From a phage, in NCBI GenBank assembly GCA_014685065.1, contig GCA_014685065.1_3930.1: a stretch of 64,000 bases of DNA; one strand, given 5' to 3'. This document shows positions 1-64,000 of this stretch, in pieces (positions within the stretch are counted from its first letter, which is position 1; each line of letters begins with the position of its first letter). The notes below the pieces were generated by a model. It made no database searches. It saw nothing but the letters and a program-made list of their open reading frames with translations, and was not told the DNA's origin. The translations under genes were made by a program, and so were the position numbers.

Positions 1-40
1 AAAAAAAAGGTGATGTAAGCCTATCAAGACCCACATCACC
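1..40 (-). terminator. candidate rho-independent terminator downstream of nrdD
   Basis: Inverted repeat ggtgatgt (9-16) / acatcacc (33-40); plus-strand A8 at 1-8 gives a T-run after the hairpin on the minus strand. Loop is long (16 nt). Confidence 0.4.
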
Positions 41-50
41 TTGTCAAGTT

Positions 51-2195
51 TTACATAGAGACTCTATCACGAATCTCAGCGATTTTTGCATCGTTCATTC
101 GGGATTCACCTTTAATCTTAGTCCATCCAAGATACCCACACACCCTGTTAATCACAGAGATATCATGTGAATGGCAAACCTCACATTCTTCAACATCAGC
201 CTTTGGTCTGTTACCACAATGTTCACAGATTGCTAAGTCAAAGTTAAGTCCCTGATAAAAACCTTTCAACATCCCTCTTGTAATACAACTTTTAAGTGCT
301 GTTAAGTTTTCTGGGTTAGCTACCCTTACATACTGGATTCTGCCACCTCTACAGATATGGAAGAATGGCTCTTCTAAGTCCTGCTTCTCAAATGGTGAGA
401 TGTCTGCTGCAACATTCATATGGAAACTGTTTGTAAAGTATTCCTTGTCAGAGACACCTTTAATAACGCCAAACATATCTCTGAACTGTTTTAGCTGAGT
501 TCCACAAAGTGATTCTGCTGGAGTGCCATATACCGCATACAGGAAACCATCTTCGTTCTTAAACTCTTCAGTTTTCATGTTAATGTATGCCAGAACATCG
601 TATGCAAAACTATAGCTTCCAACTTCATGAAGTCGTTTACCTTCAGCAAGAACAGACAGCTCATCAAGAGCAGTAACCCCAAAAGAAGCTGTGAAGGATT
701 TCACAATATCCCAACCAACCCTGTCAGTAGGTTTCTTATTCCCTTTGTACAGACCACCCTGTGTGAATGCAAGAGGGTTAGAACTTGCTGGCATATTAGC
801 AATCATTTCGTAACGTTTCTTGTGGAAGCTGCGAATCATCTCTAGGTACTTATCAAGCTCTTTCCAGAAGTCTAAACCATTCTCTTTAGAATACTGGTAA
901 ATCATTGGTAAGTTCAAAGATACAGCACCAATGTTAGCACGACCAACGTAGAACTCTTCTCCTTCCTCATTAAGATATGGAGACAAGAAAGCTCTGCAAC
1001 CCATCGGTGAAATAACCTTACCAGAACGCTCAAAAGCCTCTGCTACAGCACCATGACCAGATACACTTAAGAAGTCTGGATACATTGCTTTAGAGCAACA
1101 CTCAATAGCTTTACTGTACAGGTGGCCTTGACAGATATTCTCATCGTGTCTCTTCTGGTCATAAATATAAACCAGTTTAGGGAATACAACAGGCTTCTTG
1201 CTCTTACCTTGTCCATTCATACGAACATCTAGGAGAGTACTTGCAATCATGTATTGCAGTCGGTTATCTTCATTGGACATATCTGAGTCAAGTAACCCGA
1301 ATGTCAAAGTTGTGAATGCAAAATCCCCACGACTACAAGGTACAGTGTTTAGTTTCATTTCAAGTGACTGGAAACCCTGAGTCAGTTCAATCTGTAGCTG
1401 CTCCATGACATAATTGTGGTAATGTTCTTTAGGAATACCATAAGATGCTGCTTTCTCAGCATGATAGTGTAGAGACTTCTTAGCATACGGTACAAGTACC
1501 TTATCAATCTCTGCTAAAGTAAAGCCACCAAATTGCTGTGCAGTTGCTGAAAGAACTACATCACCAATAACCTGTAAGGCTGACAGTACAGACTTCGGTT
1601 CACAATATTCGATGCCAGACATTTCAAAGCCACCTTTCAGGACTTTACCAATGTCAAACAGGCAACAGTTGATACCACCAAAAATTAGGTCTCTTAAATC
1701 ATGGATGTAGATAAACCCTTTTTCAATGGCTTCAAGTTCCTCTGGTGTTAAATGGTACTGTTTAAAGATTTCTTTAGTCAGATAACCACGAATAATTGAA
1801 CCTTTTGTAGAAATTAAACTGCTGTCAAAATTAGCGTTTTCTCGGTCACCTAAGAAGAGTGTATCTTTAGTCTTCTGGTAGAGTTCATCCCAATTTTGAG
1901 CAACCTCTTTACGGTAATTTCTATATGTTGAGTAAGACTCATAAATCTCGTGATTGACTTCTGCCAAAGCACCCTCAACAATACTGTGAATATCATTTAC
2001 CGAAATTAGCAAATTATTCTGCTTAGTGGACTTTACCAGAATCCTCATAAATGCTGACTCAAGAGCTTGAGTAACATCTGGTGGAAGCTCTTTATAACCA
2101 ACTCTGTTAGCTGACTTTGTGACTGCTGCTAAAACTTTTTTGATATCAGGTTCCTCAAGTGAGCCATTCTTTTTAATAATCTGTACTTTGTTCAT
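51..2195 (-). CDS. nrdD: anaerobic ribonucleoside-triphosphate reductase (class III RNR)
   Basis: 714 aa; N-terminal ATP-cone-like region, C-terminal glycyl-radical motif RVCGYLG preceded by a Cys cluster (CEHC...CEVC). Confidence 0.9.
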   Translation of the reverse strand: MNKVQIIKKNGSLEEPDIKKVLAAVTKSANRVGYKELPPDVTQALESAFMRILVKSTKQNNLLISVNDIHSIVEGALAEVNHEIYESYSTYRNYRKEVAQNWDELYQKTKDTLFLGDRENANFDSSLISTKGSIIRGYLTKEIFKQYHLTPEELEAIEKGFIYIHDLRDLIFGGINCCLFDIGKVLKGGFEMSGIEYCEPKSVLSALQVIGDVVLSATAQQFGGFTLAEIDKVLVPYAKKSLHYHAEKAASYGIPKEHYHNYVMEQLQIELTQGFQSLEMKLNTVPCSRGDFAFTTLTFGLLDSDMSNEDNRLQYMIASTLLDVRMNGQGKSKKPVVFPKLVYIYDQKRHDENICQGHLYSKAIECCSKAMYPDFLSVSGHGAVAEAFERSGKVISPMGCRAFLSPYLNEEGEEFYVGRANIGAVSLNLPMIYQYSKENGLDFWKELDKYLEMIRSFHKKRYEMIANMPASSNPLAFTQGGLYKGNKKPTDRVGWDIVKSFTASFGVTALDELSVLAEGKRLHEVGSYSFAYDVLAYINMKTEEFKNEDGFLYAVYGTPAESLCGTQLKQFRDMFGVIKGVSDKEYFTNSFHMNVAADISPFEKQDLEEPFFHICRGGRIQYVRVANPENLTALKSCITRGMLKGFYQGLNFDLAICEHCGNRPKADVEECEVCHSHDISVINRVCGYLGWTKIKGESRMNDAKIAEIRDRVSM

Positions 2196-2219
2196 TATTG
2201 CCCCTTTACATGCTAAAAA

Positions 2220-2235
2220 GGTCTCCGAAGAGACC
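2220..2235 (-). terminator. hairpin with tetraloop between small ORF and nrdD (terminator/attenuator candidate)
   Basis: GGTCTC-cgaa-GAGACC; on the minus strand it is followed by TTTTTA. Confidence 0.4.
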
Positions 2236-2243
2236 CTTTCATT

Positions 2244-2450
2244 TTAAATCTTTTTAGAAAACTTCGCAAAGAGTTCTCTTAGTTTTTCAGTGATACCTAA
2301 CTGTATCTCTAATATTTCGAAGATAACCCATAGTAACATGGCTCCAAACAATGAACCTTGTTCAAAGTCAGTAAATAGGTTAACGATAAGCATACCAATC
2401 ACAATAGCTGGTGCATCAACAACCAAACCTTCCCAAATGCGTTTAAGCAT
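2244..2450 (-). CDS. small hydrophobic protein, unknown function
   Basis: 68 aa ORF with a hydrophobic core (AIVIGMLIVNLF...LLWVIF); ATG start, compact spacing with neighbours. Confidence 0.4.
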   Translation of the reverse strand: MLKRIWEGLVVDAPAIVIGMLIVNLFTDFEQGSLFGAMLLWVIFEILEIQLGITEKLRELFAKFSKKI

Positions 2451-2685
2451 TATTCACCTCTGCCATAAAATTCTGTAGCGTACCAACAGGTTTTAGGTTT
2501 TGCCCATCAGTTTTCATGATGAATGGCATCTGACGAACTGGCATCTGTGCAATATCAATCAGGTCTGATAGTTCATAGTCCTGCCCTAACATTCTCACAA
2601 CATGGTCAATACCACGAGCTTTTGCAAAATTCTTTGCAGTCTCGCACTGAGGGCATCCAGTTTTGGAGTAAATTACATAAGTCAT
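2443..2685 (-). CDS. glutaredoxin/thioredoxin-like redoxin (NrdH/NrdC-like)
   Basis: 80 aa with CPQC active-site motif near the N-terminus; located between nrdD and nrdB. Confidence 0.7.
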   Translation of the reverse strand: MTYVIYSKTGCPQCETAKNFAKARGIDHVVRMLGQDYELSDLIDIAQMPVRQMPFIMKTDGQNLKPVGTLQNFMAEVNNA

Positions 2686-3758
2686 TAAGGAACCTCTAAA
2701 AATCCACTATTCAAATCATCTACAACAGTATTCAATAGGTACGCGCCATTCTGTTGTTCCTGATTAGCATTCTGCTCTTTATCAATTTCCATCTTCTTAA
2801 TCATGTACTTCAAAGGTGGTTCTTTAGGAGCTACAAAATCTCTGGGAATGCCAAACATATCATACAGTGGGGCAGCATTATAGTAAACCCACTCATGAAG
2901 AAGCTTTGTATTTAAGCCAACTACAGCACGTCCTTCGGAGAAGATATAATACGACCATTTCTCTTCACTTTCAACTACTTCATCTAAGATTACTTTAATC
3001 TCTGGAAGAATTTGTTGAAAAGCTTTCTGCCACTCATCATCTCTTAAAGTTTCTTTTAAAACTTCAATATCAATTTTAGTGTGAAGGATTTCATCAAGCA
3101 TAATCTTCTGCACAGCTTGAGCAATACCCTGAAATTTATCTTGAGCATCAAGTGCAAAAGTGCATGCAAAGGATGCCATAAAAGATATACCTTCAAGTGC
3201 AGTCACTGCAAACAGCCCTTTCAGAATCACTTTATGGAAGTGTAAAGGGTCTTTGTCCAGAAGTGAATCACGCACATAACTCAGACGATAGTTTATACCT
3301 TCATCCAGTAATTCTTCAAGAACACGATTCACAGTTTTTAATCGGTCTTGCACAGCAACATTCTGGTTAATCTCATCTAAGATTGTTTCAGGGTTTTTAA
3401 TACATTGCCTTACAATCTCTGAGTAAGTAAGGGCATGTAGGTTTTCAATCTCAGACTGCTTCATAATTGCAGTTGCATAGATGTCATCAGAGATAAATGG
3501 TGCAAAGGCAAATGCCAAGCTCTTAGCAACTTGAGTATCTGCTTCCCACTGCCACTTAAGAATCTCAAGCATTACACCTGACATTGATGCTGGGACACTC
3601 TCAAAATCAAGACGTGATTGTTCAAAAGGGAACTCATCTTCTGACCAGTCTTGTGCTTTTTGTTGTTTATAAAGTTCAAAGATTTTTGGGTAGTGTTTAT
3701 TAAGTGAGTCAAAAGTTTTTCTCTCACCACCTAAAAAGATTGGGTGCTGGTTAATCAT
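2685..3758 (-). CDS. nrdB: ribonucleotide reductase class Ia beta subunit
   Basis: Start trimmed to ATG at 3756-3758 (MINQHPIFLGG...), which overlaps the upstream stop as ATGA. Assigned as R2 subunit from overall sequence character and its position beside nrdA. Confidence 0.85.
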   Translation of the reverse strand: MINQHPIFLGGERKTFDSLNKHYPKIFELYKQQKAQDWSEDEFPFEQSRLDFESVPASMSGVMLEILKWQWEADTQVAKSLAFAFAPFISDDIYATAIMKQSEIENLHALTYSEIVRQCIKNPETILDEINQNVAVQDRLKTVNRVLEELLDEGINYRLSYVRDSLLDKDPLHFHKVILKGLFAVTALEGISFMASFACTFALDAQDKFQGIAQAVQKIMLDEILHTKIDIEVLKETLRDDEWQKAFQQILPEIKVILDEVVESEEKWSYYIFSEGRAVVGLNTKLLHEWVYYNAAPLYDMFGIPRDFVAPKEPPLKYMIKKMEIDKEQNANQEQQNGAYLLNTVVDDLNSGFLEVP

Positions 3759-4012
3759 AGTGTGATTTCTCCTTTCTTTATCATTTCTAAGGCTTGTTTT
3801 CTGTCTAAAACTTCCCAATTTTCTTTGTTAAACATCTCATAAGGTCTTGCGTAGATTTTACCATCTGCTGTAGAGATGTAAGAGATACCAGCAACCCATG
3901 AGTCATCATTTTGTTTTATCATCATGTCTGTGCTACTCACATAGTACATCGTTTTCCGAGGCTTGTGGAGCAAGTATATAGGTCGCTCATGTTTTTCTAT
4001 TAAATCTTTCAT
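3755..4012 (-). CDS. hypothetical protein between nrdA and nrdB
   Basis: ORF trimmed to internal ATG (MKDLIEKHERP...) preceded by GGAGAG; the longer upstream extension overlaps the nrdA 3' end. Confidence 0.4.
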   Translation of the reverse strand: MKDLIEKHERPIYLLHKPRKTMYYVSSTDMMIKQNDDSWVAGISYISTADGKIYARPYEMFNKENWEVLDRKQALEMIKKGEITL

Positions 4013-4067
4013 GGTCTCTCCAAAGTTATTTTTAGAGGGTCTTTTACGACCCTCATAGTTGTTAAAA

Positions 4068-6302
4068 CTAAACACCACAACCCTCGCAATAAGCATCTTG
4101 CAGTGCAGATTTACCTACACCAATGCGACTGTTAAGGTAGTACATGGTTTTCATACCTACCGAGTTGGCATAAATCATGTACTTCAAAGCTTGAGCCAAT
4201 GATACCTTCTTAGCTTTTGCGTAGTCAACATAGAAATCTGAAGAGATAGCTTGACCAGTGAACTTTTGAACAATTGCATAACAATCAATCAGGTCAAAGG
4301 TGTCAATACCCCAAGCAATTTCATATACATACTTCAACTCTTCATAATCTGGAACAATAAACAGTACGTTACCAGTTGCAGACTTTTTAGTTAAAATAAA
4401 GTCACGAATTGGATACAAGCCATTTGTCGTATTGGTTGCCAGTGAAGAACTCTCATTAGGCATGTAAGCTTCTAATACAGAGTTTCGGATTCCACCATTT
4501 TCTTTGATACGTTGTGCTAAGTCATCCCAATCATATCGTAGTTTTGCATCATGCTTTTCATCAATCTTCTTGTTAGCTGTCTTTGGAGGAACCCAGCCTT
4601 CGGGATACTTAGTGAACTTCATGTATTCTGGAACGCCACGCTCTTTAGCAAGTCTCAGCGAGGCTTCATGCAGATAGTAAGAGTGCATCTCTGCAAGTTC
4701 ATGAAGTTTCGTTTTACCTGCTCGTGAAGAGTAGTTCACGTAGTTCTTCGCAAGGTAATGAGCCACATTTGTAAGGCCAATCCCAACAGAACGACGCTTC
4801 TGAACATGGTTACGCATCGACGGATACGGATAATCCATAAGGTCAATAACGGAGTCAACCATTGCAAGAGCATAATAAGCAACGTCAGCGTATTCATCTT
4901 CTGAAATTCTCCCTGCAACCAAACTAGCTAGGAAGCAAAGAGCTACCTCACCATCCTCTTTCACAGCATCATCTCTGTAAAGGTCTGTCTCTTTCTCAAA
5001 GCCGTACACTGGCAACACAATTTCCATACAAAGATTTGACATCTTCAAAGGCTCTTTAAATGGTGTATGTGTGTTTGCATTATTCGTGAAGAATGGGTAC
5101 ACACGGCCTGTTGCATAACGCTGCTGGATAAACAGTTTAGCAATTTCACGAGCCTTTACTCGTCTGTGCTTAACACCTGAATGCACTGCGTGACCAACTG
5201 CCATAGCAAACTCATCAGCAGATGCTGTGTAGAACATGTCATAGAGTTTTGGTGCATCTTTGTAAGAGAATAGCAACCAATCTGTATCATACTGAACACA
5301 CTGCCAGAAATAATCGTTTGTGCCGAATGAGTAGTCCATCTCATTAATACGTTTAGAAGGAACCGTTGTAGGGTGCTTCAAACGCAGTAAATCTTCAATC
5401 TGCGGGTCTAGAGCAGTGTAGAAGTTATTAGCTGAACCACCACGACTCTTCTGTTTGTTTGCCTCTACAGATGAGCGTACAAGCTTGTAATAAGGTAGTT
5501 TACCCATGTGCTCAATAGTATTTTGACGGATACCATCACCAATAGTACGAGTCTCCATCAGCATCCCAATGCCAGCTTGCTTTGTAGTCATATCATAAGC
5601 AACCTTTGCAGCAATACCGAGAGATTCGGCAGTGTCATTTGCCTTAATCAAACAGCATGACGCATAACCTGATTTAGTTGCTCTTAAACCGTTTAAATAT
5701 GGCGTAGGCGCGTTAATCTTCAGGTCAGATAGGTAAGTGTACAGCTTGATAACATCTTGCAGTCTACGGTGCTTTGGTTGCTTCTCAAAGGCTTTCATAG
5801 CCATACCCATGAACATAAATTGTGGTGACTCAAAAAGTCTTCCCGTTTTAATATCACGGATACCATACTTGTCTCTGAACTGTTTCAAGACTGCATAACC
5901 GTAAGAGATATCTTTTGAGTGCACAATGTAACCTTGCAGGTATTCAAGCTCTTCCTGTGAGTAGTCCATCTTCTCCCAAAGTCCTGCTCTCTCCATATTT
6001 TTAACGAAGGTAACCAGCGTAGGAACCTTAGTAAAGCCTCCAAAGGCTTCTTTGTAGATAATACCCAAAAGTAGCCGTCCAGCCATATCTGAGTACTCTT
6101 GAGTTTGTTTATCAACACAAACATCAATCATGGCTTGGTGCATCTCTTTTGTAGTGCAACCCTCATAGACACGTTTCATAGCTTCCATAGTGACTTCTGA
6201 CCAGATAATTCCACGTTTATCTGCCCATGATGCCCACTTATTCAGTCTTTCTGGGTCAAAGCTTACTACTGTACCGTTTGATTTTTTAATTGTCTTAATC
6301 AT
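4068..6302 (-). CDS. nrdA: ribonucleotide reductase class Ia alpha subunit
   Basis: 744 aa; N-terminal ATP-cone-like region; C-terminal tail cysteines (CEGCGV). Confidence 0.9.
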   Translation of the reverse strand: MIKTIKKSNGTVVSFDPERLNKWASWADKRGIIWSEVTMEAMKRVYEGCTTKEMHQAMIDVCVDKQTQEYSDMAGRLLLGIIYKEAFGGFTKVPTLVTFVKNMERAGLWEKMDYSQEELEYLQGYIVHSKDISYGYAVLKQFRDKYGIRDIKTGRLFESPQFMFMGMAMKAFEKQPKHRRLQDVIKLYTYLSDLKINAPTPYLNGLRATKSGYASCCLIKANDTAESLGIAAKVAYDMTTKQAGIGMLMETRTIGDGIRQNTIEHMGKLPYYKLVRSSVEANKQKSRGGSANNFYTALDPQIEDLLRLKHPTTVPSKRINEMDYSFGTNDYFWQCVQYDTDWLLFSYKDAPKLYDMFYTASADEFAMAVGHAVHSGVKHRRVKAREIAKLFIQQRYATGRVYPFFTNNANTHTPFKEPLKMSNLCMEIVLPVYGFEKETDLYRDDAVKEDGEVALCFLASLVAGRISEDEYADVAYYALAMVDSVIDLMDYPYPSMRNHVQKRRSVGIGLTNVAHYLAKNYVNYSSRAGKTKLHELAEMHSYYLHEASLRLAKERGVPEYMKFTKYPEGWVPPKTANKKIDEKHDAKLRYDWDDLAQRIKENGGIRNSVLEAYMPNESSSLATNTTNGLYPIRDFILTKKSATGNVLFIVPDYEELKYVYEIAWGIDTFDLIDCYAIVQKFTGQAISSDFYVDYAKAKKVSLAQALKYMIYANSVGMKTMYYLNSRIGVGKSALQDAYCEGCGV

Positions 6303-6310
6303 TTTTGAAT

Positions 6311-6341
6311 CCTACAGATGAAAAGAGCCTCCGAAGAGGCT
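6311..6341 (-). terminator. candidate rho-independent terminator upstream of nrdA
   Basis: GAGCCTC-cgaa-GAGGCTC hairpin followed on the minus strand by TTTTCATC. Confidence 0.4.
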
Positions 6342-6348
6342 CCCTAGT

Positions 6349-6687
6349 TTAAATCTTGAAAATTTGCTCATTCTGCCACATATCGTAAAACTTATCACTT
6401 ACTTTTGTGACTGAAGAAGTGTGCATACAGTTCAGGGAGAACCATGATGATGTATTATCATCCATAAGTGTTTCAAGTTTTTGTGTAACGTTCACATCCA
6501 TGTCTGCAACAACGTAATTGCCTCGCATCTTGCAAACAATTCTTCCAAACAAGATTGCACTTCTACCTCTTCGGTCATCACAGTACATAACTGTGTCCCC
6601 GTGCTTAACATCTTGTCCGAGGCTGTCAACGCCTAACTTAGCACCTGAGACAATATCATCATAAGATAGCTTTTTTGCTTTAGACAC
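6349..6687 (-). CDS. hypothetical protein
   Basis: 112 aa ORF in the minus-strand gene train; no recognisable motif. Confidence 0.45.
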   Translation of the reverse strand: MSKAKKLSYDDIVSGAKLGVDSLGQDVKHGDTVMYCDDRRGRSAILFGRIVCKMRGNYVVADMDVNVTQKLETLMDDNTSSWFSLNCMHTSSVTKVSDKFYDMWQNEQIFKI

Positions 6688-7012
6688 GGTATTTCTCCAA
6701 GTTTCTTTTTAGATATAACCAACCATAGTCAGTCCTTTCTACACCCATAAAGAGTGGAGCCATCACAACTTTACCGAAAGTATTCCTGTGTTGGCAGATT
6801 TCAAAGGAATATTCTTTCTCAATATCAATCCCATATTTGTACAGGACTGCTTTTAAAACTTGTTCATTGTCCAGAAGTGTATCTGGAGTCTCACCATATT
6901 TTTCTAGTAACGGGTCATTCATGAACACCGTCATAGAAATATTGTAGTTTGAGAAGTGGCTCTTCTGAGCCACACCCTCTTTATTAATGTTCTGTGAATC
7001 CATTATAACCAA
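6680..7012 (-). CDS. hypothetical protein
   Basis: 110 aa ORF overlapping neighbours by a few nt (operon-like packing). Confidence 0.45.
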   Translation of the reverse strand: MVIMDSQNINKEGVAQKSHFSNYNISMTVFMNDPLLEKYGETPDTLLDNEQVLKAVLYKYGIDIEKEYSFEICQHRNTFGKVVMAPLFMGVERTDYGWLYLKRNLEKYRV

Positions 7013-7739
7013 CCCCTTTTAACCAGCACTTCAGGTTATTAGCATCATAATTCAGTTTCGGGTATGAGGTTACATGGAACTGCTCACCATCATAATAGAC
7101 AATATCTGCAATCCATAGTCCATTCTCTTTACAGAAGTCTTTATCTGCTTTAGAGGTAATTGGATTAACTTCTACAAAACCATCTACACCCAAATCCTTT
7201 AAACTATCTACAATACCTTTGCAGATAACGCATGTCTCAGATACTACCACAAAAAGTTCTTGGCTTTCAAGTTCTACAATGTATTCACCAAGCTGTACTT
7301 TAGGGAGATTCGATTGCTTCATAATCTTCCCATCTGCTGCACGAACAATGGCATACCACTCTTTACCATCAACTACTGACATTCTGATAATACACTCTTG
7401 ACCAGTACGCTTCTCAATATCTGCAAGACGTTTTAAAGCTTCTTCATAGTCATCTGTGTACTTCAGGTCATTATTACGGCAAACAGCTTTCATAGCACCG
7501 TTATGGTCATGTTGTGACAGGTAAATCAAACCGTCAAGAACATATTGCAAATCTGCCTGAGCATCCAGTGTCTCAATGGGGTCTTTCTCTTCAATTGCTT
7601 TTACAAGCTCTTTTGCTTCTTCCAGCATACACAGAGACTGGGATTTTAAAGATTCCCAATACTCATCACTGTAAGGTTGCTTTTGAGTGTTTCCACAACG
7701 AAGATTCCAGTTTTTTACTGCTTCTCTTGAGTTAAACAT
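6984..7739 (-). CDS. hypothetical protein with possible MazG-like NTP pyrophosphohydrolase N-terminal region
   Basis: 251 aa; N-terminal acidic helix pattern LEEAKELVKAIEEKD...DLQYVLDGL is reminiscent of MazG-type pyrophosphatases. Weak, by eye only. Confidence 0.35.
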   Translation of the reverse strand: MFNSREAVKNWNLRCGNTQKQPYSDEYWESLKSQSLCMLEEAKELVKAIEEKDPIETLDAQADLQYVLDGLIYLSQHDHNGAMKAVCRNNDLKYTDDYEEALKRLADIEKRTGQECIIRMSVVDGKEWYAIVRAADGKIMKQSNLPKVQLGEYIVELESQELFVVVSETCVICKGIVDSLKDLGVDGFVEVNPITSKADKDFCKENGLWIADIVYYDGEQFHVTSYPKLNYDANNLKCWLKGVGYNGFTEH

Positions 7740-7977
7740 TTGGACTCCTTAAAAATCTGTTAACCTTTAGCTCTCGTGTTTCAATATATTCCAGATGCTC
7801 ACGTAGCTCTTGGCGTTTAAGCATTAGATGCTGCATTTGTGATTCAACAGCTTCAACTTCTTTAATTATTGACTCTCTAGCATTTGCAAGAATGCGCTCA
7901 AGTTCTTCAATCTTACTGTCAACTTTTGCTACATGACTCACAGCTTTACTTTTGTTAAACATTTTATTCTCTCTCAA
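7732..7977 (-). CDS. hypothetical coiled-coil protein
   Basis: 81 aa, charged heptad-like sequence. Confidence 0.4.
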   Translation of the reverse strand: MRENKMFNKSKAVSHVAKVDSKIEELERILANARESIIKEVEAVESQMQHLMLKRQELREHLEYIETRELKVNRFLRSPNV

Positions 7978-7983
7978 TAGTTA

Positions 7984-8481
7984 TCAAGCACAATTTGCTT
8001 TCATTACCTTATGGATTCTTTTTTCAGCATCTTCATAAGTTTCTTTAGTAATAAACTTAATTGCTGCAATATTGGCATTGTAGAAGAGTCTGAGCTTCGA
8101 GTCAATCCTTTTTGTCATTACATCGAATTTATGTTGAAGGTTTGCTTCACCATAGACTAGGCCACCTTTTGTGTAGTAGGTTTGGATAATGTAAAAGTCA
8201 AAAAATTCTTTTCCAAAGCTCTCAATATCTTTTTTAATATACTCAGAAGAGGTTTCGTAAGTCATCCAATCACTTTCCTTAGTGACTACCTTCTTCCGAG
8301 TCTTCCCAGCAACTTTTCTTTTGGTCACACTGTTAAGCTGTTTCTTTCCAATATAATATTGTCCAGTCTTCTTACAGTGTACTAAATAGACAAAGCCAAA
8401 ATGTTTAGTGGGGTCAACTTCCCCACATAAAGATACCCAATGACCATAGGTAGGGCAATTGCCAAATCCTTTAATCTTCAT
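7984..8481 (-). CDS. putative GIY-YIG-like nuclease domain protein
   Basis: 165 aa; FVYLVHCKKTGQYYIGKK resembles the GIY-(10-11)-YIG motif; basic C-terminal half. Confidence 0.35.
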   Translation of the reverse strand: MKIKGFGNCPTYGHWVSLCGEVDPTKHFGFVYLVHCKKTGQYYIGKKQLNSVTKRKVAGKTRKKVVTKESDWMTYETSSEYIKKDIESFGKEFFDFYIIQTYYTKGGLVYGEANLQHKFDVMTKRIDSKLRLFYNANIAAIKFITKETYEDAEKRIHKVMKANCA

Positions 8482-9511
8482 TCATACACGGCTCCCAATT
8501 ATATTTCTTAAAAGAGAAATTATCTTTTGGATTTCTCTCTTGATACGCTATCCAGAAATGCTGTTCCATTAACTCTAATGGTGTTTTGGTAACAGTCTGT
8601 CCATCCCATGACACATAGGTATAAGAGTCTTTTTTAGCATAAAGTTCATAGATAGCATCAAGACACTCTTTGTAGGTCTCTTTACCATCTAAAGCATTCA
8701 TCACAGCTACTTTACCAGCCCCTTTTAGGCCGAAGTAGTTGTCTGCATTGTCTCCAGCAACAGCCTGATAACACAAGAATTTAAAACCTACACCAACTGT
8801 TTTTGCAGCTTTTGGTTTTGATTTGATAGGACAATCCCAGATATCACCAACATTATTATCAGCAATAAAAATTAGTGGTGATTTTTCATAAGTCATATCA
8901 ATACAATAAGTTCCTTCAGCTTGTCGAAGGTCTTTGTCAATACTCATAAGAGCAGCTTTCTTACCCATCTTTTCAGCTTTAGCAATTACGATTGAATCGG
9001 CTTCGAATCCTCCCTTTAAGAGTTTGAACTCTGGTCTTGACAGAAGATACTCACGACAAGCAACTAAGTGTGTTGGTGTGACAGCATCTTTACGGTTCCC
9101 TTGATATTGGTGCTCAAGACCTTTAATGTCTTTATGTTTATGCACACCTTTCTCTGTTAAATAGCCTACCCAAGTTCTTTCTTTACCAACAATCTTAAGC
9201 CATTCCTGAAGCACCTGTTGAGTAGCCATGATAGCTTCTTTTTCACTCTTAGCTTCTTTCCAAGTCTGTCTTTCCCATTCATCTTCATCAAATGTCAGGC
9301 CAAGTTCTTCCACAAGGATTCTCTGGTCTGCTAACCATCTTGCAGCATCTTTCGCATTATCAAATGGCTCAGATTCTTCTGCTGTGAGTTTATTGACGTA
9401 TTTATATTTTGATTTCTCAACTACACAAGCACCTTTATAGGCAATACTGTCAGAGTCAATAAAAACATGTGTAACTGAATCGGGAAGTTTTGTTAATGTG
9501 TACTTCTCCAT
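8471..9511 (-). CDS. 5'-3' exonuclease / flap endonuclease (T7 gp6-like)
   Basis: 346 aa; acidic motifs FIDSDSIAY, SIDKDLRQ and GDNADNYFG match the PIN-like 5'-3' exonuclease family. Confidence 0.8.
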   Translation of the reverse strand: MEKYTLTKLPDSVTHVFIDSDSIAYKGACVVEKSKYKYVNKLTAEESEPFDNAKDAARWLADQRILVEELGLTFDEDEWERQTWKEAKSEKEAIMATQQVLQEWLKIVGKERTWVGYLTEKGVHKHKDIKGLEHQYQGNRKDAVTPTHLVACREYLLSRPEFKLLKGGFEADSIVIAKAEKMGKKAALMSIDKDLRQAEGTYCIDMTYEKSPLIFIADNNVGDIWDCPIKSKPKAAKTVGVGFKFLCYQAVAGDNADNYFGLKGAGKVAVMNALDGKETYKECLDAIYELYAKKDSYTYVSWDGQTVTKTPLELMEQHFWIAYQERNPKDNFSFKKYNWEPCMNED

Positions 9512-9527
9512 TATGGCTCTCCATATG

Positions 9528-9556
9528 AAAAAGCCCCATACGGAGTACAGGGCTTT
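9528..9556 (-). terminator. weak terminator candidate between SSB and exonuclease genes
   Basis: GCCC...GGGGC hairpin followed on the minus strand by TTTTT. Confidence 0.3.
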
Positions 9557-9572
9557 AAAGTAACTTTAGAGA

Positions 9573-10430
9573 TTAATCTTCTGTATCGAAGTCTTCATCC
9601 TCTTCGTCATCTGGGTCTGGCAAATCTTCATCATCACCATCATCAGAATCATTCGAAGATTTATGGTCTGTTGCGTCTTCTTCAGTGATTTCACCGTTAT
9701 CTTCGACACCATCAAGACCAAGCATAGCCAGTTCATCTTCATCCAGTTCAGGTTCACCATTAGCACCGTTACCACCAGTGTAAGGTACAAGAGTATCAAT
9801 GATAAACTGTTCCTGAATAGGTTTAGTCAGAACATTGTTCTCAAAAGTGTAGAAGTGAGTAGAAAGAATCACACTACCAAAAGAACCGTTACCAACTGCA
9901 ATATCTGGATGAATTACATCATAGTTCTTATCATCTTCATGCTTATCAGATGCTTGAGCTTTGATTTTCTTCATCGGCTGTTTAACAGCTACACGTTTAC
10001 CGTTTACTTCTTCAATCAGCATTACAGGGAATGACTGTTTAGCTGTCCATACAGCACCATCTTTATAAGCTGCTGCACGACTTACTTTCAAGATGTAGTA
10101 AGTGTCTGCTTCAAAAGGTGGTTTGCAGCCAAACTTCTCTTCGAAGTCATCTGCATCAACTGCTTCAGTAGTAACTTTATCCCAACCCTCTGGGTTCTTC
10201 TTAGACTTAGTAAACTCTTTAAAGAGTTTGTTACCGTCTTCTGCCAGAATTGATACGCTGTAGTTACAATCTTTTCCTGGGAATTTCTTGTCAATAGACT
10301 TACCTTTTCCCGGACGTGGTGAAGTGTTCAGGTAATAAAACCAGACATCTTTCAGCAGGTAACGCAGAGTTTGACGTTCAGTACCGTTGTACTTCTCTAC
10401 CGGAGCTTTCATTTTAACAACTTTAGACAT
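9573..10430 (-). CDS. single-stranded DNA-binding protein (T7 gp2.5-like)
   Basis: 285 aa with a strongly acidic C-terminal tail ending DEEDEDFDTED; sits inside the replication module. Confidence 0.6.
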   Translation of the reverse strand: MSKVVKMKAPVEKYNGTERQTLRYLLKDVWFYYLNTSPRPGKGKSIDKKFPGKDCNYSVSILAEDGNKLFKEFTKSKKNPEGWDKVTTEAVDADDFEEKFGCKPPFEADTYYILKVSRAAAYKDGAVWTAKQSFPVMLIEEVNGKRVAVKQPMKKIKAQASDKHEDDKNYDVIHPDIAVGNGSFGSVILSTHFYTFENNVLTKPIQEQFIIDTLVPYTGGNGANGEPELDEDELAMLGLDGVEDNGEITEEDATDHKSSNDSDDGDDEDLPDPDDEEDEDFDTED

Positions 10431-10466
10431 TATTTAAACCTCTATCTCAATTTATGAAGAGTACCA

Positions 10467-10495
10467 ATTCTAATTTGTTGATACTCTATTGTCAA
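10467..10495 (-). promoter_or_regulatory. sigma70-like promoter for the SSB gene
   Basis: On the minus strand: TTGACA - 17 nt - TAGAAT, about 40 nt upstream of the SSB start. Confidence 0.5.
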
Positions 10496-10502
10496 ATACT
10501 AA

Positions 10503-10652
10503 TTACTGGAAGTTGTGCTTATCTTTAGAAGCTGCTTTACGTGCAGTTTTTCCAGTTCTTACACGTTTTTCTTCATAGTATTTTGCTGGTTTTCCAGCAG
10601 TGGCTTTTAAGGAATCCCCAAAAACTTTTTCAAATGCTTTAGAGTGTTTCAT
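10503..10652 (-). CDS. small basic protein (49 aa), absent from the ORF track
   Basis: ATG at rc of 10650-10652, stop TAA at 10503-10505; MKHSKAFEKVFGDSLKATAGKPAKYYEEKRVRTGKTARKAASKDKHNFQ. Lys/Arg-rich. Confidence 0.3.
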   Translation of the reverse strand: MKHSKAFEKVFGDSLKATAGKPAKYYEEKRVRTGKTARKAASKDKHNFQ

Positions 10653-10942
10653 GATATTCTCCGATATACTTGATATTCAAACACATTTTCTTTCATTATA
10701 AACAGCCAACCAATATTATGCTGAGGCAGTGTAATGATGACTGTAATCATACTTTGATGGAACTGCTGTTCTATTTCAACTTCTCCATCGCATTTCATGT
10801 GGAGCATTCTATAGAACCTATCAATCTTTGTCAAACACTCTTCATGAAATTTATTTAAACTTTTTTCTTCAAATAAGGGTGTGAACCCCCCTCTTTTATA
10901 GCTATCACTCAGTTTCGAACGGGCAGTCATCTGCATCCTCAC
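10649..10942 (-). CDS. hypothetical protein (uncertain)
   Basis: 97 aa ORF overlapping the 3' end of the primase-helicase gene; may be spurious. Confidence 0.3.
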   Translation of the reverse strand: MRMQMTARSKLSDSYKRGGFTPLFEEKSLNKFHEECLTKIDRFYRMLHMKCDGEVEIEQQFHQSMITVIITLPQHNIGWLFIMKENVFEYQVYRRIS

Positions 10943-12896
10943 TTAATACAGGTGGAATCGTTGAGCTTTGACGCTGCTCTTCAGTATAGACTTCACCAGT
11001 CTCACGGTCAAACACTTCATCCTCATAATGTGGCAAAGAGTCATCGTAATGGTCTTCAGCTTCACCAATACCAAACTGTTGGCGAATATTTTCTGCTGCA
11101 CCATCAATGTCAACTCCACAACCAGAGGCTTTAATGAGACGTCCTGTATCTGGATTGTACCAAGTATGACCAGCAATACCTGTTGACTTACCGTGACGAC
11201 GGCATTTAGTTAACTTGATTTTTGTCAAGTTTTTCTTAACAGGGTCTGGGTCAACCTTGTTACGCATTAACAGAATGTTGTTCATAGAAATCTGGAAATA
11301 CGCACCAGAACCTTTAATATCCTCTTCAGAGATATCTCCACCTTCGGAGTTAGCCTTCTGACCACCTGCACTCTTACGAACGTGACAGACGTTCACCTGT
11401 GCATACTGGTAGCGTTTGCAACGACGCAATAGCTCAGATAAAACTTCCTCTTCATCCGTATCTGAACGTGACAGAGCCAACGTAATAGGGTCAAGAATAA
11501 TAATCTTACAGTCTAAGCTGTTAACAAGATAGTCAACAAACTCCAGCAAGTTATCTTGGTCAATTGCCCCTTGATGGTCAACGATGTGGATACGACGACC
11601 TTTAGACAGTTCTGCGTGTGCTCCTTTTAATTCATCCCAATCCCGTTCATCATAAGGAATCTCAGAAATCTGCTTGCTCAGGTGGATTGCACAGAGCATC
11701 TCCATCAACTCTTCATAGGTATCTTCTACAGGAATTACACCGATATTATAATCAGTTTCTTTCCAAGCTGAATAAATCATCTCACGAGTGTAAGCTGACT
11801 TACCTACTGAAGATGGTGCTGCAATAGTTGTAATCTCACCTAAACCGTAACCACCATAAGTCAGCCTGTTCAAATCTCCGAAAGATTCTGGGAAAGGAAT
11901 CAATGGAATCTGACCACGATTCTTCATTGCCTCAAAACCATCTGCAAAGTTCTTGATACCAGCAGGACAGTAACGAGGTGCATTGTAGATACGCTGCTTA
12001 AATCCTTCCAGAACTGTGTCTTTCTCTTTATAGAACTTTGTCCACCACTCGTTAAGGTCTTTTACGCCTTCTGGATACTGGAATAAACGAACCTTCTCAA
12101 TAGGTAGGATACCAGCAGCCTCTTTAGTGGCTTTAGCACCTGCTTCATCGTTATCAAAGCACAAGTAAATCTCATCAAATGATGTAATGTACTGATAGTT
12201 ATCTTTGATAGACTTGATGTTTGCACCTGATGGAACAGATACGTGACAGTAATTCTTACGACGAGATTTATCCTTAATCGCAAGAGAAGTCATATAGATT
12301 GCTGTCGCACATTCCATCTCACCTTCCCAGATGAATAGACGGTTACCACCTTCTGGAGCAATCCATGAACCGAACATTGCCAGTTCACCTTTAATGTCTC
12401 CAACACCACCAGAAAAGTCTTTTAACTTACCTCGTAGGTGTTCTTTTGGATGGTCTTCTGGGTAACGGTGACGAACACGGTAGCCAACATGTTCTAGCTT
12501 ACCATCTTCATTACGTTTGTAAGTTGGATAGAAGTGCGCATCAATTTCACCGTCACTGTCAATATCAACCTTGATACCTAAGCGTTCAAGGACTTTTGCA
12601 GGAATCTTCCTATCTTTCAAGTCCATTGCTTCTAGGTTTTCTTTTACATCGTCTAAATCCATTCCACGGAAAGTACGGTTTTTATTGTCTGAACCAGTAG
12701 AATAAGTGCTCACGATTTGTCCTTTATCAAAATCCCACTCTGGGAAACCTTTGTTACAACTAAAGCAAGTCATTGAATAAGAATCATCGTCATGATGATA
12801 GATTGAACCAGCATCTGATGAACCACAACGTGGACATGCGCAATGACCAACAAACTGACCAGCCTCTTTCAATTTACGACCTTTAGACATTAGCAC
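10905..12896 (-). CDS. bifunctional DNA primase/helicase (T7 gp4-like)
   Basis: 663 aa; N-terminal zinc ribbon (CPRCGS...CFSCN), central primase-like region, C-terminal helicase with Walker A GLGEITTIAAPSSVGKS. Confidence 0.9.
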   Translation of the reverse strand: MLMSKGRKLKEAGQFVGHCACPRCGSSDAGSIYHHDDDSYSMTCFSCNKGFPEWDFDKGQIVSTYSTGSDNKNRTFRGMDLDDVKENLEAMDLKDRKIPAKVLERLGIKVDIDSDGEIDAHFYPTYKRNEDGKLEHVGYRVRHRYPEDHPKEHLRGKLKDFSGGVGDIKGELAMFGSWIAPEGGNRLFIWEGEMECATAIYMTSLAIKDKSRRKNYCHVSVPSGANIKSIKDNYQYITSFDEIYLCFDNDEAGAKATKEAAGILPIEKVRLFQYPEGVKDLNEWWTKFYKEKDTVLEGFKQRIYNAPRYCPAGIKNFADGFEAMKNRGQIPLIPFPESFGDLNRLTYGGYGLGEITTIAAPSSVGKSAYTREMIYSAWKETDYNIGVIPVEDTYEELMEMLCAIHLSKQISEIPYDERDWDELKGAHAELSKGRRIHIVDHQGAIDQDNLLEFVDYLVNSLDCKIIILDPITLALSRSDTDEEEVLSELLRRCKRYQYAQVNVCHVRKSAGGQKANSEGGDISEEDIKGSGAYFQISMNNILLMRNKVDPDPVKKNLTKIKLTKCRRHGKSTGIAGHTWYNPDTGRLIKASGCGVDIDGAAENIRQQFGIGEAEDHYDDSLPHYEDEVFDRETGEVYTEEQRQSSTIPPVLSEDADDCPFETE

Positions 12897-13083
12897 CTCT
12901 TCGTTGTAGTTCTGCCTTCAATCCGTTTTCAATCTTGTCCAGTTCATGAATTTCATCTGCAATCTCTTTCCTTCGTGATTCAACTCTCTTAAGACGTTCA
13001 ATCATTACCTCATTGGAAAGAGATGAGAGTTCCACTAAACGGTGGTCAATAACTTTAAAATTGTCTTTTACTCTCATCTTCAT
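12883..13083 (-). CDS. hypothetical coiled-coil protein
   Basis: 66 aa charged ORF. Confidence 0.4.
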   Translation of the reverse strand: MKMRVKDNFKVIDHRLVELSSLSNEVMIERLKRVESRRKEIADEIHELDKIENGLKAELQRRGANV

Positions 13084-13091
13084 TCTCTCTT

Positions 13092-13835
13092 TTAAACTTT
13101 AATGATGGCTCTTAGCTTGTTCTCAAGGTCTGCAAGAGTACCATTATTATGAATAATGTCACGCTCATATTTTGTAGAAATCCCATTTTCTGAAACATGT
13201 GATGAAACTTTGTCCACATTGTCTCTTTTTACTTCAATAGTTTGGTGTGCAAATCTACTCAGCCATTCAGCTTCAGAGTCAAATCTTAAATCACTGATTA
13301 AGACAAAACCATATTGATTTCTAAGTGAGCACATTTCATGGAATCTAACCATTCTTTTTTCAAGGTCTTTAGACCAGAACTTGTCGCCCATTACTTTACG
13401 GACAACTTCAGTACCCCAAATCTGTTGAATTTGTCTTGATGAGAATTTATACTTTTTACTAAACCCCAGACGTGTCAATAGAGTCGGTTTAGCAACCTTC
13501 TTAAGCTCCATGATTAATCGTCCGGTTAACTCTGACATAAGCTTGGAGTCCATATGGTAACGTTCATCTCTGAAGGTGAACTCCATAGCTTCCGTAACTT
13601 TAAACATCAGTTCAGGATATGATAAGTCAAAAACCTGTGGAGTCTCTTTAGTTTCACCGTACAGGTCATTCCAAGTCAAGTCAAATATCTTTGATGCAGA
13701 TAGTTTAAGGTTGTCTGCAAAGGCCATTACTTCAACATTATAGCCGTATTCATCCTCTAAGATGTTCTTCACAATAGAACATGAGGTGTCTTTTCCAGAA
13801 CGTGCCTTTCCAGTAAATGCAATAATATTACTCAT
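13092..13835 (-). CDS. deoxynucleoside monophosphate kinase-like protein
   Basis: 247 aa; N-terminal P-loop IIAFTGKARSGKDT closely resembles the T4 gp1 dNMP kinase start; similar length. Confidence 0.65.
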   Translation of the reverse strand: MSNIIAFTGKARSGKDTSCSIVKNILEDEYGYNVEVMAFADNLKLSASKIFDLTWNDLYGETKETPQVFDLSYPELMFKVTEAMEFTFRDERYHMDSKLMSELTGRLIMELKKVAKPTLLTRLGFSKKYKFSSRQIQQIWGTEVVRKVMGDKFWSKDLEKRMVRFHEMCSLRNQYGFVLISDLRFDSEAEWLSRFAHQTIEVKRDNVDKVSSHVSENGISTKYERDIIHNNGTLADLENKLRAIIKV

Positions 13836-13896
13836 TTTATCTCCCTTAATTACTAAAAAGCCCCCAACTAAGGAGGCTTGTAAGATTTATAAAGAC

Positions 13897-14697
13897 TTAG
13901 TGCAGTTGGTCAGCATACTCTTTTTCAGCCATAGCTGAGATTTGCTTCACAAAATCATCACCGAAGTTAATGCGTAGCTTCTCTTCAATGATTGAAGCAC
14001 CAATATTCACCAAAACATCATTGATTGCTTGCATACTAACGCCACCAGTCATTTCCTCAATGAACTCAATGCTCACACCCATCATCTGTGACAGTTGGAT
14101 TAGTGCAACGATATTCATCATCGTAGAGATAGCTGGAATCATCAGTGCAACTTTCACCTGAAGTGGTTCAATGTCAGCTACAGAGTCATTTTCAACAGCT
14201 TCTTCCAAAGACTCTTTAGTTTGCTGGATAATCTCTTTGATTCGTGGGTTTAATTCTTCTACGCCCCAATCAAGTTTTTCATATCGTGAAAGTTTCTCTT
14301 CCATACGCTTCTCAAGAACAGCCATAACAGCACTCGTTGATGAGATAAGCGTATCAATAATGAAATCAGTGTCCTTAGTCAGCAACAGTTCCTTATCTTC
14401 GTCTGACATCCTGATATAGTCATTCTTTTGCATTTCATAAAAAATGAACTCAGCAAGTGCATCAACACCAACCGCAATAGATGCCAGAGCAAGTGTAGTG
14501 TCTGTTAACATCATGTTGACCTGTTCTGCAAAAGCACCGTTATCAGACTTGTCTTCAGGCAAGTTATAGCTTGCAGGCATAAACTGTTCTGTGTAGTTGT
14601 TACCACGAAGAATCATAGCCATGCTTTCTACGGCATTGATTAAGAATGCTTCATCAACACCTTTATCTTCAAGCATCTTTTCTACATCGATATTCAT
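13897..14697 (-). CDS. hypothetical acidic protein
   Basis: 266 aa ORF, acidic, no recognised motif. Confidence 0.5.
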   Translation of the reverse strand: MNIDVEKMLEDKGVDEAFLINAVESMAMILRGNNYTEQFMPASYNLPEDKSDNGAFAEQVNMMLTDTTLALASIAVGVDALAEFIFYEMQKNDYIRMSDEDKELLLTKDTDFIIDTLISSTSAVMAVLEKRMEEKLSRYEKLDWGVEELNPRIKEIIQQTKESLEEAVENDSVADIEPLQVKVALMIPAISTMMNIVALIQLSQMMGVSIEFIEEMTGGVSMQAINDVLVNIGASIIEEKLRINFGDDFVKQISAMAEKEYADQLH

Positions 14698-14698
14698 A

Positions 14699-15121
14699 TT
14701 ATTTCTCTCTCAGTTGGTTAAGTTTCTTTCTAGAACATTTTAAGTTTTCGGATGAAGAAAAGTCAAGTGTCTTTTCAGAACGTGGATAATAGTGCCTATC
14801 CCAAGAAGTTTCAACATCGTTAATCAGTGATGCTAGATTACACAGGTCTGTACCACTTTGCAACCTCTTTTTAAGAGAATCTAGTAAAGCAACTGTGTCT
14901 TTAGCTTTACGTCTCGCTGTAGCAACATCTTTCATATGCTCAAATACAGAGCATTTTAAGTCATCTTCATAGTCTTCAGACAACTCTATTTCATGTTGTA
15001 TATCAACCATTCTCCTGTGATGGTGAGCATATTCCCGTTGAGCAGCAATGTCAAGTTCTTCCAACTTCTGCAAAGCTCTAACAAAGTCAGCTATGTCTGG
15101 GTGAACAAACATTTTCTGCAT
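14699..15121 (-). CDS. hypothetical protein
   Basis: 140 aa ORF; first gene of the minus-strand operon beside the divergent intergenic region. Confidence 0.5.
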   Translation of the reverse strand: MQKMFVHPDIADFVRALQKLEELDIAAQREYAHHHRRMVDIQHEIELSEDYEDDLKCSVFEHMKDVATARRKAKDTVALLDSLKKRLQSGTDLCNLASLINDVETSWDRHYYPRSEKTLDFSSSENLKCSRKKLNQLREK

Positions 15122-15296
15122 GTAAGCCTCTTTTAAGTAGCTATTAAGTTTTAATCTTTTATCTTAACGTATTCTATACGTTATACTTTAAAGCTTTTTA
15201 AAAGCTATTAAATAATCTTTTAAGAGTTTTAAAGTATCTGTATAGTTAAACTGTTAAGTAACCTTTTAAGTAAAAACCCACTTCGCAAAGATTAAC

Positions 15297-15320
15297 ACCT
15301 TGTCAAGTGCATTGTCAACT
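15297..15320. promoter_or_regulatory. conserved motif CACCTTGTCAAGT-N3-TTGTCAAC in divergent intergenic region
   Basis: Near-identical 24-nt element also at 57385-57408; partial copy at 37-49. A TATAAT hexamer lies at 15328-15333. Confidence 0.35.
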
Positions 15321-15378
15321 TGCTTTTTATAATTTTTTGCAGTAATGTATGAGGTTAATGATTTTAGAGGGAGTAAAA

Positions 15379-18078
15379 ATGGAAAACGTAGATTTTAAAA
15401 ACTTACATTTAGTTGGTGATACAGAAACTGATGGTTTACTCCTTGAGTTCACTAAAGTGCACGTAATGGCTTTCGCAGACTATAAATCTGATGATGAAGA
15501 GCCACCTGTATGGGTCTTTACAGATGAGCCTATCCTCGGTCACAAGTACACTAAGTACATCAAGGGTGGCTTACGTGAAGGTATTGAGTTTGCGTTAAAG
15601 GCAAAACGTCTTTGCATCCACAACGGTCTCGGTTATGACTGGTGGGTTTTCAATCACATTGCACCTGATTTATGGAACTTTGATAATCCAAAGTGTAAAC
15701 CGTGGAGTAATTTCTTTCAGGATTCTCTTATTCAGTCTCGTGTTCAATGGATGGATAGACCAACTCCAAAAGGCTATAAAGGTGCTCATGGCTTGGCAGC
15801 ATGGGGTGCTCGTGTTGGTGTTCGTAAACCAGAGATTGAACATTGGGGTGTGTGGAATGCAGAAATCTTCACTCGTGTTGTAGAAGATATCCGTATTAAC
15901 GCCAAAACTAAACGGGCACTTGATAACGAGTATCTCAAGCTTAAGAAGTGTGGCATAGACACTTATGAAACCTACATGCGAGCTAAAGAGACATCTTTCT
16001 GGATGAGCCAGCAAGCTATCAATGGTTGGAAAGCTGATAAAGAGCTTATGGAGTTCCATGTAAAGGAACTTGACAAGCTGACTAATGAGCTTGCTTCAGA
16101 GGTTGAACCACATCTACCTCCAACTATTAAGACCAAAGGTAAAGTAACTGGTGAAGAGTTTGCAAAGGCTTGGAATGAGTATGTTGAAACATTTGGTCAT
16201 GCAGATGGGTTGAAGAGAATCACCAAGTATCCTAAGACGAAGTACCGTCAACAGGTGCGTAACGGTGAGATGCAGACATACGAAATCAAACCATTTGGTA
16301 AGCCAACTACAAAGATTTTTAACATTGAAAAGAGAAATTGCTATACGCCAACCAACTCTGTAACTGGTGAAGAGTACAAGGAAGGTTTTGTAGCAATGAA
16401 GGATGCTCGTGCAATTTGCAATGAGTTGAATGCAAAGATTGGTAAGAAATGCAAAGACTGGAAGCCAGTAAAAACAGTTAAGACTGTGAAGTACTATAAC
16501 AGCCATGTTGTTAACCACTTTGAGCTTGAGTCAAGTCGCTACACAGGTTTGATTGATGCACCATATACACCAATCGAGTTCGAAGTTTCTCGTATGACTC
16601 AGGTAGCAGTTGTTAAAGACTACTTGAAATCAGTTGGTTGGATTCCAGATGACTGGAACTATAAGAAAGACTCTGATGGTCGTCCTGTTAAGGTTTGTCG
16701 CTTCAAAGACAACAAAAAGATGATTACAAAGCATCCTAAATGGCAGGAGATGGTTGAACGGTGTGGTTTGAGTTATGTTGAACATGAAGGTGTCCAGTAC
16801 ATTGAGCATAACTGGTCTGTTAAGAAGTACACAGATTTGCTTGAACCTTGCTTAATCCGTACTTCACCAAAACTTACTGAGTCATCTTATGATACGATTG
16901 AAGGTGAGCTTGGACAGAAGATTGCTAAGTACTATACTTTGATGCACCGACGCAGAACTATTGAGAACTCAAAGGATGATGAAAAAGGTTGGTTGAACCA
17001 GATTCGTCCTGATGGTCGCCTTAGTGCTGGTGCAATGGTGTTTGGTACTTCAACTGGACGTATGACACAATATGGTATTGTAAACGTACCGTCTGGTGCT
17101 GCTGTCTATGGGGAACCAATGAGGGCAGTGTGGATTTGTGAAGAGGGAACCAACGTAGTATCTGTAGATATGAACTCAGCCCAGCTAGTTCTTCTTTGTA
17201 ACTTTATGGGTGATAAAGACTTCACCAAAGCGGTAACGCAAGGTAAAGAAGAGATTGAGTTCATTCGTCAAGAAGATGGACGCTATTACTGCAAACATTT
17301 TGATGAGTACCTCAACCCAGAGATTGATAAGTACCTTCGCTATGACTCTGAGAATGACCTGTACGTTGTCTATTCAGGGACTGATGCACATACACTGAAC
17401 AGTATTTACTTTAACTTGAACGATGAGCAGGACATCTTGACTTGTCGAGCTACTCAGGATGAGAATCTTCTTCATGAGATTAGTAAGGGTCGTAAGAAAG
17501 CTAAGAATGGTATCTATGCACTGCTGTTCGGTGCAGGTGATGAGAAGTTTGCTAAGACGATTAAAGCTGCAACTACTCAGGAAGGTGCGCTGACTAAACA
17601 GACTTACTTTATTCGTTTGCCTAAAATTAAAAAGCTGCTAGATGACTTGGAAGCTGACTACAAAGCAACTAAAAAGGCACTTGAAGAGGTATTTGGTAAG
17701 ACTGCTGCAATCTCTAAAGGTGGTTTTGTAAAGGTTGCTGGAGCTTGGTTGTGGTGTAAATCTCCACACAAATTATTGAACTATCTTTTGATGGGTTCAG
17801 AGGCTCAGATTCAAAATGAGGCGATTAACCTTGCTTGTCGTCGTATGATTGACGAAGGCTTGATGAAGTTGAATGGTCGCAAACCAGCTATTGGTGCTCG
17901 TTTACTCTGCGCATATCACGATGAGACGAGTTGGGAATGTCCAGAAAGCATGACGGCAGAGGTGAAAGCGGTTACTGACTGGTATTATGGACAAGCTTCT
18001 AAGAACTTAGGTCTTAAGAAAGAAACACTTGTTACAGGTACTGGTAAGGTTGGTAAAAGCTGGCTTGAGGTTCACTAA
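15379..18078 (+). CDS. DNA polymerase, family A (T7 gp5-like)
   Basis: Start set at ATG 15379 (strong RBS GAGGGAG); exo motif GDTETDG near the N-terminus, motif B-like RKKAKNGIYALLFGAG, motif C-like YHDETSWE. Confidence 0.9.
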   Translation: MENVDFKNLHLVGDTETDGLLLEFTKVHVMAFADYKSDDEEPPVWVFTDEPILGHKYTKYIKGGLREGIEFALKAKRLCIHNGLGYDWWVFNHIAPDLWNFDNPKCKPWSNFFQDSLIQSRVQWMDRPTPKGYKGAHGLAAWGARVGVRKPEIEHWGVWNAEIFTRVVEDIRINAKTKRALDNEYLKLKKCGIDTYETYMRAKETSFWMSQQAINGWKADKELMEFHVKELDKLTNELASEVEPHLPPTIKTKGKVTGEEFAKAWNEYVETFGHADGLKRITKYPKTKYRQQVRNGEMQTYEIKPFGKPTTKIFNIEKRNCYTPTNSVTGEEYKEGFVAMKDARAICNELNAKIGKKCKDWKPVKTVKTVKYYNSHVVNHFELESSRYTGLIDAPYTPIEFEVSRMTQVAVVKDYLKSVGWIPDDWNYKKDSDGRPVKVCRFKDNKKMITKHPKWQEMVERCGLSYVEHEGVQYIEHNWSVKKYTDLLEPCLIRTSPKLTESSYDTIEGELGQKIAKYYTLMHRRRTIENSKDDEKGWLNQIRPDGRLSAGAMVFGTSTGRMTQYGIVNVPSGAAVYGEPMRAVWICEEGTNVVSVDMNSAQLVLLCNFMGDKDFTKAVTQGKEEIEFIRQEDGRYYCKHFDEYLNPEIDKYLRYDSENDLYVVYSGTDAHTLNSIYFNLNDEQDILTCRATQDENLLHEISKGRKKAKNGIYALLFGAGDEKFAKTIKAATTQEGALTKQTYFIRLPKIKKLLDDLEADYKATKKALEEVFGKTAAISKGGFVKVAGAWLWCKSPHKLLNYLLMGSEAQIQNEAINLACRRMIDEGLMKLNGRKPAIGARLLCAYHDETSWECPESMTAEVKAVTDWYYGQASKNLGLKKETLVTGTGKVGKSWLEVH

Positions 18079-18139
18079 TTAGTATTGACAAGGTGCTCAT
18101 GGAAGAGTACCTTATACTGTATCTTGTATAGGAGGTCAC

Positions 18140-18349
18140 ATGACGCTTTCAGAGATTGAAGTTCAGTTGCAATGTGCAGGTTATTCTCAAAAAGAGATTG
18201 AAGACATGCTTATTGTTATTTGCAGTGGTTATAGAGTAAACCCTGAAGCTCTGCGTATAGCAGATATCTTTATTGCTGGAGGGAAAATCGCAAAAGATAA
18301 GACAGGGTACTTAAAAGGTGAACGTGTAGACATCGAGAATTTGCTATGA
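18140..18349 (+). CDS. hypothetical small protein, paralog A
   Basis: 69 aa; C-terminus GKIAKDKTGYLKGERVDIENLL is shared with the ORF at 18552-18770. Confidence 0.5.
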   Translation: MTLSEIEVQLQCAGYSQKEIEDMLIVICSGYRVNPEALRIADIFIAGGKIAKDKTGYLKGERVDIENLL

Positions 18350-18555
18350 GTCACCGTGGAAGAACCCATGCAGCGATGATGAAAGGTGCTTCAAAGGAAA
18401 CTATCAAGAACCGTAAGCAGAAGTTGTTTGAGAGAATGAATAGACTCATTGATAACACTTCCCTGTCTGGTGGTGAGAAAGTTTTCCTTAAAAGTAACCT
18501 TAAAAGCATTGCACAAGAACTTGTAGATATTGAATATTGGAGACATCAAAAATGA
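18346..18555 (+). CDS. hypothetical basic protein
   Basis: 69 aa ORF, ATGA overlap with the upstream gene. Confidence 0.45.
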   Translation: MSHRGRTHAAMMKGASKETIKNRKQKLFERMNRLIDNTSLSGGEKVFLKSNLKSIAQELVDIEYWRHQK

Positions 18556-18770
18556 CACTTGCAGACGTTATTCAGCAACTTCACGACAATTGCTATACTC
18601 CAGAGTTGATTCAGGAGATGTGTATTGTAGTCATGCCTAGCAAGTTCGTAAAAACCTTTAACAGCGACACTTTAAGGTCTACACACATCCTTATCGTTGA
18701 CGGTAAGATTGCAAAAGACCGTACTGGAGTACTCAAAGGTGAACGTATTGATATTCTGGAGTTGCTATGA
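18552..18770 (+). CDS. hypothetical small protein, paralog B
   Basis: Start set at ATG 18552 (RBS GGAGA); C-terminus GKIAKDRTGVLKGERIDILELL. Confidence 0.5.
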   Translation: MTLADVIQQLHDNCYTPELIQEMCIVVMPSKFVKTFNSDTLRSTHILIVDGKIAKDRTGVLKGERIDILELL

Positions 18771-19036
18771 AGAAAATGTACAGTCTCTGGGGAAGTATTA
18801 TGTGGAAAGCAGTAATTGCGCTTGGTGTTGTTTTTCTATCTGGCTGCAACCCTTCTTATGAAGATAAAAATGCTTCTTACAGTCTCCCACCAGAGATGCA
18901 AGATTGCAGAGTATACAAGTTACATGGTGATGCTATAAGCAGAGATATTGTTGTTGTCAGATGTCCAAACTCCCAAACAACAACATCTTATAGCTATGGC
19001 AAAAATGGTCAATCACACACTACGGTTATTGAGTGA
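18767..19036 (+). CDS. putative lipoprotein
   Basis: 89 aa; hydrophobic N-terminus ending in lipobox-like LSGC. Confidence 0.5.
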   Translation: MKKMYSLWGSIMWKAVIALGVVFLSGCNPSYEDKNASYSLPPEMQDCRVYKLHGDAISRDIVVVRCPNSQTTTSYSYGKNGQSHTTVIE

Positions 19037-19046
19037 GGTTTTCACG

Positions 19047-19253
19047 ATGGAAGTCTTAGTAAACTACATCTATTGTTATGATGTTGTTCACTCCACTACA
19101 ACCGTAGCTCAACGTAATCCAATCGTCCCACGAGAAGGTGAGTTGGTTCGCATTGAGGGTTGGACTTACACTGTGGAAAGCATCATTCATAAGTTTGATG
19201 TTGCTGGCGATGTTCAAGTTATCGACGTAGAGATTGGTGGTAAGAGAAAATGA
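19047..19253 (+). CDS. hypothetical protein
   Basis: Trimmed to ATG 19047 after a GAGG RBS; the longer track ORF overlaps the upstream gene. Confidence 0.4.
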   Translation: MEVLVNYIYCYDVVHSTTTVAQRNPIVPREGELVRIEGWTYTVESIIHKFDVAGDVQVIDVEIGGKRK

Positions 19254-19468
19254 CTGTAGAAGATAAATTTAAGAACGCAGTTCTTACAGAAGATGGTGAG
19301 CTTGAAACATTCATTCTTCGTGTTGATGGTAAGCTATTCCGGTGTCGTTGTGGGTCAAACTGTTTCCACAAACCAGATAAAAATGACTTAGAGCTTTACG
19401 CATGTAATGCTTGCAATACTTGGTATCACTCAGAGGTTAAAAATGACAATTCTGTACAAACAAAATAA
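19250..19468 (+). CDS. hypothetical Cys-rich (zinc-ribbon-like) protein
   Basis: 72 aa with CRCGSNC...CNACN. Confidence 0.45.
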   Translation: MTVEDKFKNAVLTEDGELETFILRVDGKLFRCRCGSNCFHKPDKNDLELYACNACNTWYHSEVKNDNSVQTK

Positions 19469-20543
19469 AGATGGTTCCTTCAACGTCTGGTCATGTGTTG
19501 CTGTAGGTGACAAAGTTATTACAACCTATGGTAAAGAAAATGGCAAGATGATGTTTGAAGAGTATACAGCAGAACCTAAAAACATCGGTAAAAAGAATGA
19601 GCGTAACGCTGAACAGCAAGCCCTCTTTGAAGTTGCTGCTAAGTATAAAAAGCAAGTTGACCGCAAAGGTTATGCTTACACAAAAGAGTCTGCACAGAAT
19701 ACTGAGAAGGTAGGTGTACAGCTTGCTCATGATGCTGCAAAGGTTAGTCATGCAAAGTATCTGAAGTTCCCTGCTGATGCTCAACCAAAACTTGATGGTG
19801 TCCGTTGTAGAATTTCAAGAGATGCTGATTTAGTTAGCTTCACGGCTTATTCTCGTGAGAATACTATTTACAACGTCCCAGCAGAACTAATCCCAGATTT
19901 GCTTTTGTTGCTTAAATTGCATCCACAAGTCGAAGACTTTGATGGTGAGATTTATGCTCATGGTTGGGACTTAGAAGATATTGTGTCTATGATTAAAAAT
20001 GCTGACAATCCAGACCGACATCTACTCCAGTTCTACTGGTACGATATCTGTGACAGTACTAAGACGTGGCCTGAGCGTAGAGATATTATTGAGACTTCAC
20101 CATTGAATGACTTTAGAGATGGCTGTAAAGTTATCCCTGTTAAGTCTCGTCGTGTAAATTCTTGGGAAGAGTTTGATGAAGCTCATGATAAGTGGGTTGA
20201 AGCTAAGTTTGAAGGTGCAATGTACCGTTCAATCTCTGAAGAATCTTTCTATGAGTGTGGTCACCGTTCATACTTCTTGATTAAGCACAAGAAGATGCAC
20301 ACTGAAGAGTTTAAAGTGACTGGTGTAAAGACTGATAAGCGTGGTCATGGTAAGTTCGTTGTAGAGACTCTTCCTAACGTCTTTGTAGATGTCTCATGGA
20401 AGACTACTCATGAGAAGAAACAGTATCTTGCTGAACATCCTGAAGAGTTTATCGGGAAACCTTTGACGGTTCAGTTCCAGAAGATGACTCGTAAAGGTTC
20501 TTTACAGTTCCCTGTTGGGTTAGTTATTCGAGACTACGAATAA
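19443..20543 (+). CDS. ATP-dependent DNA ligase
   Basis: Start set at ATG 19443 (RBS GAGG); adenylation motif I KLDGVRC present; about 366 aa. Confidence 0.85.
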   Translation: MTILYKQNKDGSFNVWSCVAVGDKVITTYGKENGKMMFEEYTAEPKNIGKKNERNAEQQALFEVAAKYKKQVDRKGYAYTKESAQNTEKVGVQLAHDAAKVSHAKYLKFPADAQPKLDGVRCRISRDADLVSFTAYSRENTIYNVPAELIPDLLLLLKLHPQVEDFDGEIYAHGWDLEDIVSMIKNADNPDRHLLQFYWYDICDSTKTWPERRDIIETSPLNDFRDGCKVIPVKSRRVNSWEEFDEAHDKWVEAKFEGAMYRSISEESFYECGHRSYFLIKHKKMHTEEFKVTGVKTDKRGHGKFVVETLPNVFVDVSWKTTHEKKQYLAEHPEEFIGKPLTVQFQKMTRKGSLQFPVGLVIRDYE

Positions 20544-20550
20544 AAAGTTG

Positions 20551-20578
20551 TTGACATAGAAAATTTGGTGAGTATACT
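20551..20578 (+). promoter_or_regulatory. sigma70-like promoter
   Basis: TTGACA (20551-20556) - 16 nt - TATACT (20573-20578), upstream of the 20821 operon. Confidence 0.55.
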
Positions 20579-20608
20579 GAGCAGCATAAACCAACGGGTA
20601 CTCACCAG

Positions 20609-20647
20609 CATCACTTAAGGGTCTTCTAAGAGGGTTTTTAAGTGATG
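20609..20647 (+). repeat. conserved 39-nt hairpin element, copy 1
   Basis: CATCACTTAAgggtcttctaagagggtttTTAAGTGATG, 10-bp stem; near-identical copy at 22001-22039. Confidence 0.6.
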
Positions 20648-20718
20648 TTTGGTGTGGTGCGGTGGTGTGGGGTGTAGTTTTGTGTTGTTAGGTGTTGTTA
20701 GGTGAGGTATGGGTGGAT
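20648..20718 (+). repeat. G/T-only low-complexity tract
   Basis: About 70 nt composed almost entirely of G and T (ggtgtggtgcggtggtgtggggtgt...). Confidence 0.6.
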
Positions 20719-20744
20719 GGTAGTAGCCACGTTAAAAATCTACC
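20719..20744 (+). other. hairpin GGTAG-16 nt-CTACC (covarying with 22111-22136)
   Basis: Second copy has GGCAG/CTGCC with the same loop start tagcc...aaaaat. Confidence 0.5.
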
Positions 20745-20802
20745 AAGTTTCTAAAGAGTCTTCTGTTGAGGGTTCTTTACAAACAACTTAACAATCAACT
20801 AA

Positions 20803-21408
<606 letters not shown>

Positions 21409-21410
21409 TT

Positions 21411-21851
21411 ATGAATACAAAAGCATTAGCAGCAAAGTTTAGTTACGGTGACACTGTATCACATTCTGAGATGGACACCTTCTTAGGTATTGTGAAGCCA
21501 ACTTATCAAGGTGACATTGTTAAGTACGAAGATGAAATGAAGGCTTATGCGCTTACACGTCTAAACCGACTTGAAAAGTTTATTGAAAAACTTCTTAAAG
21601 AAGAGAAGATTTATCTGGTTGCTTCAATGGGTGTTGGTTATCGTGTGGTTGAACCTAAGCATCAAGCAACTATTGCAAAACGCAAAATGTCTGGTAAGAT
21701 TGGTCGTGCTTTAAAGCAAGCCACTCAAGCGATTGAGAATGTGAACACTATGGCACTTAGTCATCAAGAACGTTCACGACTGATTGAACAGCAAAATCAC
21801 TTAGCTGCTATGAAAGCTAATATTAACAAGCAACGCAGAAAACCTTTCTAA
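21411..21851 (+). CDS. hypothetical protein
   Basis: 146 aa ORF immediately downstream. Confidence 0.5.
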   Translation: MNTKALAAKFSYGDTVSHSEMDTFLGIVKPTYQGDIVKYEDEMKAYALTRLNRLEKFIEKLLKEEKIYLVASMGVGYRVVEPKHQATIAKRKMSGKIGRALKQATQAIENVNTMALSHQERSRLIEQQNHLAAMKANINKQRRKPF

Positions 21852-21862
21852 GTTGACTAGGT

Positions 21863-21887
21863 AGCCTCTTCGGAGGCTCCTTTTTAA
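21863..21887 (+). terminator. rho-independent terminator
   Basis: AGCCTC-ttcg-GAGGCT hairpin followed by TTTTT. Confidence 0.6.
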
Positions 21888-21904
21888 AAGGTCTTTAAAC
21901 AGGG

Positions 21905-21965
21905 TCTTTTAACAAGGCTTAGCTTGGTTAGGTATGGTAAGGTGGTGTTTGGTGTTGTAAGGTAT
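21905..21965 (+). repeat. G/T-only low-complexity tract
   Basis: gcttggttaggtatggtaaggtggtgtttggtgttgtaaggtatggg. Confidence 0.55.
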
Positions 21966-22000
21966 GGGTAGTTAATCGGAGCTACATAAAAATTCGATTA

Positions 22001-22039
22001 CATCACTTAAGAGTCTTTTAAGAGGGTTTTTAAGTGAGG
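22001..22039 (+). repeat. conserved 39-nt hairpin element, copy 2
   Basis: CATCACTTAAgagtcttttaagagggtttTTAAGTGAGG. Confidence 0.6.
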
Positions 22040-22107
22040 TGTGGCACGGTAATGTTAGGTAGGGTCAGGTCAGGTCAGGTGAGGTAAGGTAAGGTAATGT
22101 ATGGAAG
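22040..22107 (+). repeat. G/T-only low-complexity tract
   Basis: Contains (caggt)x3 and (aaggt)x2 repeats. Confidence 0.55.
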
Positions 22108-22110
22108 GAT

Positions 22111-22136
22111 GGCAGTAGCCTTATAAAAAATCTGCC
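22111..22136 (+). other. hairpin GGCAG-16 nt-CTGCC
   Basis: Compensatory double change relative to 20719-20744. Confidence 0.5.
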
Positions 22137-22228
22137 AAATAAGCTATAAAATCTGTTGACAAGTCAGGTGTTATAGCTTATTTTTATACTCAATGTAATA
22201 CAAAATTTAATATAACTTTGAGGTCATT

Positions 22229-22612
22229 ATGAAAAAGATTTTATTAGCCGCTGCAATGGTTATGGCAATGAACTTACCAGTCAATGCAACAGAACTTCCA
22301 AATGTGGACTTATCAGGTGTTCCAAAAGACACTTGCCAGATTGTTAAAGGTGTTGCTCTGGCTAATGGTGAGCTACTTAAACCAATCTCTGAAGAGTCTT
22401 TGACAGAGATGACTGACAAGGTAACTGACTATCAGTATCGTGTTCTTGCAGAGTATTTCCTGCAATCTGCAAATATTAAAGAGAAGCACCATGATGATAT
22501 TGATGTACAGGCTATGCTCAACCATCGTATTCAGTTTAAAGAAGACTTGATGCAAAAAGCTATGTATGGTGTTGAGTATTTCTTAGAAAACAGAAGCTGC
22601 ACAGGTATTTGA
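22229..22612 (+). CDS. secreted/periplasmic protein with signal peptide
   Basis: 127 aa; N-terminus MKKILLAAAMVMAMNLPVNA is a typical Sec signal. Confidence 0.55.
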   Translation: MKKILLAAAMVMAMNLPVNATELPNVDLSGVPKDTCQIVKGVALANGELLKPISEESLTEMTDKVTDYQYRVLAEYFLQSANIKEKHHDDIDVQAMLNHRIQFKEDLMQKAMYGVEYFLENRSCTGI

Positions 22613-22613
22613 T

Positions 22614-22826
22614 ATGGCTCTTAAAAAGTTACATCCCAGAAGCGGTTATGGTAAGATAATTGATGATACAGACGGCTTTACAGTCTTTACAGTCATCTGT
22701 CAAGATGATTCACAGATTGAAAAGGCTCTTGATGATTACCTTAACGATGAACGTGAAAAGGTTAGGGCTACAAACATAGATTCATTGATTGACACTCCAC
22801 GCAAACGGAGGAAGAAAGATGAATGA
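22614..22826 (+). CDS. hypothetical protein
   Basis: 70 aa ORF with basic C-terminus. Confidence 0.4.
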   Translation: MALKKLHPRSGYGKIIDDTDGFTVFTVICQDDSQIEKALDDYLNDEREKVRATNIDSLIDTPRKRRKKDE

Positions 22827-23118
22827 GGTTTTTGACCCTTATGCTCCACAAGATGATTGGGAGGCTGACAGAGAGGCTGAAATGGAGAGTTATATTTGTC
22901 CAATGGATGTAGACGAAATGAGAGACTTCGTTGCACATCGTTTTAAGAGAGAGATTAAATCCAGAGGTCTTTCTCAAGAGCAAGTTGCTAAAATTTGTGG
23001 TATCTCTCAGGCTCGTGTATCCAACATAATCCACCTCACTGGGAATGTCTCTCTTGAGTATATGTTGGGAGTATGTGAAAAATTCGGTGTTAATTTCAAT
23101 TTAAGGTTGGCAGACTAA
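22819..23118 (+). CDS. putative HTH-type transcriptional regulator
   Basis: Start set at ATG 22819 (RBS GGAGGAAG); helix-turn-helix-like segment LSQEQVAKICGISQARVSNI. Confidence 0.5.
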   Translation: MNEVFDPYAPQDDWEADREAEMESYICPMDVDEMRDFVAHRFKREIKSRGLSQEQVAKICGISQARVSNIIHLTGNVSLEYMLGVCEKFGVNFNLRLAD

Positions 23119-23119
23119 T

Positions 23120-23479
23120 ATGAAACGTGAAAACATTATCCACTCTGAAAACTTTGCATTAGGCTTTTATGGTGTACCTACTCACCTTGAAAAGTATTAT
23201 GGTGTGAAGATTCTCTCCAATCTCATTATGGCTTACAAAGATGGTAAGATTAAGCATACTGAGAAGAAACGTGTCATGGGCTATATGGCTGTAGGTTCAG
23301 CAATCTCGAACATTAAGCTGGAAACAACTAGCAGCCAGATTGTGAAAGACCACTTCATCAAAGAGCTTTACCAGAATCTTGATGGTGTAGATGTTCAGGC
23401 TGTTTGGCTAGATGTTGATGGTCACAACTACACAAGTTTTGTCTTCAAAAACGATGACATTAAGTGCTTGTTCCCATAA
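23120..23479 (+). CDS. hypothetical protein
   Basis: 119 aa ORF. Confidence 0.5.
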   Translation: MKRENIIHSENFALGFYGVPTHLEKYYGVKILSNLIMAYKDGKIKHTEKKRVMGYMAVGSAISNIKLETTSSQIVKDHFIKELYQNLDGVDVQAVWLDVDGHNYTSFVFKNDDIKCLFP

Positions 23480-23492
23480 TAGGTGATTAACT

Positions 23493-24008
23493 ATGATTGA
23501 TATCTACTTACAAGATGCTCATGCAGATTTCCTTAAAGAAATGCTTAAAAAGTTTATGGCTTCACAGTATGAGAATGAAGCATCTTTTAAAATAGTTACA
23601 TGTGGCGACGAAGCTGGTTTTGTTGAGATTGAACATGAAGGTACTGGAAAGACTGTTTGTAAGCTACCTGATAGCATGTTCTCTAAAACGTTCTTAACAA
23701 AGACTAGTATAAATGTTAAGCTTGTTCCTCAGATTGAAACATACTCTGGTACAGATTACCCTAAAGGCTTCAAGTCACTGATGAAACACTTCTTAGATGA
23801 CTTTGTGAGTAATCTTCTAAGTGAGGTAACAGAAAGCCGTACAATATTAACTGTAGAGAATATAGGGAACACTATCAGGGTTACTTCTGACCGATATTCT
23901 ATGAGCCTCTTCGACTTTGTACCTAAGAACTTTGATGGTATTCTGGATGAAGAAGATGACTGTGTAGACTTTATATTGGTTCTTGAACCAGTTTTTGAGG
24001 TTAAATAG
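23493..24008 (+). CDS. hypothetical protein
   Basis: 171 aa ORF. Confidence 0.5.
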   Translation: MIDIYLQDAHADFLKEMLKKFMASQYENEASFKIVTCGDEAGFVEIEHEGTGKTVCKLPDSMFSKTFLTKTSINVKLVPQIETYSGTDYPKGFKSLMKHFLDDFVSNLLSEVTESRTILTVENIGNTIRVTSDRYSMSLFDFVPKNFDGILDEEDDCVDFILVLEPVFEVK

Positions 24009-24269
24009 ATGAAAATTGAACACTGCTATGAGTCTGATGGAACACCTATCCGTTGTCCACATTGCGGGTGTACAGACTTACAAGGTGAGGTAAGTGAAAT
24101 AGTCAACGGTCATATTGCTGAAGAAAGTACCCGATGCACAGGGTGTAATGAAATTATCGCTTTCTGGGCTTATGGTTCATACCAACCCTCTCCACATTTT
24201 ATCTACCATCGTAGTAAAGTTGTGAAGAGTGTTATCAACTGGTTCATTAAGAAAGGATTTACAAAATGA
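24009..24269 (+). CDS. hypothetical Cys-rich protein
   Basis: 86 aa; CPHCGC...CTGC. Confidence 0.45.
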   Translation: MKIEHCYESDGTPIRCPHCGCTDLQGEVSEIVNGHIAEESTRCTGCNEIIAFWAYGSYQPSPHFIYHRSKVVKSVINWFIKKGFTK

Positions 24270-24811
24270 TTAAATTAATCTTTGCAAGTGGTGAAAATGG
24301 TGAGTTTGGTACTCCAACTGGTATGCCGTGGCCTCGACATAAACAGGACATGCAAGAGTTTAAGAGACTCACTAAAAATAACTTAGTAGTGATGGGTAAT
24401 GAGACTTTTAAGACTCTGGGTAGTAAACCTCTACCAGAACGTGCAAACCTAATCTTAACAAATTCTGTACCATACTTAGGCATAGACTTTGGCAAAGATG
24501 ATGTAATGTATGCTAAAGCCAGTAAAGAGTCATTTGGAGCATTTTTGAAGTATCTTGATAGCTCTATTGATGAAGATGTCTTTGTAATTGGTGGTGCAGG
24601 TGTCCTTGTCAATGCTTTACCGTATGCTGGTGTGGTATTCCATACAGTCTTCCATAAAGTTACTGAAGAGGCCACTGTGCATTTACCTTTTGAAAACTTC
24701 TTTGAGAAGCTGTATGATAGCCGTGTATTTGCAAAGGTACAGTCAAGGCCATCGGATGATGGTAAAGCAACCTTTGAAATTTATGTTCCACAAGTAAAAG
24801 GACACTTTTGA
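24266..24811 (+). CDS. frd: dihydrofolate reductase
   Basis: 181 aa; N-terminus MIKLIFASGENGEFG...MPW mirrors DHFR (T4 frd starts MIKLVF); directly upstream of thymidylate synthase. Confidence 0.75.
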   Translation: MIKLIFASGENGEFGTPTGMPWPRHKQDMQEFKRLTKNNLVVMGNETFKTLGSKPLPERANLILTNSVPYLGIDFGKDDVMYAKASKESFGAFLKYLDSSIDEDVFVIGGAGVLVNALPYAGVVFHTVFHKVTEEATVHLPFENFFEKLYDSRVFAKVQSRPSDDGKATFEIYVPQVKGHF

Positions 24812-24812
24812 T

Positions 24813-25712
24813 ATGTCACAAGCTGATTTGAGTTACAAAAATATCCTGAACCATGTTTTATCCGTTGGTGAACTGCGTACTACACGAACTGGAGATGTTA
24901 TCTCTGCATTTGCTCCACCACAGTTTCGTTTTGATATGCGAACTGGTTTCCCACTCTTAACATCTAAACAGGTGTTTACACGGCAAGTTATTGGGGAAGC
25001 TTTATGGTTCCTGAATGGTGAGAATAAACTTGGTGAACTTCGTTACCGTACTTGGGGTGAAAATGATGGGGAACGCTGGACTATCTGGTCAGATGATTTT
25101 AAACGCTGGTTAAGCTCTAATTATTCCTCTGAACAAGACTGGTTAGAGGATGCAGGTGGTAGAATCTACGGGGTTCAGTGGAGAAACTTTGAGGGTCATG
25201 ATGGTTGTGTTGTAGACCAGTTAGAGACCTTAGTAGCGAAGATGAAGGGTGATATCACAGACCGTTACATGCTTGTTAACGCTTGGAATGCAGCAGATAT
25301 TGCAGCAAACTCAATGGCTTTAGCACCTTGTCATGTTCTGTTTCAGATTTATATCACCAACGAGGGTGAAGTTGACTTACAATGGTATCAGCGTTCTGTA
25401 GACACCTTTTTAGGACTTCCGTTTAACATTGCATCTTATGGTTTTATTCTGGAAGTTCTTTGCAAGATGACTGGATACACTCCACGGTACTTGATAGGTG
25501 TCTTTGGAGATACTCAGATTTATCAGAACCATATGAAGCAGGTCTATGAACTGATGAACAATGAAGAGTTCCATGCACCAACTTTTGAGATTGGTATCCC
25601 ACTTAACACTTTAAGTGACCTAAAACATCTCACTGCAAGTGACTTTATCGGTGGAATTAACAACTACCAACATGCAGGAAAGATTGAAGCGCCTTTGTCA
25701 GTAGGTAAGTAA
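24813..25712 (+). CDS. thyA: thymidylate synthase
   Basis: 299 aa; active-site region ALAPCHVLFQ. Confidence 0.9.
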   Translation: MSQADLSYKNILNHVLSVGELRTTRTGDVISAFAPPQFRFDMRTGFPLLTSKQVFTRQVIGEALWFLNGENKLGELRYRTWGENDGERWTIWSDDFKRWLSSNYSSEQDWLEDAGGRIYGVQWRNFEGHDGCVVDQLETLVAKMKGDITDRYMLVNAWNAADIAANSMALAPCHVLFQIYITNEGEVDLQWYQRSVDTFLGLPFNIASYGFILEVLCKMTGYTPRYLIGVFGDTQIYQNHMKQVYELMNNEEFHAPTFEIGIPLNTLSDLKHLTASDFIGGINNYQHAGKIEAPLSVGK

Positions 25713-25720
25713 AAACAAAA

Positions 25721-25745
25721 AAGGCTCCCGTCAAAAGGAGCCTTA
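25721..25745. terminator. bidirectional rho-independent terminator
   Basis: GGCTCC-cgtcaaaa-GGAGCC hairpin flanked by an A-run upstream and T-run downstream; between convergent thyA and the 123-aa minus-strand gene. Confidence 0.6.
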
Positions 25746-25750
25746 AAATT

Positions 25751-26122
25751 TTATTTTTCAGTATTCTTTGTGTTCTTCTCAGTAATAGCTTGGAGGGCTG
25801 ATACTGATTGAGCCAGATTATTCACACTGTCAGAGAATTTATCAAGAGTTTTGGTAAGTTTTGCGTTTTCACCCTTAACATTCTCTAACTGAACTTTCTG
25901 GTTCTCCATCCCTAGCTGAATCAGTCTCATGTCAGACTGTAAATCACGAATAGCTGAATAGTTACTTTTGGAATAATTATCTAGCTGCTGTAACTTTGTT
26001 GTGACAGACACTTCTTGTTTACCACTTGAAACTTGCATAGTGGTATACATCCCAATAACACTAAAAATACCAACTACAATTGCACCAATATTATTTTTAA
26101 AAGCTTCCTCTAGCCACTTCAT
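25751..26122 (-). CDS. membrane-anchored coiled-coil protein (possible lysis or tail-fibre accessory protein)
   Basis: 123 aa; N-terminal TM segment IGAIVVGIFSVIGMYTT then a coiled-coil-like region. Confidence 0.45.
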   Translation of the reverse strand: MKWLEEAFKNNIGAIVVGIFSVIGMYTTMQVSSGKQEVSVTTKLQQLDNYSKSNYSAIRDLQSDMRLIQLGMENQKVQLENVKGENAKLTKTLDKFSDSVNNLAQSVSALQAITEKNTKNTEK

Positions 26123-26317
26123 TTATTTCTCCCCCTTAAAAGCTTTTTCTAAGTTATCTACGAACTCATCATCAATAGGTGTGTCTGTTTTACTCGCAAG
26201 GTATCTTGCAAGCTTAAAGAACACTTTCTCAATCATGTATTCACTTAGAAGGGATAAAATGAGTTTCCAGAAGAAGCTACCTAGATTTTTTAGAAGAATT
26301 GCTAGGATTGTAGGCAT
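26123..26317 (-). CDS. small membrane protein (holin-like candidate)
   Basis: 64 aa, hydrophobic N-terminal half, charged C-terminus; immediately downstream of the tail-fibre genes. Confidence 0.4.
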   Translation of the reverse strand: MPTILAILLKNLGSFFWKLILSLLSEYMIEKVFFKLARYLASKTDTPIDDEFVDNLEKAFKGEK

Positions 26318-26396
26318 TTAATCACCTCATCAGCCAAGATGGTGAGAATACCCATAAAGAATATTAACACCATCTTAACAATCAGTCAACAAGGGA

Positions 26397-28781
26397 TTAA
26401 GCAGTTCTTACCCAAGCCATTAACTTGTAGAACTGGTTAGTAACACTAAATGCTGACCCAGAACCTGTACCACCAGTGTTACCACTGACTGTGTGGCTGT
26501 GAGCACCAATACCTACAGAGTGGGAATGGTCGCCAGCACCGCTTGTAGTACCAGACCATGTATGTGTATGGTTACCAGTTGTGTTAGTGTTAGGGAATTT
26601 ATTGTCCCTTCTGTCAAGCCAGTCAAGTGTTCTAGGGAGACTGTTACCAACTGTTGTATAACCGTACAAAGCATCACCACCATTAACTAATAACAAACCT
26701 AAGTGGTGAGCGTGGTTACCAGCAGCACTTGTTGTACCACTTACAGAGTGAGCATGACCACCAGTACTGTTAGTTCCCTTCGTACCATAATCAAAAGATG
26801 AAGTGGTAGCAGAGAAACTATGGGTGTGTGATGGTAAGTTACCAACAGCTAACGTCACAGAATCTGAACCACCTGTTGTAGCAACATCTGAACCGTTTGC
26901 TGCTGCAATTCTGATAGTTCTACCAACACCATTGTTCAGGTACGTCCAAGTTAACCCAGGAAGTGCTGTATTAGGGTCAACATTGCTGTTAAACCATGTC
27001 ACAATACCTACTGGATAGATTTTATTAAGGTCTGTAGAGTCACTAATTGCTTCTGCAATCTTCTGGTCAGTCTCTGCTTTAGTATATGCACCAAGCTCAT
27101 CAGGGGTTGGTTTCTGAGCTTCGTTGTAAACCTTAGACCATCCAGCCTCAAAACCAAGTCTGTCTCTGGCTGTTCTGTACCACATCCCACCATTTTTGTA
27201 ATCAAACATTAATTGTGCAGCAGGTGTTGATGACAATGAATTAACGAACATGTGCGAAACTAAACGGCTTGCCCCACCACCTTTGATTGTCTCAATATAG
27301 ATTCCTGAAGGTTGATTCCAAGCTACGCCACCATCTTCTTCTCTTACTGTGCCTCTGGCTGCTGACCAGATATACTTCGCATCTGTTGCAGATTGAACGT
27401 AGTATCTAGCATCTAAGTTAGAGAAATCAGATGGTTGAACTTGACCAGTGATAGCAAGACTCTTGTTAGCCACAATTACTGATGGTTCAAGGGCAATTTG
27501 AGTGCCAGAGTAGCTGTTGTTCCAAGTAACCACGTTGGAATTGTTTCCTCCTACACCAATCCACCATCTAGAGGTGTTTGCGGTGTCAACACCACGGATA
27601 TACAAAGGTTGATTTTGTGTTAAATTCTTTACAATCAACCCTTCATTGTTAGCAACAATAGTTTGTGTATTCGTGAAAGTATTAGACACATTAAGTTTAG
27701 GGAGATTACTCAAAGTTCCTGCTGGGATATATCTAGAATCTATATTAGTCCAATCAGACGGTTGAACTTGACCAGTGATTTGGACTGTTCTGCTCATGGC
27801 AATGGTGTTACCTAGTGAGATTTGTGTGTTTGCTAAGTAGTTATAGATGTTTACAGTGTTTTCATCGGTATCATTACCAATATACCACTTACGAGTTCCA
27901 TCTGATTTTTTTGCTTGGATATACAAAGCAGCAGTTGTATCTACATTTTGCAGAGTGATAGCATTAGCATTCTTCTTAACAACAAAGTTAGTGAAAATAT
28001 TAGAGCCACTAAAAGTATTATCACCAGCCAACTGTGCAAATTTCTGATTAGCCACTGTCTGAGTAAAATATCTAGCATCTAAGTTAGAGAAATCCGAAGG
28101 TTGAACTTGACCCATAACTCTCAGTGTCTTATTAAACGATGCTGTTGCATCAAGTGTCAACATTGAGCCAGTGGCGTGATTGTACAAATAAACATTAGTA
28201 TTGTTTGCATTTCCTTGCCCAACATACCAAGTTTGCTGGTTATTAGCATCCCTACCTTGAATATATGAAGCACCTGCATTGGTTGCTTTCTTAAGGGTTA
28301 ACTGCTCACCATCAGTTACAATTGCTTGCCTAATGCTGAAGTTATTTGTAACAGCAAGCCTTGCATATCTTGCATCATTCTCTTCATTAGTTCTCATCCC
28401 AAGCTCATTAGGACTTGGCTTATTCAGAGTGTGGTAAACAGTTGCTGACCTTGAAGCATCTGCAATAGTTAGTTTAAGACCGTTTGCGTTAATTTTAAAA
28501 GTCTTTAAAACATCCCCGATAGTAATCTCAGAAGAACCTGTTGGGTCAAATACTGCCTTACCGCCATAGAGTAACTTAACAATCCCTAAGTCACCTGTCA
28601 TAGTACTACCAGCAATCTGAACAAATCTCTCAAGTTTAAAAGATGCTAAGAAGTCTTGATAGGTCATTCGACGGTCTTCATCACCCAGCATTTCAGGTCT
28701 CTTTTTAACTCTGACATGAAGAAGGTCATCTGAACGGATTGTGTCGATTGAGTTTAATTGACTCAATTTGTAATCTGCCAT
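26397..28781 (-). CDS. tail fiber protein
   Basis: 794 aa; repetitive beta-rich body with recurring QVQPSDxxNxDxRY blocks; C-terminal His-rich HxH repeats ([29 protein letters not shown]). Confidence 0.75.
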
Positions 28782-28827
28782 TATAAATTTTCCTCTTAAA
28801 AGGGGCTATAAAGCCCCTGTAAAGAAA

Positions 28828-30015
28828 TTAAGCTGTTCTCTGCCATACATACAGTACGAAGGATGGCTGTTCAATGTTGAAAGCTTGTCCACCACCAACA
28901 CTGTTCGTGTTTCCACTATGCGTATGCTCAGAAGAAGAAACTGTCACAGTACCATTGTGCGTATGCGAACCAATACCAACTGTGTGACTGTGAGCACCAA
29001 TACCCACCATATGGTTGTGGTCACCAGTTGTGTTAGTGGTAACACTGAAAGAGTGGGTGTGCGCACCAGCGACTTCACAGACAACATCTGCTGAGTACCA
29101 CGATTGGTCATTCCTTGAAGACCAGACCATTGCAGGTCTCTCCGACAGACCACCACCTGCTTCATAAGTCAATCTGTGGTTGTGAGCACCAGCAGCACTT
29201 GTTGACCCACTACCAACGTGATTGTGGTTACCAGTTGTGTTAGTGGTCTTTGTTCCATAGTCAAAAGAGTTGGTAGTCTTAGTTCCATAATCAAAAGCTG
29301 AGATTGAAACAGTTGCATTATGAGTATGACCACCACCACTAAGAGACACAGAGTGTGAGTGTTGAGGCATGTTATTAACTGACAAAGTGACAGTTGAAGC
29401 ACCAAATACAGAACCTGCTGGCCTTGTATCAGAGTCATAACCAACCAACGCCCTACCTTTTGAAACTAACTCCCAAGTACCTCCACAAATTAAGTATGTA
29501 GAAGGGTTTGCAGAGTTCATAGAAAGATGGATAGTACCTACTGGATAAGAAGCCTGAACAGCCTTGTACAAGTTATTTACTGCTCTTGCTGTAGCATACT
29601 TATCTGCATCTTCATTATACAGGTTAGATGTTGTCCAGTTCTGAACATTACTTAAACCAACCTGTGCCTTAGTTGTATTGTGTGGGTTACTCTTGTCCTT
29701 GATATGTTGCTGGACAAGGTTATTAACCTCTTCTGAAGACATAATCTGTAGATTTGCTCTTGCCTCAGCTACATTAACAATATCTGATAAGTTATTTGCA
29801 GCGACTAACTGAAGAGCATTAATAACATTATCTAAACCAATTTGTGTTTTAGTAACACCATGAGGGTTATTTTTTAGGCTTGAGTGTGGGGCAAGTAATT
29901 GCTCAAGAGTACATCTCTTATCCTCAATACCCTGCTTAAGATGGAAGATATCACTAAGGTCAATTGGTAAGGCTGCTTGAGGCAAGGCACTAATTTGAAT
30001 TTCACCTACTGCCAT
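28828..30015 (-). CDS. tail fiber protein (second, shorter)
   Basis: 395 aa; the same C-terminal HxH repeat architecture (QHSHSVS, GGHTHNAT, GNHNHVG, GAHNHRL). Confidence 0.7.
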   Translation of the reverse strand: MAVGEIQISALPQAALPIDLSDIFHLKQGIEDKRCTLEQLLAPHSSLKNNPHGVTKTQIGLDNVINALQLVAANNLSDIVNVAEARANLQIMSSEEVNNLVQQHIKDKSNPHNTTKAQVGLSNVQNWTTSNLYNEDADKYATARAVNNLYKAVQASYPVGTIHLSMNSANPSTYLICGGTWELVSKGRALVGYDSDTRPAGSVFGASTVTLSVNNMPQHSHSVSLSGGGHTHNATVSISAFDYGTKTTNSFDYGTKTTNTTGNHNHVGSGSTSAAGAHNHRLTYEAGGGLSERPAMVWSSRNDQSWYSADVVCEVAGAHTHSFSVTTNTTGDHNHMVGIGAHSHTVGIGSHTHNGTVTVSSSEHTHSGNTNSVGGGQAFNIEQPSFVLYVWQRTA

Positions 30016-30017
30016 TA

Positions 30018-38033
<8,016 letters not shown>

Positions 38034-38034
<1 letters not shown>

Positions 38035-38273
38035 TACATTTTTCCTGCTCTTCTAAGTTCGTTGTAAGCAATTTCCTCTTTATACGACCTCTGAATCTCA
38101 AGAAATTGTCTCAATGATAGTAAATCAGAGAATGTCATAGCAAAGAGTTGGTCAAGTGTTTCTTTACACCCTTCCATACCATAAATAGCAAGCACAAATT
38201 TCATCTCGTCTGCTTCTTCATAGGTTGCCTCTACAGCAGCATCAGTTAGTGGTGTCTGTAGAGTGTTACCCAT
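38034..38273 (-). CDS. putative tail assembly chaperone
   Basis: 79 aa ORF directly upstream of the tape measure gene. Confidence 0.4.
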
Positions 38274-38275
38274 GT

Positions 38276-38674
38276 TTACTGAGAAGTTAGGCTTTTGAAA
38301 ATGCTTGCTTCGAAAAAACTTCCGAAGTTTGCCTCCAGCGCAAATGCTAAGTAATCAATAAATTCACCGTAGTTTGCTTGGAAGTACGTATCAATATTAA
38401 GTGGGAAGTCGTCAACAGTTGCCCCTTGAAATAATAAGGTAGCCATCTCTTCAAGGTTAATTTCTTCAATTCTGTCAAAACAAGCTTCAACAAGCTCTTT
38501 AAATGGAACCATTGGAGCTTCCTTCTTACCCTTGTCAGTCAGACTTGATAGCATCTGTGCAAAGGTTGGAACAACAATTTTACCCAACTTCATAGACATC
38601 TTAATACCATCTCTTGCCCCAAGCAGAACGATATTTACTTTCTTACCATTAATTACTCTAGATTCTGTTTTCAT
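38276..38674 (-). CDS. putative tail assembly chaperone
   Basis: 132 aa ORF between tube and tape measure genes. Confidence 0.4.
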   Translation of the reverse strand: MKTESRVINGKKVNIVLLGARDGIKMSMKLGKIVVPTFAQMLSSLTDKGKKEAPMVPFKELVEACFDRIEEINLEEMATLLFQGATVDDFPLNIDTYFQANYGEFIDYLAFALEANFGSFFEASIFKSLTSQ

Positions 38675-38700
38675 TGTGATTCCTTAATACTTTTAAAAGA

Positions 38701-38736
38701 AACAAAAAAGGGGAAGACCTTTTAAAGTCTCCCCCT
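38701..38736 (-). terminator. rho-independent terminator after tail tube gene
   Basis: On the minus strand GGGGGAGAC-tttaaaag-GTCTTCCCC followed by TTTTTTGTT. Confidence 0.6.
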
Positions 38737-38747
38737 TATAGGATTTA

Positions 38748-39194
38748 TTAAACACTTGACGCTGGAATTGTAGAAGTGTAGTCTAGCTTCTCACAACCAA
38801 AAATCCAAGTTTTAGAGTTCTGGTCACGACCAAGTTCAATCTGTGGTAATTCCTGCAACCAAGCATTAATACCAGTTGCCAGAACAGAGCCTGATGGGTC
38901 GTAGATTACGAAGTTAGAAGAGATATCTTCTTCAAGTTCCATATTGTCTTGTTTAGCTTGAATTGCAGAAAGCATCTGGTTAGAGAGAGAAGTCTGCATT
39001 AACTCAATCTCAATAGTACCTGTCTTGTCTGCATTTCTTGTCAGAGCAACTTGACCACCTGCACCAACAACTGGTGTCACAAGCGGTGATGTTCTCTGTA
39101 GACGCAAGAATGAATCTGGGGCAAAGCCTTCAATGGCAATACCATTCCAGCTACATACAACGTCTTTAGGGGAATATTGCTGATACATAGCCAT
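38748..39194 (-). CDS. putative tail tube protein
   Basis: 148 aa, directly downstream of the sheath-like gene and followed by a strong terminator. Confidence 0.5.
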   Translation of the reverse strand: MAMYQQYSPKDVVCSWNGIAIEGFAPDSFLRLQRTSPLVTPVVGAGGQVALTRNADKTGTIEIELMQTSLSNQMLSAIQAKQDNMELEEDISSNFVIYDPSGSVLATGINAWLQELPQIELGRDQNSKTWIFGCEKLDYTSTIPASSV

Positions 39195-39209
39195 TCCAAT
39201 TTACCTCTA

Positions 39210-40562
39210 TTATTCGTAAGCCACTGTACCTTTCAAGTCAACATCCAAGATAGCCCCTGCTAAGATACCTGCGAAGGTAACATCTTTCAGGATACGAGCT
39301 TTCTTGTCTGCCAAAGCAACTTGAGAGGCTTTAGGAACATTAACTGTGTAAGATGACAGGAAGTTTCTGTTGACTGCTCTTTGTAGAGAGGTTTCAATGA
39401 CTTGACGAATACGGGTAATACCAGTATCATCATAAGTAATCTTACCACCCTTCTGGTTAATTAGCAAGTCTCTCAGAGAAGTTTTCAGGTCTGATTCTAA
39501 CCAGTCAACGCCACGGACGATATCAATCCATTCCCCACCAGAAGTAATCCCTCTACGAACCACTGGAACACCACCATCAAGGTCAATAAAGTTACAGTGA
39601 CGTACATCTAAAGCAGACTTCTGAATACTTGTCAGAGGTCTCTGATTAGATGGTTGTAGAGAAGCTGCTACACCAGTTAGCTGAGCATTACCCCAAGCAA
39701 TTGAACCTGCATCATATGGAGCACCATAAGCAATGTATGCCATCTCTGGGTAGTCTTCTGCTGCTGCGTGATGCCACAAGCAAACTGTACGAGTGTACAT
39801 ACTCTTAGCAAGCTGTGCTGGAACATCATTTGCACTGGCTAATTCTGTACCTTGCAGGGCTGTTACATCGGAGTTAGCTGTAAAGAAGATTTTCTTGCGA
39901 GCCTGAATCTCAGAAGCCATTGCTAAGACAAACTGTTGAGTTCTGTCTTCTGCTGCAATGAAATACCAGTCAGTAGAGTAAGCTTCGATAGCTGCCAGAG
40001 CAGTTGATGCTGTATCGGCAGTTGTACTTGCAATATACACAGTCTGTGCTGTAGTTGTTACTTTCACAAAGTCATTATCACCAGCTTTGGTAATAATCAT
40101 TGTGGCAGAGCCATTGCTACCAGTTACGTTCACAGAAACCTTATCTTTGATTGTTGGGTCAGCTTCAATCTGTGTTTTAAACTGTTGCAACACGTTTTCA
40201 GCAGTGTCTTCAGCTTGCGCTGTATACTGATATGGTTGAGAAATTCCACCGCCAGCAGCTACAGTAATTGAGTAGTCTGTACTTTCAGCAACGGCATTAG
40301 GAATTGATACAGTGTACTGCATAGCACGTCTACCAATATAAAGCTGAGTTACTTTAGGAGTCTGACTCCAAAGTTGTTTAGCAGCCTTATATGCAGCAGA
40401 GTTTTCATCGAAATCTTCAGCAACTTCAGTTAAGGAAGTGTAACCACGGACTCTTTCTTCAAAGTTATCTGTTGAAGCTAAGAATAGTGGCAAACCAAAA
40501 CCTTCTCTTGTAGTTCCTGCGGTGTTCAATGTAATATCTACATTAACAATTGGATTCCACAT
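39210..40562 (-). CDS. putative contractile tail sheath protein
   Basis: 450 aa; size and sheath-tube-chaperone-tape measure gene order; C-terminal GAILDVDLKGTVAYE-type ending. Confidence 0.6.
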   Translation of the reverse strand: MWNPIVNVDITLNTAGTTREGFGLPLFLASTDNFEERVRGYTSLTEVAEDFDENSAAYKAAKQLWSQTPKVTQLYIGRRAMQYTVSIPNAVAESTDYSITVAAGGGISQPYQYTAQAEDTAENVLQQFKTQIEADPTIKDKVSVNVTGSNGSATMIITKAGDNDFVKVTTTAQTVYIASTTADTASTALAAIEAYSTDWYFIAAEDRTQQFVLAMASEIQARKKIFFTANSDVTALQGTELASANDVPAQLAKSMYTRTVCLWHHAAAEDYPEMAYIAYGAPYDAGSIAWGNAQLTGVAASLQPSNQRPLTSIQKSALDVRHCNFIDLDGGVPVVRRGITSGGEWIDIVRGVDWLESDLKTSLRDLLINQKGGKITYDDTGITRIRQVIETSLQRAVNRNFLSSYTVNVPKASQVALADKKARILKDVTFAGILAGAILDVDLKGTVAYE

Positions 40563-41162
40563 TTATTTTACCCCTTTGGAGTCTACATCTAGATGGATAG
40601 TATATTCTGGTGGCTCTTGTCCTTCTTCATAAACCAACTCACCATCAACAATGACACGCTCAATAATACTTCCACGTTCATCTTTCAGGACTGAATTTTT
40701 TACAAGAGTTACAACAAGAGGCGCAGAATTTTCGAAATCTGTATTGAGATAAGTGTAGTCATTTGGGATGGCTCCAGTGTCTAGTACTGTAGCTCCTGTC
40801 TCTTCAAGAATTAAATCCCTGACTGAACTCATCTCTAATCGTTGTTTAAGCTCAAGCATAATACTGTGAGCACCTTTACCATTCACCGTAATTAATACTG
40901 GAATCTGAAAAGCAATTCTGTAGCAAACTACATCATCCTCGACAAACTTATCAAGAACCCAACCATAAGGTGTTGCAGCATCTTGACAATATACGGTAAT
41001 AAATGGCTGGTCAGGTTTTAAACCTTTGTCATTTGAGTTATCAGAAGGGTAAGCTCTAATTACATTCGGTCTATTATTTTTATCACGAGCTAGTCTGTGA
41101 CCAATAACATCCACTAAGGTTCTAACTAGACCTTTTTCAAGTTCTGCTGTTTCTAACTGCAT
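40563..41162 (-). CDS. hypothetical head-tail joining/tail completion protein
   Basis: 199 aa; position between capsid and sheath genes. Confidence 0.35.
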   Translation of the reverse strand: MQLETAELEKGLVRTLVDVIGHRLARDKNNRPNVIRAYPSDNSNDKGLKPDQPFITVYCQDAATPYGWVLDKFVEDDVVCYRIAFQIPVLITVNGKGAHSIMLELKQRLEMSSVRDLILEETGATVLDTGAIPNDYTYLNTDFENSAPLVVTLVKNSVLKDERGSIIERVIVDGELVYEEGQEPPEYTIHLDVDSKGVK

Positions 41163-41538
41163 TCATTTTATCCCTTCTAATAATGATATATTCATAATGG
41201 GACGTATGGGCTAATTGCTGTGACCAATCCATAGTCATAAATACTTCATACTCATGACCATCAATCATAACAATATCAGACTCATTCCACTCTACATCAT
41301 CTGAAGTTCTAAGTTTATATGTGGTATACAGGATTCTTGTATCGGTAAGCCTAATACCTTCCGGTAAAGCAATCTGTGTACCATTCTTTACAGAACCTTT
41401 GATATATGGCTGGATATTACCTTTACAGTTAACCTCTACAATATCTTGTGAAGCTACCCAATCACCATCATCATTGTAATAACCGTCTTCAGAGACTTTA
41501 CGCTTTACTACAAAGCTGTGTCTGTTTAAGAGTCTCAT
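41137..41538 (-). CDS. hypothetical head-tail joining protein
   Basis: 133 aa. Confidence 0.35.
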   Translation of the reverse strand: MRLLNRHSFVVKRKVSEDGYYNDDGDWVASQDIVEVNCKGNIQPYIKGSVKNGTQIALPEGIRLTDTRILYTTYKLRTSDDVEWNESDIVMIDGHEYEVFMTMDWSQQLAHTSHYEYIIIRRDKMNAVRNSRT

Positions 41539-42017
41539 TTCTTAATACCCTTCTTAGTAGAAATTTTATAAGCAAGGTTATCTCTTAAGTCACCTGTCTC
41601 AACAAGAGGTGCGTTAAAGCCTTTTTTCTTGACTGTGGAAGGTGCGTTAGGAGGGAGGATAGCAGAATTACCAAAACCCCTTTTAATTGCCTTTTGAGTA
41701 TTCTTTGCAAATGCTTCTAAGGTATTTGAAGGGTCTGTATTGAGACTGCTAAGTTGCTTATATAGATTCTTCTTAGTCTGCTCTAACAAGGTCTGTTTGT
41801 TTAGCATCATAGTGATTTCAAACAACCTACGATATACTTTACCAGAAGCTGAAGGAACCCCAATAACTTCTTGTAAATACATTAAAGCAGGATAAGAAAA
41901 ACCAGAGCTATGTTGACCTTGTTCTTGAAAATACCCAACTTGAGCATTAGCCGTTTGCAAGTTCTTCATAGCCCCGACTAATTTTGCTCTCGCGGGGTGA
42001 ATAACCCTTTTAACCAT
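41535..42017 (-). CDS. hypothetical head-tail joining protein
   Basis: 160 aa. Confidence 0.35.
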   Translation of the reverse strand: MVKRVIHPARAKLVGAMKNLQTANAQVGYFQEQGQHSSGFSYPALMYLQEVIGVPSASGKVYRRLFEITMMLNKQTLLEQTKKNLYKQLSSLNTDPSNTLEAFAKNTQKAIKRGFGNSAILPPNAPSTVKKKGFNAPLVETGDLRDNLAYKISTKKGIKK

Positions 42018-42466
42018 TATTCATCTCGCTCGATAATAAATACGCCATTAACACGGTTGCAGTAATCTCTGCCTTCGTATCTGGCAGCATCACCATATTC
42101 TGTGTATTTCTTGACAGAGCAAGGATTTTGACGACGCATGTCAATATCACACTGATTAATACCACCTGCATAGGGTAGTCCTGAAACAGAGCTTTTAACA
42201 AGGTCGTCATAAACAGCTTTCAGAGATTTGAATCTGGAAGAGTTACGTAAATAAACACCACCAACCTTCTCATCTCCCATCTTGGCTACTTGAAAGAGTA
42301 AATATTTAAGAGCTTTGATGGCTGCTTTCTTTTCATCCTTTCCAGATTCTAGATAGAACCACTCTAGCACAGACTGTTCAATAAGAATTTCATCATTATT
42401 GGTGTCTGTGCAGAGGATTCTTACTCTATCAAGAGGGTTATTGGCTGGGTCGCCTGTATAACACAT
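42017..42466 (-). CDS. hypothetical head completion protein
   Basis: 149 aa. Confidence 0.35.
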   Translation of the reverse strand: MCYTGDPANNPLDRVRILCTDTNNDEILIEQSVLEWFYLESGKDEKKAAIKALKYLLFQVAKMGDEKVGGVYLRNSSRFKSLKAVYDDLVKSSVSGLPYAGGINQCDIDMRRQNPCSVKKYTEYGDAARYEGRDYCNRVNGVFIIERDE

Positions 42467-42487
42467 TAATAACCCTCCTTAAGAATA

Positions 42488-43591
42488 TTAGCCTTGAGCG
42501 TCAGCACGAACATCTACCAGCAACTGAGGACGAGTACAGTATGGCAGCATGTAAGAGTGAGCTTCGAAGTCAATACCTTCGTCACGGTCTTTTTCGTATT
42601 CGAATACGTATAGTTCCTGACCAAGTGTATTTGCATAACCCATCTTAGGACATGGGCCGTATGCAACTTCAAAGATGTTGTTAGCTTCACCCAACATAGA
42701 TACGTTAGGGAAAGCGTGCCCTACACCAACGTCTGCACCAGCACCATCAATGCTAACCAGAGTATGAACCTTACCACGCTTGTCTTTAAACTTACCGTTA
42801 TACTGGACAAACTTAACGCCACCGTAGTAGAAAGTGTTCATGTGAGCCTGAACGCCGTCGGCACCACCAGTTCTCAGAGAACCAGTAATCTGTTGCCAAG
42901 CCAGCGGAGTCTGCTGTGCAAGATAAGCATCACGAATCTTAGGGTGCTTAGTCAGTTTGCTGAAGAATACACGGTCAACAACTACGTGAATTTCTTCACC
43001 GTTGATTACAGTGCCAGTCTTAGCTTCATCTTCCATGTGCATACGCAGTTCTTCAATAGAAGCGTCGATGTCAGCATTAGGGTTGTCAAGGTCGAAGTAA
43101 ATAGTCTTCTTCTCAACGTCGAACTGCTTGTACAGGTCAGCGTACAGAGTACCACGAGCATCAACAACTTTACCCTTCAGAGCTTGCATAAACAGGAACT
43201 CACGAGTAATATCGAACTTGGTACGAATCTTCATCAGCTTCTTGGCACGTACTACAGCTTCAGTAGTCAGTTCGTTTGCAGTGCCTGGCTGACGTACACC
43301 CTGAATCTCATCAGGAGTAATGCTTTCAACTTCTTTGAAGTACATCATTGGGAAGCTGATTTGACGAACACGCTCAGGTGCGCTAGTCTCTGCTTTACGG
43401 CTATCACGGTCTACCGCATCAAGCAAGCTAACATCCCAATCAGTCAAGTCCATAAGGAAAGTAGTTTGGGTGATTGGTGCTGAACGGAATAGACCTAAGT
43501 TGGAAATATACCCATAAGTATTTGGAATAGACTGGACTTCACCAGTCAGGTCAGCAAGGAAAAATCTGCTTTTTTCAGAATTAGTCAACAT
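42488..43591 (-). CDS. major capsid protein (lambda gpE-like)
   Basis: 367 aa; C-terminal region FEAHSYMLPYCTRPQLLVDVRADAQG resembles the lambda E-family C-terminus; preceded by D-like and protease genes. Confidence 0.8.
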   Translation of the reverse strand: MLTNSEKSRFFLADLTGEVQSIPNTYGYISNLGLFRSAPITQTTFLMDLTDWDVSLLDAVDRDSRKAETSAPERVRQISFPMMYFKEVESITPDEIQGVRQPGTANELTTEAVVRAKKLMKIRTKFDITREFLFMQALKGKVVDARGTLYADLYKQFDVEKKTIYFDLDNPNADIDASIEELRMHMEDEAKTGTVINGEEIHVVVDRVFFSKLTKHPKIRDAYLAQQTPLAWQQITGSLRTGGADGVQAHMNTFYYGGVKFVQYNGKFKDKRGKVHTLVSIDGAGADVGVGHAFPNVSMLGEANNIFEVAYGPCPKMGYANTLGQELYVFEYEKDRDEGIDFEAHSYMLPYCTRPQLLVDVRADAQG

Positions 43592-43624
43592 TGTAAAATT
43601 CTCCAGAATGTCTTATTATTGTTA

Positions 43625-44002
43625 TTACAGGCCAGTTGGTACGAAATCAATACCTTTAGCAGCCAGAGCTGTCTTGACTGCATCAGCATCAACACCTGAT
43701 TCAAGAGTAAGCAGGTCTTTTAGTTCTGCGTCACGGTAAATACCAACAACTTTCAACTGACCGTGGTAAGACAGTTGTAGGTCTGCGTAAAAGTTAACGA
43801 TACATACAGAATCAGCCTGAGCTTCTTCCCCTGCTGCAACTTTAGTACCATCTGCTTTCAGGACTTCACCTACACGGTATTCTATTGAAGCAACTGGAGT
43901 GTACTCTTTGCGAGAGTGACCTGTTGGGGTAACCTGTTCCCAAAGAATGATATCATTCAGAGGTTCTCTTTTACCTAAGTGAGTAAAACCTTCATATGCC
44001 AT
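43625..44002 (-). CDS. putative head decoration protein (lambda gpD-like)
   Basis: 125 aa immediately upstream of the major capsid gene. Confidence 0.45.
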   Translation of the reverse strand: MAYEGFTHLGKREPLNDIILWEQVTPTGHSRKEYTPVASIEYRVGEVLKADGTKVAAGEEAQADSVCIVNFYADLQLSYHGQLKVVGIYRDAELKDLLTLESGVDADAVKTALAAKGIDFVPTGL

Positions 44003-44013
44003 TATTGTGTTCC

Positions 44014-45360
44014 TTATTTGATAAGAGATTTTAGAGCATTCTGGAGAGCCAGTTTGCGTTGTTCAGCGGTGTCTTCGGAAGCATTCTTAGCTGGTTCTTT
44101 TTCTTCTTCAACCAAATCAGCTTCGCCGTCATTACCCATTTCTTCCATAGCATTAGAATGTTCAAGAACAGCACCAGCAGTTTCTTTCAGCTTGGTAATT
44201 TCTGATTCTTTTTCTTCCATTGCAGAAGCATGGGACGCGATAGTTTCATTAAGTTTCTGGTTAGCACCTTCCATAGCATTCATAAACAGAACGCTCAGAG
44301 GGTTATCAAGACCAGCACCTAAAATAGTCGTTGCAGCTTCTTTTGCATCAAACCCAAAAGCTTCAGCAGAAGCAGAAATCTTATTAGTCAAATCTGACAA
44401 AGCAGCTTCCTGTTCTTTAGCTTTCATTTGAGCAACCTGAAGACGCAAAGCTTCTAGTTCTTGCTTTTCTTGTTCAGTCATTTCTTCACCTGAATTGTTA
44501 ACGTTTAAACTTACAGGAGCCTCTTCAGAACCTTGTAAGTAATTTAAGAAATCATCTTGAGACATGATTGAGTTAATTAAACCAAGTTCAAGAGCTTCCT
44601 GAGCAGAATAAACATTCGCCTCAGTATTCTTTACAGCTTCTTCAGAGAGATTACGAGATTCAGCTACAAAACCTGTAAAGGTTGCGTAGGTATCATTAAT
44701 TCTCTTTTGAAGTCTTTCTTTGCTTTCTTCTGAAAGTGCTTGGAATGGTGAACCCATACCTTTAAACTCACCAGCTTTGATGACGTTAATTGTTACGCCA
44801 TTCTTTTCAAATGCCTTAGTTAATTCCTGATGAACCATGATTACACCAATAGAACCAACATCTGCATCTGGTGATGCAATAATTTCTTCAGCAGAAGATG
44901 CAAGAGCGTATGCAGCGGAACAAGCGAACTCATCTACATAAGCAATAATTTTCTTTTGGCCTCTTGAAGCCATAATGTGACGTGCTAATTCAAAGCAACC
45001 TGAAGCTTCACCACCACCAGAATCGATGTGCAGAACAATAGTCTTGATTGACTCATCTGCTAAAGCTTCGTCAAAGCCTCTACGCAAACCTTCATAAGAG
45101 CTTAATCCACCTGTACACATTGCATCAATGAATGTCATACGATGGGTTAAACCACCCATAATAGGGATAATAGCAATGTCATCTTTCACTTTTAAAAGAC
45201 TTCTTGCTTCACCTTTGGGTTTATCAAAGTTTACTGCTGCTTGGACATCACCCAGCAATCTGTTATTCACATAAGTTGCTGCTGAGTGAGCTAATGATTC
45301 AGTGGCTAGTAAAGGTTGGTTGAATAATCTATCAGCAAGTCTGAAGATATTCGAACTCAT
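44014..45360 (-). CDS. prohead protease (S49/SppA family) fused to scaffold-like C-terminal region
   Basis: 448 aa; N-terminal half has S49-like segments (IVLHIDSGGGEASG, FACSAAYALASSA); C-terminal half is a charged coiled coil. Confidence 0.8.
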   Translation of the reverse strand: MSSNIFRLADRLFNQPLLATESLAHSAATYVNNRLLGDVQAAVNFDKPKGEARSLLKVKDDIAIIPIMGGLTHRMTFIDAMCTGGLSSYEGLRRGFDEALADESIKTIVLHIDSGGGEASGCFELARHIMASRGQKKIIAYVDEFACSAAYALASSAEEIIASPDADVGSIGVIMVHQELTKAFEKNGVTINVIKAGEFKGMGSPFQALSEESKERLQKRINDTYATFTGFVAESRNLSEEAVKNTEANVYSAQEALELGLINSIMSQDDFLNYLQGSEEAPVSLNVNNSGEEMTEQEKQELEALRLQVAQMKAKEQEAALSDLTNKISASAEAFGFDAKEAATTILGAGLDNPLSVLFMNAMEGANQKLNETIASHASAMEEKESEITKLKETAGAVLEHSNAMEEMGNDGEADLVEEEKEPAKNASEDTAEQRKLALQNALKSLIK

Positions 45361-45371
45361 TTTTACTCACC

Positions 45372-45704
45372 CTATTTGTTTAAATCTACAGAGACTGAAG
45401 AGATAACATAGATACCTTCTTCAGCGAAGAATTGAGGTTTGCTAAGAGCACCAGTTGCCACGCATTTATCGTTAGCATCCCACAAGCTATAGTGTGAGAC
45501 CGTTGCAGAAGCTGGAACAGTAATATTAACTGTATCTTCTGAGGCAATTAAGCCATTATCCGGTTCAGAAAAATAAATAGCCACTGGCTGAGTAACCTTA
45601 TTTGCTGTAGGGTCTGCCGTTGGGTCTACATTGTGTAAAATAATAGTCGTTGGGGTTAGCGTGGCGAGGATTTTATTCTTACCATCAATAGTTAATGTTC
45701 CCAT
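45372..45704 (-). CDS. hypothetical protein
   Basis: 110 aa. Confidence 0.4.
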   Translation of the reverse strand: MGTLTIDGKNKILATLTPTTIILHNVDPTADPTANKVTQPVAIYFSEPDNGLIASEDTVNITVPASATVSHYSLWDANDKCVATGALSKPQFFAEEGIYVISSVSVDLNK

Positions 45705-46204
45705 TAATTAAACCTTACTTTTTGTTTAAGGACTGTTGAATGGTTACCAGATTCATCTACCACATTTACAATCATATCATATACTTTGCCTTTGACAAGT
45801 ACTTTGTAATCATTTTGTGAAAAAATGTATTCAAGTCTGTTTGTTTCTTTATTAACTGTCATTGGAGATTGAAATGCAGTGTCGAGGGTAATGAAAGCGG
45901 CTTCAATGCTATTAACATTGATACGTTTATTCTCGCAGTTATATAACTTTACACCCAAAAGGCATGAACTGTCAAATGGAATTTTAACAATTTCACTACA
46001 ATTTCCTAAAATAAACGGTTTTCCACTCATTGGTGCATCAAGTAACCTGCAAATAGTGAAAACGTCAGAGGTTCCACCATCACTTACATAACCTGAAAGG
46101 CTGACCCTTGAGCCAGCCTCTACAGATAATTTGTCAGTGATAATAAGAACACCTCTATACGAATGCACTCGTGTAGCATTTGAAATAGAGATAACTTCAG
46201 CCAT
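45704..46204 (-). CDS. hypothetical head-associated protein
   Basis: 166 aa between portal and protease genes. Confidence 0.4.
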   Translation of the reverse strand: MAEVISISNATRVHSYRGVLIITDKLSVEAGSRVSLSGYVSDGGTSDVFTICRLLDAPMSGKPFILGNCSEIVKIPFDSSCLLGVKLYNCENKRINVNSIEAAFITLDTAFQSPMTVNKETNRLEYIFSQNDYKVLVKGKVYDMIVNVVDESGNHSTVLKQKVRFN

Positions 46205-47670
46205 TATTTATTTGCCTTATTTGCTGTGCTTGGGTCTTTCGCTGAAGGTGTCTTTGCAGTACCTTCTCCAGCGGTCTTATAACCATCTCCTGAACGGCTT
46301 TGACTATTTGGAGAAAGCTTTTCAGATACTGGCTGAGACTCATCAGCAGGAGGAAGACCAATATGCTCTCTAAGCTTGTTAGATAGCTCTTTGTCAACTT
46401 CCAAAGCACCTACTGCAACAGTCTTCTGGATATAAGAACCAATTGCTTCAAGGTCTGGAGTTTCGATATCATCATATGTGATTTGTACATGTTCTTCATC
46501 ATCCCACATATTAAGAGCATAAGTCTGTGCAACTAAATCACGGTTAATTACGTTCTTAATTTGCTTCAGCAGAATATCCACTGACATTGCTAGTAAGCTT
46601 GTCTTAGAATCTGCAAGAGAGAATGAACCGTATTTTGACTGACCCATAGCAAGAACATCTGACATGAATGCCATCATAATCTGCTTGGAATATCTGTCAA
46701 TAATAGAACCTGTATCATATGCTTTAGCACCCTGTCTAGAAACTAATGAGAACTCGAAAATATCCTCTTTAGTATCTGGGTCGATATATCTAGGCCAGAT
46801 TAAACCTGCTCTATCATTAGCAATCATATCGTTAACAACAGTTTTGCAGTATTGTACGAAAGCTTTCTTTTCAGGTTCTGCATTTTCATCCAGATAATCT
46901 GGTGGTAAACCAATCTTTGGCATACCTACCAAGTCTCTTGAAACACCAACGGCTTCGTACTCTTCAATCTGAACTTTATACTTCCACGGTACATAGGCAT
47001 TAAGTAATGGTGAACGACCTTCTGGGTTTCCATATTCATCATCATACTTAAACAGCATGAATTTAGCTCGTGGAAGTTTTCTTGTTAGTGGCCTTTCTCC
47101 GAGATTAATTGCCCCAGCAATATGTGAAACATTTCTCAGATTCTGTCTAACACCAGTAACTTTTCTAAAGTCTTCGTCAAAATACCACTTATCAAGTGTT
47201 GATTGGTTTCTGATTGGTAATTTAGCCCATCCAATTAGACCATCATCAAATTTTGACTGGTACTTTCCTTTTTTACCCTGTCGCTTCTTATAAACTTTCT
47301 CGTTAACACAGAACCCATAAGTGCAGAATGACATTACAGAATTAATAAAATCTGCCCAATCATGCTCCATGTCATCCATTAAAGAATTAAAGAAGTCTGC
47401 TCTTTCAAGCATTTTAGGGTCTTGCTCTTTTCCCTTTGGAGGTACGAATCTCCAGTTGACTTTTCTGACAAACATCTTAATAATATTTACAGATGCTGCT
47501 ACAGCAGGGTCACGCATCATTAATTGGAAAGTTTTAATACTTTCAGGGAACCTTAGTGCCTGACGAGGTTCTTCATAGATTCTTCCATTCTTAACCTTCA
47601 GACCCAAAGAACCTACTTCACCCATTCTAAATGGTGGTAAGCTTTCTTGTGTTTCTGTAATATCTGCCAT
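46204..47670 (-). CDS. portal protein
   Basis: Start trimmed to ATG at 47668-47670 (RBS AGGTGAG); about 488 aa; directly downstream of the terminase large subunit gene. Confidence 0.75.
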   Translation of the reverse strand: MADITETQESLPPFRMGEVGSLGLKVKNGRIYEEPRQALRFPESIKTFQLMMRDPAVAASVNIIKMFVRKVNWRFVPPKGKEQDPKMLERADFFNSLMDDMEHDWADFINSVMSFCTYGFCVNEKVYKKRQGKKGKYQSKFDDGLIGWAKLPIRNQSTLDKWYFDEDFRKVTGVRQNLRNVSHIAGAINLGERPLTRKLPRAKFMLFKYDDEYGNPEGRSPLLNAYVPWKYKVQIEEYEAVGVSRDLVGMPKIGLPPDYLDENAEPEKKAFVQYCKTVVNDMIANDRAGLIWPRYIDPDTKEDIFEFSLVSRQGAKAYDTGSIIDRYSKQIMMAFMSDVLAMGQSKYGSFSLADSKTSLLAMSVDILLKQIKNVINRDLVAQTYALNMWDDEEHVQITYDDIETPDLEAIGSYIQKTVAVGALEVDKELSNKLREHIGLPPADESQPVSEKLSPNSQSRSGDGYKTAGEGTAKTPSAKDPSTANKANK

Positions 47671-47686
47671 TCTTCTCACCTAGCTA

Positions 47687-49288
47687 TCAACGTCTAAGCC
47701 CCTCATATGGGTTTCCTCTCACTAAATCTGTGTGAGCACCCATTGATGGTGGCTTGAATAATTTAACTTCGTTAAGACTGTTGAAAGCATCACTGGTAGC
47801 ATCCACTTGGTCATCTTTAGTTTTACCGTCACCACAAAAGCCTTCAAGTTCTTGAAAGTAAGCTTCATTCCAACTACCTCTCAAGACTTTTACAAGTCCA
47901 GCTTCAGAAGCAGCAGAAAATCCCGCAAAGCGGGTAACTTTATCTTTATTTGTTGGTTTGGCTCTTGCTCGATAACCTTTCTCGGCAAGTTTCCTGATGA
48001 GGGATGTTGCGTAGGATTTACCAGCAGCGCCTGGGTCTTGAGGGATAAAAATACCAGTTCGCTTACCGTCACTTTCAGCAGTCAAATTAATTTGTGTTTC
48101 GACTCCAGAGGGTCTATCTCTAAATCTTACTACATCAATGATATAATAGCAACCGTCTTTTTTAGATTTACCCATCTTAACACCTGCTGTCCAGTCTGGA
48201 TTAGGGTTAATCTCAGATGGTAAAGTTGCTGCTAAGTCCCATGCTCTAACATCAAATACATCTTCTGGGAGTGAATCAACAATTTCACACCATTGTCTTT
48301 GCCAATAGTTTGAACCTTCTGCACGAGCCTTCCAGTTACCGAAACGAAGTCTTGCAACGTTTACAGGAGTGTTGTTTTCCAACTTACCACGGTACTTAGG
48401 CTCTAAGAAGTCAAGGATTGGGTTATCATCAATCGTACCAGAAATAAAGGTGTATGTTTGAGGAATCTCAAGGGGGAACATTTCAAGAATCTTGTCTCTC
48501 TCCCAATCAGAAACCATCACGCCATCGTGCATTACATACCAACGAATACGACCACATTTTTCAGGGTCTGGGTAGCCTTCTTCATCTAAGAATGGCTCTA
48601 CCCAATCGTAAATAAAGTGGTCTCTGTCTGGGTTCATGGAAATCTTCATGTATGAATCGCCTTCAGCACCAGAACGTAGACGGGTTTGTAGGTATGAAAT
48701 CTGTGAAGCAGAGAAGTGTGTACCTTCGTCAAAGTAAATAGCTGAGTATTCAATACCCTGATGACCTTCAGCGTGCTTTTCAAGTTCTAGGTAGGTAAAC
48801 TTGATAGTTGCCCCAGAAGGGAATGTGATAGTCATTTTCTGCTCGTGAGGAATCCCACCAAACTTACCAAATAGTTTCTTTGCAGCAGGCCATAAACCAC
48901 CTTGTAACTGTGTTGTATTTCGACGGAAATATACAGCATTATAGTTAGGGTCTTCAATAAATCTTAAAGAGTCCATTAACAATGCGGCAGTCTTACCAGC
49001 ACCAGCAGCACCACCATAGAGAACCAAGTCAGCATTAGTATTTAAAAAGACCTCTTGAGAACCCGGCTGAGGGGCTACATAGTTCTTATCAGTCATCAAT
49101 TTAAAGATAAGGCGAACTTGGTCTGGTGTGTATCTTAATAAAGTCAGAATTTGAGTTGGAAGGAATTTAGAGGGGTCTTTACCGAATGATTTAATAATTT
49201 CTTTTACTTCATCAGAAAGCCCCAACTCTCCAGCTAGGACTTTCCTAACATCTTCCACTCGCTTCTGCTTAACAGCATTTAAGTCCAT
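47687..49288 (-). CDS. terminase large subunit
   Basis: Start set at ATG 49286-49288 behind a GGAGG RBS (track start is TTG); Walker A GGAAGAGKTAA; about 533 aa. Confidence 0.85.
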   Translation of the reverse strand: MDLNAVKQKRVEDVRKVLAGELGLSDEVKEIIKSFGKDPSKFLPTQILTLLRYTPDQVRLIFKLMTDKNYVAPQPGSQEVFLNTNADLVLYGGAAGAGKTAALLMDSLRFIEDPNYNAVYFRRNTTQLQGGLWPAAKKLFGKFGGIPHEQKMTITFPSGATIKFTYLELEKHAEGHQGIEYSAIYFDEGTHFSASQISYLQTRLRSGAEGDSYMKISMNPDRDHFIYDWVEPFLDEEGYPDPEKCGRIRWYVMHDGVMVSDWERDKILEMFPLEIPQTYTFISGTIDDNPILDFLEPKYRGKLENNTPVNVARLRFGNWKARAEGSNYWQRQWCEIVDSLPEDVFDVRAWDLAATLPSEINPNPDWTAGVKMGKSKKDGCYYIIDVVRFRDRPSGVETQINLTAESDGKRTGIFIPQDPGAAGKSYATSLIRKLAEKGYRARAKPTNKDKVTRFAGFSAASEAGLVKVLRGSWNEAYFQELEGFCGDGKTKDDQVDATSDAFNSLNEVKLFKPPSMGAHTDLVRGNPYEGLRR

Positions 49289-49309
49289 TAAGCGCCTCCG
49301 CAAATAGAA

Positions 49310-49510
49310 TTATTCAGAGTCTGTAGCAGTCTCTTCTTTCTTAACTTCGAATTTAGCATCAACAGCATCAAGAAGTGCATCCATAGATGCCTCTTTAATA
49401 TCAATACCTGTTGCTACAGATAATCTGTCTGCAATTGCCATGATAGTGTTCTGCATAAATTCCAGCTTTTTGTTAGCTTCATAAAGTTCTTTATAAACGG
49501 TCTCGCTCAT
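49310..49510 (-). CDS. hypothetical small protein upstream of terminase
   Basis: 66 aa; too small for a typical small terminase, function unknown. Confidence 0.35.
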   Translation of the reverse strand: MSETVYKELYEANKKLEFMQNTIMAIADRLSVATGIDIKEASMDALLDAVDAKFEVKKEETATDSE

Positions 49511-49634
49511 TATGTTTTCTCCAAATAATTAACCATGTTTCCCCTTAAAAAAGACGGCACAGAGACCGTCAAGGAGAAACCACAATGTACGTCAGAGACA
49601 TACTGTATAAGTCTTCCTATAAAGTATAACTCTG

Positions 49635-49694
49635 TAAAAAAGCCCTGTCTAAAAATACTCTTCGGTAGCGAAAGGAAGAATACTTATAGCAGGG
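49635..49694 (-). terminator. compound hairpin + T-run, candidate terminator of the tRNA operon
   Basis: GCCCTG (49641-46) / CAGGGC (49689-94) with a nested TCTTC/GAAGA stem; on the minus strand followed by TTTTTT (A6 at 49635-40). Confidence 0.4.
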
Positions 49695-49732
49695 CATTAT
49701 TATTATTTTAATTGAGAGAGAGTAAAATAACT

Positions 49733-49808
49733 TGGAGAATCCGAAGGGACTCGAACCCTTATAAACCTGTTTTGCAGACAGGCACATAGCCATTTCTGTC
49801 ACGGATTC
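49733..49808 (-). tRNA. tRNA-Cys (anticodon GCA)
   Basis: Hand fold: acceptor GAATCCG/CGGATTC, T-arm GGGTTCGAGTCCC, anticodon loop CTGCAAA, CCA encoded. Confidence 0.6.
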
Positions 49809-49812
49809 AAAT

Positions 49813-49905
49813 TGGAGGAAGATACCAGACTTGAACTGGTACACCGATTTCTCAGCTACTGGCAGTTTAGCAAACTGCTCCCTTACCTTTTAGGGTTAAT
49901 CTTCC
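49813..49905 (-). tRNA. tRNA-Ser (anticodon GCT), class II
   Basis: 93 nt; acceptor GGAAGAT/ATCTTCC, anticodon stem GCAGT/ACTGC with loop TTGCTAA, long variable arm. Confidence 0.55.
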
Positions 49906-49906
49906 A

Positions 49907-50641
49907 TTATTTCTGTAATGCGTTCTTCATTTCTGGTGTTGCAATAGTGTCAATTACACCAGTTTTACAGGCATCATCAAACCAGTCTGGTAAGATACCT
50001 GCTAAGAACCCATTGATATTCGTTTTAAGGTACTCTGCAATAAGGGCAGCTTCTTCTTCAATCATCTGCACAACTTCATCTGCATAAGCTGTAATCTTTG
50101 AGATACCTTCATTAATCTTACTGACAGCTTGGTTAGCTAAATCAGAAACAGTATCAAGACCCTTGTCAATAGCGTCTTGTAAGTCACTTAATACATCGTT
50201 AACACTCTCTAGTGTACTGTTAATCGTATCAATAGCTTTTTGACCATATTCTGTAGCAACACCCATAATACCACTGAACGGTGTACAACCAACTTGTTCT
50301 CCTGCTGCACCCATAACATTGGAATATCCATTTGCTACCTGCATACGTGATGAAAACTCATCAATAGATTTTTGACCGTAGTCTGTCAGGGTCTTAGTAG
50401 TTGCTGTAGTGCTTGTAAGGCTTGTTGTAAAGCTGTTTAGAAGGACTGTTGTAAGTCCAGCAGCAACAAGTTTCTCCTGCATTGTAGGGTCTGTTACAGA
50501 ACTAATAGAGCTTACAAGTGATGTAGAAGCAGCTACGGTTCCACCGAGAACTGCTGCACCAGTAATAAGTGGGTTAGAAAACCCTTTACCGGTTTTTAAG
50601 AGATTAAAAATCTCCTTACCTTGTTCTGTCATCTCTTTCAT
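49907..50641 (-). CDS. hypothetical Ser/Thr/Ala-rich protein embedded in the tRNA array
   Basis: Track ORF trimmed to an internal ATG so it does not overlap the tRNA at 50660-50734; about 244 aa. Confidence 0.4.
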   Translation of the reverse strand: MKEMTEQGKEIFNLLKTGKGFSNPLITGAAVLGGTVAASTSLVSSISSVTDPTMQEKLVAAGLTTVLLNSFTTSLTSTTATTKTLTDYGQKSIDEFSSRMQVANGYSNVMGAAGEQVGCTPFSGIMGVATEYGQKAIDTINSTLESVNDVLSDLQDAIDKGLDTVSDLANQAVSKINEGISKITAYADEVVQMIEEEAALIAEYLKTNINGFLAGILPDWFDDACKTGVIDTIATPEMKNALQK

Positions 50642-50659
50642 TAAGCACCTTTGAAATTG

Positions 50660-50734
50660 GTAGTCCAGTGGGATTTGAACCCTCTTCTCATGTTTTTCAG
50701 ACACGCGCTTTAACCATATAAGCTACTTGGACTA
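50660..50734 (-). tRNA. tRNA-Phe (anticodon GAA)
   Basis: Acceptor TAGTCCA/TGGACTA, T-loop TTCAAAT, anticodon stem CGTGT/ACATG with loop CTGAAAA. Confidence 0.5.
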
Positions 50735-50739
50735 TAAAT

Positions 50740-50815
50740 TGGGGTGACCTACGGGATTTGAACCCGTATAGACCATGTTCACAGCATGGGTCATTGCCAT
50801 TTATGATAAGGCCAC
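50740..50815 (-). tRNA. tRNA-His (anticodon GTG)
   Basis: Anticodon stem CCATG/CATGG, loop CTGTGAA; T-arm ACGGGTTCAAATCCCGT. Confidence 0.6.
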
Positions 50816-50846
50816 ATTTAAGGACTCTCGTAAGAACCCTTAGAAG

Positions 50847-50922
50847 TGGCAGCGGCATAAGGATTTGAACCTTAATAGGACAGCTTCAGAGACTGTTGCA
50901 TTGCCAGTTATGCTATACCGCT
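50847..50922 (-). tRNA. tRNA-Gln (anticodon CTG)
   Basis: D-stem GCAT/ATGC, anticodon loop CTCTGAA, T-arm TAAGGTTCAAATCCTTA. Confidence 0.55.
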
Positions 50923-50927
50923 AAATT

Positions 50928-51006
50928 TGGTACTCCATATCGGATTCGAACCGATACATAACACAGATTTTAAGTCTGGCCTCTCTGCCAATTGGAGTAA
51001 TGGAGC
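50928..51006 (-). tRNA. tRNA with Leu anticodon TAA but short variable arm (class I-like)
   Basis: Acceptor GCTCCAT/ATGGAGT, discriminator A, D-loop AATTGGCA, anticodon loop CTTAAAA, T-arm ATCGGTTCGAATCCGAT; aligns with the tRNAs at 51751 and 52329. Confidence 0.45.
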
Positions 51007-51008
51007 AT

Positions 51009-51084
51009 TGGCGGGGGATGTTGGAATTGAACCAACTTCTTCGATTTCAAAGACCGAGGTTTTAACCTTGTAAACTAATCCCCT
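51009..51084 (-). tRNA. tRNA-Gln (anticodon TTG)
   Basis: Anticodon stem TCGGT/ATCGA, loop CTTTGAA; T-arm GTTGGTTCAATTCCAAC. Confidence 0.55.
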
Positions 51085-51092
51085 TTAAATCT

Positions 51093-51650
51093 TTACTTTC
51101 TCAGTGGATGAATAAAGAATGCCAACATAACTCTTTCCCTTGAGAATGCTCTTTCTTCTGGGACAACACTTTTTAGTTTCCATCCAATATAAATTCTCCA
51201 GTAAAACTGTTTACCAAAGACTTTAATTGATGGGATAAAAGCGAATAATCCCCAAGCATTACTGTTCCACATTAGGAGATAACCTGTCTGATTATCTTCA
51301 GGGTCAGAACTTACGTTGATATTACCTTTCCACTTAGTAACATCTTTTACATCTCTTCCTAATACATGGTAAGAGAAGTTATAAGCTTTGTTTCTCCAGA
51401 GCCATCCGACTCTCTGCATGTAGACACCCAGCTTACCAATCTTTCTAATCTTAGCCCATCGTTCGATATGACCTTCGTCACCATCAATTGGATTGTCATA
51501 TGTCTCCATCCATCTAAATCCGAAAGGTAAGTGGCCTTTCTTCTCACTGTAAAATGGAACTACGAAAGGTGCTAAGATAACTGCTAAGGTTGCTGCTAAT
51601 GGTTCTAGCAAAGCTAGGAAAATCCATGAAGCATATTTTAAATATCTCAT
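51093..51650 (-). CDS. hypothetical membrane protein embedded in the tRNA array
   Basis: 185 aa; N-terminal TM segment (WIFLALLEPLAATLAVILAPFVV), Trp-rich body. Confidence 0.5.
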   Translation of the reverse strand: MRYLKYASWIFLALLEPLAATLAVILAPFVVPFYSEKKGHLPFGFRWMETYDNPIDGDEGHIERWAKIRKIGKLGVYMQRVGWLWRNKAYNFSYHVLGRDVKDVTKWKGNINVSSDPEDNQTGYLLMWNSNAWGLFAFIPSIKVFGKQFYWRIYIGWKLKSVVPEERAFSRERVMLAFFIHPLRK

Positions 51651-51669
51651 CTAAATAGCCTCTTTAAAT

Positions 51670-51745
51670 TGGCGCAGGATAAGGGATTCGAACCCCTATT
51701 AACAGCTTCGTAGACTGTTGCTCTATCCATTTGAACTAATCCTGC
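51670..51745 (-). tRNA. tRNA-Arg (anticodon ACG)
   Basis: D-arm GTTC...GAGC, anticodon stem ACAGT/GCTGT with loop CTACGAA. Confidence 0.55.
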
Positions 51746-51750
51746 AAAAT

Positions 51751-51828
51751 TGGTGTTCCAAGACGGATTCGAACCGTCACTAGTACAAGGTTTGAGCTTG
51801 CATCCTCTGCCAATTGGGATACTGGAAC
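51751..51828 (-). tRNA. tRNA with Leu anticodon CAA but short variable arm (class I-like)
   Basis: Acceptor GTTCCAG/TTGGAAC, discriminator A, D-loop AATTGGCA, anticodon stem GCAAG/CTTGT with loop CTCAAAC. Confidence 0.45.
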
Positions 51829-51829
51829 A

Positions 51830-51904
51830 TGGTACTCACTAAAGGACTTGAACCTTTTTCTTCATCTTGTAAGGGTGGTGTTTTACCATATAAACTAAGC
51901 GAGT
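51830..51904 (-). tRNA. tRNA-Val (anticodon TAC), tentative
   Basis: Good acceptor, D-arm (GTTT/AAAC) and T-arm (AAAGGTTCAAGTCCTTT); anticodon stem is weak, loop read as CTTACAA. Confidence 0.4.
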
Positions 51905-51910
51905 ATGAAA

Positions 51911-51992
51911 GAGGTCTGAAGTTGTGCCGCTAACTCAACTCCGTGGAATTTGTTACGGTCTTCAGTTGACACCAGCGGTCTTTCACTTGACC
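51911..51992. other. tRNA-sized structured element without canonical T-loop
   Basis: Terminal inverted repeat GAGGTC / GACCTC about 80 nt apart with internal hairpins (CCGT...ACGG); no GTTCRA motif on either strand. Confidence 0.35.
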
Positions 51993-51999
51993 TCTGAAT

Positions 52000-52076
52000 T
52001 GGTGCTGCTCACAGGACTCGAACCTGCATTTCCATCCTTACAAGGGATGTGTAATAGCCAATTATACGAAAGCAGC
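52000..52076 (-). tRNA. tRNA-Thr (anticodon TGT)
   Basis: Perfect anticodon stem CATCC/GGATG, loop CTTGTAA. Confidence 0.6.
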
Positions 52077-52082
52077 ATTGTT

Positions 52083-52157
52083 TGGAGCATCCAGAGGGAA
52101 TCGAACCCTCAACCTCAGTTTGGAAGACTGTAATTTTCCCGTTTAAACTATGGATGC
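52083..52157 (-). tRNA. tRNA-Gly (anticodon TCC)
   Basis: Acceptor GCATCCA/TGGATGC, anticodon loop CTTCCAA, T-arm GAGGGTTCGATTCCCTC. Confidence 0.55.
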
Positions 52158-52163
52158 ACTAAT

Positions 52164-52240
52164 TGGTGGAGAAGCAGGGAATTGAACCCTGTACTTAAGT
52201 TTGCAAAACTTATGTTTTAACCATGTAAACTACATCCCCA
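52164..52240 (-). tRNA. tRNA-Ala (anticodon TGC)
   Basis: D-stem GTTT/AAAC, anticodon stem TAAGT/ACTTA with loop TTTGCAA. Confidence 0.6.
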
Positions 52241-52245
52241 ATGTT

Positions 52246-52321
52246 TGGTACAGGTGGAGGGAATTGAACCCATCGTCTTACTGATTAAGAGTCAGCCGCA
52301 TAACCATTTTGCTACACCTGC
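52246..52321 (-). tRNA. tRNA-Lys (anticodon CTT)
   Basis: Anticodon loop CTCTTAA; paralogous in sequence to the Lys(TTT) tRNA at 53966. Confidence 0.5.
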
Positions 52322-52328
52322 ATTAATT

Positions 52329-52405
52329 TGGTACACCTAGAGAGATTCGAACTCACACTGAGCAGATTCTAAGTCTGCTGCCTCTACCAATTGGGCTATA
52401 GGTGC
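52329..52405 (-). tRNA. tRNA with Leu anticodon TAG but short variable arm (class I-like)
   Basis: Acceptor GCACCTA/TAGGTGT, discriminator A, D-loop AATTGGTA, perfect anticodon stem GCAGA/TCTGC with loop CTTAGAA, variable region only about 5 nt. Confidence 0.5.
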
Positions 52406-52663
52406 ATTAAATCTTTTTAGAGAACTTCTAAGAACCTAAGCAACAAGGTTCCACAACAAGCTGTAATAACCTTAGAAGCCCTCTAAAAAGACCTAATTTG
52501 GTCTTTGCATAGTCTTGTTTAATCCGGTGACTAGAACCTTTGGAGAGCTTGATATTATCTCTTCTCCGTGACACCTACTAGGTGCTTTACTGTGCGTGTA
52601 CGACAATACACGAGGGATACCAAAGCAACATCCGAATGAAGCTTGGCTTTAAATCTTATTAGG
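52406..52663 (-). ncRNA. structured non-coding spacer within the tRNA array (candidate small stable RNA)
   Basis: No ORF and no tRNA; several hairpins (CTTCTAAG...CTTAGAAG 8 bp; AGACC-taattt-GGTCT; CGTGTA-cgacaa-TACACG). Confidence 0.3.
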
Positions 52664-52751
52664 CGGTAAGTAAAGGAGTCGAACCCTCACCGTATCTCTA
52701 CAGTGGCAACTGTTTTCAAGACAGTTTGGCTACCATTAGCCGCTACCTACC
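52664..52751 (-). tRNA. tRNA-Ser (anticodon TGA), class II
   Basis: 88 nt; perfect anticodon stem ACTGT/ACAGT with loop CTTGAAA; long variable arm; CCA not encoded. Confidence 0.55.
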
Positions 52752-52764
52752 CCTAATAAGACTT

Positions 52765-52847
52765 TGGCATGGGACGGAGGAGTTGAACCACTTTGAAACG
52801 GTTTTGGAGGCCGTTGCTCATGCCTTAGAGTCTTAACATCGTCCCAC
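52765..52847 (-). tRNA. tRNA-Trp (anticodon CCA), atypical
   Basis: 83 nt; acceptor GTGGGAC/GTCCCAT, anticodon region ACGGC-CTCCAAA-ACCGT; T-stem imperfect. Confidence 0.4.
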
Positions 52848-52989
52848 ACTATAATTCGAAGCTTACCGTATTTTCACAACACTGTAAAGCCCCTTCTCAG
52901 ATTATTTACATGTTCTGGAAAACATGAGATACAGACCACCTCCTTACACGGAGACCCGATAAGGTCGTCTAAGCAATCTGCTAACTATT

Positions 52990-53066
52990 TGGCACACCCT
53001 ACAGGATTCGAACCTGTAACTAACGATTTAGAAGACCGTTGCTCTATCCAATTGAACTAAGGGTGC
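52990..53066 (-). tRNA. tRNA-Arg (anticodon TCT)
   Basis: Anticodon stem ACGGT/ATCGT, loop CTTCTAA; T-arm ACAGGTTCGAATCCTGT. Confidence 0.55.
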
Positions 53067-53313
53067 ATTAATCTTTAAAGACTCTCTTAGAAAGCCCTTA
53101 AAGATGCCCACCTTATTAATCATACCGTGGGCGAGTACGCCAAATTCTTTGATGAGGGATTGGAAGACCTCACTGGTGTTTAGCCTATCAAGCTACTGCC
53201 AGAAAAACATTGTCGTTTGCATTTATTTTAAATTTGCAAAATAGACGCTACGCAACGAAAACTAAGGTTACTATAAAGTGGTCACATCTCAATGTCAACA
53301 ACTTTATTGAAAT

Positions 53314-53389
53314 TGGTACTGTGAGAAGGATTCGAACCTTCTGCCTTTCGGTTATCAGCCGAATGCACATCCATATGTGCTTTCACAGC
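53314..53389 (-). tRNA. tRNA-Ile (anticodon GAT)
   Basis: Perfect anticodon stem TTCGG/CCGAA, loop CTGATAA. Confidence 0.6.
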
Positions 53390-53868
53390 ATTGTTACCCC
53401 TTCGTGTACCTCTCTGTGGCAATTTGCACACAGTAATACACACTTATCAACTTCAGACTTCATTACCTCTATAGAGAAGTGTTTTTGTCCTACTGTGAAG
53501 TCCTTTGTATTAGGGTCTAAGTGGTGAAACTCTAAAGCCTTTATGCACTTATTGTATCCACAAATTGAGCAACAACCACCTTTGTAATCAACTAAAACCC
53601 TCTTAAGTTTGTCACGAGACTTTTTAACGTGTTGTGACTTCGCTTTCTTTTCTTCATCGGGGTTTTTGTATTGTTTCAGAATACCATTTGAAATACATTC
53701 ATCACAATACTTTCTTGATTTTGGTGTTTGTTTTCCACATGAATGACAAGAGCCTTCTTGTCTTCTTTTTGGATGACTCTTGTTGTTTACCCTTGCAGCA
53801 CAAGAGCGTGAACAATATTTTCCGCCTTTAACGGCTTTGTTGTCACAATCTTTATTAGCACAAAACAT
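53383..53868 (-). CDS. HNH homing endonuclease
   Basis: Trimmed to ATG 53866-53868 (RBS GGTGA) so it does not overlap tRNAs; Cys-rich N-terminal region; C-terminal HNH motif EFHHLDPNTKD...CANCHREVH. Confidence 0.7.
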   Translation of the reverse strand: MFCANKDCDNKAVKGGKYCSRSCAARVNNKSHPKRRQEGSCHSCGKQTPKSRKYCDECISNGILKQYKNPDEEKKAKSQHVKKSRDKLKRVLVDYKGGCCSICGYNKCIKALEFHHLDPNTKDFTVGQKHFSIEVMKSEVDKCVLLCANCHREVHEGVTML

Positions 53869-53884
53869 AATATCACCAACGAAT

Positions 53885-53961
53885 TGGAGGTTCAGATGGG
53901 AATCGAACCCACATTCATAGGGCTTATGAGACCCCTGCATTACCTTATCTGCGACTGAACC
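53885..53961 (-). tRNA. tRNA-Met (anticodon CAT)
   Basis: Acceptor GGTTCAG/CTGAACC perfect; anticodon stem GGGGT/GCCCT, loop CTCATAA. Confidence 0.55.
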
Positions 53962-53965
53962 ATAT

Positions 53966-54041
53966 TGGTAGAAGTGGAGGGATTCGAACCCATCGCCTGT
54001 CAGATTAAAAGTCTGCCGCATCACCATTCTGCTACACTTCC
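53966..54041 (-). tRNA. tRNA-Lys (anticodon TTT)
   Basis: Anticodon loop CTTTTAA; T-arm ATGGGTTCGAATCCCTC. Confidence 0.5.
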
Positions 54042-54045
54042 ATTA

Positions 54046-54181
54046 AAATTATCTTTGTAGATAAGCTATCCAGACTTGCTTAAGGTCTGTAGCGATGTGC
54101 CTTGTTGGGTTTAAATCTAGAATTTACCCTTTCACTCTTTGTGGTCGCATACTCACAGGTAAGCTTAATAACTTATCTACA
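54046..54181. repeat. 19-bp perfect inverted repeat flanking a ~98-nt spacer
   Basis: aattatctttgtagataag (54046-54064) is the exact reverse complement of cttatctacaaagataatt (54163-54181); inner CAGAC...GTCTG hairpin. Confidence 0.55.
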
Positions 54182-54241
54182 AAGATAATTACCAGACCGT
54201 TGTTTATCATCTTAAGTGCTACCATTACACCAACTCGACAT

Positions 54242-54266
54242 CTGCCGAGTGAAGGAATCGAACCTT
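54242..54266 (-). other. tRNA 3'-half-like fragment (T-arm plus acceptor 3' strand only)
   Basis: Canonical GAAGGTTCGATTCCTTC T-arm followed by ACTCGGC-A, but no complementary 5' acceptor strand found within 120 nt. Confidence 0.3.
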
Positions 54267-54497
54267 CGCCTTTTCTTTACCGGAGAAATAGATTGTTTAA
54301 GTTTTGCTGTAAACGGTCTTCTGTAAATTTGTTGAGCCAGACCAAGTTTTAAATTTTCAAAATTAAATTGGCTTGAAATTTCATACATTCTTGCTGTATT
54401 TGGTCTTCTGCTCCTTTAAAGAATACTCGTAAGAACCCTTTAAGGGAGGGGCTAAATAGCCCTCTCAAAACATCATCTTGAAATACTTATTATAATT

Positions 54498-54574
54498 TGG
54501 CGGTTACGAAGGGATTTGAACCCTCATCATCTCCCGTGACAGGGGAGTATTTTAACCAGTTAAACTACATAACC
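54498..54574 (-). tRNA. tRNA-Asp (anticodon GTC)
   Basis: Perfect anticodon stem CTCCC/GGGAG, loop CTGTCAC; D-stem GTTT/AAAT. Confidence 0.6.
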
Positions 54575-54580
54575 TTTATT

Positions 54581-54668
54581 TGGTGTGCCGTGTAGGAGTC
54601 GAACCTACCGAGTCTCAATGACAAGGGATTTACAGTCCCCACCGCTACCATCTACGGGATAACGACAC
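54581..54668 (-). tRNA. tRNA-Tyr (anticodon GTA), class II
   Basis: 88 nt; anticodon stem GGGGA/TCCCT, loop CTGTAAA; long variable arm. Confidence 0.5.
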
Positions 54669-54737
54669 ATTTAATTTCTATTCAGGCTAAGGACTTGCAC
54701 CTTACAAATCGGTGAGCAATCGCTTCTCTCCTAAATT

Positions 54738-54814
54738 TGGCGGTTAGTCAGGGATTCGAACCCTGTGCCATTCGCTTAACAGGCGACCGCACATACCTTA
54801 TGTGCTTCCTAACC
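54738..54814 (-). tRNA. tRNA-Asn (anticodon GTT)
   Basis: Anticodon loop CTGTTAA; T-arm CAGGGTTCGAATCCCTG. Confidence 0.5.
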
Positions 54815-54891
54815 TTAATACATTGCCAGACCGTGTTTTTTCTTTTATCCGCAAAAAGTATTTTGTTGCTGAATACGGTCTTCTGCAAAAT

Positions 54892-54968
54892 TGGAGGCGG
54901 GTGCAGGAGTCGAACCTGCCGATACCATGCTAATGAGACATGTGAGACGCCCTTTCTCTATACCCGCA
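54892..54968 (-). tRNA. tRNA with anticodon CAT (Met or Ile2), tentative
   Basis: Anticodon stem CATGT/GCATG, loop CTCATTA (position 37 is T, unusual); 1-72 mismatch in acceptor. Confidence 0.4.
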
Positions 54969-55059
54969 ATTCTTAATGACCAGACCAAATCTCTTCTTTG
55001 TCCGATTTACCTTCAGATGAATAAGATTAAGTTTGCTGTAATTGGTCTTCTGTCAAAAC

Positions 55060-55137
55060 TGGCGTTCCAGAAGGGATTTGAACCCTCAAATATCCACTTT
55101 GAAAGAGTGGTGACTTTACCATTTTGTCTACTGGAAC
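55060..55137 (-). tRNA. tRNA-Glu (anticodon TTC)
   Basis: Perfect acceptor GTTCCAG/CTGGAAC and anticodon stem CCACT/AGTGG, loop CTTTCAA. Confidence 0.6.
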
Positions 55138-55144
55138 ATTAATT

Positions 55145-55224
55145 TGGTCTCCGTTGAAGGATTTGAACCCTCGACCCCTTGCTCCCAAAGCAAGTGCTGC
55201 TAAACCAAACTGAGCTAAACGGAG
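55145..55224 (-). tRNA. tRNA-Pro (anticodon TGG)
   Basis: Perfect acceptor CTCCGTT/AACGGAG and anticodon stem CTTGC/GCAAG, loop TTTGGGA with G37. Confidence 0.6.
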
Positions 55225-55342
55225 ATAAACTTTTCAAACTCTATGTAACCACTTTAACATTATTTTTTAGTGGTTGTCAAGAACTTTTTTAAAATATTTT
55301 TCAGTATCTTAGAAAAGCTCTCATTTCGTTTCTATGTAGAAC

Positions 55343-55371
55343 ATATTAAAGGGTATCAAACACATTGTCAA
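55343..55371 (-). promoter_or_regulatory. sigma70-like promoter reading into the tRNA array
   Basis: On the minus strand: TTGACA - 17 nt - TAATAT; lies inside a GGGTAT...ATACCC hairpin just downstream of the vWA gene stop. Confidence 0.55.
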
Positions 55372-55389
55372 TACCCTTTTTAAAACTTT

Positions 55390-56805
55390 TTACCAGATGT
55401 AACGGTCAATCATTACTGCTTTGAGCATTACGCTGATTGGGTCAAACTTCTCACCACCAAGCAGAGCTTTTAAAGTGGCTGGAGAGAACCCTGATACCAT
55501 TGCTACACCATTATCCTTAACAGATACTTCGCAAGTACCATTACGGTTTGCTAAGTACCAGAATACCAGTTGTGGCATTTTGTATCCAGCTTTTTTGTAC
55601 TTACTACGAATCGCTTCAAAGTTTGTACGACCATTAGCTCCATCAACCTGATTGAACTCCATATCAGAGAAGATAATAAGCTTACTTGGCATATCTTTCT
55701 GAGTCAAGTTGTTTCTCTTACCTGTTTCAAGAATGCGGTCAAAAGCTGCTTGTAAGTTAGTTGAGCCATATTCAACGTGTCGCATCACCTGACGATGACG
55801 GTTTCGTAAATCACCACTCAGTTCGATGAAGTGAGGGTTTGTCGAATAAACCATCAACTCATTCTTAAAGCAACCTGTATTGCGTTCTGCTACATACAAG
55901 GCAAGTGATACACCAATATCCAGAGCAGTAATGGAGCCAAAATTCACCCAAGACATTGAACTTGATACATCAGACATACACAAGATGTTTTCACCTTCTG
56001 CCATCCAGTTTGGTAGTGCTTTCCACTGCTCATTAGCAACATCTGCATTACCATACTTGACAGATTTAATCACATCGTATGGGTAAACAGCACCAGCGTT
56101 AATCTTAGTCTCACCTTTTGATAAGGACTCGATGTAAGCTTTGTAACGCTCTCCATCTTTACGGTTAAACAGTTTTTGGTAACGTGCAGCAGCAAGTGAA
56201 GGAATCTTACTGTAGTCAATCTTACCAAACTCATTAGCAGAGATTTTTTGCTCAACTGTATCAGATAGTGCAGACAACAGTGTGCGATACTCTTTCTCAC
56301 TCAAGTTTGCAAACTTGCAGAAACGTTTTACAAACTGTTTGTGACGTGGTTTTACTCGTGGTAACCACTTAGCTGCTAAACCTGCTGTTGCAGGGTCTAG
56401 TAAAGCTGCTTCTAAATGTTTGAAGGCATCTGTCTCGAAACGAGTACCTACAAAGATTTTGAAGTCATCAAAGCGACCAAGCTCTGCAATCTTATCCATA
56501 ATGCGAAGAACCTGCGTAGGCTCTAAAACTTTATCTTCAATCGCTTGAAGTAAAACAGTTCGGAAAGCTTTACGCTCACCCATACCTTCTCGTACATCTC
56601 GCATATGCAGTAAAATACGAACTGCAACATCAACATCCTCATGCAAAGCTTTGTAGAACAAGTCTGGTAAGATTTCTACATTGCTACGGCTGGAACCAGC
56701 AGCTTTGTAAAAGTCCACAAGAGCAGACATTGATGAAGTATGGTTTACAGCACCATTTTCAGTTCGACCTGCATGAAGGTGCGCATGTTTAAATAATTCG
56801 CTCAT
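55390..56805 (-). CDS. von Willebrand factor A (vWA) domain protein, possibly Ro60/TROVE-like
   Basis: 471 aa; C-terminal region has a MIDAS-like DxSxS motif (MSDVSSSMS) and later LIIFSDMEF; N-terminal half is helical. Adjacent to the tRNA array. Confidence 0.5.
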   Translation of the reverse strand: MSELFKHAHLHAGRTENGAVNHTSSMSALVDFYKAAGSSRSNVEILPDLFYKALHEDVDVAVRILLHMRDVREGMGERKAFRTVLLQAIEDKVLEPTQVLRIMDKIAELGRFDDFKIFVGTRFETDAFKHLEAALLDPATAGLAAKWLPRVKPRHKQFVKRFCKFANLSEKEYRTLLSALSDTVEQKISANEFGKIDYSKIPSLAAARYQKLFNRKDGERYKAYIESLSKGETKINAGAVYPYDVIKSVKYGNADVANEQWKALPNWMAEGENILCMSDVSSSMSWVNFGSITALDIGVSLALYVAERNTGCFKNELMVYSTNPHFIELSGDLRNRHRQVMRHVEYGSTNLQAAFDRILETGKRNNLTQKDMPSKLIIFSDMEFNQVDGANGRTNFEAIRSKYKKAGYKMPQLVFWYLANRNGTCEVSVKDNGVAMVSGFSPATLKALLGGEKFDPISVMLKAVMIDRYIW

Positions 56806-56885
56806 ATTTTACTCTCTTCTCTCATTGTTGTTTGATGTGACAGACTTTAGAGCAACTTTATAGAGTCTGTCAACACCTTTTAAAA

Positions 56886-57257
56886 TTATTTTTTGAGGGT
56901 TGCAACAGCAGAGAACGTTGGTTTGTTATCTGTCTGAGACTGACCGCCGTTATCAGGGGTCTTCTTAGTGTCTGCTGCAATTGCTTTCATCTCACCTGCT
57001 GAGTGAGTCATGATAGTTTTACCGACCTCAATCATACTCTTGATGGTTACGTCATCTGTGTTTAACCCGAACTCTGCAAGCTTAGCCGCGTCCCTTGTAA
57101 CAATCGCCTCAAACAGCTTTGCAGCGAACTCAGCAGAATTATCAATGGTCAGTTGAGCTTTTACGAGTGAGCTTTTGTTACGAGAGCCTTTTGGTCTTCC
57201 AGATGGGTTTCCAGACTGGCCTTTTTTAAACTGGCCTTTGTTTGTTCTGTTTTTCAT
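56886..57257 (-). CDS. small basic protein with AT-hook-like GRP motif
   Basis: 123 aa; N-terminus KGQFKKGQSGNPSGRPKGSRNK. Confidence 0.45.
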   Translation of the reverse strand: MKNRTNKGQFKKGQSGNPSGRPKGSRNKSSLVKAQLTIDNSAEFAAKLFEAIVTRDAAKLAEFGLNTDDVTIKSMIEVGKTIMTHSAGEMKAIAADTKKTPDNGGQSQTDNKPTFSAVATLKK

Positions 57258-57384
57258 TGGTATGCCTCTTATAAGACCTCTTAAAAGGCTTTTAAGATAA
57301 AAGATAGATATCCAGAAAGATATCTGTTTAAATAGCCTTTTTAGAGGAACCTTTTAAGTTATCTTCTAAGTATTTATAAGCCTA

Positions 57385-57408
57385 CACCTTGTCAAGTACT
57401 TTGTCAAC
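57385..57408. promoter_or_regulatory. second copy of CACCTTGTCAAGT-N3-TTGTCAAC motif
   Basis: Near-identical to 15297-15320; sits in the divergent intergenic region between the 56886 (minus) and 57507 (plus) operons. Confidence 0.35.
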
Positions 57409-57506
57409 AACTTTTTTAACTTGCAATAGTTCTTGACTTGTTGTATGGATTACTGTACCATCTTACTTAAAGCTGTAGGTCTGCCTTGTTCTACAAAGGA
57501 GACTTA

Positions 57507-57668
57507 ATGAGAAAATCAAATAAACCGAAGAAAGGTAAGAATACCAATCACTGTAAGGAATCAAAAAGGGTAGAATTAATCTACTATTCGTCCTCTGAAA
57601 TTGGTCTGTACCTGTTCTTTCAAAATTACAGAAGACAAGAGGATTATCTATGTGTAGTTCCCAATTAG
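57507..57668 (+). CDS. hypothetical small basic protein
   Basis: Start set at ATG 57507 behind AAGGAGA; 53 aa. Confidence 0.4.
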   Translation: MRKSNKPKKGKNTNHCKESKRVELIYYSSSEIGLYLFFQNYRRQEDYLCVVPN

Positions 57669-57883
57669 AAATCGCAGATATTATAGATTTATATCAAACT
57701 GCAAAGAGTCATGGCTATATAACCTCAATTGGAAAGAATAGTCACTATGATGCTTTGACTGGAATGTATTTCAGGGCAATGGCTCAATCTAGTGAACAAC
57801 ACTTAATGGTTTCTTCCAGTGAGTTTACTTCGTTTCTCTATTGCAGCAAAATTATAAACCGCAGGAGAACTGAAAAATGTTAA
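57650..57883 (+). CDS. hypothetical protein
   Basis: 77 aa. Confidence 0.4.
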   Translation: MCSSQLEIADIIDLYQTAKSHGYITSIGKNSHYDALTGMYFRAMAQSSEQHLMVSSSEFTSFLYCSKIINRRRTEKC

Positions 57884-58467
57884 CAGTAAGTTTTAATTAC
57901 AATAGTGATGGCTCTGTATCAATTAATTCACCATATGCAAATGACCTGCTTAAAGAGCTAGTCAATCAGTGTGATAGAGGTCTTCACTATGTTCAAAATT
58001 CTTTTAAACAGAAGACTATTGCTAATAACTTGATGCGTGTAACAGTAACGGCATCGAATCAAAATTATGACTTTGATAGTGAAAGTCCGTACTCATTAGT
58101 TGCGCTTGGAGAGAGCAGCCAATTCAAACTTGTTTGCCACGACTCAGAAACATTCCTTAAGGTATTTTCCAACCTTATCCATAATAATAAGTACAGCTAC
58201 GTTGATGGTAGTGTAAATTTCTATCCAGCAAACTATACATGTTTGTTGGTTGATAATATGAGAAAAAGTAAGCAAGAGCCTACGGAAATTTCATTTGATG
58301 TGAACTCTAGTCCAGACGCAGAAACAAGTAAGAACTTTGATATGAGTTACGCATTGTCACTCAGTAAGAAATCCGAGTTCATTGATTATGTCAATGGATT
58401 TGGTTTTAAGTTTGATGAGAGTATGAATCTTAAAAAACTTAAGAACCTACTTAAGACCAAAGCTTAA
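57877..58467 (+). CDS. hypothetical protein
   Basis: 196 aa. Confidence 0.5.
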   Translation: MLTVSFNYNSDGSVSINSPYANDLLKELVNQCDRGLHYVQNSFKQKTIANNLMRVTVTASNQNYDFDSESPYSLVALGESSQFKLVCHDSETFLKVFSNLIHNNKYSYVDGSVNFYPANYTCLLVDNMRKSKQEPTEISFDVNSSPDAETSKNFDMSYALSLSKKSEFIDYVNGFGFKFDESMNLKKLKNLLKTKA

Positions 58468-58514
58468 GTGTGAATAGGGGCTGATGCCCCTTTAACTATT
58501 TATAAGGATATTTA

Positions 58515-58886
58515 ATGAAAGCTAAGAGTGCAAAAGACTTTTATTGCTTCCTACAATCCTATATCAATTCCGTGCAAAATGGTGAAAGATACAACCTTAA
58601 TGATGTTATCCCAACACCTTTGACATGGAGACTCAGTAAATGGCCTGAAGAAGACATTACACCAACAAGCAAACAACACACCTACAAACCTGAAATCAAT
58701 ATTCCAGACTCTGAGAACCTATTATATCCAATGTTCCATATTGTTGGTCTTGGGAGATTCCTTATGGATATTCAGTATGTAATTGGTAAAGGTTATAAGG
58801 TTAAAGGCATTGTTGTTGGTGATGTATCTCCACACCACAAAGGTTATTTTAGACTAAACGCACATTTAGAGGCTAAAAAGAAATGA
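58515..58886 (+). CDS. hypothetical protein, paralog of N-terminal domain of next gene
   Basis: 123 aa; shares KAKxxxDFxxFxxxxIxxVxxGxRY...W(P)EEDI...YKP...LLY...FxMDxQYxI with 58883-59767. Confidence 0.5.
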   Translation: MKAKSAKDFYCFLQSYINSVQNGERYNLNDVIPTPLTWRLSKWPEEDITPTSKQHTYKPEINIPDSENLLYPMFHIVGLGRFLMDIQYVIGKGYKVKGIVVGDVSPHHKGYFRLNAHLEAKKK

Positions 58887-59767
58887 TTAAAGCAAAGACT
58901 TACCCAGACTTTAAAGAGTTTGTGAAGGGCTTCATTGCAAACGTAAAGGCTGGTAAGAGATATGATTTTAGAACATATCAAGAGGCTATTTTACCACTTA
59001 CCTATAGTTCATATTGGCCTGAAGCTGATATTGCAGAAGTTGAGAAGTTTGACTATAAACCAGACTACAAAGTTCCATTTAGTGATGAATTGCTTTACAG
59101 TGTTGGTGCACAGATGAGAACTGCTGATTTCTTCATGGATTTGCAGTATGCAATCATCAATGGTAAAGATGTTGACACAATTTACTGTGAATGGTTGGCA
59201 AGAGTTAAGCCGTTCTCAATGTTGAATGCTAAGTTGAAAGATGTCATCACACCACCATCAATCACTCAGCAACCAACAAACCAAACAGTTAATGAGGGTG
59301 ATACACTCACTCTAAGTGTTCTCGCAACTAACGCCACTGGATATCAGTGGAAGAAGGATGATGAGGATATCTCAAGTGCCACTTCTGCAACTTACACAAA
59401 ACAGTCAGTAGCACCTTCTGATGCTGGCTCATACACTTGTGTTGTATCTGGAGAGGCTGGAACAAGTGTTACCTCAGATGCGGCAACAGTTACTGTGAAT
59501 GCACTTCCAGTAATCACTCAACAGCCAGCAAATCAAGAAATCACTGAAGGTGAGACCTTAACGCTGAATGTTGTGGCTACTGGTGCAACAGGTTATCAGT
59601 GGAAGAAAGGTGAGGAAGTCATCCCAGACGCAACTGCTGCAACTTACACCAAAGAAGGTGCAACCGCTGCTGATGCAGGAAGCTACACCTGTGTAGTTAC
59701 TGGTGCAGGTGGCTCTGTAACATCTAATGCAGCAACAGTTACTGTTAACCCAGCAGGGGAGGCATAA
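58883..59767 (+). CDS. protein with N-terminal paralogous domain and two C-terminal Ig-like repeats
   Basis: 294 aa; two tandem ~90-aa repeats with ITQQP..N...EG.TLTL.V.AT.ATGYQWKK......AT.ATYTK.....DAGSYTCVV.G..GSVTS.AATVTV. Confidence 0.55.
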   Translation: MIKAKTYPDFKEFVKGFIANVKAGKRYDFRTYQEAILPLTYSSYWPEADIAEVEKFDYKPDYKVPFSDELLYSVGAQMRTADFFMDLQYAIINGKDVDTIYCEWLARVKPFSMLNAKLKDVITPPSITQQPTNQTVNEGDTLTLSVLATNATGYQWKKDDEDISSATSATYTKQSVAPSDAGSYTCVVSGEAGTSVTSDAATVTVNALPVITQQPANQEITEGETLTLNVVATGATGYQWKKGEEVIPDATAATYTKEGATAADAGSYTCVVTGAGGSVTSNAATVTVNPAGEA

Positions 59768-60231
59768 TGCAACTCTCAAGAAAAGGTTTAGAAGCTATTA
59801 AGTTCTTTGAAGGTCTGAAGTTAGAGGCTTACGAAGACTCTGCCGGAATCCCAACAATCGGGTATGGTACAATCCGTATTGACGGAAAACCTGTTAAGAT
59901 GGGTATGAAAATTACTGCTGAACAAGCTGAACAGTATCTTCTTGCAGATGTTGAAAAATTCGTTGCAGCAGTGAATAAAGCCATCAAGGTTCCAACTTCT
60001 CAGAACGAGTTTGATGCACTTGTAAGTGAAACATACAACATTGGTATCACAGCTATGCAGGACTCTACATTTATCAAGCGCCACAACGCTGGTAATAAGG
60101 TAGGTTGTGCAGAAGCTATGCAGTGGTGGAACAAGGTTACAGTCAAAGGTCAGAAGGTCACTTCAAACGGCCTGAAAAACAGACGTAGAATGGAAGCTGA
60201 CATTTATCTTGACAGTGTATATCCAAAGTAA
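59767..60231 (+). CDS. endolysin, lysozyme/muramidase (GH24-like)
   Basis: 154 aa; N-terminal catalytic motif GLKLEAYEDSAGIPTIGYG typical of phage lysozymes. Confidence 0.85.
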   Translation: MQLSRKGLEAIKFFEGLKLEAYEDSAGIPTIGYGTIRIDGKPVKMGMKITAEQAEQYLLADVEKFVAAVNKAIKVPTSQNEFDALVSETYNIGITAMQDSTFIKRHNAGNKVGCAEAMQWWNKVTVKGQKVTSNGLKNRRRMEADIYLDSVYPK

Positions 60232-60241
60232 TATCTTCATA

Positions 60242-60266
60242 GGCTCCTTCGGGAGCCTTTTTTATT
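60242..60266 (+). terminator. rho-independent terminator after endolysin
   Basis: GGCTCC-ttcg-GGAGCC followed by TTTTTTATTTT. Confidence 0.65.
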
Positions 60267-60282
60267 TTCTAAGGAGAAAACT

Positions 60283-60681
60283 ATGAAACTTTGGGCTAGT
60301 GACTTTGGAACTTTTAAGTACACTCGTAATGGCTCGCTTGTACGCATTGTCGGAAACAATGTGGTTTCAAGAGGTGACAAGGTGTATACACGGTTTACTG
60401 TAGAGCTTGTTGAGCTGTCTCCTATTGAGTCTGTTAACAATGGTCTGTTCAAGTTTGAGACTTACAATGTCAATGAACATGGACAATTCAACCCTCTTGG
60501 TGAAAGTGGACTTGATATTATTTCAGAACACCCATTGACAAAAGAGCAACTTGCAGGTTACTATAAAACTGTTCTGGAAAGGCAGTTAGCAACACATGAA
60601 CAAGAAGCTAACTACCATCTACATCATTGCGAAACTTTAAGAGCAAAAATCGAACAAGCAGAGAGAGGTTTTTATGAATAA
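60283..60681 (+). CDS. hypothetical protein
   Basis: 132 aa; RBS AAGGAGA upstream. Confidence 0.5.
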   Translation: MKLWASDFGTFKYTRNGSLVRIVGNNVVSRGDKVYTRFTVELVELSPIESVNNGLFKFETYNVNEHGQFNPLGESGLDIISEHPLTKEQLAGYYKTVLERQLATHEQEANYHLHHCETLRAKIEQAERGFYE

Positions 60682-61072
60682 AGATGTTAGAGATATCCAA
60701 GTAAAAGTTGACACGTTTGGCCATGATGGTCGAGAAGATATAGGTTTTGCCGATGCAGTAATATACAAGTGCAACGGAGATTTATTCCTTCAGTTTACAG
60801 GGTCTGGAAGCACACTTCATCGAGTACGAGATGATGAAGATGGTTGTCCTGTATTTGGTTGGTTTGACAGGGAGTTCCCTCTTTACGCAATCCACTACCC
60901 AGATGGTGGAGAAGACTGGACAACCCAATCCATCTTTGATGAGCTTAATGGTGTTCCAGTTGAGCAAGAAGAGCAAGAGCCTGTTGAACTTACCTTCACT
61001 TTTATCAAAGAAGAGAAAGTAGGTGACTTGTCAGTAACTGAAGCAATTCAAGTCTCACAGGTGATTCGTTAA
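60674..61072 (+). CDS. hypothetical protein
   Basis: 132 aa. Confidence 0.5.
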   Translation: MNKDVRDIQVKVDTFGHDGREDIGFADAVIYKCNGDLFLQFTGSGSTLHRVRDDEDGCPVFGWFDREFPLYAIHYPDGGEDWTTQSIFDELNGVPVEQEEQEPVELTFTFIKEEKVGDLSVTEAIQVSQVIR

Positions 61073-61365
61073 TGAGTAAAGTGCAGGTTATTTTCCCTAT
61101 TTGTGACTTCTCACTAGAGCGTGAACTTGACCTGTACGAAGAGATTACTGACGAAATTATCTGGTCGGTTGTAGAAGAGGCTATCAAGAAACTGTATGGT
61201 GGCCTATTAAATCCATCAAGTAAAAAGCTCACTACTAAGCAAGTAGCTGATACGTACACTTCATATGATGCCTACAACAAGCCTTTTGAGAACACCTGCT
61301 TTGACCTTATGGTAGGTAATAATAAAGTCAACTATTTCTTCGTCAGAGAGTTTAACGATGAGTAA
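61072..61365 (+). CDS. hypothetical protein
   Basis: 97 aa. Confidence 0.45.
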   Translation: MSKVQVIFPICDFSLERELDLYEEITDEIIWSVVEEAIKKLYGGLLNPSSKKLTTKQVADTYTSYDAYNKPFENTCFDLMVGNNKVNYFFVREFNDE

Positions 61366-61702
61366 GCTCCACGTCATAGTGTACAAAAACTTCTCAGATA
61401 TCAAAGAGTCTTTAACAAATAAGCTTGACATGCAACGGAAAAGACTCTTTTTAATGTACGATATCGACAACTACGACCATCCTAAAGAGTTTAACTACAA
61501 AGATGGTACAAAGGTTGTTGAGTTTGAAGACTCTGTAACGGTGTATGTCAAGCATGACTTACCAGCAAAGTATATAGGGATGTTAGAGTACTACATATTC
61601 AAACATACTGGTATGCGTGGTGAATCTGTTAAGATATCTTCTATAGAAGTTTTTGAGAAACCTAACACACAACTTAAAAAGTATTTAATGAGGAAACTGT
61701 AA
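61358..61702 (+). CDS. hypothetical protein
   Basis: 114 aa. Confidence 0.45.
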   Translation: MSKLHVIVYKNFSDIKESLTNKLDMQRKRLFLMYDIDNYDHPKEFNYKDGTKVVEFEDSVTVYVKHDLPAKYIGMLEYYIFKHTGMRGESVKISSIEVFEKPNTQLKKYLMRKL

Positions 61703-62283
61703 TGTCCGAAGAGCAACAGAATATCACTCCACAAGTTACACTAGTCCAACACTTTGGAAACATTGAAGGGTGTGTTGCACTTTTTCAACCAAGTATCAAC
61801 TCTCCTGCAAAAGTTTGTAAGTTGACTATGAATATCAACAATATCAGTGTTTGTCTTGTTGATGAAGTTCAGTACTTCAAGTTCAATGACAGAGAAGTTG
61901 ATGCAGCTTTGTTGAAGTATCGTGCAAATCTCGAAAAAGACATTGACCACAAAGAGCTTGTAACACTGTTTGGTGACCTTCACAAGCTTCTTGAAAAGGT
62001 TATGAAACGAACATACTACATGAACAATGGTTCAATCATCACCACTTTGATTTCACCATGTATTTCAGAGCCAATTTTAACTGATGACGGTGGATACTAC
62101 GTGGTAGCATCAGCAGATTCTGATTGGTGGATGAAGAACACAGCACTTAAAACAGTGATTGAGGCTATCCGCGAACATATCCCTTCATTCAGCCCGTGGA
62201 AAGGTAAAAGTGATGATTTCATTGCACTGTTGAGTGAAGAGAGTAACAAGCGCAGTGCATTGCTGCCTAAAAAATACTCTTGA
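61702..62283 (+). CDS. hypothetical protein
   Basis: 193 aa. Confidence 0.5.
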   Translation: MSEEQQNITPQVTLVQHFGNIEGCVALFQPSINSPAKVCKLTMNINNISVCLVDEVQYFKFNDREVDAALLKYRANLEKDIDHKELVTLFGDLHKLLEKVMKRTYYMNNGSIITTLISPCISEPILTDDGGYYVVASADSDWWMKNTALKTVIEAIREHIPSFSPWKGKSDDFIALLSEESNKRSALLPKKYS

Positions 62284-62366
62284 CCAAGTATACAACACTT
62301 ATTATGATGGGAGCTATCGAGAGGTAGTTCCCTTTTTAGTTTCTAGATAAGAGACATGGTGAAAGA

Positions 62367-62585
62367 ATGAAAAAGTTAACTACAGTTGAAGATTACTACA
62401 AACTATCCCTGTTAGAGCAGTATCGCAGAAGCCAGAGTATCAGAAAATGCTATGGTAAAAACGCTGAAGGTGACTTTTACCGTTGCTATGATGCAGATTT
62501 AAATGGTGTAACACCTAGAGGGAAAGTCCTGCAAAGACTTGTTGACCTTGAGTGGAACAAAAGATTGAGAGGGGTTGGGAAATGA
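62367..62585 (+). CDS. hypothetical protein
   Basis: 72 aa. Confidence 0.4.
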   Translation: MKKLTTVEDYYKLSLLEQYRRSQSIRKCYGKNAEGDFYRCYDADLNGVTPRGKVLQRLVDLEWNKRLRGVGK

Positions 62586-63085
62586 TTTACGAAGAAAGAT
62601 ACAAGATAGATTTTCAGGATACTCGCCATCACACTTCTTTAAGAGTGACGAAACCAAATGGAGAGACTGGTATCATAGCACATTTCGGTGGTGATTATTG
62701 GTATGGTACAGGCTGCTTTGAAGGCTACACTCAAGAATACTTGAAAGCTTTCTACAGAGACTTTACAAATGACTACAACAGGGTTGTTGACGAAAAGAAT
62801 AAGTGCATTAAGCATGAACACCATGCCAGAGGTTGTTTAAGTACGGTAATGGTACTGGCATTTTTCCTAGCAACATTACTAGCTGTATCAACAATCAGTT
62901 CCATAGCTCAAGACTTAACCATTACACAGATTAATGCAAAGGTATATGATGTTTGGTACTTGTATGCTGTTCCTTTAGCTGGTATCATTATCTCACTACT
63001 AAGATTCAGAGTTCATAAGAAACGACTTAAGGACTCGGAGATTAAACTTGAAGAGGTAAGTAAAGAATGCAACCTACAATTATAG
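62583..63085 (+). CDS. hypothetical membrane protein
   Basis: Start set at ATG 62583; C-terminal region has two hydrophobic segments (VMVLAFFLATLLAVSTISSIA, YLYAVPLAGIIISLL). Confidence 0.45.
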
Positions 63086-63161
63086 CTGTATGTGTTCGTT
63101 TTGCAATCGCTGAAATGATTAACAAGGCAATCTTGAAAGATGCCTATGGAGAGACTAAGTA

Positions 63162-63386
63162 ATGATTAAGACACCTGTACCAATTTTTGGATTTCCTTCT
63201 ATTGAAGAGTTCAAAGTTTATCTTGACAAAAACTTCTACAATGAGCAACCTGTTACTCTGCTGAAGAGTGATTTATCAGAGCTTCTTGATATGGTTATCA
63301 AGGCAACTTCTGAGAAGGAACCTGAGCAGAAAGCTGAGAAGAAGACTAGTAAGAAATCCGATAAGAAGACTGAAAAGTCTGAGTAG
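63162..63386 (+). CDS. hypothetical protein
   Basis: 74 aa, Lys-rich C-terminus. Confidence 0.4.
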   Translation: MIKTPVPIFGFPSIEEFKVYLDKNFYNEQPVTLLKSDLSELLDMVIKATSEKEPEQKAEKKTSKKSDKKTEKSE

Positions 63387-63439
63387 TAGCTTGAGGGGTT
63401 ACTTGATAGCCCCTTTGTAGAAACTTAGAAGGTAGCGAA

Positions 63440-63868
63440 ATGAAAGAACTTATAGGTAAAGAGCTTGACGTTGTAGATGCAAAGACACAGAGGTATATAG
63501 CTACTGTTAAGTTTCTTGGAATGAATGATGCAAGTGATGATTACCCTCTCAACTGCATAGTTTTAGATAAGTTTAAGGTTTGTGGTATTAATTTTAATGA
63601 GGATAACTTTATAAGCTTTGATAAGGACGGTTTCTGGCGTGGTAAGAACCATCCTCAAGCAAATGAGTTTGATATGCGTCTAGTGATACCACAAAAAGGT
63701 AAATCACAAAATGTAAAAGATATCCTTGTAGAAGCCTATGCAGAAGGTATAATAGATGTTGTGCATGATGTTGAAAAAGCTTTAAAGCTTGTTATGCCAC
63801 ATTTAGAATCTGGAAAGCTGACTTTAGAGATGCTTAATAGGGTTATTCGGAGAGCTTATGAAAATTAA
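63440..63868 (+). CDS. hypothetical protein
   Basis: 142 aa. Confidence 0.45.
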   Translation: MKELIGKELDVVDAKTQRYIATVKFLGMNDASDDYPLNCIVLDKFKVCGINFNEDNFISFDKDGFWRGKNHPQANEFDMRLVIPQKGKSQNVKDILVEAYAEGIIDVVHDVEKALKLVMPHLESGKLTLEMLNRVIRRAYEN

Positions 63869-64000
63869 AGAAGTAGTGCAAAGAGCAATGCTTGACAACT
63901 CAACTAAAGATGAGATGTACAAAGAGATTTGTGATAAGTTGAATTGCTCAAGACATGCTGCTAAGGTTCTTGTACATTGTTTTATCTGGGAATGCTCAGA
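63858..64000 (+). CDS. hypothetical protein (5' partial, runs off window end)
   Basis: ATG at 63858 (MKIKEVVQRAMLDN...), open to the end of the window. Confidence 0.35.
   Translation, partial: MKIKEVVQRAMLDNSTKDEMYKEICDKLNCSRHAAKVLVHCFIWECS

Follow-up and report, generated by a model that had tools for sequence, protein, structure and literature searches.

A 64-kb phage genome window with T7-type replication, E-family capsid and contractile-tail modules has the conserved architecture of the genus Felixounavirus

We report that the stretch of phage DNA analysed here (64,000 nucleotides of contig GCA_014685065.1_3930.1, hereafter the window) almost certainly represents about three-quarters of the genome of a virulent Felixounavirus myovirus, whose modular layout is ancestral and conserved across the lineage, and reflects neither recent nor unusual recombination. 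The genus Felixounavirus, of the subfamily Ounavirinae, unites Felix O1-like phages whose hosts are E. coli, Salmonella and Shigella; it is well-studied and has been used for Salmonella typing and biocontrol. Both the membership of the window in this genus and the identities of its genes follow from the results presented below.

Nucleotide searches with the window divided into three segments recovered 280-339 matching phage records per third, with query coverage of at least 80% in 198-242 of them, mostly at 90-99% identity. The best matches to each third displayed 94-97% nucleotide identity across 95-100% of the segment, with the same gene order. They include the ICTV-classified Felixounavirus species Felix O1, AYO145A and VpaE1, which are the closest at 94-96%, and also wV8. 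The identity exceeds the ICTV genus threshold of at least 70% across the 64-kb window rather than the whole genome, similarity having been computed for segments of the window only, which spans ~64 kb of an expected 83-90 kb. The RefSeq genome of AYO145A (NC_028825.1) shows gene-for-gene synteny with the window, which preserves the Felix O1-type gene order and content, and blastn against it left just four segments uncovered, of 54 to 545 nt each. Likewise, the strand blocks, the nucleotide-metabolism, replication, head, tail and tRNA modules, and the GC content of ~39% (uniform along the window at 0.365-0.43) are alike in Felix O1, wV8, AYO145A, VpaE1 and Bas63, and the differences from the genus are at the strain level only. 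No result obtained here speaks against the placement in this genus.

A placement in a neighbouring genus of the Ounavirinae, such as Mooglevirus, Suspvirus or Kolesnikvirus, would account for the architecture, which is common to those genera, and for the matching homologues that they possess of the single-stranded DNA-binding protein (SSB) considered below. Nevertheless, we regard it as very improbable: the top nucleotide matches are the Felixounavirus species named above, and the SSB is at least 98% identical in most Felixounavirus records, as against 88-94% in the Moogle, Sf14 and SUSP-type phages (and ~45% in Erwinia phages). The Felixounavirus layout is moreover in print. The Felix O1 genome paper of 2010 describes a polymerase and a primase-helicase resembling those of T7, an S49 protease, a Mu-like portal and T4 gp37-like fibres, along with the nrd/DHFR/thyA/dNMP kinase set and 22 tRNAs (PMC3185647), and the gene set, its genus-wide conservation and the structure of the virion have all been published (PMC3185647, PMC8300805, PMC12609058). 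A prior sequence-only reading had deemed the combination of modules unusual, to be refuted if close relatives formed a well-described genus. Database searches recovered exactly that, namely more than 200 Felixounavirus genomes at 94-97% identity, and the claim therefore fails. The architecture is the published standard layout of the genus, and as a hallmark of so well-studied a group it holds little discovery value in itself.

The individual components listed in that reading fared considerably better: all of its gene classes were recovered, and nearly all of its identifications proved correct. The first module, in which NrdD, NrdA, NrdB, dNMP kinase, DHFR and thymidylate synthase were all recovered by Pfam searches, comprises:

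51..2195, minus strand: NrdD, large subunit of the anaerobic ribonucleotide reductase (Pfam NRDD, 2e-114, with ATP-cone and glycine-radical domains; syntenic with AYO145A gp060)
2443..2685, minus strand: glutaredoxin (Pfam Glutaredoxin, 6.5e-7; glutaredoxin in the AYO145A annotation)
2685..3818, minus strand: NrdB, small subunit of the class Ia ribonucleotide reductase (RNR; Pfam Ribonuc_red_sm, 2e-34)
4068..6302, minus strand: NrdA, large subunit of the class Ia RNR (Pfam Ribonuc_red_lgC, 2e-90, and lgN)
6984..7739, minus strand: MazG-like nucleotide pyrophosphohydrolase (Pfam PRA-PH, 5e-6; MazG-like pyrophosphatase in RefSeq)
13092..13835, minus strand: dNMP kinase (Pfam DNMK PF21448, 6e-21)
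24266..24811, plus strand: dihydrofolate reductase (Pfam DHFR_1, 1e-21)
24813..25712, plus strand: thymidylate synthase, ThyA (Pfam Thymidylat_synt, 6e-73)

The mechanically called NrdB frame begins at a TTG, and the CDS of the relative is 1074 nt long; the true start probably lies ~60 nt downstream, as in the relatives. We infer the roles of this and the following modules during infection from characterised homologues. Accordingly qualified, the first module would supply dNTPs by means of aerobic and anaerobic RNRs, glutaredoxin, DHFR, ThyA, dNMP kinase and the MazG-like enzyme. At the level of Pfam families this is the same repertoire as the T4 precursor enzymes (NrdA/B/D, Td, Frd and gp1), including the phage-type dNMP kinase PF21448; unlike in T4, the nucleotide-metabolism genes occupy two separated blocks and accompany a T7-type rather than a T4-type replisome.

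The replication module, for which T7 gp5, gp4, gp2.5 and gp6 are the closest characterised relatives, is made up of:

8471..9511, minus strand: 5'-3' exonuclease distantly related to T7 gp6 (exonuclease phrog_107, 3e-63)
9573..10430, minus strand: predicted SSB of the gp2.5/Enc34 superfamily with a disordered acidic C-terminal tail (profile and fold evidence)
10905..12896, minus strand: bifunctional primase-helicase of the T7 gp4 type (Pfam Toprim_2 and DnaB_C)
15349..18078, plus strand: family-A DNA polymerase (Pfam DNA_pol_A, 5e-15; T7 gp5 as the closest solved relative)
19407..20543, plus strand: ATP-dependent DNA ligase (Pfam DNA_ligase_A_M and OB_2)

T7 provides the best solved relative of both the polymerase and the primase-helicase, in keeping with their earlier description as gp5-like and gp4-like. 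PDB searches with the polymerase returned T7 gp5 chains only (4e-11), and in BLASTP its residues 21-298 align with the N-terminal region of gp5 and 486-838 with the polymerase domain at ~22% identity, as expected of a gp5-type family-A enzyme with an N-terminal 3'-5' exonuclease domain. The primase-helicase combines Toprim and DnaB-family helicase domains in one chain, as in gp4, which is its best PDB match (2e-40; 28% identity over 599 aa in BLASTP, E = 2e-44). The exonuclease, also anticipated to be gp6-like, aligns with T7 gp6 at 21% identity over 221 aa (E = 3e-6 in the pairwise comparison, 4e-5 against a small set of T7 and lambda proteins). A PDB sequence search with it yielded just a non-significant match to the 5'-nuclease region of Taq polymerase (E = 0.35) and, as it has no Pfam match, we assign it to the gp6 type only tentatively. 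The ligase, correctly called as such, gave no BLASTP similarity to T7 gp1.3 and is not detectably T7-like.

The SSB call had likewise been made from sequence, and profile and fold evidence now confirms it as a predicted gp2.5-like protein. Its pairwise BLAST comparison to T7 was negative, it has no Pfam match, Pfam and PHROGs give no function for it, and PDB searches with the single sequence or a shallow profile (A1) returned nothing meaningful; only a deeper profile (A2) reached 1je5. The AF2 model built from 52 diverse sequences reached a pLDDT of 84.8. The predicted protein has an OB fold of the gp2.5/Enc34 type, a long alpha-helix and an acidic C-terminal tail with an invariant Phe, the features that characterise the gp2.5 type. 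A first AF2 model from 12 close homologues had a mean pLDDT of 43.4 and was unusable. At 285 aa the protein is enlarged relative to T7 gp2.5 (232 aa) and to the chains of Enc34 and DUF2815 (166-179 residues), with ~50 to 100 additional residues. Among 302 phage genomes carrying the gene, it was hypothetical or unannotated in all 60 records sampled, and the main text of Lopes et al. 2010 (PMC2896510) makes no mention of Felix O1, wV8 or Ea21-4. The value of this assignment for annotation is that the conserved 'hypothetical protein' encoded between the exonuclease and primase-helicase genes would be the gp2.5-type SSB of the replisome.

The second module would form a compact replisome of the T7 type. 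Its family-A polymerase and gp4-type primase-helicase are joined by the gp2.5/Enc34-type SSB and a gp6-related 5'-3' exonuclease, plus an unrelated ATP-dependent ligase. It shares the four-component logic of T7 (counterparts of gp4, gp5, gp2.5 and gp6), but identities are only 21-28%, the polymerase has 909 aa as opposed to 704 aa, the SSB 285 aa as opposed to 232 aa, and the phage is a myovirus whereas T7 is a podovirus. The abstract of the Felix O1 genome paper gives genes modifying the host RNA polymerase as absent (PMC3185647). We consider it likely, with less assurance than the genus placement, that the isolate may be a new Felixounavirus species and that the 9573-10430 protein is an enlarged SSB of the gp2.5/Enc34 superfamily completing a T7-type replisome in the Ounavirinae. 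The first part of this proposal stems from the product of identity and coverage for the best single relatives, which is only ~0.91-0.95 per segment, to be set against the 95% threshold for named species and pertaining to the window only. No database genome exceeds ~97% identity over a long stretch, and the phage may thus sit at or just below the species threshold.

The head genes were previously described as lambda-like, along with an S49 protease and D-like and E-like capsid genes:

42488..43591, minus strand: major capsid protein with the HK97 fold, Pfam E family (Phage_cap_E, 1.9e-78, cut-off 22.9 bits; PDB 9ncf_A, 9e-245)
43625..44002, minus strand: head decoration protein, a predicted trimeric beta-tulip (PDB 9ncf_J, 'Head stabilization/decoration protein', 3e-72)
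44014..45360, minus strand: S49 head-maturation protease of the lambda gpC type (Pfam Peptidase_S49, 5e-39)
46204..47679, minus strand: portal protein of the Mu gp29 type (Pfam Portal_Mu, 2e-26)
47687..49303, minus strand: large terminase of the T4 gp17 type (Pfam Terminase_6N, 2e-43, and Terminase_6C, 4e-33)

The description applies at most to the trio of protease, decoration protein and E-family capsid, which match Peptidase_S49, 9ncf_J and Phage_cap_E, respectively, and keep the C-D-E order of lambda; it is only partly right, since the portal is of the Mu type and the terminase of the T4 type. The protease is of the gpC type (33% identity to lambda C over 254 aa in BLASTP, E = 1.6e-37), and the capsid protein belongs to the gpE family by its Pfam match, its pairwise BLAST to lambda E being negative. 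BLAST detected no similarity of the portal to lambda B or of the large terminase to lambda A, and we recovered neither a gpB-type portal nor a gpA/Nu1-type terminase, with no Nu1-like small subunit recognised, as distinct from lambda. For the decoration protein, the match to Bas63 Dec (9ncf_J) is full-length and that to head-decoration phrog_2680 weak (2e-5); it has no Pfam match, and BLAST did not relate it to lambda D. The Bas63 paper groups Dec with the decoration protein of lambda in the beta-tulip class, although the topology of its alpha-domain diverges (PMC12609058), and by analogy the window's protein would be the functional equivalent of lambda gpD. A further difference from lambda is an additional Hoc-like decoration of the hexamers (PMC12609058); as a strain-level difference from the Felixounavirus relatives, the Hoc-like protein of the window has one Ig repeat fewer.

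The tail module, recovered by Pfam, PDB and phrog matches as the sheath, tube, tape measure and baseplate set that had been proposed, is encoded by:

26397-28781 and 28828-30015, minus strand: two tail fibre genes with T4 gp37 and gp10 domains (Pfam gp37_trimer, 2e-62, gp37_C and Gp10_C)
30018..35806, minus strand: baseplate module (Pfam; wedge, hub and spike proteins annotated syntenically in RefSeq)
31180-32649, 33068-33691 and 35009-35806, minus strand: within it, Baseplate_J, the spike protein and a Dit-like protein, respectively
35806..38034, minus strand: tail tape measure protein (Pfam TMP_3, 2e-17; phrog_4036 over the full length)
38748..39194, minus strand: tail tube protein (Pfam KPP10_Orf10, 3e-7; phrog_280), directly downstream of the sheath gene
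39210..40562, minus strand: contractile tail sheath (PDB 9mt4_Q, 1e-294; 9c39_H, 7e-259)

The sheath, tube, tape measure and baseplate J/V-type proteins are those of a contractile-tailed myovirus. For the capsid, decoration and sheath proteins, matches to virion chains of Bas63 (9NCF, 9MT4) or Sf14 (9C2D, 9C39) have E-values of 3e-72 to 1e-294, and the PDB search with the sheath also recovers its more distant counterparts in Pam3 and phi92. Cryo-EM structures of the Bas63 and Sf14 virions span the structural module. Together, the genes of this third module would build a virion with a contractile tail and T4-like long fibres, its HK97-fold capsid served by the S49 protease and the beta-tulip decoration trimer, with a portal of the Mu type and a terminase of the T4 type. 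An ORF labelled 'minor tail protein' at 13897-14697 (266 aa) has no Pfam match and returned nothing from the PDB.

The closest characterised relatives of these modules do sit in different model phages, which is what had suggested a novel lineage arising as a recent hybrid of T4, T7 and lambda modules and absent among described phages. This is less probable still than the neighbouring-genus placement, and we consider it highly unlikely, as the combination recurs, identically ordered and 94-97% identical in nucleotide sequence, in more than 200 deposited genomes and has been in print since 2010 (PMC3185647). Further, the similarity to T7 and lambda proteins, at 21-33% or undetectable, points to ancient shared ancestry rather than recent exchange. 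Collinearity with hundreds of genomes argues equally against an assembly chimera of contigs from different phages, the least probable reading of all, which has nothing but the mixed affinities of the modules in its favour and is at odds with the uniform GC and with single complete genomes that run collinear with the window across all module boundaries.

As a Felixounavirus genome, the window also brings to light several misleading product names that are spreading via RefSeq and PHROGs. The 'tail protease' is the head decoration protein, the 'tail protein' is the Hoc-like capsid decoration, and the 'NAD synthetase' is a GIY-YIG endonuclease:

7984..8481, minus strand: SegE-like GIY-YIG homing endonuclease (Pfam SegE_GIY-YIG, 9e-28)
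49733..55224, minus strand: tRNA cluster of 26 genes with interspersed small ORFs and an HNH endonuclease (ARAGORN)

The cluster lies just outside the 51-49288 interval of the sequence-only reading, which counted ~27 tRNA genes; a large set is indeed present, with 26 by ARAGORN, of which 24 reach the Rfam gathering score. These ~26 tRNAs probably aid the translation of phage genes of 39% GC in hosts of ~50% GC. The same number is reported for the Felixounaviruses C600M2 and CL1 (PMC8759396). AYO145A has the same cluster, with 20 tRNAs annotated as against 26 here, and a further strain-level difference of the window is an HNH endonuclease insert at 53339-53883.

The DNA under study is a standard segment of a Felixounavirus genome. 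Megablast queries with positions 1-25000, 26000-50000 and 49000-64000 against 50,697 phage records recovered 280, 339 and 317 matching records, respectively; in 204, 242 and 198 of these, 80% or more of the query is covered. The best relatives display 94-97% identity across 95-100% of the query, and the relatives are Felixounavirus phages of Escherichia, Salmonella and Shigella, including Felix O1, wV8-like phages, AYO145A and VpaE1. Gene for gene, the window follows the order of the AYO145A genome as annotated in RefSeq (NC_028825.1; Ounavirinae), and blastn against that genome leaves only 18144-18344, 26593-26727, 53339-53883 and 54678-54731 uncovered; the first two are short stretches, one lying just 3' of the polymerase gene. 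The Felix O1 genome, published in 2010, codes for an exonuclease, aerobic and anaerobic ribonucleotide reductases (RNRs), glutaredoxin, DHFR, a dNMP kinase, thymidylate synthase, a ligase, a gp4-type primase-helicase, a polymerase closest to podovirus polymerases including that of T7, an S49 protease, a portal resembling Mu gp29, a TerL for which no TerS is recognisable, a baseplate protein resembling P2 gpV, fibres resembling T4 gp37, and 22 tRNAs (PMC3185647). A comparative study found the genus to be highly conserved, with 17-23 tRNAs by tRNAscan (PMC8300805), two further members are reported to have 26 tRNAs each by ARAGORN (PMC8759396), and the virion of Bas63 has been resolved by cryo-EM, with explicit discussion of its structural mosaicism (PMC12609058). 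The sequence-only reading had regarded the combination of T4-like, T7-like and lambda-like modules with a contractile tail as unusual; this is refuted by the hundreds of related records, the collinear AYO145A and the gene set known from Felix O1, and the database relatives and literature together place the phage in a well-described genus. Within it, the phage may constitute a separate species, as gauged from a partial genome, because identity multiplied by coverage, taken segment by segment, comes to about 0.91-0.95 for the best relatives.

Direct comparison of the window's proteins with those of T7 and lambda gave the following:

Likeness of window proteins to T7 and lambda proteins
Primase-helicase versus T7 gp4: 28% identity over 599 aa, E = 2e-44
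Polymerase versus T7 gp5: about 22% identity in both domains, E = 1e-12 and 1e-4
Exonuclease versus T7 gp6: 21% identity over 221 aa, E = 3e-6
Ligase versus T7 gp1.3: no similarity
S49 protease versus lambda C: 33% identity over 254 aa, E = 1.6e-37
TerL, portal, capsid and decoration proteins versus lambda A, B, E and D: no pairwise similarity

Membership of the capsid protein in the Pfam E family (lambda E) shows at the profile level only, and that of the decoration protein in the lambda-D beta-tulip class at the fold level only (PMC12609058). The affinities to T7 and lambda are ancient family-level relationships common to the whole Ounavirinae lineage, as opposed to recent mosaicism.

The genes fall into four strand blocks, with GC content uniform across the window (0.365-0.43) and GC skew tracking the direction of transcription:

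Strand blocks
1-15121, minus strand, block 1
15349-26321, plus strand, block 2
26397-57257, minus strand, block 3
57877-64000, plus strand, block 4

The gene list of the sequence-only reading is essentially correct, as borne out by Pfam domains and matches to PDB virion chains. Among the nucleotide metabolism and replication genes, Pfam recovers NrdD, NrdB, NrdA, a MazG-like enzyme, a dNMP kinase, DHFR, thymidylate synthase, glutaredoxin, a Toprim + DnaB_C primase-helicase, a family-A polymerase, an ATP-dependent ligase and a SegE-type GIY-YIG homing endonuclease. The last (7984-8481, minus strand; Pfam 9e-28) reaches into the start of the exonuclease gene, and its homologue carries the label 'NAD synthetase' in the RefSeq relative. 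Within the replication module, an acidic 266-aa ORF (13897-14697, minus strand) is termed 'minor tail protein' by phrog_4251 and RefSeq; it matched no Pfam domain and no solved PDB chain, though the virions of Bas63 and Sf14 are deposited, and this structural annotation is doubtful.

Among the virion genes, Pfam matches identify a T4-type large terminase, a Mu-type portal, the S49 protease, the E-family capsid protein, tape measure, Dit-like, spike, Baseplate_J and gp10/gp37-domain fibre proteins, an endolysin and an Ig-domain protein. For the capsid, decoration and sheath proteins, the PDB contains matching chains from the Bas63 (9NCF, 9MT4) and Sf14 (9C2D, 9C39) virions, with E = 3e-72 to 1e-294. 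The head can be called lambda-like as regards its protease, decoration and capsid proteins, but its portal is Mu-type and its terminase T4-type. The decoration protein (43625-44002, minus strand) aligns along its whole length with 9ncf_J (E = 3e-72); the name 'tail protease' given to it in RefSeq AYO145A and phrog_4146 looks like an annotation error that is spreading. The Ig-domain protein (58883-59767, plus strand; Ig_3, Ig_2, I-set) is a 'tail protein' in the relatives' annotation. Cryo-EM of Bas63 places an Ig-domain protein at the hexamer centres (PMC12609058), and from that paper's description, rather than a sequence comparison to Bas63, the window's product looks like that Hoc-like capsid decoration. 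It has 294 aa versus 377 aa in AYO145A, the difference amounting to a single internal repeat of some 250 nt.

The single item of the sequence-only reading lacking prior database support was a gp2.5-like SSB, a 285-aa protein (9573-10430, minus strand) flanked by the exonuclease and primase-helicase genes and bearing an extremely acidic C-terminal tail (...DDGDDEDLPDPDDEEDEDFDTED). It had no match in Pfam or in a single-sequence PDB search, its PHROGs family (phrog_3877) has no function assigned there, and an AF2 model built on 12 near homologues was unusable (pLDDT 43). Searching 1.84 billion representative proteins with an HMM recovered 66 relatives, mostly of 200-245 aa. In a deeper alignment of 52 sequences (A2), six members match Pfam SBB_T7 and three Enc34_ssDNA-bd; the A2 profile matches 1je5 (T7 gp2.5) with E = 3e-8, spanning the conserved GNGS motif, and hhalign against T7 gp2.5 gives a probability of 96.3%. 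The AF2 model from A2 reaches a mean pLDDT of 84.8 (residues 1-210 above 93; tail disordered), and its best nine Foldseek matches in the PDB are DUF2815, Enc34 SSB, T7 gp2.5 or a related phage protein. Together these lines uphold the call, with clear profile and modelled-fold evidence for a gp2.5/Enc34-type SSB. This conserved protein is encoded in 302 phage records, and in all 60 sampled across the ranking it is named hypothetical or 'gp066' or the record is unannotated; our literature searches found no paper assigning it an SSB role. The assignment is a useful annotation, not a discovery.

From their homologues, we infer how these modules might act. The RNRs with glutaredoxin, DHFR, ThyA, the dNMP kinase and the MazG-like enzyme would supply dNTPs under aerobic and anaerobic conditions to a compact replisome of gp4-type helicase-primase, family-A polymerase and acidic-tailed SSB, with primers and nicks handled by the gp6-like exonuclease and ligase. 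An HK97-fold capsid would be matured by the S49 protease and stabilised by beta-tulip trimers and the Hoc-like Ig protein; the T4-type terminase would package DNA through the Mu-type portal, and a contractile tail with T4-like long fibres would deliver it. The tRNA set probably compensates for codon-usage mismatch with the host, in keeping with the Felix O1 paper (PMC3185647).

On the minus strand, between 49733 and 55224, ARAGORN predicts 26 tRNA genes, 24 of which reach the Rfam gathering score; tRNA-Tyr(gta) (54581-54668, minus strand) and the second tRNA-Met(cat) (54892-54968, minus strand) score below it and are ARAGORN calls only. The Tyr copy is a pseudo-tRNA in the relatives' annotation, and six of the window's tRNAs (Ser-gct, Ser-tga, Arg-tct, Met, Asn, Met) have no annotation in AYO145A. 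The 545-nt segment 53339-53883, between tRNA-Ile and tRNA-Met, is missing from AYO145A, is found in 47 phage records and is annotated in Felix O1 as an HNH endonuclease; it appears to be a mobile element inside the tRNA cluster. A mechanical ORF at 53383-54027, which overlaps the tRNAs on either side, gave no Pfam match. Directly adjoining the cluster is a 471-aa DUF2828/DUF7788 protein (55390-56805, minus strand), whose homologues are named 'RNA-binding protein' or 'vWFA protein'; a DUF5681 protein (56886-57257) comes next.

What the first reader, a model, noticed from the sequence alone, without database searches (positions are those of the whole stretch)
15297..57408. Conserved CACCTTGTCAAGT-N3-TTGTCAAC element at two divergent intergenic regions
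Nearly identical 24-nt elements occur at 15297-15320 and 57385-57408, each between divergently oriented operons; a partial copy (CACCTTGTCAAGT) sits at 37-49 next to the nrdD terminator. The tandem TTGTCAA half-sites 12 bp apart look like a binding site for a dimeric regulator or a shared early-promoter element.
Basis: seen in the sequence. Interest (0 to 1): 0.45.

Follow-up and report, generated by a model that had tools for sequence, protein, structure and literature searches.

The report
Felix O1 twin-box host-type promoters
The repeated 24-base element is real. Read on the opposite strand it is the core of two ordinary host-RNA-polymerase (sigma-70) promoters of a Felix O1-like phage that public records already predict, and the one unexplained feature is a strictly conserved second TTGACA box inside the promoter spacer.

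Summary
The window is a Felix O1-like phage (Felixounavirus, about 98% identical to many GenBank genomes). An exact 13-mer sits at 37-49, inside the nrdD terminator stem.

On the minus strand the element reads GTTGACAA-N3-ACTTGACAAGGTG, which is two perfect sigma-70 -35 hexamers 12 bp apart. An A-tract precedes the distal box. A TAnnnT -10 follows it 17-18 bp downstream. Both copies point into the leftward gene blocks.

Across diverged genera the two hexamers, a TG and the T, A and T of the -10 never change, while the bases between them vary freely.

The Felix O1 genome paper predicted the second copy as promoter P41. The AYO145A GenBank record annotates both copies as promoters. The identity is therefore already known, though only as predictions: no transcription start has been mapped.

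Two things are not described. The proximal TTGACA lies in the spacer, where it cannot act as a -35, yet it is invariant. The same twin-box layout is also conserved, one copy per genome, next to the late sigma-factor gene (gp55) in a large clade of environmental T4-like phages.

A regulator site overlapping the promoter is not excluded. Interest is low to moderate.

The parts
15296..15319 (-). Copy 1 of the 24-mer. On the minus strand it reads GTTGACAATGCACTTGACAAGGTG. It is the core of the leftward promoter in the intergenic region between ORF 14699-15121 and the DNA polymerase gene (IG1).
   Evidence: annotated 'promoter' on this strand at 15289-15318 in the AYO145A GenBank record
15313..15318 (-). 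Distal TTGACA of IG1, the inferred -35 hexamer
   Evidence: Perfect consensus. An A-tract plus GCAAG lies upstream. An 18-nt spacer leads to TAATCT. Invariant in Felixounavirus, Suspvirus and Mooglevirus.
15300..15306 (-). Proximal TTGACAA of IG1. It lies in the promoter spacer and its function is unresolved.
   Evidence: Invariant in all lineages. No -10-like hexamer lies 16-18 nt downstream of it (AAGTGG).
15289..15297 (-). TGT-TAATCT: an extended -10 (TGn) plus a -10 hexamer of the form TAnnnT
   Evidence: Sequence. Mooglevirus has TGG-TAGTCT, so TG and TA...T are kept.
15319..15338 (-). A/T-rich tract upstream of the -35 (AAAAAATTATAAAAAGCAAG), resembling an UP element
   Evidence: The same AAAAAGTTG/AAAAAGCAAG context precedes other TTGACA promoter candidates in the window.
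57385..57408 (-). Copy 2 of the 24-mer. On the minus strand it reads GTTGACAAAGTACTTGACAAGGTG. It is the core of the leftward promoter in the intergenic region between ORF 56886-57257 and the genes from about 57508 (IG2). It equals Felix O1 'P41'.
   Evidence: Felix O1 paper PMC3185647 section 2.5; AYO145A promoter annotation
57402..57407 (-). Distal TTGACA of IG2, the inferred -35. On the plus strand the same box reads TTGTCA, 18 nt from a conserved TGcAATAGT, so it may serve both directions.
   Evidence: Invariant in 18 unique IG2 sequences from 5 or more lineages. The plus-strand match was listed by the scan.
57389..57395 (-). Proximal TTGACAA of IG2, in the promoter spacer
   Evidence: Invariant, while the 5 bases between the two heptamers (6 between the hexamers) and the 2 bases after this box vary.
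57379..57384 (-). -10 hexamer TAGGCT, 17 nt from the distal TTGACA
   Evidence: Other lineages have TAGCCT, TAAGTT and TAGTGT: T, A and the last T are kept and the middle varies.
57412..57417 (-). AAAAAA tract upstream of the -35, matching a proximal UP subsite
   Evidence: AAAAA retained in all lineages
37..49 (-). Copy 3. ACTTGACAAGGTG starts 2 nt after the nrdD stop codon. TTGACA (42-47) lies 18 nt from TAGGCT (18-23).
   Evidence: conserved in LF82P3, where small ORFs and nrdG follow
1..42 (-). Intrinsic terminator. A 16-bp stem (7-42) and U8 (1-8). Its 5' arm begins with the AAGGTG of copy 3.
   Evidence: dG -23.5 kcal/mol, z -6.3
18085..18113 (+). Copy 4 of TTGACAAGGTG. TTGACA-N17-TACCTT lies directly after the polymerase stop codon and ahead of the gene starting at 18140.
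   Evidence: Conserved in Moogle, SUSP2 and LF82P3. Conserved by position in Kolesnikvirus as TTGACA-N17-TATCTT.
15320..15348 (+). Candidate rightward promoter for the polymerase gene, TTGCTT-N17-TAATGT. It lies back to back with the leftward -35.
   Evidence: TTGCTT and TA..GT are kept while the spacer varies in 5 lineages. The more obvious TATAAT at 15328 is not conserved.
57401..57461 (+). Candidate rightward promoters: TTGTCA-N18-TGcAATAGT (57401-57430) and TTGACT-N17-TACCAT (57433-57461)
   Evidence: both are conserved across lineages
15260..15271 (-). ACTTAAAAGGTT box in the predicted leader, about +12 to +23. It is shared with IG2.
57348..57359 (-). ACTTAAAAGGTT box in the predicted leader, about +14 to +25
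55343..55371 (-). Near-copy TTGACAATGTG. TTGACA-N17-TAATAT sits inside a hairpin upstream of the tRNA cluster.
   Evidence: The Felix O1 paper lists the same hairpin as terminators t42/t43.

Best explanation
The 24-mer is the -35-plus-spacer core of two paralogous promoters used by the host sigma-70 RNA polymerase, and both fire leftward on the window's minus strand.

**What the promoters drive**
- One drives the replication and nucleotide-metabolism block (14699-15121, primase-helicase, nrdA/B, nrdD and onward).
- The other drives the block that starts with the DUF5681 gene (56886-57257) and runs into the 26-tRNA cluster.

**Proposed mechanism**
- The alpha subunits contact the upstream A-tract.
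- Sigma region 4 binds the distal TTGACA.
- Sigma region 2 binds TAATCT (18-nt spacer, with a TGn extension) or TAGGCT (17-nt spacer).
- Transcription starts at about 15282 and 57372. It runs through long, conserved, hairpin-rich leaders that share an ACTTAAAAGGTT box.

**Both directions**
Each box is nearly its own reverse complement (TTGNCAA). The same region therefore also offers a TTGTCA -35 to the rightward promoters. The two intergenic regions act as back-to-back bidirectional promoter regions.

**Shorter copies**
The TTGACAAGGTG copies at 37-47 and 18085-18095 are single-box promoters of the same family. They restart transcription after the nrdD terminator and after the polymerase gene.

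**Shown versus inferred**
- Shown: the sequence anatomy, its non-random placement and the conservation pattern.
- Inferred: that these sites are used as promoters, the start sites and the timing.
- Unresolved: why the proximal TTGACA in the spacer is invariant. It cannot be a -35 for any -10 present. It may be an operator for a shut-off factor or a second docking site for sigma region 4.
For: **Anatomy.** Perfect TTGACA, a 17/18-nt spacer, TAnnnT, and an upstream A-tract that matches the context (AAAAAGTTG-TTGACA) of the other promoter candidates in this phage.

**Orientation and placement.** The two full elements and both single-box copies are non-coding and co-directional with the genes downstream of them. 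There are no extra copies in a whole related genome.

**Conservation footprint in IG2.** Sequences were gathered through the neighbouring protein, so the sample is not biased towards the element. In 18 unique sequences spanning Felixounavirus, Mooglevirus, Suspvirus and two further lineages, both TTGACA boxes, a TG and the T-A...T of the -10 are invariant. The 6 bases between the hexamers, the 2 after the proximal box and the 3 in the middle of the -10 all vary. IG1 shows the same pattern, with TAATCT or TAGTCT.

**More distant relatives.** Hafnia phage Zyzzx keeps AAAAAGTTC-TTGACA-N5-TTGACA, with TACTCT 17 nt from the distal box.

**Independent predictions.** The Felix O1 paper predicts P41 at the IG2 copy. 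The AYO145A record annotates promoters on this strand at both copies.

**Timing.** Felix O1 RT-PCR places the first genes of both leftward blocks (ORFs 41 and 42; ORFs 97-99) in the same temporal class, peaking at 25 min. ORFs 101 and 105 in the IG1 block are detectable by 5 min.

**Recurrence elsewhere.**
- In 75 of 80 loci of an environmental T4-like clade, the sequence reads AAAAGTTG-TTGACA-(4 variable)-GCTTGACA-(5 variable)-TAnAnT, with the -10 17 nt from the distal box.
- A short unrelated contig has GTTGACAAACTACTTGACAAGGTG-CACAAT upstream of co-directional genes.
- Cyanophage P-SSM2 has a single CTTGACAAGGTA box 17 nt from TACAAT in one direction and 17 nt from TATAAT in the other.
Against: - No transcription start has been mapped for any Felix O1-like phage. 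Two literature searches found none.
- The -10 hexamers match TATAAT at only 3 of 6 positions. The tool's consensus promoter scan did not list either leftward site.
- A plain sigma-70 promoter does not need the proximal TTGACA, yet that box is as conserved as the -35. No -10-like hexamer lies 16-18 nt downstream of it in any lineage.
- In the T4-like clade the same promoter-like reading points antisense, into the 3' end of the upstream gene. Either such promoters have a role other than making mRNA, or the reading is incomplete.
- The Felix O1 timing data are coarse. Most genes fall in the same 25-min class.
Confidence: 0.72

Rival explanations
1. The two heptamers form an operator. A phage or host DNA-binding protein binds the two TTGNCAA boxes, whose centres are 12 bp apart and so lie on about the same face of the helix. 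One possibility is a dimer of dimers, as with the Arc and Mnt repressors of phage P22. Another is a tandem winged-helix pair, as with OmpR/PhoB-type regulators. Binding would repress or time the overlapping leftward promoters and possibly the rightward ones. This can hold in addition to the promoter reading. As the sole function, with no promoter, it is much less likely.
For: - The proximal box is invariant although it lies in the spacer, where RNA polymerase makes no known base-specific contact.
- The 12-bp period is fixed in Felix-like phages and in the T4-like clade.
- Each box is nearly its own reverse complement.
- The exact 11-13-mer recurs at four promoter-like sites, in two different registers relative to the -10. 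A protein site overlapping the promoter core would explain this.
- How Felix O1 times its transcription is stated to be unknown.
Against: - The boxes are direct repeats. The flanks that would extend a palindrome (C...G) are not conserved.
- The 7th base of the proximal box varies in the T4-like clade.
- The central base is always A on the promoter strand, as expected for a -35.
- Hafnia phage Zyzzx has an 11-bp period rather than 12.
- No DNA-binding Pfam domain was found in 20 small proteins around the two regions.
- The layout recurs in phages with no shared candidate regulator. tblastn of the adjacent T4-like ORF against the window found nothing.
- A scan of 185,579 representative bacterial and archaeal genomes found no non-coding copy of the pattern in any host.
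Confidence: 0.25
2. The tandem TTGTCAA boxes on the plus strand would be an activator site that replaces the -35 of the rightward promoters, as a Pho box does.
For: - A Pho box (CTGTCAT-N4-CTGTCAT) shares the TGTCA core and sits about 10 bp upstream of the -10 (own knowledge).
- In this window, TATAAT (15328) and TAACTT (57417) lie 9 nt after the second box.
- In the L048 contig, TATGGT follows the second box at 10 nt.
Against: - The period is 12 bp, not 11, and each box matches the Pho half-site at only 5 of 7 positions.
- The plus-strand hexamers at +9 are not conserved. TATAAT becomes TGAAAC or TGAAGA in SUSP2 and Moogle. TAACTT becomes TAGTTG, TGATAT or TCAGTT.
- The conserved rightward -10 candidates lie at different distances from the element in IG1 and IG2.
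- Copies 3 and 4 have downstream genes only in the TTGACA direction.
Confidence: 0.08
3. The element is mainly a portable cassette or recombination hotspot, like the PeSL promoter-plus-stem-loop repeats of T4-type phages. Alternatively it is a promoter that primes replication through an R-loop, as at the T4 origins oriF and oriG. On this view, making mRNA is secondary.
For: - There is a 35-nt exact identity between window 57383-57417 and a T4-like contig seen in two independent metagenomes.
- About 100 nt of similarity links IG1 and IG2.
- Copies 3 and 4 sit at gene junctions. One overlaps a terminator. In SUSP2 and LF82P3 an HNH endonuclease gene is inserted next to copy 4.
- In the T4-like clade the element is single-copy, lies one small ORF away from the uvsW-like gene (seen in L048), and points antisense. 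That suits a non-coding transcript.
Against: - PeSLs are many-copy repeats with the stem-loop upstream of the promoter and a Shine-Dalgarno sequence at the 3' end (PMC4122927).
- Here there are only 2 full and 2 partial copies, no stem-loop at IG1 or IG2, and leaders of about 115-160 nt.
- No evidence for an origin was obtained. GC skew cannot separate replication from transcription direction at these points.
Confidence: 0.1

Closest known systems
Sigma-70 early promoters of virulent coliphages (T4 early, T5, T7 A1-A3), including the predicted host-type promoters of Felix O1 (P41) and AYO145A
   Same: Consensus TTGACA, a 17-18 nt spacer, a TAnnnT -10, a TGn extension (IG1), an upstream A-tract, placement at the heads of early and middle gene blocks, and dependence on the unmodified host polymerase (own knowledge; for the Felix O1 and AYO145A predictions).
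   Different: A second, invariant TTGACA lies 12 bp downstream, inside the spacer. The -10 hexamers are weak (3 of 6). The two promoters are paralogous over about 100 nt, including a shared leader box. The Felix O1 paper stated that it found no similar sequence in the other divergent region.
Bidirectional (divergent) bacterial promoters that arise from sequence symmetry
   Same: A nearly self-complementary element serves both strands. In IG2 and in cyanophage P-SSM2, one TTGNCAA box lies 17-18 nt from a -10 in each direction.
   Different: The described cases mostly share the -10 region (own knowledge). Here the -35 is the shared element. In IG1 the rightward -35 (TTGCTT) is a separate, adjacent hexamer.
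PeSL promoter-plus-stem-loop cassettes of T4-type phages (PMC2839356, PMC4122927)
   Same: Near-consensus sigma-70 promoter modules with an A/T-rich upstream part, repeated within a phage genome, combined with terminator hairpins (copy 3; the 55343-55371 site), and found at junctions where genes are gained or lost.
   Different: PeSLs are numerous, with the stem-loop upstream of the promoter and a Shine-Dalgarno sequence at the end. Here there are few copies. Where a hairpin is present it encloses the spacer. IG1 and IG2 have long leaders and no hairpin at the element.
Direct-repeat or tandem-dimer operators that overlap promoters (Pho box of PhoB; Arc and Mnt operators of phage P22)
   Same: Two short boxes about one helical turn apart that overlap the -35 and spacer of a promoter.
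   Different: The period is 12 bp, against 11 for a Pho box. The sequence is the sigma-70 -35 consensus itself. No cognate protein was identified. The orientation fits the promoter strand.

Membership tests
sigma-70 (housekeeping) promoter | -35 hexamer close to TTGACA | tested here: met
   6 of 6 at 15313-15318 and 57402-57407 on the minus strand
sigma-70 (housekeeping) promoter | -10 hexamer close to TATAAT, 17 +/- 1 nt downstream | tested here: inconclusive
   TAATCT (18 nt, with TGn) and TAGGCT (17 nt) match at only 3 of 6 positions, though these are the three best-conserved ones. They fall below the threshold of the consensus scan. TA...T is retained in every lineage.
sigma-70 (housekeeping) promoter | Upstream of, and co-directional with, the genes it serves | tested here: met
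   128-175 nt upstream of the first leftward ATGs. Copies 3 and 4 are likewise co-directional.
sigma-70 (housekeeping) promoter | Conservation confined to the contact positions (-35, TG, T-12, A-11, T-7) | tested here: met
   One extra conserved block, the proximal TTGACA, is not part of the family definition.
sigma-70 (housekeeping) promoter | Transcription start 6-8 nt downstream of the -10; open complex formed with sigma-70 holoenzyme | not testable with these tools
   No start-site data for Felix O1-like phages were found.
Pho box (PhoB operator) | Two 7-bp direct repeats CTGTCAT with an 11-bp period | tested here: not met
   TTGTCAA matches at 5 of 7 and the period is 12 bp. Consensus from own knowledge.
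Pho box (PhoB operator) | Replaces the -35, about 10 bp upstream of a conserved -10 on the same strand | tested here: not met
   The plus-strand hexamers 9 nt downstream are not conserved between genera.
PeSL cassette (T4-type phages) | Stem-loop immediately upstream of an early promoter, with a Shine-Dalgarno sequence and ATG at the 3' end; many copies in variable regions | tested here: not met
   No stem-loop at IG1 or IG2. Leaders are about 115-160 nt. There are only 2 full and 2 partial copies. The hairpin at copy 3 overlaps the spacer.
Palindromic operator of a dimeric helix-turn-helix repressor | Inverted repeat of 12 bp or more with conserved symmetric flanks | tested here: not met
   The boxes are direct repeats. 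Only the 7-bp TTGNCAA is self-complementary, and the flanks vary.
T4 middle (MotA-dependent) and late (gp55) promoters | MotA box TGCTT centred at -30, or TATAAATA at -10 | tested here: not met
   TTGCTT at 15320 is at the wrong distance from any -10. TATAAATA at 57370-57377 is not conserved: other genera have TAATAAAAC. Consensus sequences from own knowledge.

The most novel reading that the evidence does not exclude
The twin-box layout may be a distinct promoter class rather than an ordinary promoter with a chance duplication. The layout is an A-tract, TTGACA, a second CTTGACA exactly 12 bp downstream, then a -10 five to six bases later. In this reading the spacer box is read by something: a second contact of RNA polymerase, or a still unknown factor that is widespread or travels with the cassette. 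The layout occurs in Felix O1-like phages. It also occurs once per genome in a large clade of environmental T4-like phages, where it fires away from the late sigma-factor gene and may make a non-coding or priming RNA.
Probability: 0.2. Interest if true: 0.55.

Novelty: already known. Interest (0 to 1): 0.28.

Why it matters
As found, the element explains where host polymerase most likely starts two of the four gene blocks of Felix O1-like phages. It also shows that the two divergent regions share one promoter design. The Felix O1 genome paper missed this for the 96/97 region and left the timing of transcription open. That is useful for annotation and for engineering these widely used Salmonella and E. 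coli biocontrol phages, but it is not surprising.

The part that could matter more is the invariant second -35-like box at a fixed 12-bp offset. It is conserved in two unrelated phage lineages. If it is a control site, it would give a testable entry point into how these phages time early transcription, which is currently unknown. These phages are reported to encode neither an RNA polymerase nor any recognised protein that alters host-polymerase promoter specificity.

Tried and rejected
- **Proximal box as the -35 of a second promoter.** Rejected. No -10-like hexamer lies 16-18 nt downstream in IG1 (AAGTGG), IG2 (TACTTA/CACTTA), the T4-like clade or contig L136.
- **TATAAT at 15328 as the polymerase promoter's -10.** Rejected. 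It is not conserved in SUSP2 or Moogle, and it lies 10 or 22 nt from the boxes.
- **Pho box, MotA box, T4 late promoter.** Spacing or conservation fails in each case (see the membership tests).
- **Known RNA family.** Rfam at gathering thresholds found only tRNAs in the window.
- **Structured leader RNAs.** Both leaders fold better than shuffled sequences (z -2.9 and -3.1). An alignment fold of five IG1 lineages gave a covariation term of +0.48 kcal/mol (not stabilising) and few double changes. Inconclusive and not pursued.
- **Candidate regulator.** Pfam found no DNA-binding domain in 20 small proteins next to the two regions.
- **Exact 24-mer matches in gut-metagenome phage contigs, an Akkermansia MAG and another contig.** These are coding coincidences: GTT GAC AAx GCA CTT GAC AAG GTG encodes V-D-K/N-A-L-D-K-V. 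They are not evidence of transfer.
- **Literature.** A search for the motif string and two searches for Felix O1 start-site or RNA-seq data found nothing relevant.
- **Shared protein between the T4-like locus and the window.** None.

Full report
**What the window is.** Megablast of both regions finds about 250 phage genomes at 95-99% identity. All are Felix O1-like myoviruses (Felixounavirus). About 40 more match at 80-90%: Suspvirus, Mooglevirus and others. The window runs in the opposite orientation to the Felix O1 reference record. It holds four gene blocks:
- leftward, 51-15121 (NrdD, primase-helicase and others)
- rightward, 15379 to about 25700 (family A DNA polymerase first)
- leftward, about 26400-57257 (DUF5681 gene, 26 tRNAs, structural genes)
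- rightward, from about 57508 (includes a lysozyme)

These assignments rest. They correspond to the four 'transcriptons' of the Felix O1 genome paper, which places divergent promoters between genes 96/97 and 40/41 (PMC3185647).

**The observation.** The two 24-mers are at 15296-15319 (one base off in the finding) and 57385-57408. They are the only matches with up to 3 mismatches, against zero expected. The 13-mer occurs three times, against 0.01 expected. The bare heptamer is not enriched.

The similarity between the two intergenic regions extends over about 100 nt. It includes an exact 12-mer, ACTTAAAAGGTT, on the minus strand.

A fourth exact copy of the 11-mer TTGACAAGGTG lies at 18085-18095 on the plus strand, right after the polymerase stop codon. 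A complete related genome has nothing further in the part outside the window.

**Which strand.** On the minus strand the element reads GTTGACAA-N3-ACTTGACAAGGTG. That is two perfect sigma-70 -35 hexamers 12 bp apart.

The distal box has what a strong promoter needs:
- An A-tract lies just upstream (AAAAAGCAAG or AAAAAAGTTG). Other TTGACA promoter candidates of this phage share that context.
- A TAnnnT hexamer follows at 18 nt (TAATCT, preceded by TGn) or at 17 nt (TAGGCT).

Both promoters point into the leftward blocks. The two single-box copies are also co-directional with their downstream genes, and each has TAnnnT at 17-18 nt:
- Copy 3 overlaps a strong terminator (16-bp stem, U8). A transcript started there would begin inside the 3' arm and escape termination.
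- Copy 4 precedes the gene starting at 18140. It is conserved by position as far as Kolesnikvirus.

**Conservation footprint.** IG2 sequences were collected through the neighbouring protein, so the sample is not biased towards the element. They gave 18 unique sequences from at least five lineages. In these, both TTGACA hexamers, a TG and the T, A and final T of the -10 are invariant. The six bases between the hexamers, the two after the proximal box and the middle of the -10 all vary: TAGGCT, TAGCCT, TAAGTT, TAGTGT.

IG1 is more uniform. There, only the N3 positions of the element and the first middle base of the -10 (TAATCT in most lineages, TAGTCT in Mooglevirus) vary.

Among more distant subfamily members:
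- Hafnia phage Zyzzx keeps a twin box with an 11-bp period and TACTCT at 17 nt.
- Kolesnikvirus has single boxes or boxes spaced far apart.
- Pectobacterium phage Wc4-1 has TTGACAGGTG plus an inverted box.

This is the pattern expected for a -35/TG/-10 promoter, with one addition. The proximal TTGACA lies at about -23 to -18, where RNA polymerase makes no known base-specific contact, and it is as conserved as the -35. It cannot be the -35 of a second promoter, because no lineage has a -10-like hexamer 16-18 nt downstream of it.

**The other direction.** TTGNCAA is nearly self-complementary, so the boxes read TTGTCA on the plus strand.
- In IG2 the distal box lies 18 nt from a conserved TGcAATAGT. 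A second fully conserved candidate, TTGACT-N17-TACCAT, follows.
- In IG1 the conserved rightward candidate is TTGCTT-N17-TAATGT, directly abutting the leftward -35. The obvious TATAAT at 15328 is not conserved.

Both regions therefore look like back-to-back bidirectional promoter regions.

**Prior knowledge.** The Felix O1 paper predicted 'P41, TTGACA(N15)TATAGG'. Those coordinates correspond to the IG2 copy. The paper also stated that no other similar sequence was found in either divergent region, that the phage encodes neither its own polymerase nor any apparent modifier of host-polymerase promoter specificity, and that temporal control is unknown.

The AYO145A GenBank record annotates minus-strand promoters at the positions that correspond to 15289-15318 and about 57373-57407. 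[quoted passage not shown]

In the Felix O1 RT-PCR table, ORFs 41 and 42 and ORFs 96-99 all peak at 25 min. That agrees with a shared promoter design, but the evidence is weak because most genes fall in that class.

The identity as predicted host-type promoters is therefore already public. The paralogy of the two promoters, the twin box, and copies 3 and 4 are not described in anything I could find.

**Occurrences outside the family.** Scans of three public collections for the exact pattern returned Felix-like contigs plus a few others.

Several of the others are coding coincidences, because the 24-mer encodes V-D-K/N-A-L-D-K-V. These are a gut-phage group, an Akkermansia MAG, and one further contig whose reading frame continues RQLSGYSYNY, which from memory resembles a tail-spike chaperone domain (not tested).

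Two are not coincidences.
- A short contig has the 24-mer followed directly by CACAAT, upstream of co-directional small genes.
- A T4-like contig, seen in two metagenomes, shares 35 exact bases with window 57383-57417. The match lies in the spacer between a 127-aa ORF and the late sigma-factor gene gp55.

Following that lead, I examined 80 relatives collected through gp55. Of these, 75 carry the twin box at the same place. It is single-copy even in contigs of 100-177 kb.

The information profile on the TTGACA strand reads AAAAGTTG, TTGACA, four variable bases, GCTTGACA, five variable bases, TAnAnT. This is the same layout, with the same 12-bp period and the same 17-nt distance from the distal box to the -10.

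In that clade the promoter reading points away from gp55, into the 3' end of the upstream co-directional gene. I cannot explain this.

Cultured relatives have related sigma-70-like promoters at this spot. P-SSM2 has a single CTTGACAAGGTA box 17 nt from a -10 in each direction.

**Weighing the readings.** The promoter reading accounts for the strand, the placement, the A-tract, the spacing and the conservation pattern. It agrees with independent annotations. I put it at about 0.7.

It does not account for the proximal box. An operator that overlaps the promoter remains possible as an added function, at about 0.25. The arguments against it:
- The boxes are direct repeats.
- The palindrome flanks are not conserved.
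- The central A is fixed.
- The period is 11 bp in Zyzzx.
- No DNA-binding domain was found nearby.
- The layout recurs in phages that share no evident regulator.

A mobile-cassette or origin-promoter role is suggested only by the 35-nt identity and the antisense, single-copy arrangement in the T4-like clade.

**Verdict.** This is a real, non-random element. It is ordinary in kind (host-type phage promoters) and already predicted in public records. It carries one unexplained, conserved detail that would be cheap to test.

Noticed in passing
L151-L230 (gp55 ATG at about 701 of each locus); L231-L304: A large clade of environmental T4-like phages carries one twin-box element per genome, within about 60 nt upstream of the late sigma-factor gene gp55. 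On the strand pointing away from gp55 it is a near-ideal sigma-70 promoter: AAAAGTTG-TTGACA-N4-GCTTGACA-N5-TAnAnT. That direction is antisense to the upstream gene.
   Followed up: partly
L048:1163-1197 and L118, versus window 57383-57417: A 35-nt exact identity links the Felix-like IG2 promoter and a 32% GC T4-like contig found in two independent metagenomes. Chance cannot explain it. The likely causes are transfer of a promoter module or very strong shared constraint.
   Followed up: partly
window 57258-57372 (-) and 15122-15282 (-): The predicted leaders of both leftward blocks are long (about 115 and 160 nt). The IG2 leader is almost invariant between genera, at least as conserved as the adjacent coding sequence. 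Both contain hairpins or palindromes (AGATATC-N6-GATATCT; AGCTTTT-A-AAAAGCT; ACGTAT-AGA-ATACGT, with one compensatory change in Moogle). They fold better than shuffled sequences (z about -3). Whether the constraint acts on RNA structure or on DNA operators is undecided.
   Followed up: partly
window 55225-55390 (-): Two more consensus promoters lie ahead of the tRNA cluster, and each has a hairpin over its spacer. TTGACA-N17-TAATAT lies within the hairpin GGGTAT...ATACCC. TTGACA-N18-TAAAGT has the stem AACCACT...AGTGGTT over its spacer and -10. The Felix O1 paper lists the first hairpin as bidirectional terminators t42/t43.
   Followed up: no
window 57370-57377 (-): TATAAATA, the T4 late-promoter consensus, sits at the predicted start site of the IG2 leftward promoter, ahead of the block that ends in the structural genes. 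It is not conserved in other genera (TAATAAAAC), and no gp55 homologue is reported for Felix O1.
   Followed up: partly
L030:7934-7977, L111:6032-6055, L143: The 24-mer also arises inside coding sequence, because it encodes V-D-K/N-A-L-D-K-V. In L143 the frame continues RQLSGYSYNY, which from memory resembles a tail-spike chaperone domain (not tested). Motif scans of large collections need this caveat.
   Followed up: yes
L058:3711-4238; L056:538-1017; L057:468-944: HNH homing-endonuclease genes are inserted next to the polymerase gene at different sides in different genera. In SUSP2 (and, by flanking sequence, LF82P3) the insertion lies between the polymerase gene and promoter copy 4. In Kolesnikvirus it lies upstream of the polymerase gene.
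   Followed up: no
window 22-32 and 50152-50162: An 11-mer, TATCAAGACCC, is shared between the loop region of the nrdD terminator and a site inside the ORF between two tRNA groups. In both places TTGTCAA follows it, directly at 50163 and 9 nt later at 41. About 0.03 such matches are expected by chance.
   Followed up: no
window 58883-59767 (+): The fourth gene of the rightward IG2 block encodes a protein with two immunoglobulin-like domains (Pfam Ig_3 and Ig_2, E 1e-20 to 1e-23). The AYO145A record annotates it as a tail protein.
   Followed up: no

Follow-up and report, generated by a model that had tools for sequence, protein, structure and literature searches.

Two anciently diverged members of a very small phage-restricted orphan family beside the DNA polymerase gene of a Felix O1-like phage

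T7 gp5.5, gp5.7 and gp5.9 are short, non-structural, host-directed proteins that are encoded after the T7 DNA polymerase gene and co-expressed with the replication genes. The two small proteins described here, A and B, resemble them in genomic setting, as they too are encoded between a family-A polymerase gene and the gene for the next replication or recombination enzyme. The likeness serves as a working analogy only and does not imply membership: A and B have no detectable sequence or fold similarity to the T7 proteins, and neither structural model has a match in the PDB. One of the T7 proteins, 5.9, has been called a RecBCD inhibitor (PMC11482910).

The closest described relatives of A and B are the members of phrog_4230, also catalogued as VOG9270. 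Among these are Felix O1 ORF93 (whose product is Gp93), wV8 gp103, Bas63 bas63_0044, and mio_62 and mio_64 of Escherichia phage mio. A and B share the length, the position after the polymerase gene and the motif of these proteins, and no difference sets them apart from the family. The family is thus already known, and its two-copy state is present in about 35 GenBank records under the name ‘hypothetical protein’.

The DNA analyzed, hereafter the window, is a stretch of 64,000 nucleotides (contig GCA_014685065.1_3930.1) from a Felixounavirus, a Felix O1-like myovirus. Its segment 17500-19500 (2 kb) is matched by 259 phage records at 80-99% identity, nearly all of them from Felixounavirus or relatives, with mio as the best full-length match. 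Elsewhere in the window, 26 tRNA genes found by ARAGORN (24 by Rfam) lie on the - strand at 49733-55224, which is typical of Felix O1-like phages.

Layout of the polymerase-ligase interval

The genes of A and B are separated by a third small gene, here called X. The features of the locus are as follows, in window coordinates.

15349-18078: family-A DNA polymerase gene, upstream of A-X-B
18085-18139, + strand: leader, directly 5′ of the first small gene, A
18140-18349, + strand: gene A, 69 aa, Mooglevirus-type family member (clade A)
18281-18346, + strand: A motif GKIAKDKTGYLKGERVDIENLL, 22 residues (residues 48-69)
18346-18555, + strand: gene X, 69 aa, phrog_5180, unrelated to A and B
18552-18770, + strand: gene B, 72 aa, Felixounavirus-type family member (clade B)
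18702-18767, + strand: B motif GKIAKDRTGVLKGERIDILELL, 22 residues (residues 51-72)
19407-20543: ATP-dependent DNA ligase gene (open reading frame), downstream of A-X-B

The start of B was taken as the ATG at 18552 because all orthologues begin with MTL, though the reading frame could extend to a TTG at 18537. ATGA overlaps occur at all three junctions, and X is translationally coupled to both A and B. The operon starts with the near-invariant leader, right behind the DNA polymerase gene, and extends into the DNA ligase gene; about 200 bp separate A from B. X itself is strongly basic (pI 10.3), and no other small gene of the interval is as constrained.

An initial annotation of this DNA had described paralogous small genes sharing a C-terminal motif, and two proteins of about 70 aa with one gene between them. 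Both descriptions hold: the reading frames occupy exactly the positions at which it placed them, the motif reads as quoted, and the intervening gene is unrelated to its neighbors. The two 22-residue motifs are identical at 17 of 22 positions by direct count. Over their full length, A and B are identical at 33 of 72 positions (46% identity, BLASTP E 5e-18). The near-identical C-terminus was therefore described correctly, while the divergent N-termini, if meant as unrelated, were not: 10 of the first 26 residues are identical (MTL, QL, Y, I, M and IV, by direct count), in keeping with homology over the full length of the two proteins. When a family HMM was run against the 940 six-frame reading frames of the window, exactly A and B matched, and nothing else fell below E 0.8.

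An alignment of 24 sequences defines what the family conserves. Q9, L10, Y15, I20 and M23 are invariant in the N-terminal part, as are D53, T55, G56, L58, K59, G60 and E61 in the motif. The first set of residues and KDxTGxLKGE are present in both window proteins. The variable parts are the middle, at about residues 27-45, and the last four to six residues, where orthologues end in ILELL, IDLSF, IGL or IDI. Given this variability of middle and tail, the conserved core is better described as GKIxKDxTGxLKGE than as the whole 22-mer.

The leader (18085-18139, about 50 nt, TTGACAAGGTGCTCATGGAAGAGTACCTTATAC...TATAGGAGG) hardly varies across Felixounavirus and Mooglevirus. It contains TTGACA, a perfect -35 hexamer, a hairpin of 9 bp with arms AAGGUGCUC and GAGUACCUU, and the Shine-Dalgarno sequence TATAGGAGG. 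Its first 33 nt differ by zero to two mismatches in all Felixounavirus and Mooglevirus loci, while dS in the coding DNA beside it is 0.3-0.8. The element is constant whether a polymerase or a homing endonuclease gene lies upstream and whether A, X or B lies downstream, and it occurs only once in the window. The hairpin has a predicted energy of -22.6 kcal/mol (z -2.4), and its only common variant is in the loop; as the leader is almost without variation, the hairpin has no covariation support. No Rfam family matched the leader at the gathering threshold. The leader could be a promoter, a processing site or an operator, and any promoter or RNA-element role is putative.

The interval and its surroundings carry several other small features. 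At 18767-19036, ATGA-coupled to B, lies a gene for a predicted lipoprotein of 89 aa (phrog_902) with a signal peptide and the lipobox LSGC. It is variably present, with other small genes in its place in relatives, and may encode a superinfection-exclusion or envelope factor. A 72-aa Cys-rich protein (CxC...CxxC, phrog_5768) is encoded at 19250-19468. It is 97% identical to bas63_0040; only some relatives have its gene, which in mio carries the erroneous annotation ‘DNA ligase’. Bas63 g40 is a validated trigger of the hhe defense system (PMC11482910), and since the window gene is its orthologue, the interval contains genes relevant to host immunity. After the ligase gene, an unusual G/T-rich, C-poor stretch occupies 20630-20720 (ggtgtggtgcggtggtgtggggtgtag...), and upstream of it a strong match to a sigma-70-like promoter, TTGACA-16-TATACT, is found at 20551-20578. 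Further down the operon, an 86-aa reading frame at 24009-24269 (phrog_2993) corresponds in synteny and length to Bas63 g32 and is taken as its orthologue; g32 has been described as Lar-like (PMC11482910). The window reading frame had no Pfam match.

Family membership, predicted fold and a remote relative

Both window proteins match phrog_4230 over their entire length. A aligns with E 5e-33 (residues 1-69 against profile positions 1-72 of 72) and B with E 9.9e-43 (residues 1-72 against the same 72 positions). A is 100% identical to mio_62, and the mio orthologues of A and B both carry pVOG VOG9270. A and B are anciently diverged members of one very small, phage-restricted orphan family. Its size was gauged in several ways. 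A collection of 5.8 billion proteins contained 134 clusters at 90% identity for B and 28 for A. A profile search of this collection, taken to a second iteration with divergent members included, gave 175 clusters, and the matches listed all belonged to the same close family. An exhaustive HMMER scan of 1.84 billion proteins yielded only 12 representatives at 50% identity.

Searches beyond the family were negative. Scans of A and B against Pfam, NCBIfam and PADLOC found nothing, in the case of Pfam even at E <= 1. A sequence profile search of the PDB gave nothing below E 0.26, with sub-threshold hits of E 0.26-0.28 over the N-terminal helix pair. In Foldseek searches of the PDB, neither model had a neighbor, and the best E was above 4. 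Across these resources (Pfam, NCBIfam, PADLOC, PDB and Foldseek), no characterized anti-defense or host-takeover inhibitor matched in sequence or fold. Two likenesses seen by eye also failed to find a profile. A resemblance of ‘DIFIAGGKIAKDKTG’ to the KOW motif of ribosomal L24 and NusG was dropped, as no KOW or SH3 profile matched at E <= 1, and a SAP/HeH likeness of the N-terminal helix pair likewise had no profile match, with only the PDB hits of E 0.26-0.28.

AlphaFold2 modeled both proteins with high confidence (pLDDT 92.3 for A and 93.1 for B). The models share a common order of elements: helix, short helix, strand, helix, beta-hairpin, conserved loop and short C-terminal helix. Each protein, of about 8 kDa, is predicted to form a compact alpha/beta domain in the cytoplasm. 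Both are mildly acidic, with pI values of 4.8 and 5.5.

The only non-trivial structural matches of this fold, found by Foldseek in BFVD, are two Kuravirus proteins. The A model matches the 73-aa phiEco32 entry B0FIR2 with a TM score of 0.57-0.60. Two 73-aa proteins are encoded by phiEco32, and B0FIR2 is probably the one named phi32_100. Against the family profile, phi32_100 gave an hhalign probability of 92.6% (E 4.5e-7, 55 columns, score 37.4), compared with control scores of 9.3 +/- 2.0 for 200 shuffles (maximum 17) and 17.1 for the best of 95 other small phiEco32 reading frames. The other 73-aa protein, phi32_104, was rejected as a relative with a probability of 0.3%.

Like the family, phi32_100 has an N-terminal helix and a hairpin, with the pattern TLSxVE...Y...M...H(I/Y)LI(V/I)DGxxxK(D/S)R(T/H)G. 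Unlike A and B, it carries an 18-residue N-terminal extension, stops right after the hairpin without LKGERxDIxxLL, and is encoded in a small-gene block about 23 kb from the phiEco32 polymerase gene. The phi32_100 gene overlaps one annotated as a transcriptional regulator. The protein is found in 13 phage records and has no PHROG match at E <= 0.01. This link suggests that the domain moves between unrelated coliphages. Together with the apparently unmatched fold and the invariant leader, it is what is new here, and these are modest points.

Age, selection and distribution

The initial annotation had further regarded the pair as locally duplicated, and the DNA argues otherwise. A direct repeat was sought in 18079-18800 and none was found. 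At the nucleotide level, the two genes are 52% identical in their N-terminal and 67% identical in their C-terminal parts, and synonymous sites are saturated (dS about 1.7 overall and 2.2 in the motif). In the 22-codon motif, pS is 0.71 and pN is 0.22, and only 44 of 66 nt are identical, which indicates conservation by protein-level selection and not by recent duplication or gene conversion. In a neighbor-joining tree, the A protein of UAB_Phi87 pairs with that of Sf13, the sole copy of a Mooglevirus, and the window A joins them, while B forms a separate clade. The saturated dS, the absence of a repeat and the grouping of A with Mooglevirus copies together point to an ancient split, whose two products a minority of genomes have acquired or retained side by side. 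This split is much older than the two genera, as A and B are 46% identical whereas the polymerase C-termini of the genera are about 95% identical to each other. The two-copy state may reflect either retention or lateral acquisition.

The pair had also been called diversifying, a description that the substitution rates contradict. Gene-wide omega was estimated pairwise within lineages by the Nei-Gojobori method, giving 0.14 for A, 0.11-0.19 for B and 0.06-0.07 for X. The A and B values are low and close to those of the polymerase C-terminus (0.07) and the ligase N-terminus (0.08). By this measure, A and B are under purifying selection. The interpretation given in the initial annotation is thus upheld only in part. 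The homology search proposed in the initial annotation, in which a conserved structural or housekeeping family would have spoken against host takeover, did reveal a conserved family; it is not structural and only possibly housekeeping.

Copies of the B type (at least 80% identity by tblastn) are present in about 218 phage records and copies of the A type (at least 60% identity by tblastn) in 66. Both occur together in about 35-37 of some 255 records (about 14%), the window among them. None of the Felixounavirus and Mooglevirus loci examined lacks the gene altogether. The two-copy locus is therefore a minority configuration of an otherwise single-copy gene that is near-universal in two genera.

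Maps of 38 loci show how the gene is arranged. In VpaE1 the polymerase gene is followed by B, and in a second locus (L016) by X and B. A homing endonuclease gene precedes X and B in Felix O1, Bas63 and a further locus (L017). The window, mio and UAB_Phi87 have A, X and B in this order, and Mooglevirus has A, X and a lipoprotein gene. X is present in 22 of the 38 loci, always adjoining a family member, and many phages have B without X. Other small genes of the polymerase-ligase interval also come and go between relatives. Divergent metagenomic members, which are 38-46% identical to A in the family alignment, likewise lie between polA and the ligase gene.

The endonuclease is a free-standing protein of 167-175 aa (Felix O1 ORF95 in L037, bas63_0046 in L042, and 3228-3743 in L017), annotated as HNH in Felix O1. 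In close relatives its gene has inserted downstream of the polymerase stop codon and ahead of the invariant leader; the window lacks it. The idea that A and the endonuclease of Felix O1 and L017 are alternative occupants of one site was rejected, because the endonuclease lies upstream and A downstream of the leader and because L016 has neither. In VpaE1, the polymerase gene itself is split by an endonuclease insertion.

Isolated phages with the family come from Escherichia, Shigella, Salmonella and Citrobacter only, save three records filed under Campylobacter or Staphylococcus. This restriction to enteric hosts holds with a divergent member as the query, and phages of Erwinia, Pectobacterium and Yersinia gave no match even then. 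In the related Pectobacterium phage Wc4, the polymerase and ligase genes are arranged in the same way, and no member was detected in the 6.2-kb locus that spans the interval. At the DNA level, the Wc4 polymerase shares about 73% identity with that of L004, a divergent contig that does carry a family member.

Candidate functions

Published data on two relatives bear on the role of the family. In Felix O1, ORF93 is the orthologue of B and ORF94 that of X. By RT-PCR, ORF93 reaches its maximum at 25 min. Its class also holds ORF96 (polymerase), ORF88 (ligase), ORF89 and ORF90, and is distinct from the 5- and 10-min classes (PMC3185647, Table 3). A peak at this time, alongside polymerase and ligase, means that the B orthologue is not the early gene that the initial annotation had supposed. 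Gp93 was also absent among 17 Felix O1 virion proteins detected by gel and shotgun mass spectrometry, methods that small low-abundance proteins may escape (PMC3185647), and a non-structural family is thereby supported.

In Bas63 (MZ501086), bas63_0044 is the orthologue of B, and bas63_0045 is that of X by position and length. The PhageMaP preprint screened Bas63 knockouts on four hosts and 12 defense strains (PMC11482910). It names g77, g79, g80, g84, g85 and g130 as counters, g40 and g123 as triggers, and g32 as Lar-like (PMC11482910). Its text mentions neither g44 nor g45, and g44 is not given as a counter, a trigger or a conditionally essential gene (PMC11482910). The HIDEN-SEQ essentiality preprint covers no Felixounavirus.

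The reading we favor, with low confidence and at somewhat less than an even chance, is that the family acts as a non-structural accessory factor whose invariant KDxTGxLKGE loop engages a conserved partner in enterobacteria. The loop, which follows the beta-hairpin, would contact one conserved partner together with the conserved N-terminal helix pair. This partner would most likely be a protein of the Escherichia, Salmonella, Shigella or Citrobacter host and not a part of the phage replisome. The variable middle and tail might tune specificity, in which case a phage with both A and B could cover two target variants. That the motif has persisted while synonymous sites between A and B became saturated speaks for a conserved binding surface common to both. 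A host-directed binder is preferred because the family tracks enteric host range rather than polymerase lineage, because the polymerase-ligase interval of Wc4 lacks a member despite related replication genes, and because the domain recurs in the unrelated podovirus phiEco32, far from its polymerase gene. It also sits in an island of exchangeable accessory genes, with the orthologue of a reported defense trigger as one neighbor and, further down the operon, that of a gene reported as Lar-like (PMC11482910).

Several observations count against a host binder. No functional homology was found for A or B in Pfam, NCBIfam, PADLOC, PDB sequence or Foldseek searches. Synteny with polymerase and ligase is kept in divergent metagenomic relatives, expression is co-timed with these genes, and g44 is not named in the text of the Bas63 screen (PMC11482910). 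Low omega and near-universal presence in two genera fit a housekeeping role as well as a host-directed one. A bolder version of the host-directed reading is unlikely, though worth stating: the family would be a new fold that inhibits or hijacks a conserved protein of Enterobacteriaceae, in immunity or housekeeping, and that has spread between Ounavirinae myoviruses and Kuravirus podoviruses, with A and B as specificity variants that widen the range of hosts or defense alleles.

The main rival is an accessory factor of the replisome, which we consider improbable but better placed than the remaining alternatives. Such a protein would bind the phage family-A DNA polymerase, the ligase or the primase-helicase and tune replication, for example in processivity, Okazaki-fragment joining or polymerase loading, with A and B as isoforms. 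The family does lie downstream of polA and upstream of the ligase gene in every Ounavirinae-type locus that carries it, divergent metagenomic ones included, and ORF93 shares its expression class with polymerase and ligase in Felix O1 (PMC3185647, Table 3). Low omega and the presence of at least one copy in each Felixounavirus and Mooglevirus locus examined are also as expected of a replication factor. Partnership with the replisome is harder to reconcile with Wc4, whose polymerase is related to that of L004 and whose ligase gene is adjacent, with no member between them, or with the lack of matches in phages of Erwinia, Pectobacterium and Yersinia. The phiEco32 homologue, moreover, is encoded among other small genes, some 23 kb away from the polymerase gene of that phage, and A and B are only 46% identical compared with 88-99% for the polymerases (C-terminal 200 aa).

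A small regulator of expression is a weaker third option and a distinctly improbable one. It would bind nucleic acid or RNA polymerase and act in the middle-to-late switch, or in autoregulation of the operon via the leader hairpin, perhaps with X as a partner. Its appeal lies in the N-terminal LxxIxxQLxxxGY(S/T)xxEI, a helix-turn-helix-like pair that resembles HeH/SAP by eye and in the sub-threshold PDB hits (E 0.26-0.28), in the invariant leader in front of the gene, and in X, which is very basic and always adjacent. The regulator annotated in overlap with phi32_100 also fits, and Felix O1 has temporal classes yet no recognized RNA-polymerase modifiers (PMC3185647). The regulatory reading is weakened by the mildly acidic character of A and B (pI 4.8-5.5), by the lack of any Pfam, NCBIfam or PDB match to a DNA-, RNA- or RNA polymerase-binding family, by the many phages that have B without X, and by a hairpin that lacks covariation support.

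Least credible, and largely refuted, is a recent local tandem duplication under diversifying arms-race selection, which two homologous small genes 200 bp apart in an interval of changing gene content would suggest, and against which stand saturated dS between A and B without a DNA repeat, omega of 0.11-0.19 within each lineage, the grouping of A with Mooglevirus copies and the single-copy state of most genomes.

The finding is a fairly ordinary one, as it adds another pair of hypothetical proteins to a catalogued orphan family in a well-sampled genus. Its modest value lies in a confidently predicted fold without a structural neighbor, in a protein that is near-universal in two genera employed in phage therapy and in the typing of Salmonella and that, at 8 kDa, is small enough for rapid structure determination and testing. 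With A, B or both behind an identical leader, the locus is also a natural experiment in dosage and specificity. Should the partner turn out to be a host protein, the KDxTGxLKGE loop would constitute a new interface between phage and host.

Follow-up and report, generated by a model that had tools for sequence, protein, structure and literature searches.

A Felixounavirus tRNA array carries four small structured RNAs that are likely partners of an upstream Ro60-like protein

The 64-kb stretch of phage DNA analyzed here (64,000 nucleotides, referred to as the window) belongs to a Felixounavirus (Felix O1-like) genome and is matched by 315 phage records. It carries a large set of co-oriented tRNA genes, a Felix O1-type array that is already known and published (Felix O1 2010; Sf14 2025). 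ARAGORN identified 26 tRNA genes between 49733 and 55224, all on the minus strand, as are all other features described below. Twenty-four of them reach the gathering score of the Rfam tRNA model. The two that miss it are tRNA-Tyr(GTA), which has a long variable arm (54581–54668), and an atypical tRNA with the anticodon CAT (54892–54968; 1-72 mismatch, U37, U73), whose homolog in Sf14 gave its best score with the Cys isotype model (PMC12482277). The remaining genes, starting from the upstream end, are tRNA-Pro(TGG) (55145–55224), Glu(TTC) (55060–55137), Asn(GTT) (54738–54814), Asp(GTC) (54498–54574), Lys(TTT) (53966–54041), a second CAT tRNA with U73 (53885–53961), Ile(GAT) (53314–53389), Arg(TCT) (52990–53066), Ser(TGA) (52662–52751), Leu(TAG) (52329–52405), Lys(CTT) (52246–52321), Ala(TGC) (52164–52239), Gly(TCC) (52083–52157), Thr(TGT) (52000–52076), Val(TAC) (51830–51904), Leu(CAA) (51751–51828), Arg(ACG) (51670–51745), Gln(TTG) (51009–51084), Leu(TAA) (50928–51006), Gln(CTG) (50847–50922), His(GTG) (50740–50815), Phe(GAA) (50658–50733), Ser(GCT) (49813–49905), and Cys(GCA) (49733–49808). 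The CCA end is encoded in 25 genes, tRNA-Ser(TGA) being the only exception, and the Leu tRNAs with anticodons TAG, CAA, and TAA (77, 78, and 79 nt, respectively) have short variable loops.

A preliminary description of the array had listed about 27 tRNA genes covering all 20 amino acids. Its anticodons agree with those of ARAGORN except for Trp: no tRNA-Trp was called by any tool in the window or in 11 related loci, and the standard tools therefore give a near-complete set of 19 amino acids, not 20. The "Trp" gene (52765–52849) is a genuine, conserved tRNA-like sequence of non-canonical form. It has a 10-bp acceptor-like stem, the invariant GAUGUUAAGAC, a 9-nt loop with UCCAA, a 4-bp T stem, and a G-CCA 3′ end; CCA is present in the loop, and the acceptor stem is separated from the D stem by 10 nt instead of the usual 2. 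Compensatory changes between the window, Moogle, and Yersinia phage P778 are found in three stems. The array thus contains 26 canonical tRNA genes for 19 amino acids and one conserved, non-canonical Trp-like RNA.

The tRNA genes occupy only 2035 of the 5492 nt of the array. About half of the 25 spacers are as short as had been claimed ("mostly 4–10 nt"), 13 of them measuring 1–7 nt, but the other 12 are longer (one of 31 nt, four of 69–95 nt, and seven of 238–752 nt). The longer spacers contain structured RNA and three protein genes. One of these, between the second CAT tRNA and tRNA-Ile (53383–53868), encodes an HNH endonuclease recognized by its CANCHREVH motif; its homologs in Felix O1 and garuso are annotated as HNH. 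The product has no Pfam match at E<0.01. This gene is missing in REP5 and LTH02, where the flanking tRNAs are 2 nt apart. The others are Pfam-assigned open reading frames for a DUF7338 protein (185 aa; 51093–51650) and a DUF7217 protein (244 aa from the ATG at 50641; 49907–50641), the latter with a Felix O1 homolog of 735 nt. The genes are indeed co-oriented, but they form blocks split by three protein genes and structured spacers rather than one tight head-to-tail operon. Strong hairpins are present in further spacers (52406–52500, z −6.9; 53067–53105; repeat family D16), and the Asn-to-Tyr spacer contains a degenerate T-arm (repeat family D13).

The sequences proposed earlier as the ends of the transcription unit were both found. 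At the upstream end, the promoter-like site P1 (TTGACA-17-TAATAT, 55343–55371) keeps its position in Felix O1, garuso, Moogle, and IMG/VR relatives, and at the downstream end lies the intrinsic terminator T1, a 20-bp hairpin followed by U6 (49636–49695; dG −28, z −5.6). A second terminator-like hairpin with U6, T2, follows (49547–49570, the hairpin itself at 49570–49553). A further promoter-like site, P2 (TTGACA-18-TAAAGT with an extended −10 TG, 55251–55280), is also kept in position, and Yersinia phage P778 has TTGACG-17-TAAAGT at the equivalent place. P3 (TTGACA-17-TATAGT, 11/12; 53270–53298) is internal and was found after tRNA-Ile in all Felixounavirus and Moogle loci checked. The total number of promoter-like sites is not above that in shuffled sequence (14 versus 14.6); P1, P2, and P3 hold their positions across these two genera. 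The single primary transcript from about 55336 that had been suggested is doubtful, because two tandem upstream sites and the internal P3 are all positionally conserved.

Immediately upstream of the array, a gene at 55390–56805 encodes a 471-residue protein with the Pfam domains DUF2828 and DUF7788. In its AF2 model (pLDDT 87), a helical-repeat ring is joined to a vWA domain with an intact MIDAS motif, and the MIDAS residues (D279, S281, S283, T349, and D381) are invariant. The eight best Foldseek matches in the PDB are all full-length Ro60 (9kop, 9l5y, 2nvo, 2i91, 9nfa, and others; E 2e-8 to 3e-6). The similarity is one of fold only, with a TM score of about 0.5, and the protein has no sequence-level match to any PDB sequence or TROVE profile. 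The upstream gene product has a full-length Ro60 fold. Mycobacteriophage homologs carry the annotation "Ro-like RNA binding protein," and in a 2024 preprint on Bas63 (Felixounavirus JohannRWettstein), the orthologous gp130 was found to be Ro60-like and to counter the Ppl defense (PMC11482910).

What is new here is the presence of four unannotated small structured RNAs (A1–A4) between the first tRNA genes of the array, tied to the upstream Ro60-like gene. The window contains four copies of AGAAGACC-N5-CAGCAA, each with a matching 3′ strand (family D12), and we refer to the 7-bp stem followed by NNN-CAGCAA as the handle. RNAfold predicts an identical plan in all four, with an outer helix, an AGA/G internal loop, and an inner helix. 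A1 (short, 54977–55055) combines the outer helix UGAC/GUCA with the 7-bp stem AGACCAA/UUGGUCU, UUA-CAGCAA, and an inner hairpin of 5 bp with a 7-nt loop. A2 (short, 54823–54888) has the outer helix UUGC/GCAA, the stem AGACCGU/ACGGUCU, and AUU-CAGCAA; the outer helix of its Felix O1 counterpart reads UUAC/GUAA, which keeps the pairing by compensation. A3 (short, 54335–54412) has the outer helix AGC/GCU, the stem AGACCAA/UUGGUCU, AUA-CAGCAA, and an inner hairpin with a GCCAA loop. A4 (long and YrlA-like, 54189–54326) has the outer helix UUAC/GUAA, an 8-bp stem, UAC...CAGCAA, and the hairpin UUUCU-CCGGUAA-AGAAA. The paired positions beside AGACC vary among the window copies by compensation (AA/UU, GU/AC), and the outer helix is fully paired (4/4) in 17 of 17 distinct Ounavirinae copies, in that register only. 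The elements are 95%–100% conserved in about 240 Felixounavirus records and 78%–89% conserved in Suspvirus and Mooglevirus. They are separated from the neighboring tRNAs by 3–8 nt and lie 335–1200 nt downstream of the Ro60-like gene, past two promoter-like sites and two tRNAs. The preliminary description had passed over these conserved structured RNAs, which are associated with that gene, as spacers.

The distribution of the elements was surveyed in 85 loci encoding the Ro60-like protein family. The pattern defined on the window occurred 155 times on the gene strand, compared with 7 times on the other strand and 6 in shuffled sequence, and a stricter handle rule gave 134 copies versus 1. The gene is no more than 1 kb away for 100 of the 134 strict copies; 57 loci have a copy within 3 kb, and 28 have no strict element within that distance. 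Stem pairing in this survey (99%) was part of the search rule and hence no independent evidence, which comes from strand asymmetry, position, and a train-and-test profile. When a profile trained only on phages whose Ro60-like protein is <50% identical was run over the whole window, the four best matches were A4 (34.1 bits), A2 (29.6), A1 (28.9), and A3 (22.6); the next match scored 18.1, and 20 random strands gave at most 22.8, so that A3 does no better than the best random score. In a reverse test in IMG/VR, 51 of 124 matches to the 15-base handle pattern have a perfect 7-bp partner; the stored stretch contains a Ro60-like gene, always on the same strand, for 19 of these 51, versus 3 of the 73 unpartnered matches. 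In Mycobacterium phage Rumpelstiltskin and Listeria phage List-36, too, the handle adjoins the Ro60-like gene (30–35 bits). The distribution is strand-specific and gene-proximal across phage lineages. Yersinia phage P778 has deviating copies that stay under the profile threshold; their stems are 6 bp long and are followed by A in place of G.

A4 also contains a tRNA-like module. Its T-arm (GAAGG-UUCGAUU-CCUUC), acceptor-like closed hairpin (ACUCGG-CAGAUG-UCGAGU), and D-arm (GUGU-AAUGGUA-GCAC) follow in the same order as in YrlA Y RNAs, and the acceptor-like hairpin is CCCUUC...GAAGGG in Moogle, again a compensatory change. A T-arm was present in 22 of 45 long elements and in none of the short ones. 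In an alignment of 21 long elements comprising the closing stem and these three arms, 12 of 14 predicted pairs show compensatory changes. Related long elements match Rfam YrlA through the T/AS/D core below threshold (29–39 bits); A4 itself has no YrlA match even at E≤10, and the motif GNCGAA, which published YrlA RNAs carry, is absent. Part of A4 is mis-annotated in REP5 as a 131-nt tRNA-Thr.

Taken together, these features suggest that A1–A4 are likely RNA partners ("Y RNAs") of the upstream Ro60-like protein, so that the promoter-proximal third of the array would double as a Y-RNA locus in which the four RNAs sit like extra genes. We estimate the probability of this reading as a whole at about 65%. 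Transcription by host sigma-70 RNA polymerase would start from P1 (about 55336), P2 (about 55244), and, further inside the array, P3 (about 53263), and would end at T1 and T2. The host tRNA-processing enzymes that excise the tRNAs may free A1–A4 by the same cuts, and their paired 5′ and 3′ ends could protect them. The Ro60-like protein would bind the handle, that is, the bulged helix with the single-stranded CAGCAA, and the variable module, tRNA-like in A4, may recruit or mimic a partner that binds tRNA, in the way that Ro60 is tethered to a nuclease by Y RNAs in bacteria. In this phage group, the established published view of such a large tRNA set is that it serves decoding when host tRNAs are scarce or cleaved (PMC3185647, PMC12482277, PMC11482910). 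The tRNAs would provide decoding capacity, and the Ro60-like protein-RNA particle might serve RNA surveillance or counter-defense.

A plain tRNA operon, in which the shared elements are processing or stability hairpins that aid host RNases and have nothing to do with the Ro60-like protein, would explain why they lie exactly between tRNAs and why other spacers have strong hairpins too, and tRNA function is well supported. It is nevertheless unlikely, given that the handle lies beside the Ro60-like gene in loci without a tRNA within 7 kb (e.g., survey loci L013, L015, L017, L020, L022, L025, L027, and L028), clusters within 1 kb of that gene, and was not found in the 45-kb tRNA region of T5, which is without a Ro60-like gene; many copies also have a complete tRNA-like module, superfluous for a cleavage signal. 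Instead of being small RNAs in their own right, the handles could act in cis within the mRNA or precursor, as autoregulatory binding sites, attenuators, or terminators governing the Ro60-like gene or read-through into the tRNAs, and many phages do have a single copy 27–60 nt past the stop codon or right before the start codon. Against this quite improbable explanation are tandem arrangements of at most six or seven copies, some kilobases from the gene (L026, L071), the conserved G that follows the stem in place of a U-tract, and the location of the window copies beyond two promoter-like sites and two tRNAs. An origin of the elements as tRNA pseudogenes in decay, or as repeat debris from recombination and homing-endonuclease traffic, is highly improbable and was already disfavored. 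The tRNA-like arms of A4, its partial labeling as a tRNA in the ARAGORN-based REP5 annotation, and the degenerate T-arm in the Asn-to-Tyr spacer would fit such an origin, but the elements are strongly conserved within and beyond Felixounavirus, their stems change through compensation rather than decay, and the handle is common to phages of Actinobacteria and Firmicutes.

The closest relatives of the array itself are the Ounavirinae clusters of Felix O1 (Whichard et al., 2010, PMC3185647) and Shigella phage Sf14 (PMC12482277), which have the same genes in the same order with 94%–96% DNA identity. These HNH-interrupted clusters comprise 22–26 tRNAs for 19 amino acids between an "RNA-binding/vWFA" gene and the terminase module. 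The tRNAs are essentially alike; the window has tRNA-Arg(TCT) and both tRNA-Ser copies, lacks other inserts, and contains one HNH gene in the array compared with three in Felix O1. Neither the Y-like RNAs nor the Trp-like RNA are mentioned in the published descriptions (PMC3185647, PMC12482277), and the existence of Y RNAs among the tRNAs was no more than a guess in the Bas63 preprint (PMC11482910).

YrlA and YrlB, which accompany Rsr (Ro60) in loci such as Salmonella rsr-yrlBA-rtcBA (Chen et al., 2014, PMC4201824; Rfam RF02553), are likewise small RNAs beside a gene for a Ro60-fold protein. In both systems, conserved nucleotides are carried by a stem formed between the 5′ and 3′ ends, and one RNA in which a T-arm is followed by an acceptor-like hairpin and then a D-arm stands beside shorter RNAs without the module; RtcB is also encoded near the locus in the Listeria phage relative. 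In contrast to Rsr, the window protein belongs to the DUF2828/DUF7788 family and not to Pfam TROVE. The handle is a 7-bp stem with NNN-CAGCAA instead of GNCGAAN0-1G, the phage elements score 0–39 bits with Rfam YrlA against a threshold of 69, and the window RNAs lie within a tRNA array. Thermus phage phiLo also combines a phage Ro60 ring with two adjacent Y-like RNAs, Yrl1 and Yrl2 (PMC12135203; PDB 9KOP, 9L5Y). Its Ro60 ranks first among the structural matches of the window protein (16% sequence identity), but its RNAs, which were selected for a CGAA motif, are located on the upstream side of the gene, with no tRNA array (PMC12135203).

The tRNA region of T5 resembles the window in that its tRNAs, about 25 in number and co-oriented, are arranged in blocks. 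It also has numerous promoters, HNH endonucleases, and small ORFs, and between the tRNAs lie non-tRNA "stable RNAs of unknown function," some of them described as "tRNA-like" (NC_005859 annotation). It differs not only in lacking the Ro60-like gene and the handle but also in its class II tRNA-Leu and normal tRNA-Trp. The species 1 and 2 RNAs of T4 are a case similar to the stable RNAs of T5.

Comparative evidence suggests that the minus-strand tRNA array also serves as a source of Y RNAs for the Ro60-like protein encoded directly upstream of it (55390-56805, minus strand). The sequence AGAAGACC-N5-CAGCAA occurs four times in minus-strand spacers of the array, each time followed 40-110 nt later by NN-GGUCUGG (repeat family D12). 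The four RNA elements that contain it, A1 (54977-55055), A2 (54823-54888), A3 (54335-54412) and A4 (54189-54326), are 3-8 nt away from the neighboring tRNAs, the same spacing as between one tRNA and the next. Their order in the array is Glu-A1-CAT tRNA-A2-Asn, with A3-A4 further on. RNAfold gives A1-A4 a common base, which consists of an outer helix of 3-4 bp, an asymmetric AGA/G internal loop, a helix of 7-8 bp and a single-stranded NNN-CAGCAA; the 7-bp stem and the NNN-CAGCAA following it are called the handle here. The two positions beside AGACC are paired with the two that precede GGUCU, and these pairs vary among the copies (AA/UU, GU/AC, AA/UU and GUU/AAC). All 17 distinct Ounavirinae copies pair the outer helix completely, and do so in no other register; for A2 the helix is UUGC/GCAA in the window versus UUAC/GUAA in Felix O1. 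The interior of A4 contains a hairpin of 5 bp with a 7-nt loop, a T-arm (GAAGG-UUCGAUU-CCUUC), a closed hairpin (CUCGG...UCGAG in the window versus CCCUUC...GAAGGG in Moogle) and a D-arm (GUGU-AAUGGUA-GCAC). An alternative register, GGUCUGG...AGAAGACC around the CAT tRNA with the tRNA as the core of the Y RNA, was rejected because covariation of the nucleotides beside the 5-bp core is confined to the AGAAGACC...GGUCUGG register and because the CAT tRNA of Yersinia phage P778 is without such flanks.

The A3-A4 region is found at 95%-100% identity in about 240 Felixounavirus records, most of which leave it unannotated. Parts of such "tRNA clusters" are misassigned: in Escherichia phage REP5 (L086 4550-4680), a 131-nt "tRNA-Thr(GGT)" extends from the A3 loop to the acceptor-like hairpin just past the A4 T-arm, and in other records short "hypothetical proteins" are placed over the A3/A4 RNAs. 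A 58-amino-acid open reading frame over A3/A4 in the window (54212-54388), entered in some records as a hypothetical protein, was rejected as a gene because it is absent in Felix O1, Moogle and P778.

The distribution of the handle was surveyed in 80 IMG/VR loci encoding relatives of the protein at 38%-98% identity, together with annotated relatives (85 loci in the count). The scan pattern, derived from the window, was an [A/U/G]G-N5 stem, N3 and C[A/C]GCAA, with the complementary 7-mer no more than 200 nt away. It matched 155 times on the gene strand, 7 times on the opposite strand and 6 times in shuffled sequence. Under a stricter rule, which also required a G after the stem, the counts were 134 on the gene strand versus 1 on the opposite strand; 100 of these 134 copies lie at most 1 kb from the gene (64 downstream and 36 upstream), and a strict element is present within 3 kb of the gene in 57 of the 85 loci. 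The bare motif is also strand-biased (261 versus 70), with a partner present for 59% of plus-strand versus 10% of minus-strand motifs. Many of the surveyed loci have no tRNA within 7 kb, which argues that the element follows the protein gene and not the tRNAs.

A covariance model (R1) built on trimmed handles from distant phages found none of the elements, as it did not span interiors of 30-110 nt, and was replaced by a position-weight and pair-matrix profile with a free gap, for which the training set was limited to copies from phages with a protein <50% identical. Over the whole window and both strands, the best four matches were A4 (34.1 bits), A2 (29.6), A1 (28.9) and A3 (22.6); the next match scored 18.1 bits, and the maxima of 20 random 64-kb strands reached at most 22.8. 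The same profile gave matches of 30-35 bits beside the Ro-like genes of two other phages: two copies immediately follow the gene in Mycobacterium phage Rumpelstiltskin, and three immediately precede it in Listeria phage List-36. Nothing above noise was detected in the 45-kb tRNA region of T5, which is without a Ro60-like gene. The search was also run in reverse, with a 15-base handle pattern against IMG/VR. A perfect partner was present in 51 of 124 matches; the gene was in the stored stretch for 19 of these 51, always on the same strand, and for 3 of the 73 unpartnered matches.

Element lengths across loci are bimodal, at ∼50-70 nt and 95-185 nt. A canonical T-arm is found in 22 of the 45 distinct long copies and in none of the short ones. 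Aligned long copies share the closing stem, CAGCAA, an A-rich linker, the T-arm, a hairpin, a D-arm (often UAGCUCAGUUGGUAGAGC) and the 3′ stem, and RNAalifold detects compensatory changes at 12 of 14 pairs in this alignment. The hairpin loop is often GCCAA, like a tRNA 3′ end rejoined to the 5′ end. In two copies the arms follow the normal tRNA order, and others have unrelated interiors. The picture suggested by these alignments is of a constant handle carrying exchangeable modules, as Y RNAs are described.

In YrlA Y RNAs, the arms are described in the order V, T, AS and D (PMC4201824), which the interior of A4 also follows. The order of T-arm, acceptor-like stem-loop and D-arm recurs in A4 and many of its long relatives, whereas A1-A3 resemble YrlB in being without this module. 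As with YrlA, the elements adjoin a Ro60 homolog, A1-A4 lying 335-1200 nt downstream on the same strand, and their 5′ and 3′ ends form a stem, for which the pairing count in the survey is itself part of the selection rule. In contrast, the 5′ motif GNCGAAN0-1G of YrlA is absent, and CAGCAA (in a minority CCGCAA) stands in its place. The Rfam YrlA model (RF02553; gathering score 69 bits) had no match in the window at E ≤ 10, A4 included, and none in the Rumpelstiltskin and List-36 loci; the tRNA family was the sole one to reach threshold in the Rfam scan of the window. Four long copies from two other loci (L026 and L071) scored 29-39 bits against the threshold of 69, and in their alignment to YrlA the T/AS/D core matches but the closing stem and the 5′ motif do not. 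By these tests of membership, RNAs of the A1-A4 type would work like YrlA and YrlB but are not members of Rfam YrlA. In the List-36 locus (L208 1426-1977, 2620-2884 and 5810-7021), tRNAs and an RtcB-type "tRNA splicing ligase" are found near the Ro60-like gene; this gene, the handle elements and the ligase echo the bacterial rsr-yrl-rtcBA operon. The same locus contains a near-threshold ROOL RNA (91.5 bits versus a threshold of 99.1).

The relationship of the upstream protein (471 amino acids) to Ro60 could be recognized by fold comparison, the sole informative search; sequence-level searches were not informative. Its Pfam matches are DUF2828 and DUF7788 only, and the TROVE profile is not matched. 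A phmmer search of the PDB with the protein gave no match, a family profile reached Ro60 in the PDB only at E 0.7 and in the vWA part, and a search of NCBIfam returned nothing significant. An AlphaFold (AF2) model was calculated from 33 homologs with a mean pLDDT of 87. Full-length Ro60 structures, from Thermus phage phiLo, Deinococcus (Rsr), Xenopus and human, take the first 8 places among its PDB matches (E 2e-8 to 3e-6, TM 0.45-0.56); below them are isolated vWA domains only. The predicted structure has helical repeats arranged in a ring, with a vWA domain closing it. Residues D279, S281, S283, T349 and D381 of the MIDAS motif (DxSxS...T...D) are invariant in the 33 homologs. On the evidence of the model, the protein has the Ro60 fold, yet it is not a member of Pfam TROVE. 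The family has >2,500 homologs in the protein search and matches in 710 phage records, in phages of Proteobacteria, Firmicutes and Actinobacteria. Mycobacteriophage homologs are ∼33% identical and annotated as "Ro-like RNA binding protein." The orthologous gp130 of Bas63 (Felixounavirus JohannRWettstein) was independently described in a 2024 preprint as Ro60-like, encoded upstream of tRNAs and countering the Ppl defense (PMC11482910).

From the anatomy of the locus and known Ro60 biology (PMC4201824; PMC12135203), A1-A4 would be cotranscribed with the tRNAs and freed by the tRNA-processing enzymes. The Ro60-like ring protein would bind the handle, and protein and RNA may act in RNA surveillance or counter-defense. 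A tentative reading, to which we give a probability of roughly 0.4, is that the stem and NNN-CAGCAA handle marks a large, undescribed class of phage Y RNAs, the partners of DUF2828-type Ro60-like proteins. This reading makes the handle a fixed docking site and treats the interior as exchangeable, ranging from none through an acceptor-like hairpin and a permuted or complete tRNA mimic to other folds. In Felix O1-like phages the RNAs would be by-products of tRNA-array processing, and RNA and protein would form a counter-defense or RNA-repair particle. Such a particle, if it exists, would explain the neutralization of Ppl by the Bas63 ortholog.

Other explanations account for the elements less well. 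That they are processing hairpins of the tRNA array and nothing else is contradicted by the presence of the handle in loci without tRNAs and its absence from the T5 tRNA region. Decay of former tRNA genes is contradicted by the conservation and compensatory changes of the elements. A role as cis-regulatory sites of the Ro60-like gene is possible for single copies adjoining the gene and unlikely for tandem arrays and for copies with tRNA-like modules.

The Y-like RNAs and their handle are new, being found neither in Rfam 15 nor in the searchable literature, and were anticipated only as a guess: the phage Ro60-like system previously consisted of the protein and a guess at Y RNAs (PMC11482910). 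A1-A4 supply the RNA half of this system with precise positions and a signature that can be searched for. They also open the published counter-defense against Ppl by the Bas63 ortholog to tests on its RNA component, in an E. coli phage that is easy to work with. The comparisons also indicate that Ro60/Y-RNA particles may be widespread in phages, in a form missed by the Pfam TROVE and Rfam YrlA models.

The tRNA array itself adds nothing new, and what the preliminary description reported about it was already known. Region 49500-55500 matches 315 phage records at 80%-99% identity, with at least 80% of it covered in 213 of them; the records come almost entirely from Felix O1-like phages that infect Escherichia, Salmonella, Shigella and Citrobacter. 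Felix O1 is 94.2% identical over 98% of the region, with the same gene order. The window is therefore assigned, by sequence identity, to a Felixounavirus genome and the array to the well-known tRNA cluster of this group, for which 22 tRNAs were reported in Felix O1 (PMC3185647) and, in the Moogle-like phage Sf14, 26 tRNAs covering 19 amino acids (PMC12482277). About 27 minus-strand tRNAs covering all 20 amino acids had been proposed. ARAGORN confirms a co-oriented set of 26 (49733-55224), 24 of which pass the curated gathering score of the Rfam tRNA model, and the anticodons agree except for Trp; the 27th gene, "Trp," is not called, leaving 19 amino acids, as in 11 related loci. Spacers described as mostly 4-10 nt are indeed short in 13 of 25 cases (1-7 nt), but the rest comprise one of 31 nt, four of 69-95 nt and seven of 238-752 nt, and tRNA genes make up 37% of the array span. 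Large inter-tRNA spacers contain minus-strand genes for DUF7217 (49907-50641) and DUF7338 (51093-51650). A minus-strand HNH endonuclease gene (53383-53868) is inserted exactly at the boundary of two tRNA genes. Felix O1 and garuso also have it, but REP5 and LTH02 do not, and there the flanking tRNAs are 2 nt apart; such a distribution is characteristic of homing endonucleases. The tRNAs are genuine, and their presumed role is decoding, in line with the published reading.

The upstream promoter noted earlier, TTGACA-17-TAATAT, is present at 55371-55343 (P1), as is the downstream terminator, a 20-bp hairpin followed by U6 (T1, 49695-49636, z -5.6). Further minus-strand features are a second upstream promoter-like site (P2, TTGACA-18-TAAAGT, 55280-55251), a promoter-like site inside the array (P3, TTGACA-17-TATAGT, 11/12 matches, 53298-53270) and a second terminator (49570-49553). 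Overall, promoter-like sites are no more numerous than in shuffled sequence. The positions of P1, P2 and P3 are nevertheless kept in every Felixounavirus and Moogle locus examined, which would make a single primary transcript unlikely. A search of the Felixounavirus transcriptome literature found no usable transcript data. Directly after the stop codon of the Ro60-like gene, a 12-bp minus-strand hairpin, AAAGGGUAU...AUACCCUUU (55348-55379), encloses the -35 box of P1 and may tie promoter activity to termination of the upstream gene.

The proposed tRNA-Trp (52765-52849, minus strand) is not canonical, having a 10-bp acceptor-like stem versus 7 bp and a 9-nt loop versus 7 nt. Neither ARAGORN nor the Rfam tRNA model called a canonical tRNA-Trp in 12 genomes (the window and 11 related loci). 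The RNA has a loop containing CCA (UCCAA) and a 3′ end G-CCA, as in E. coli tRNA-Trp, an invariant GAUGUUAAGAC between the acceptor-like stem and a short D stem, a 5-bp stem closed by the 9-nt loop and a T stem of 4 bp. It is 91%-100% conserved in Felix O1, Moogle and others and still recognizable in P778, where the anticodon-type stem AACGG/CCGUU is replaced by GUAGG/CCUAC and the D and T stems are also compensated. A maintained and structured RNA, it is tRNA-like but noncanonical.

Three tRNAs with Leu anticodons (52329-52405, 51751-51828 and 50928-51006, minus strand) are 77-79 nt long, with variable loops of 5-7 nt and a class I shape. The tRNA-Leu of bacteria and T5 belongs to class II (class definition in PMC2377443). 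All three keep A73 and a Leu-like D-loop, AAUUGG(U/C)AGA, and their Sf14 homologs score best with the Leu isotype model (PMC12482277). Both CAT tRNAs (54892-54968 and 53885-53961, minus strand) have U73 versus A73 in Met, fMet and Ile2 tRNAs. The former, which is below the Rfam threshold, has a U.C mismatch at 1-72 and U37 in the loop CUCAUUA; the mismatch is A.A in its P778 homolog (L003 10015-10091). The Sf14 homologs of the CAT tRNAs score best as Cys (PMC12482277), and candidate identities are Met, initiator-like, Ile2 or other. Elsewhere in the P778 locus (L003 ∼11000-11145 and 11237-11400), two tRNA-like sequences combine matching acceptor strands and good T-arms with insertions of 60-100 nt; ARAGORN called neither.

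Very stable hairpins or multibranch folds are present in the minus-strand spacers 52406-52500, 53067-53105, 54044-54182 and 51900-52003. Three of the four have z -6.9, -3.9 and -2.75; the hairpin at 53067-53105, folded only within a 144-nt stretch, has z -3.4. A 25-nt motif, UAAGGGUUCUUACGAG..., is repeated at 50817-50841, 53074-53098 and 54416-54440. The stable spacer hairpins and this motif may be RNase processing sites. The 69-nt Asn-to-Tyr spacer (54669-54737, minus strand) folds with a closing stem of 7 bp; it contains a T-arm that is degenerate (AAGG-UGCAAGU-CCUU) and a UGUAA-containing loop resembling the Tyr anticodon loop, and similar CUGUAAGAG motifs occur in its P778 counterpart.
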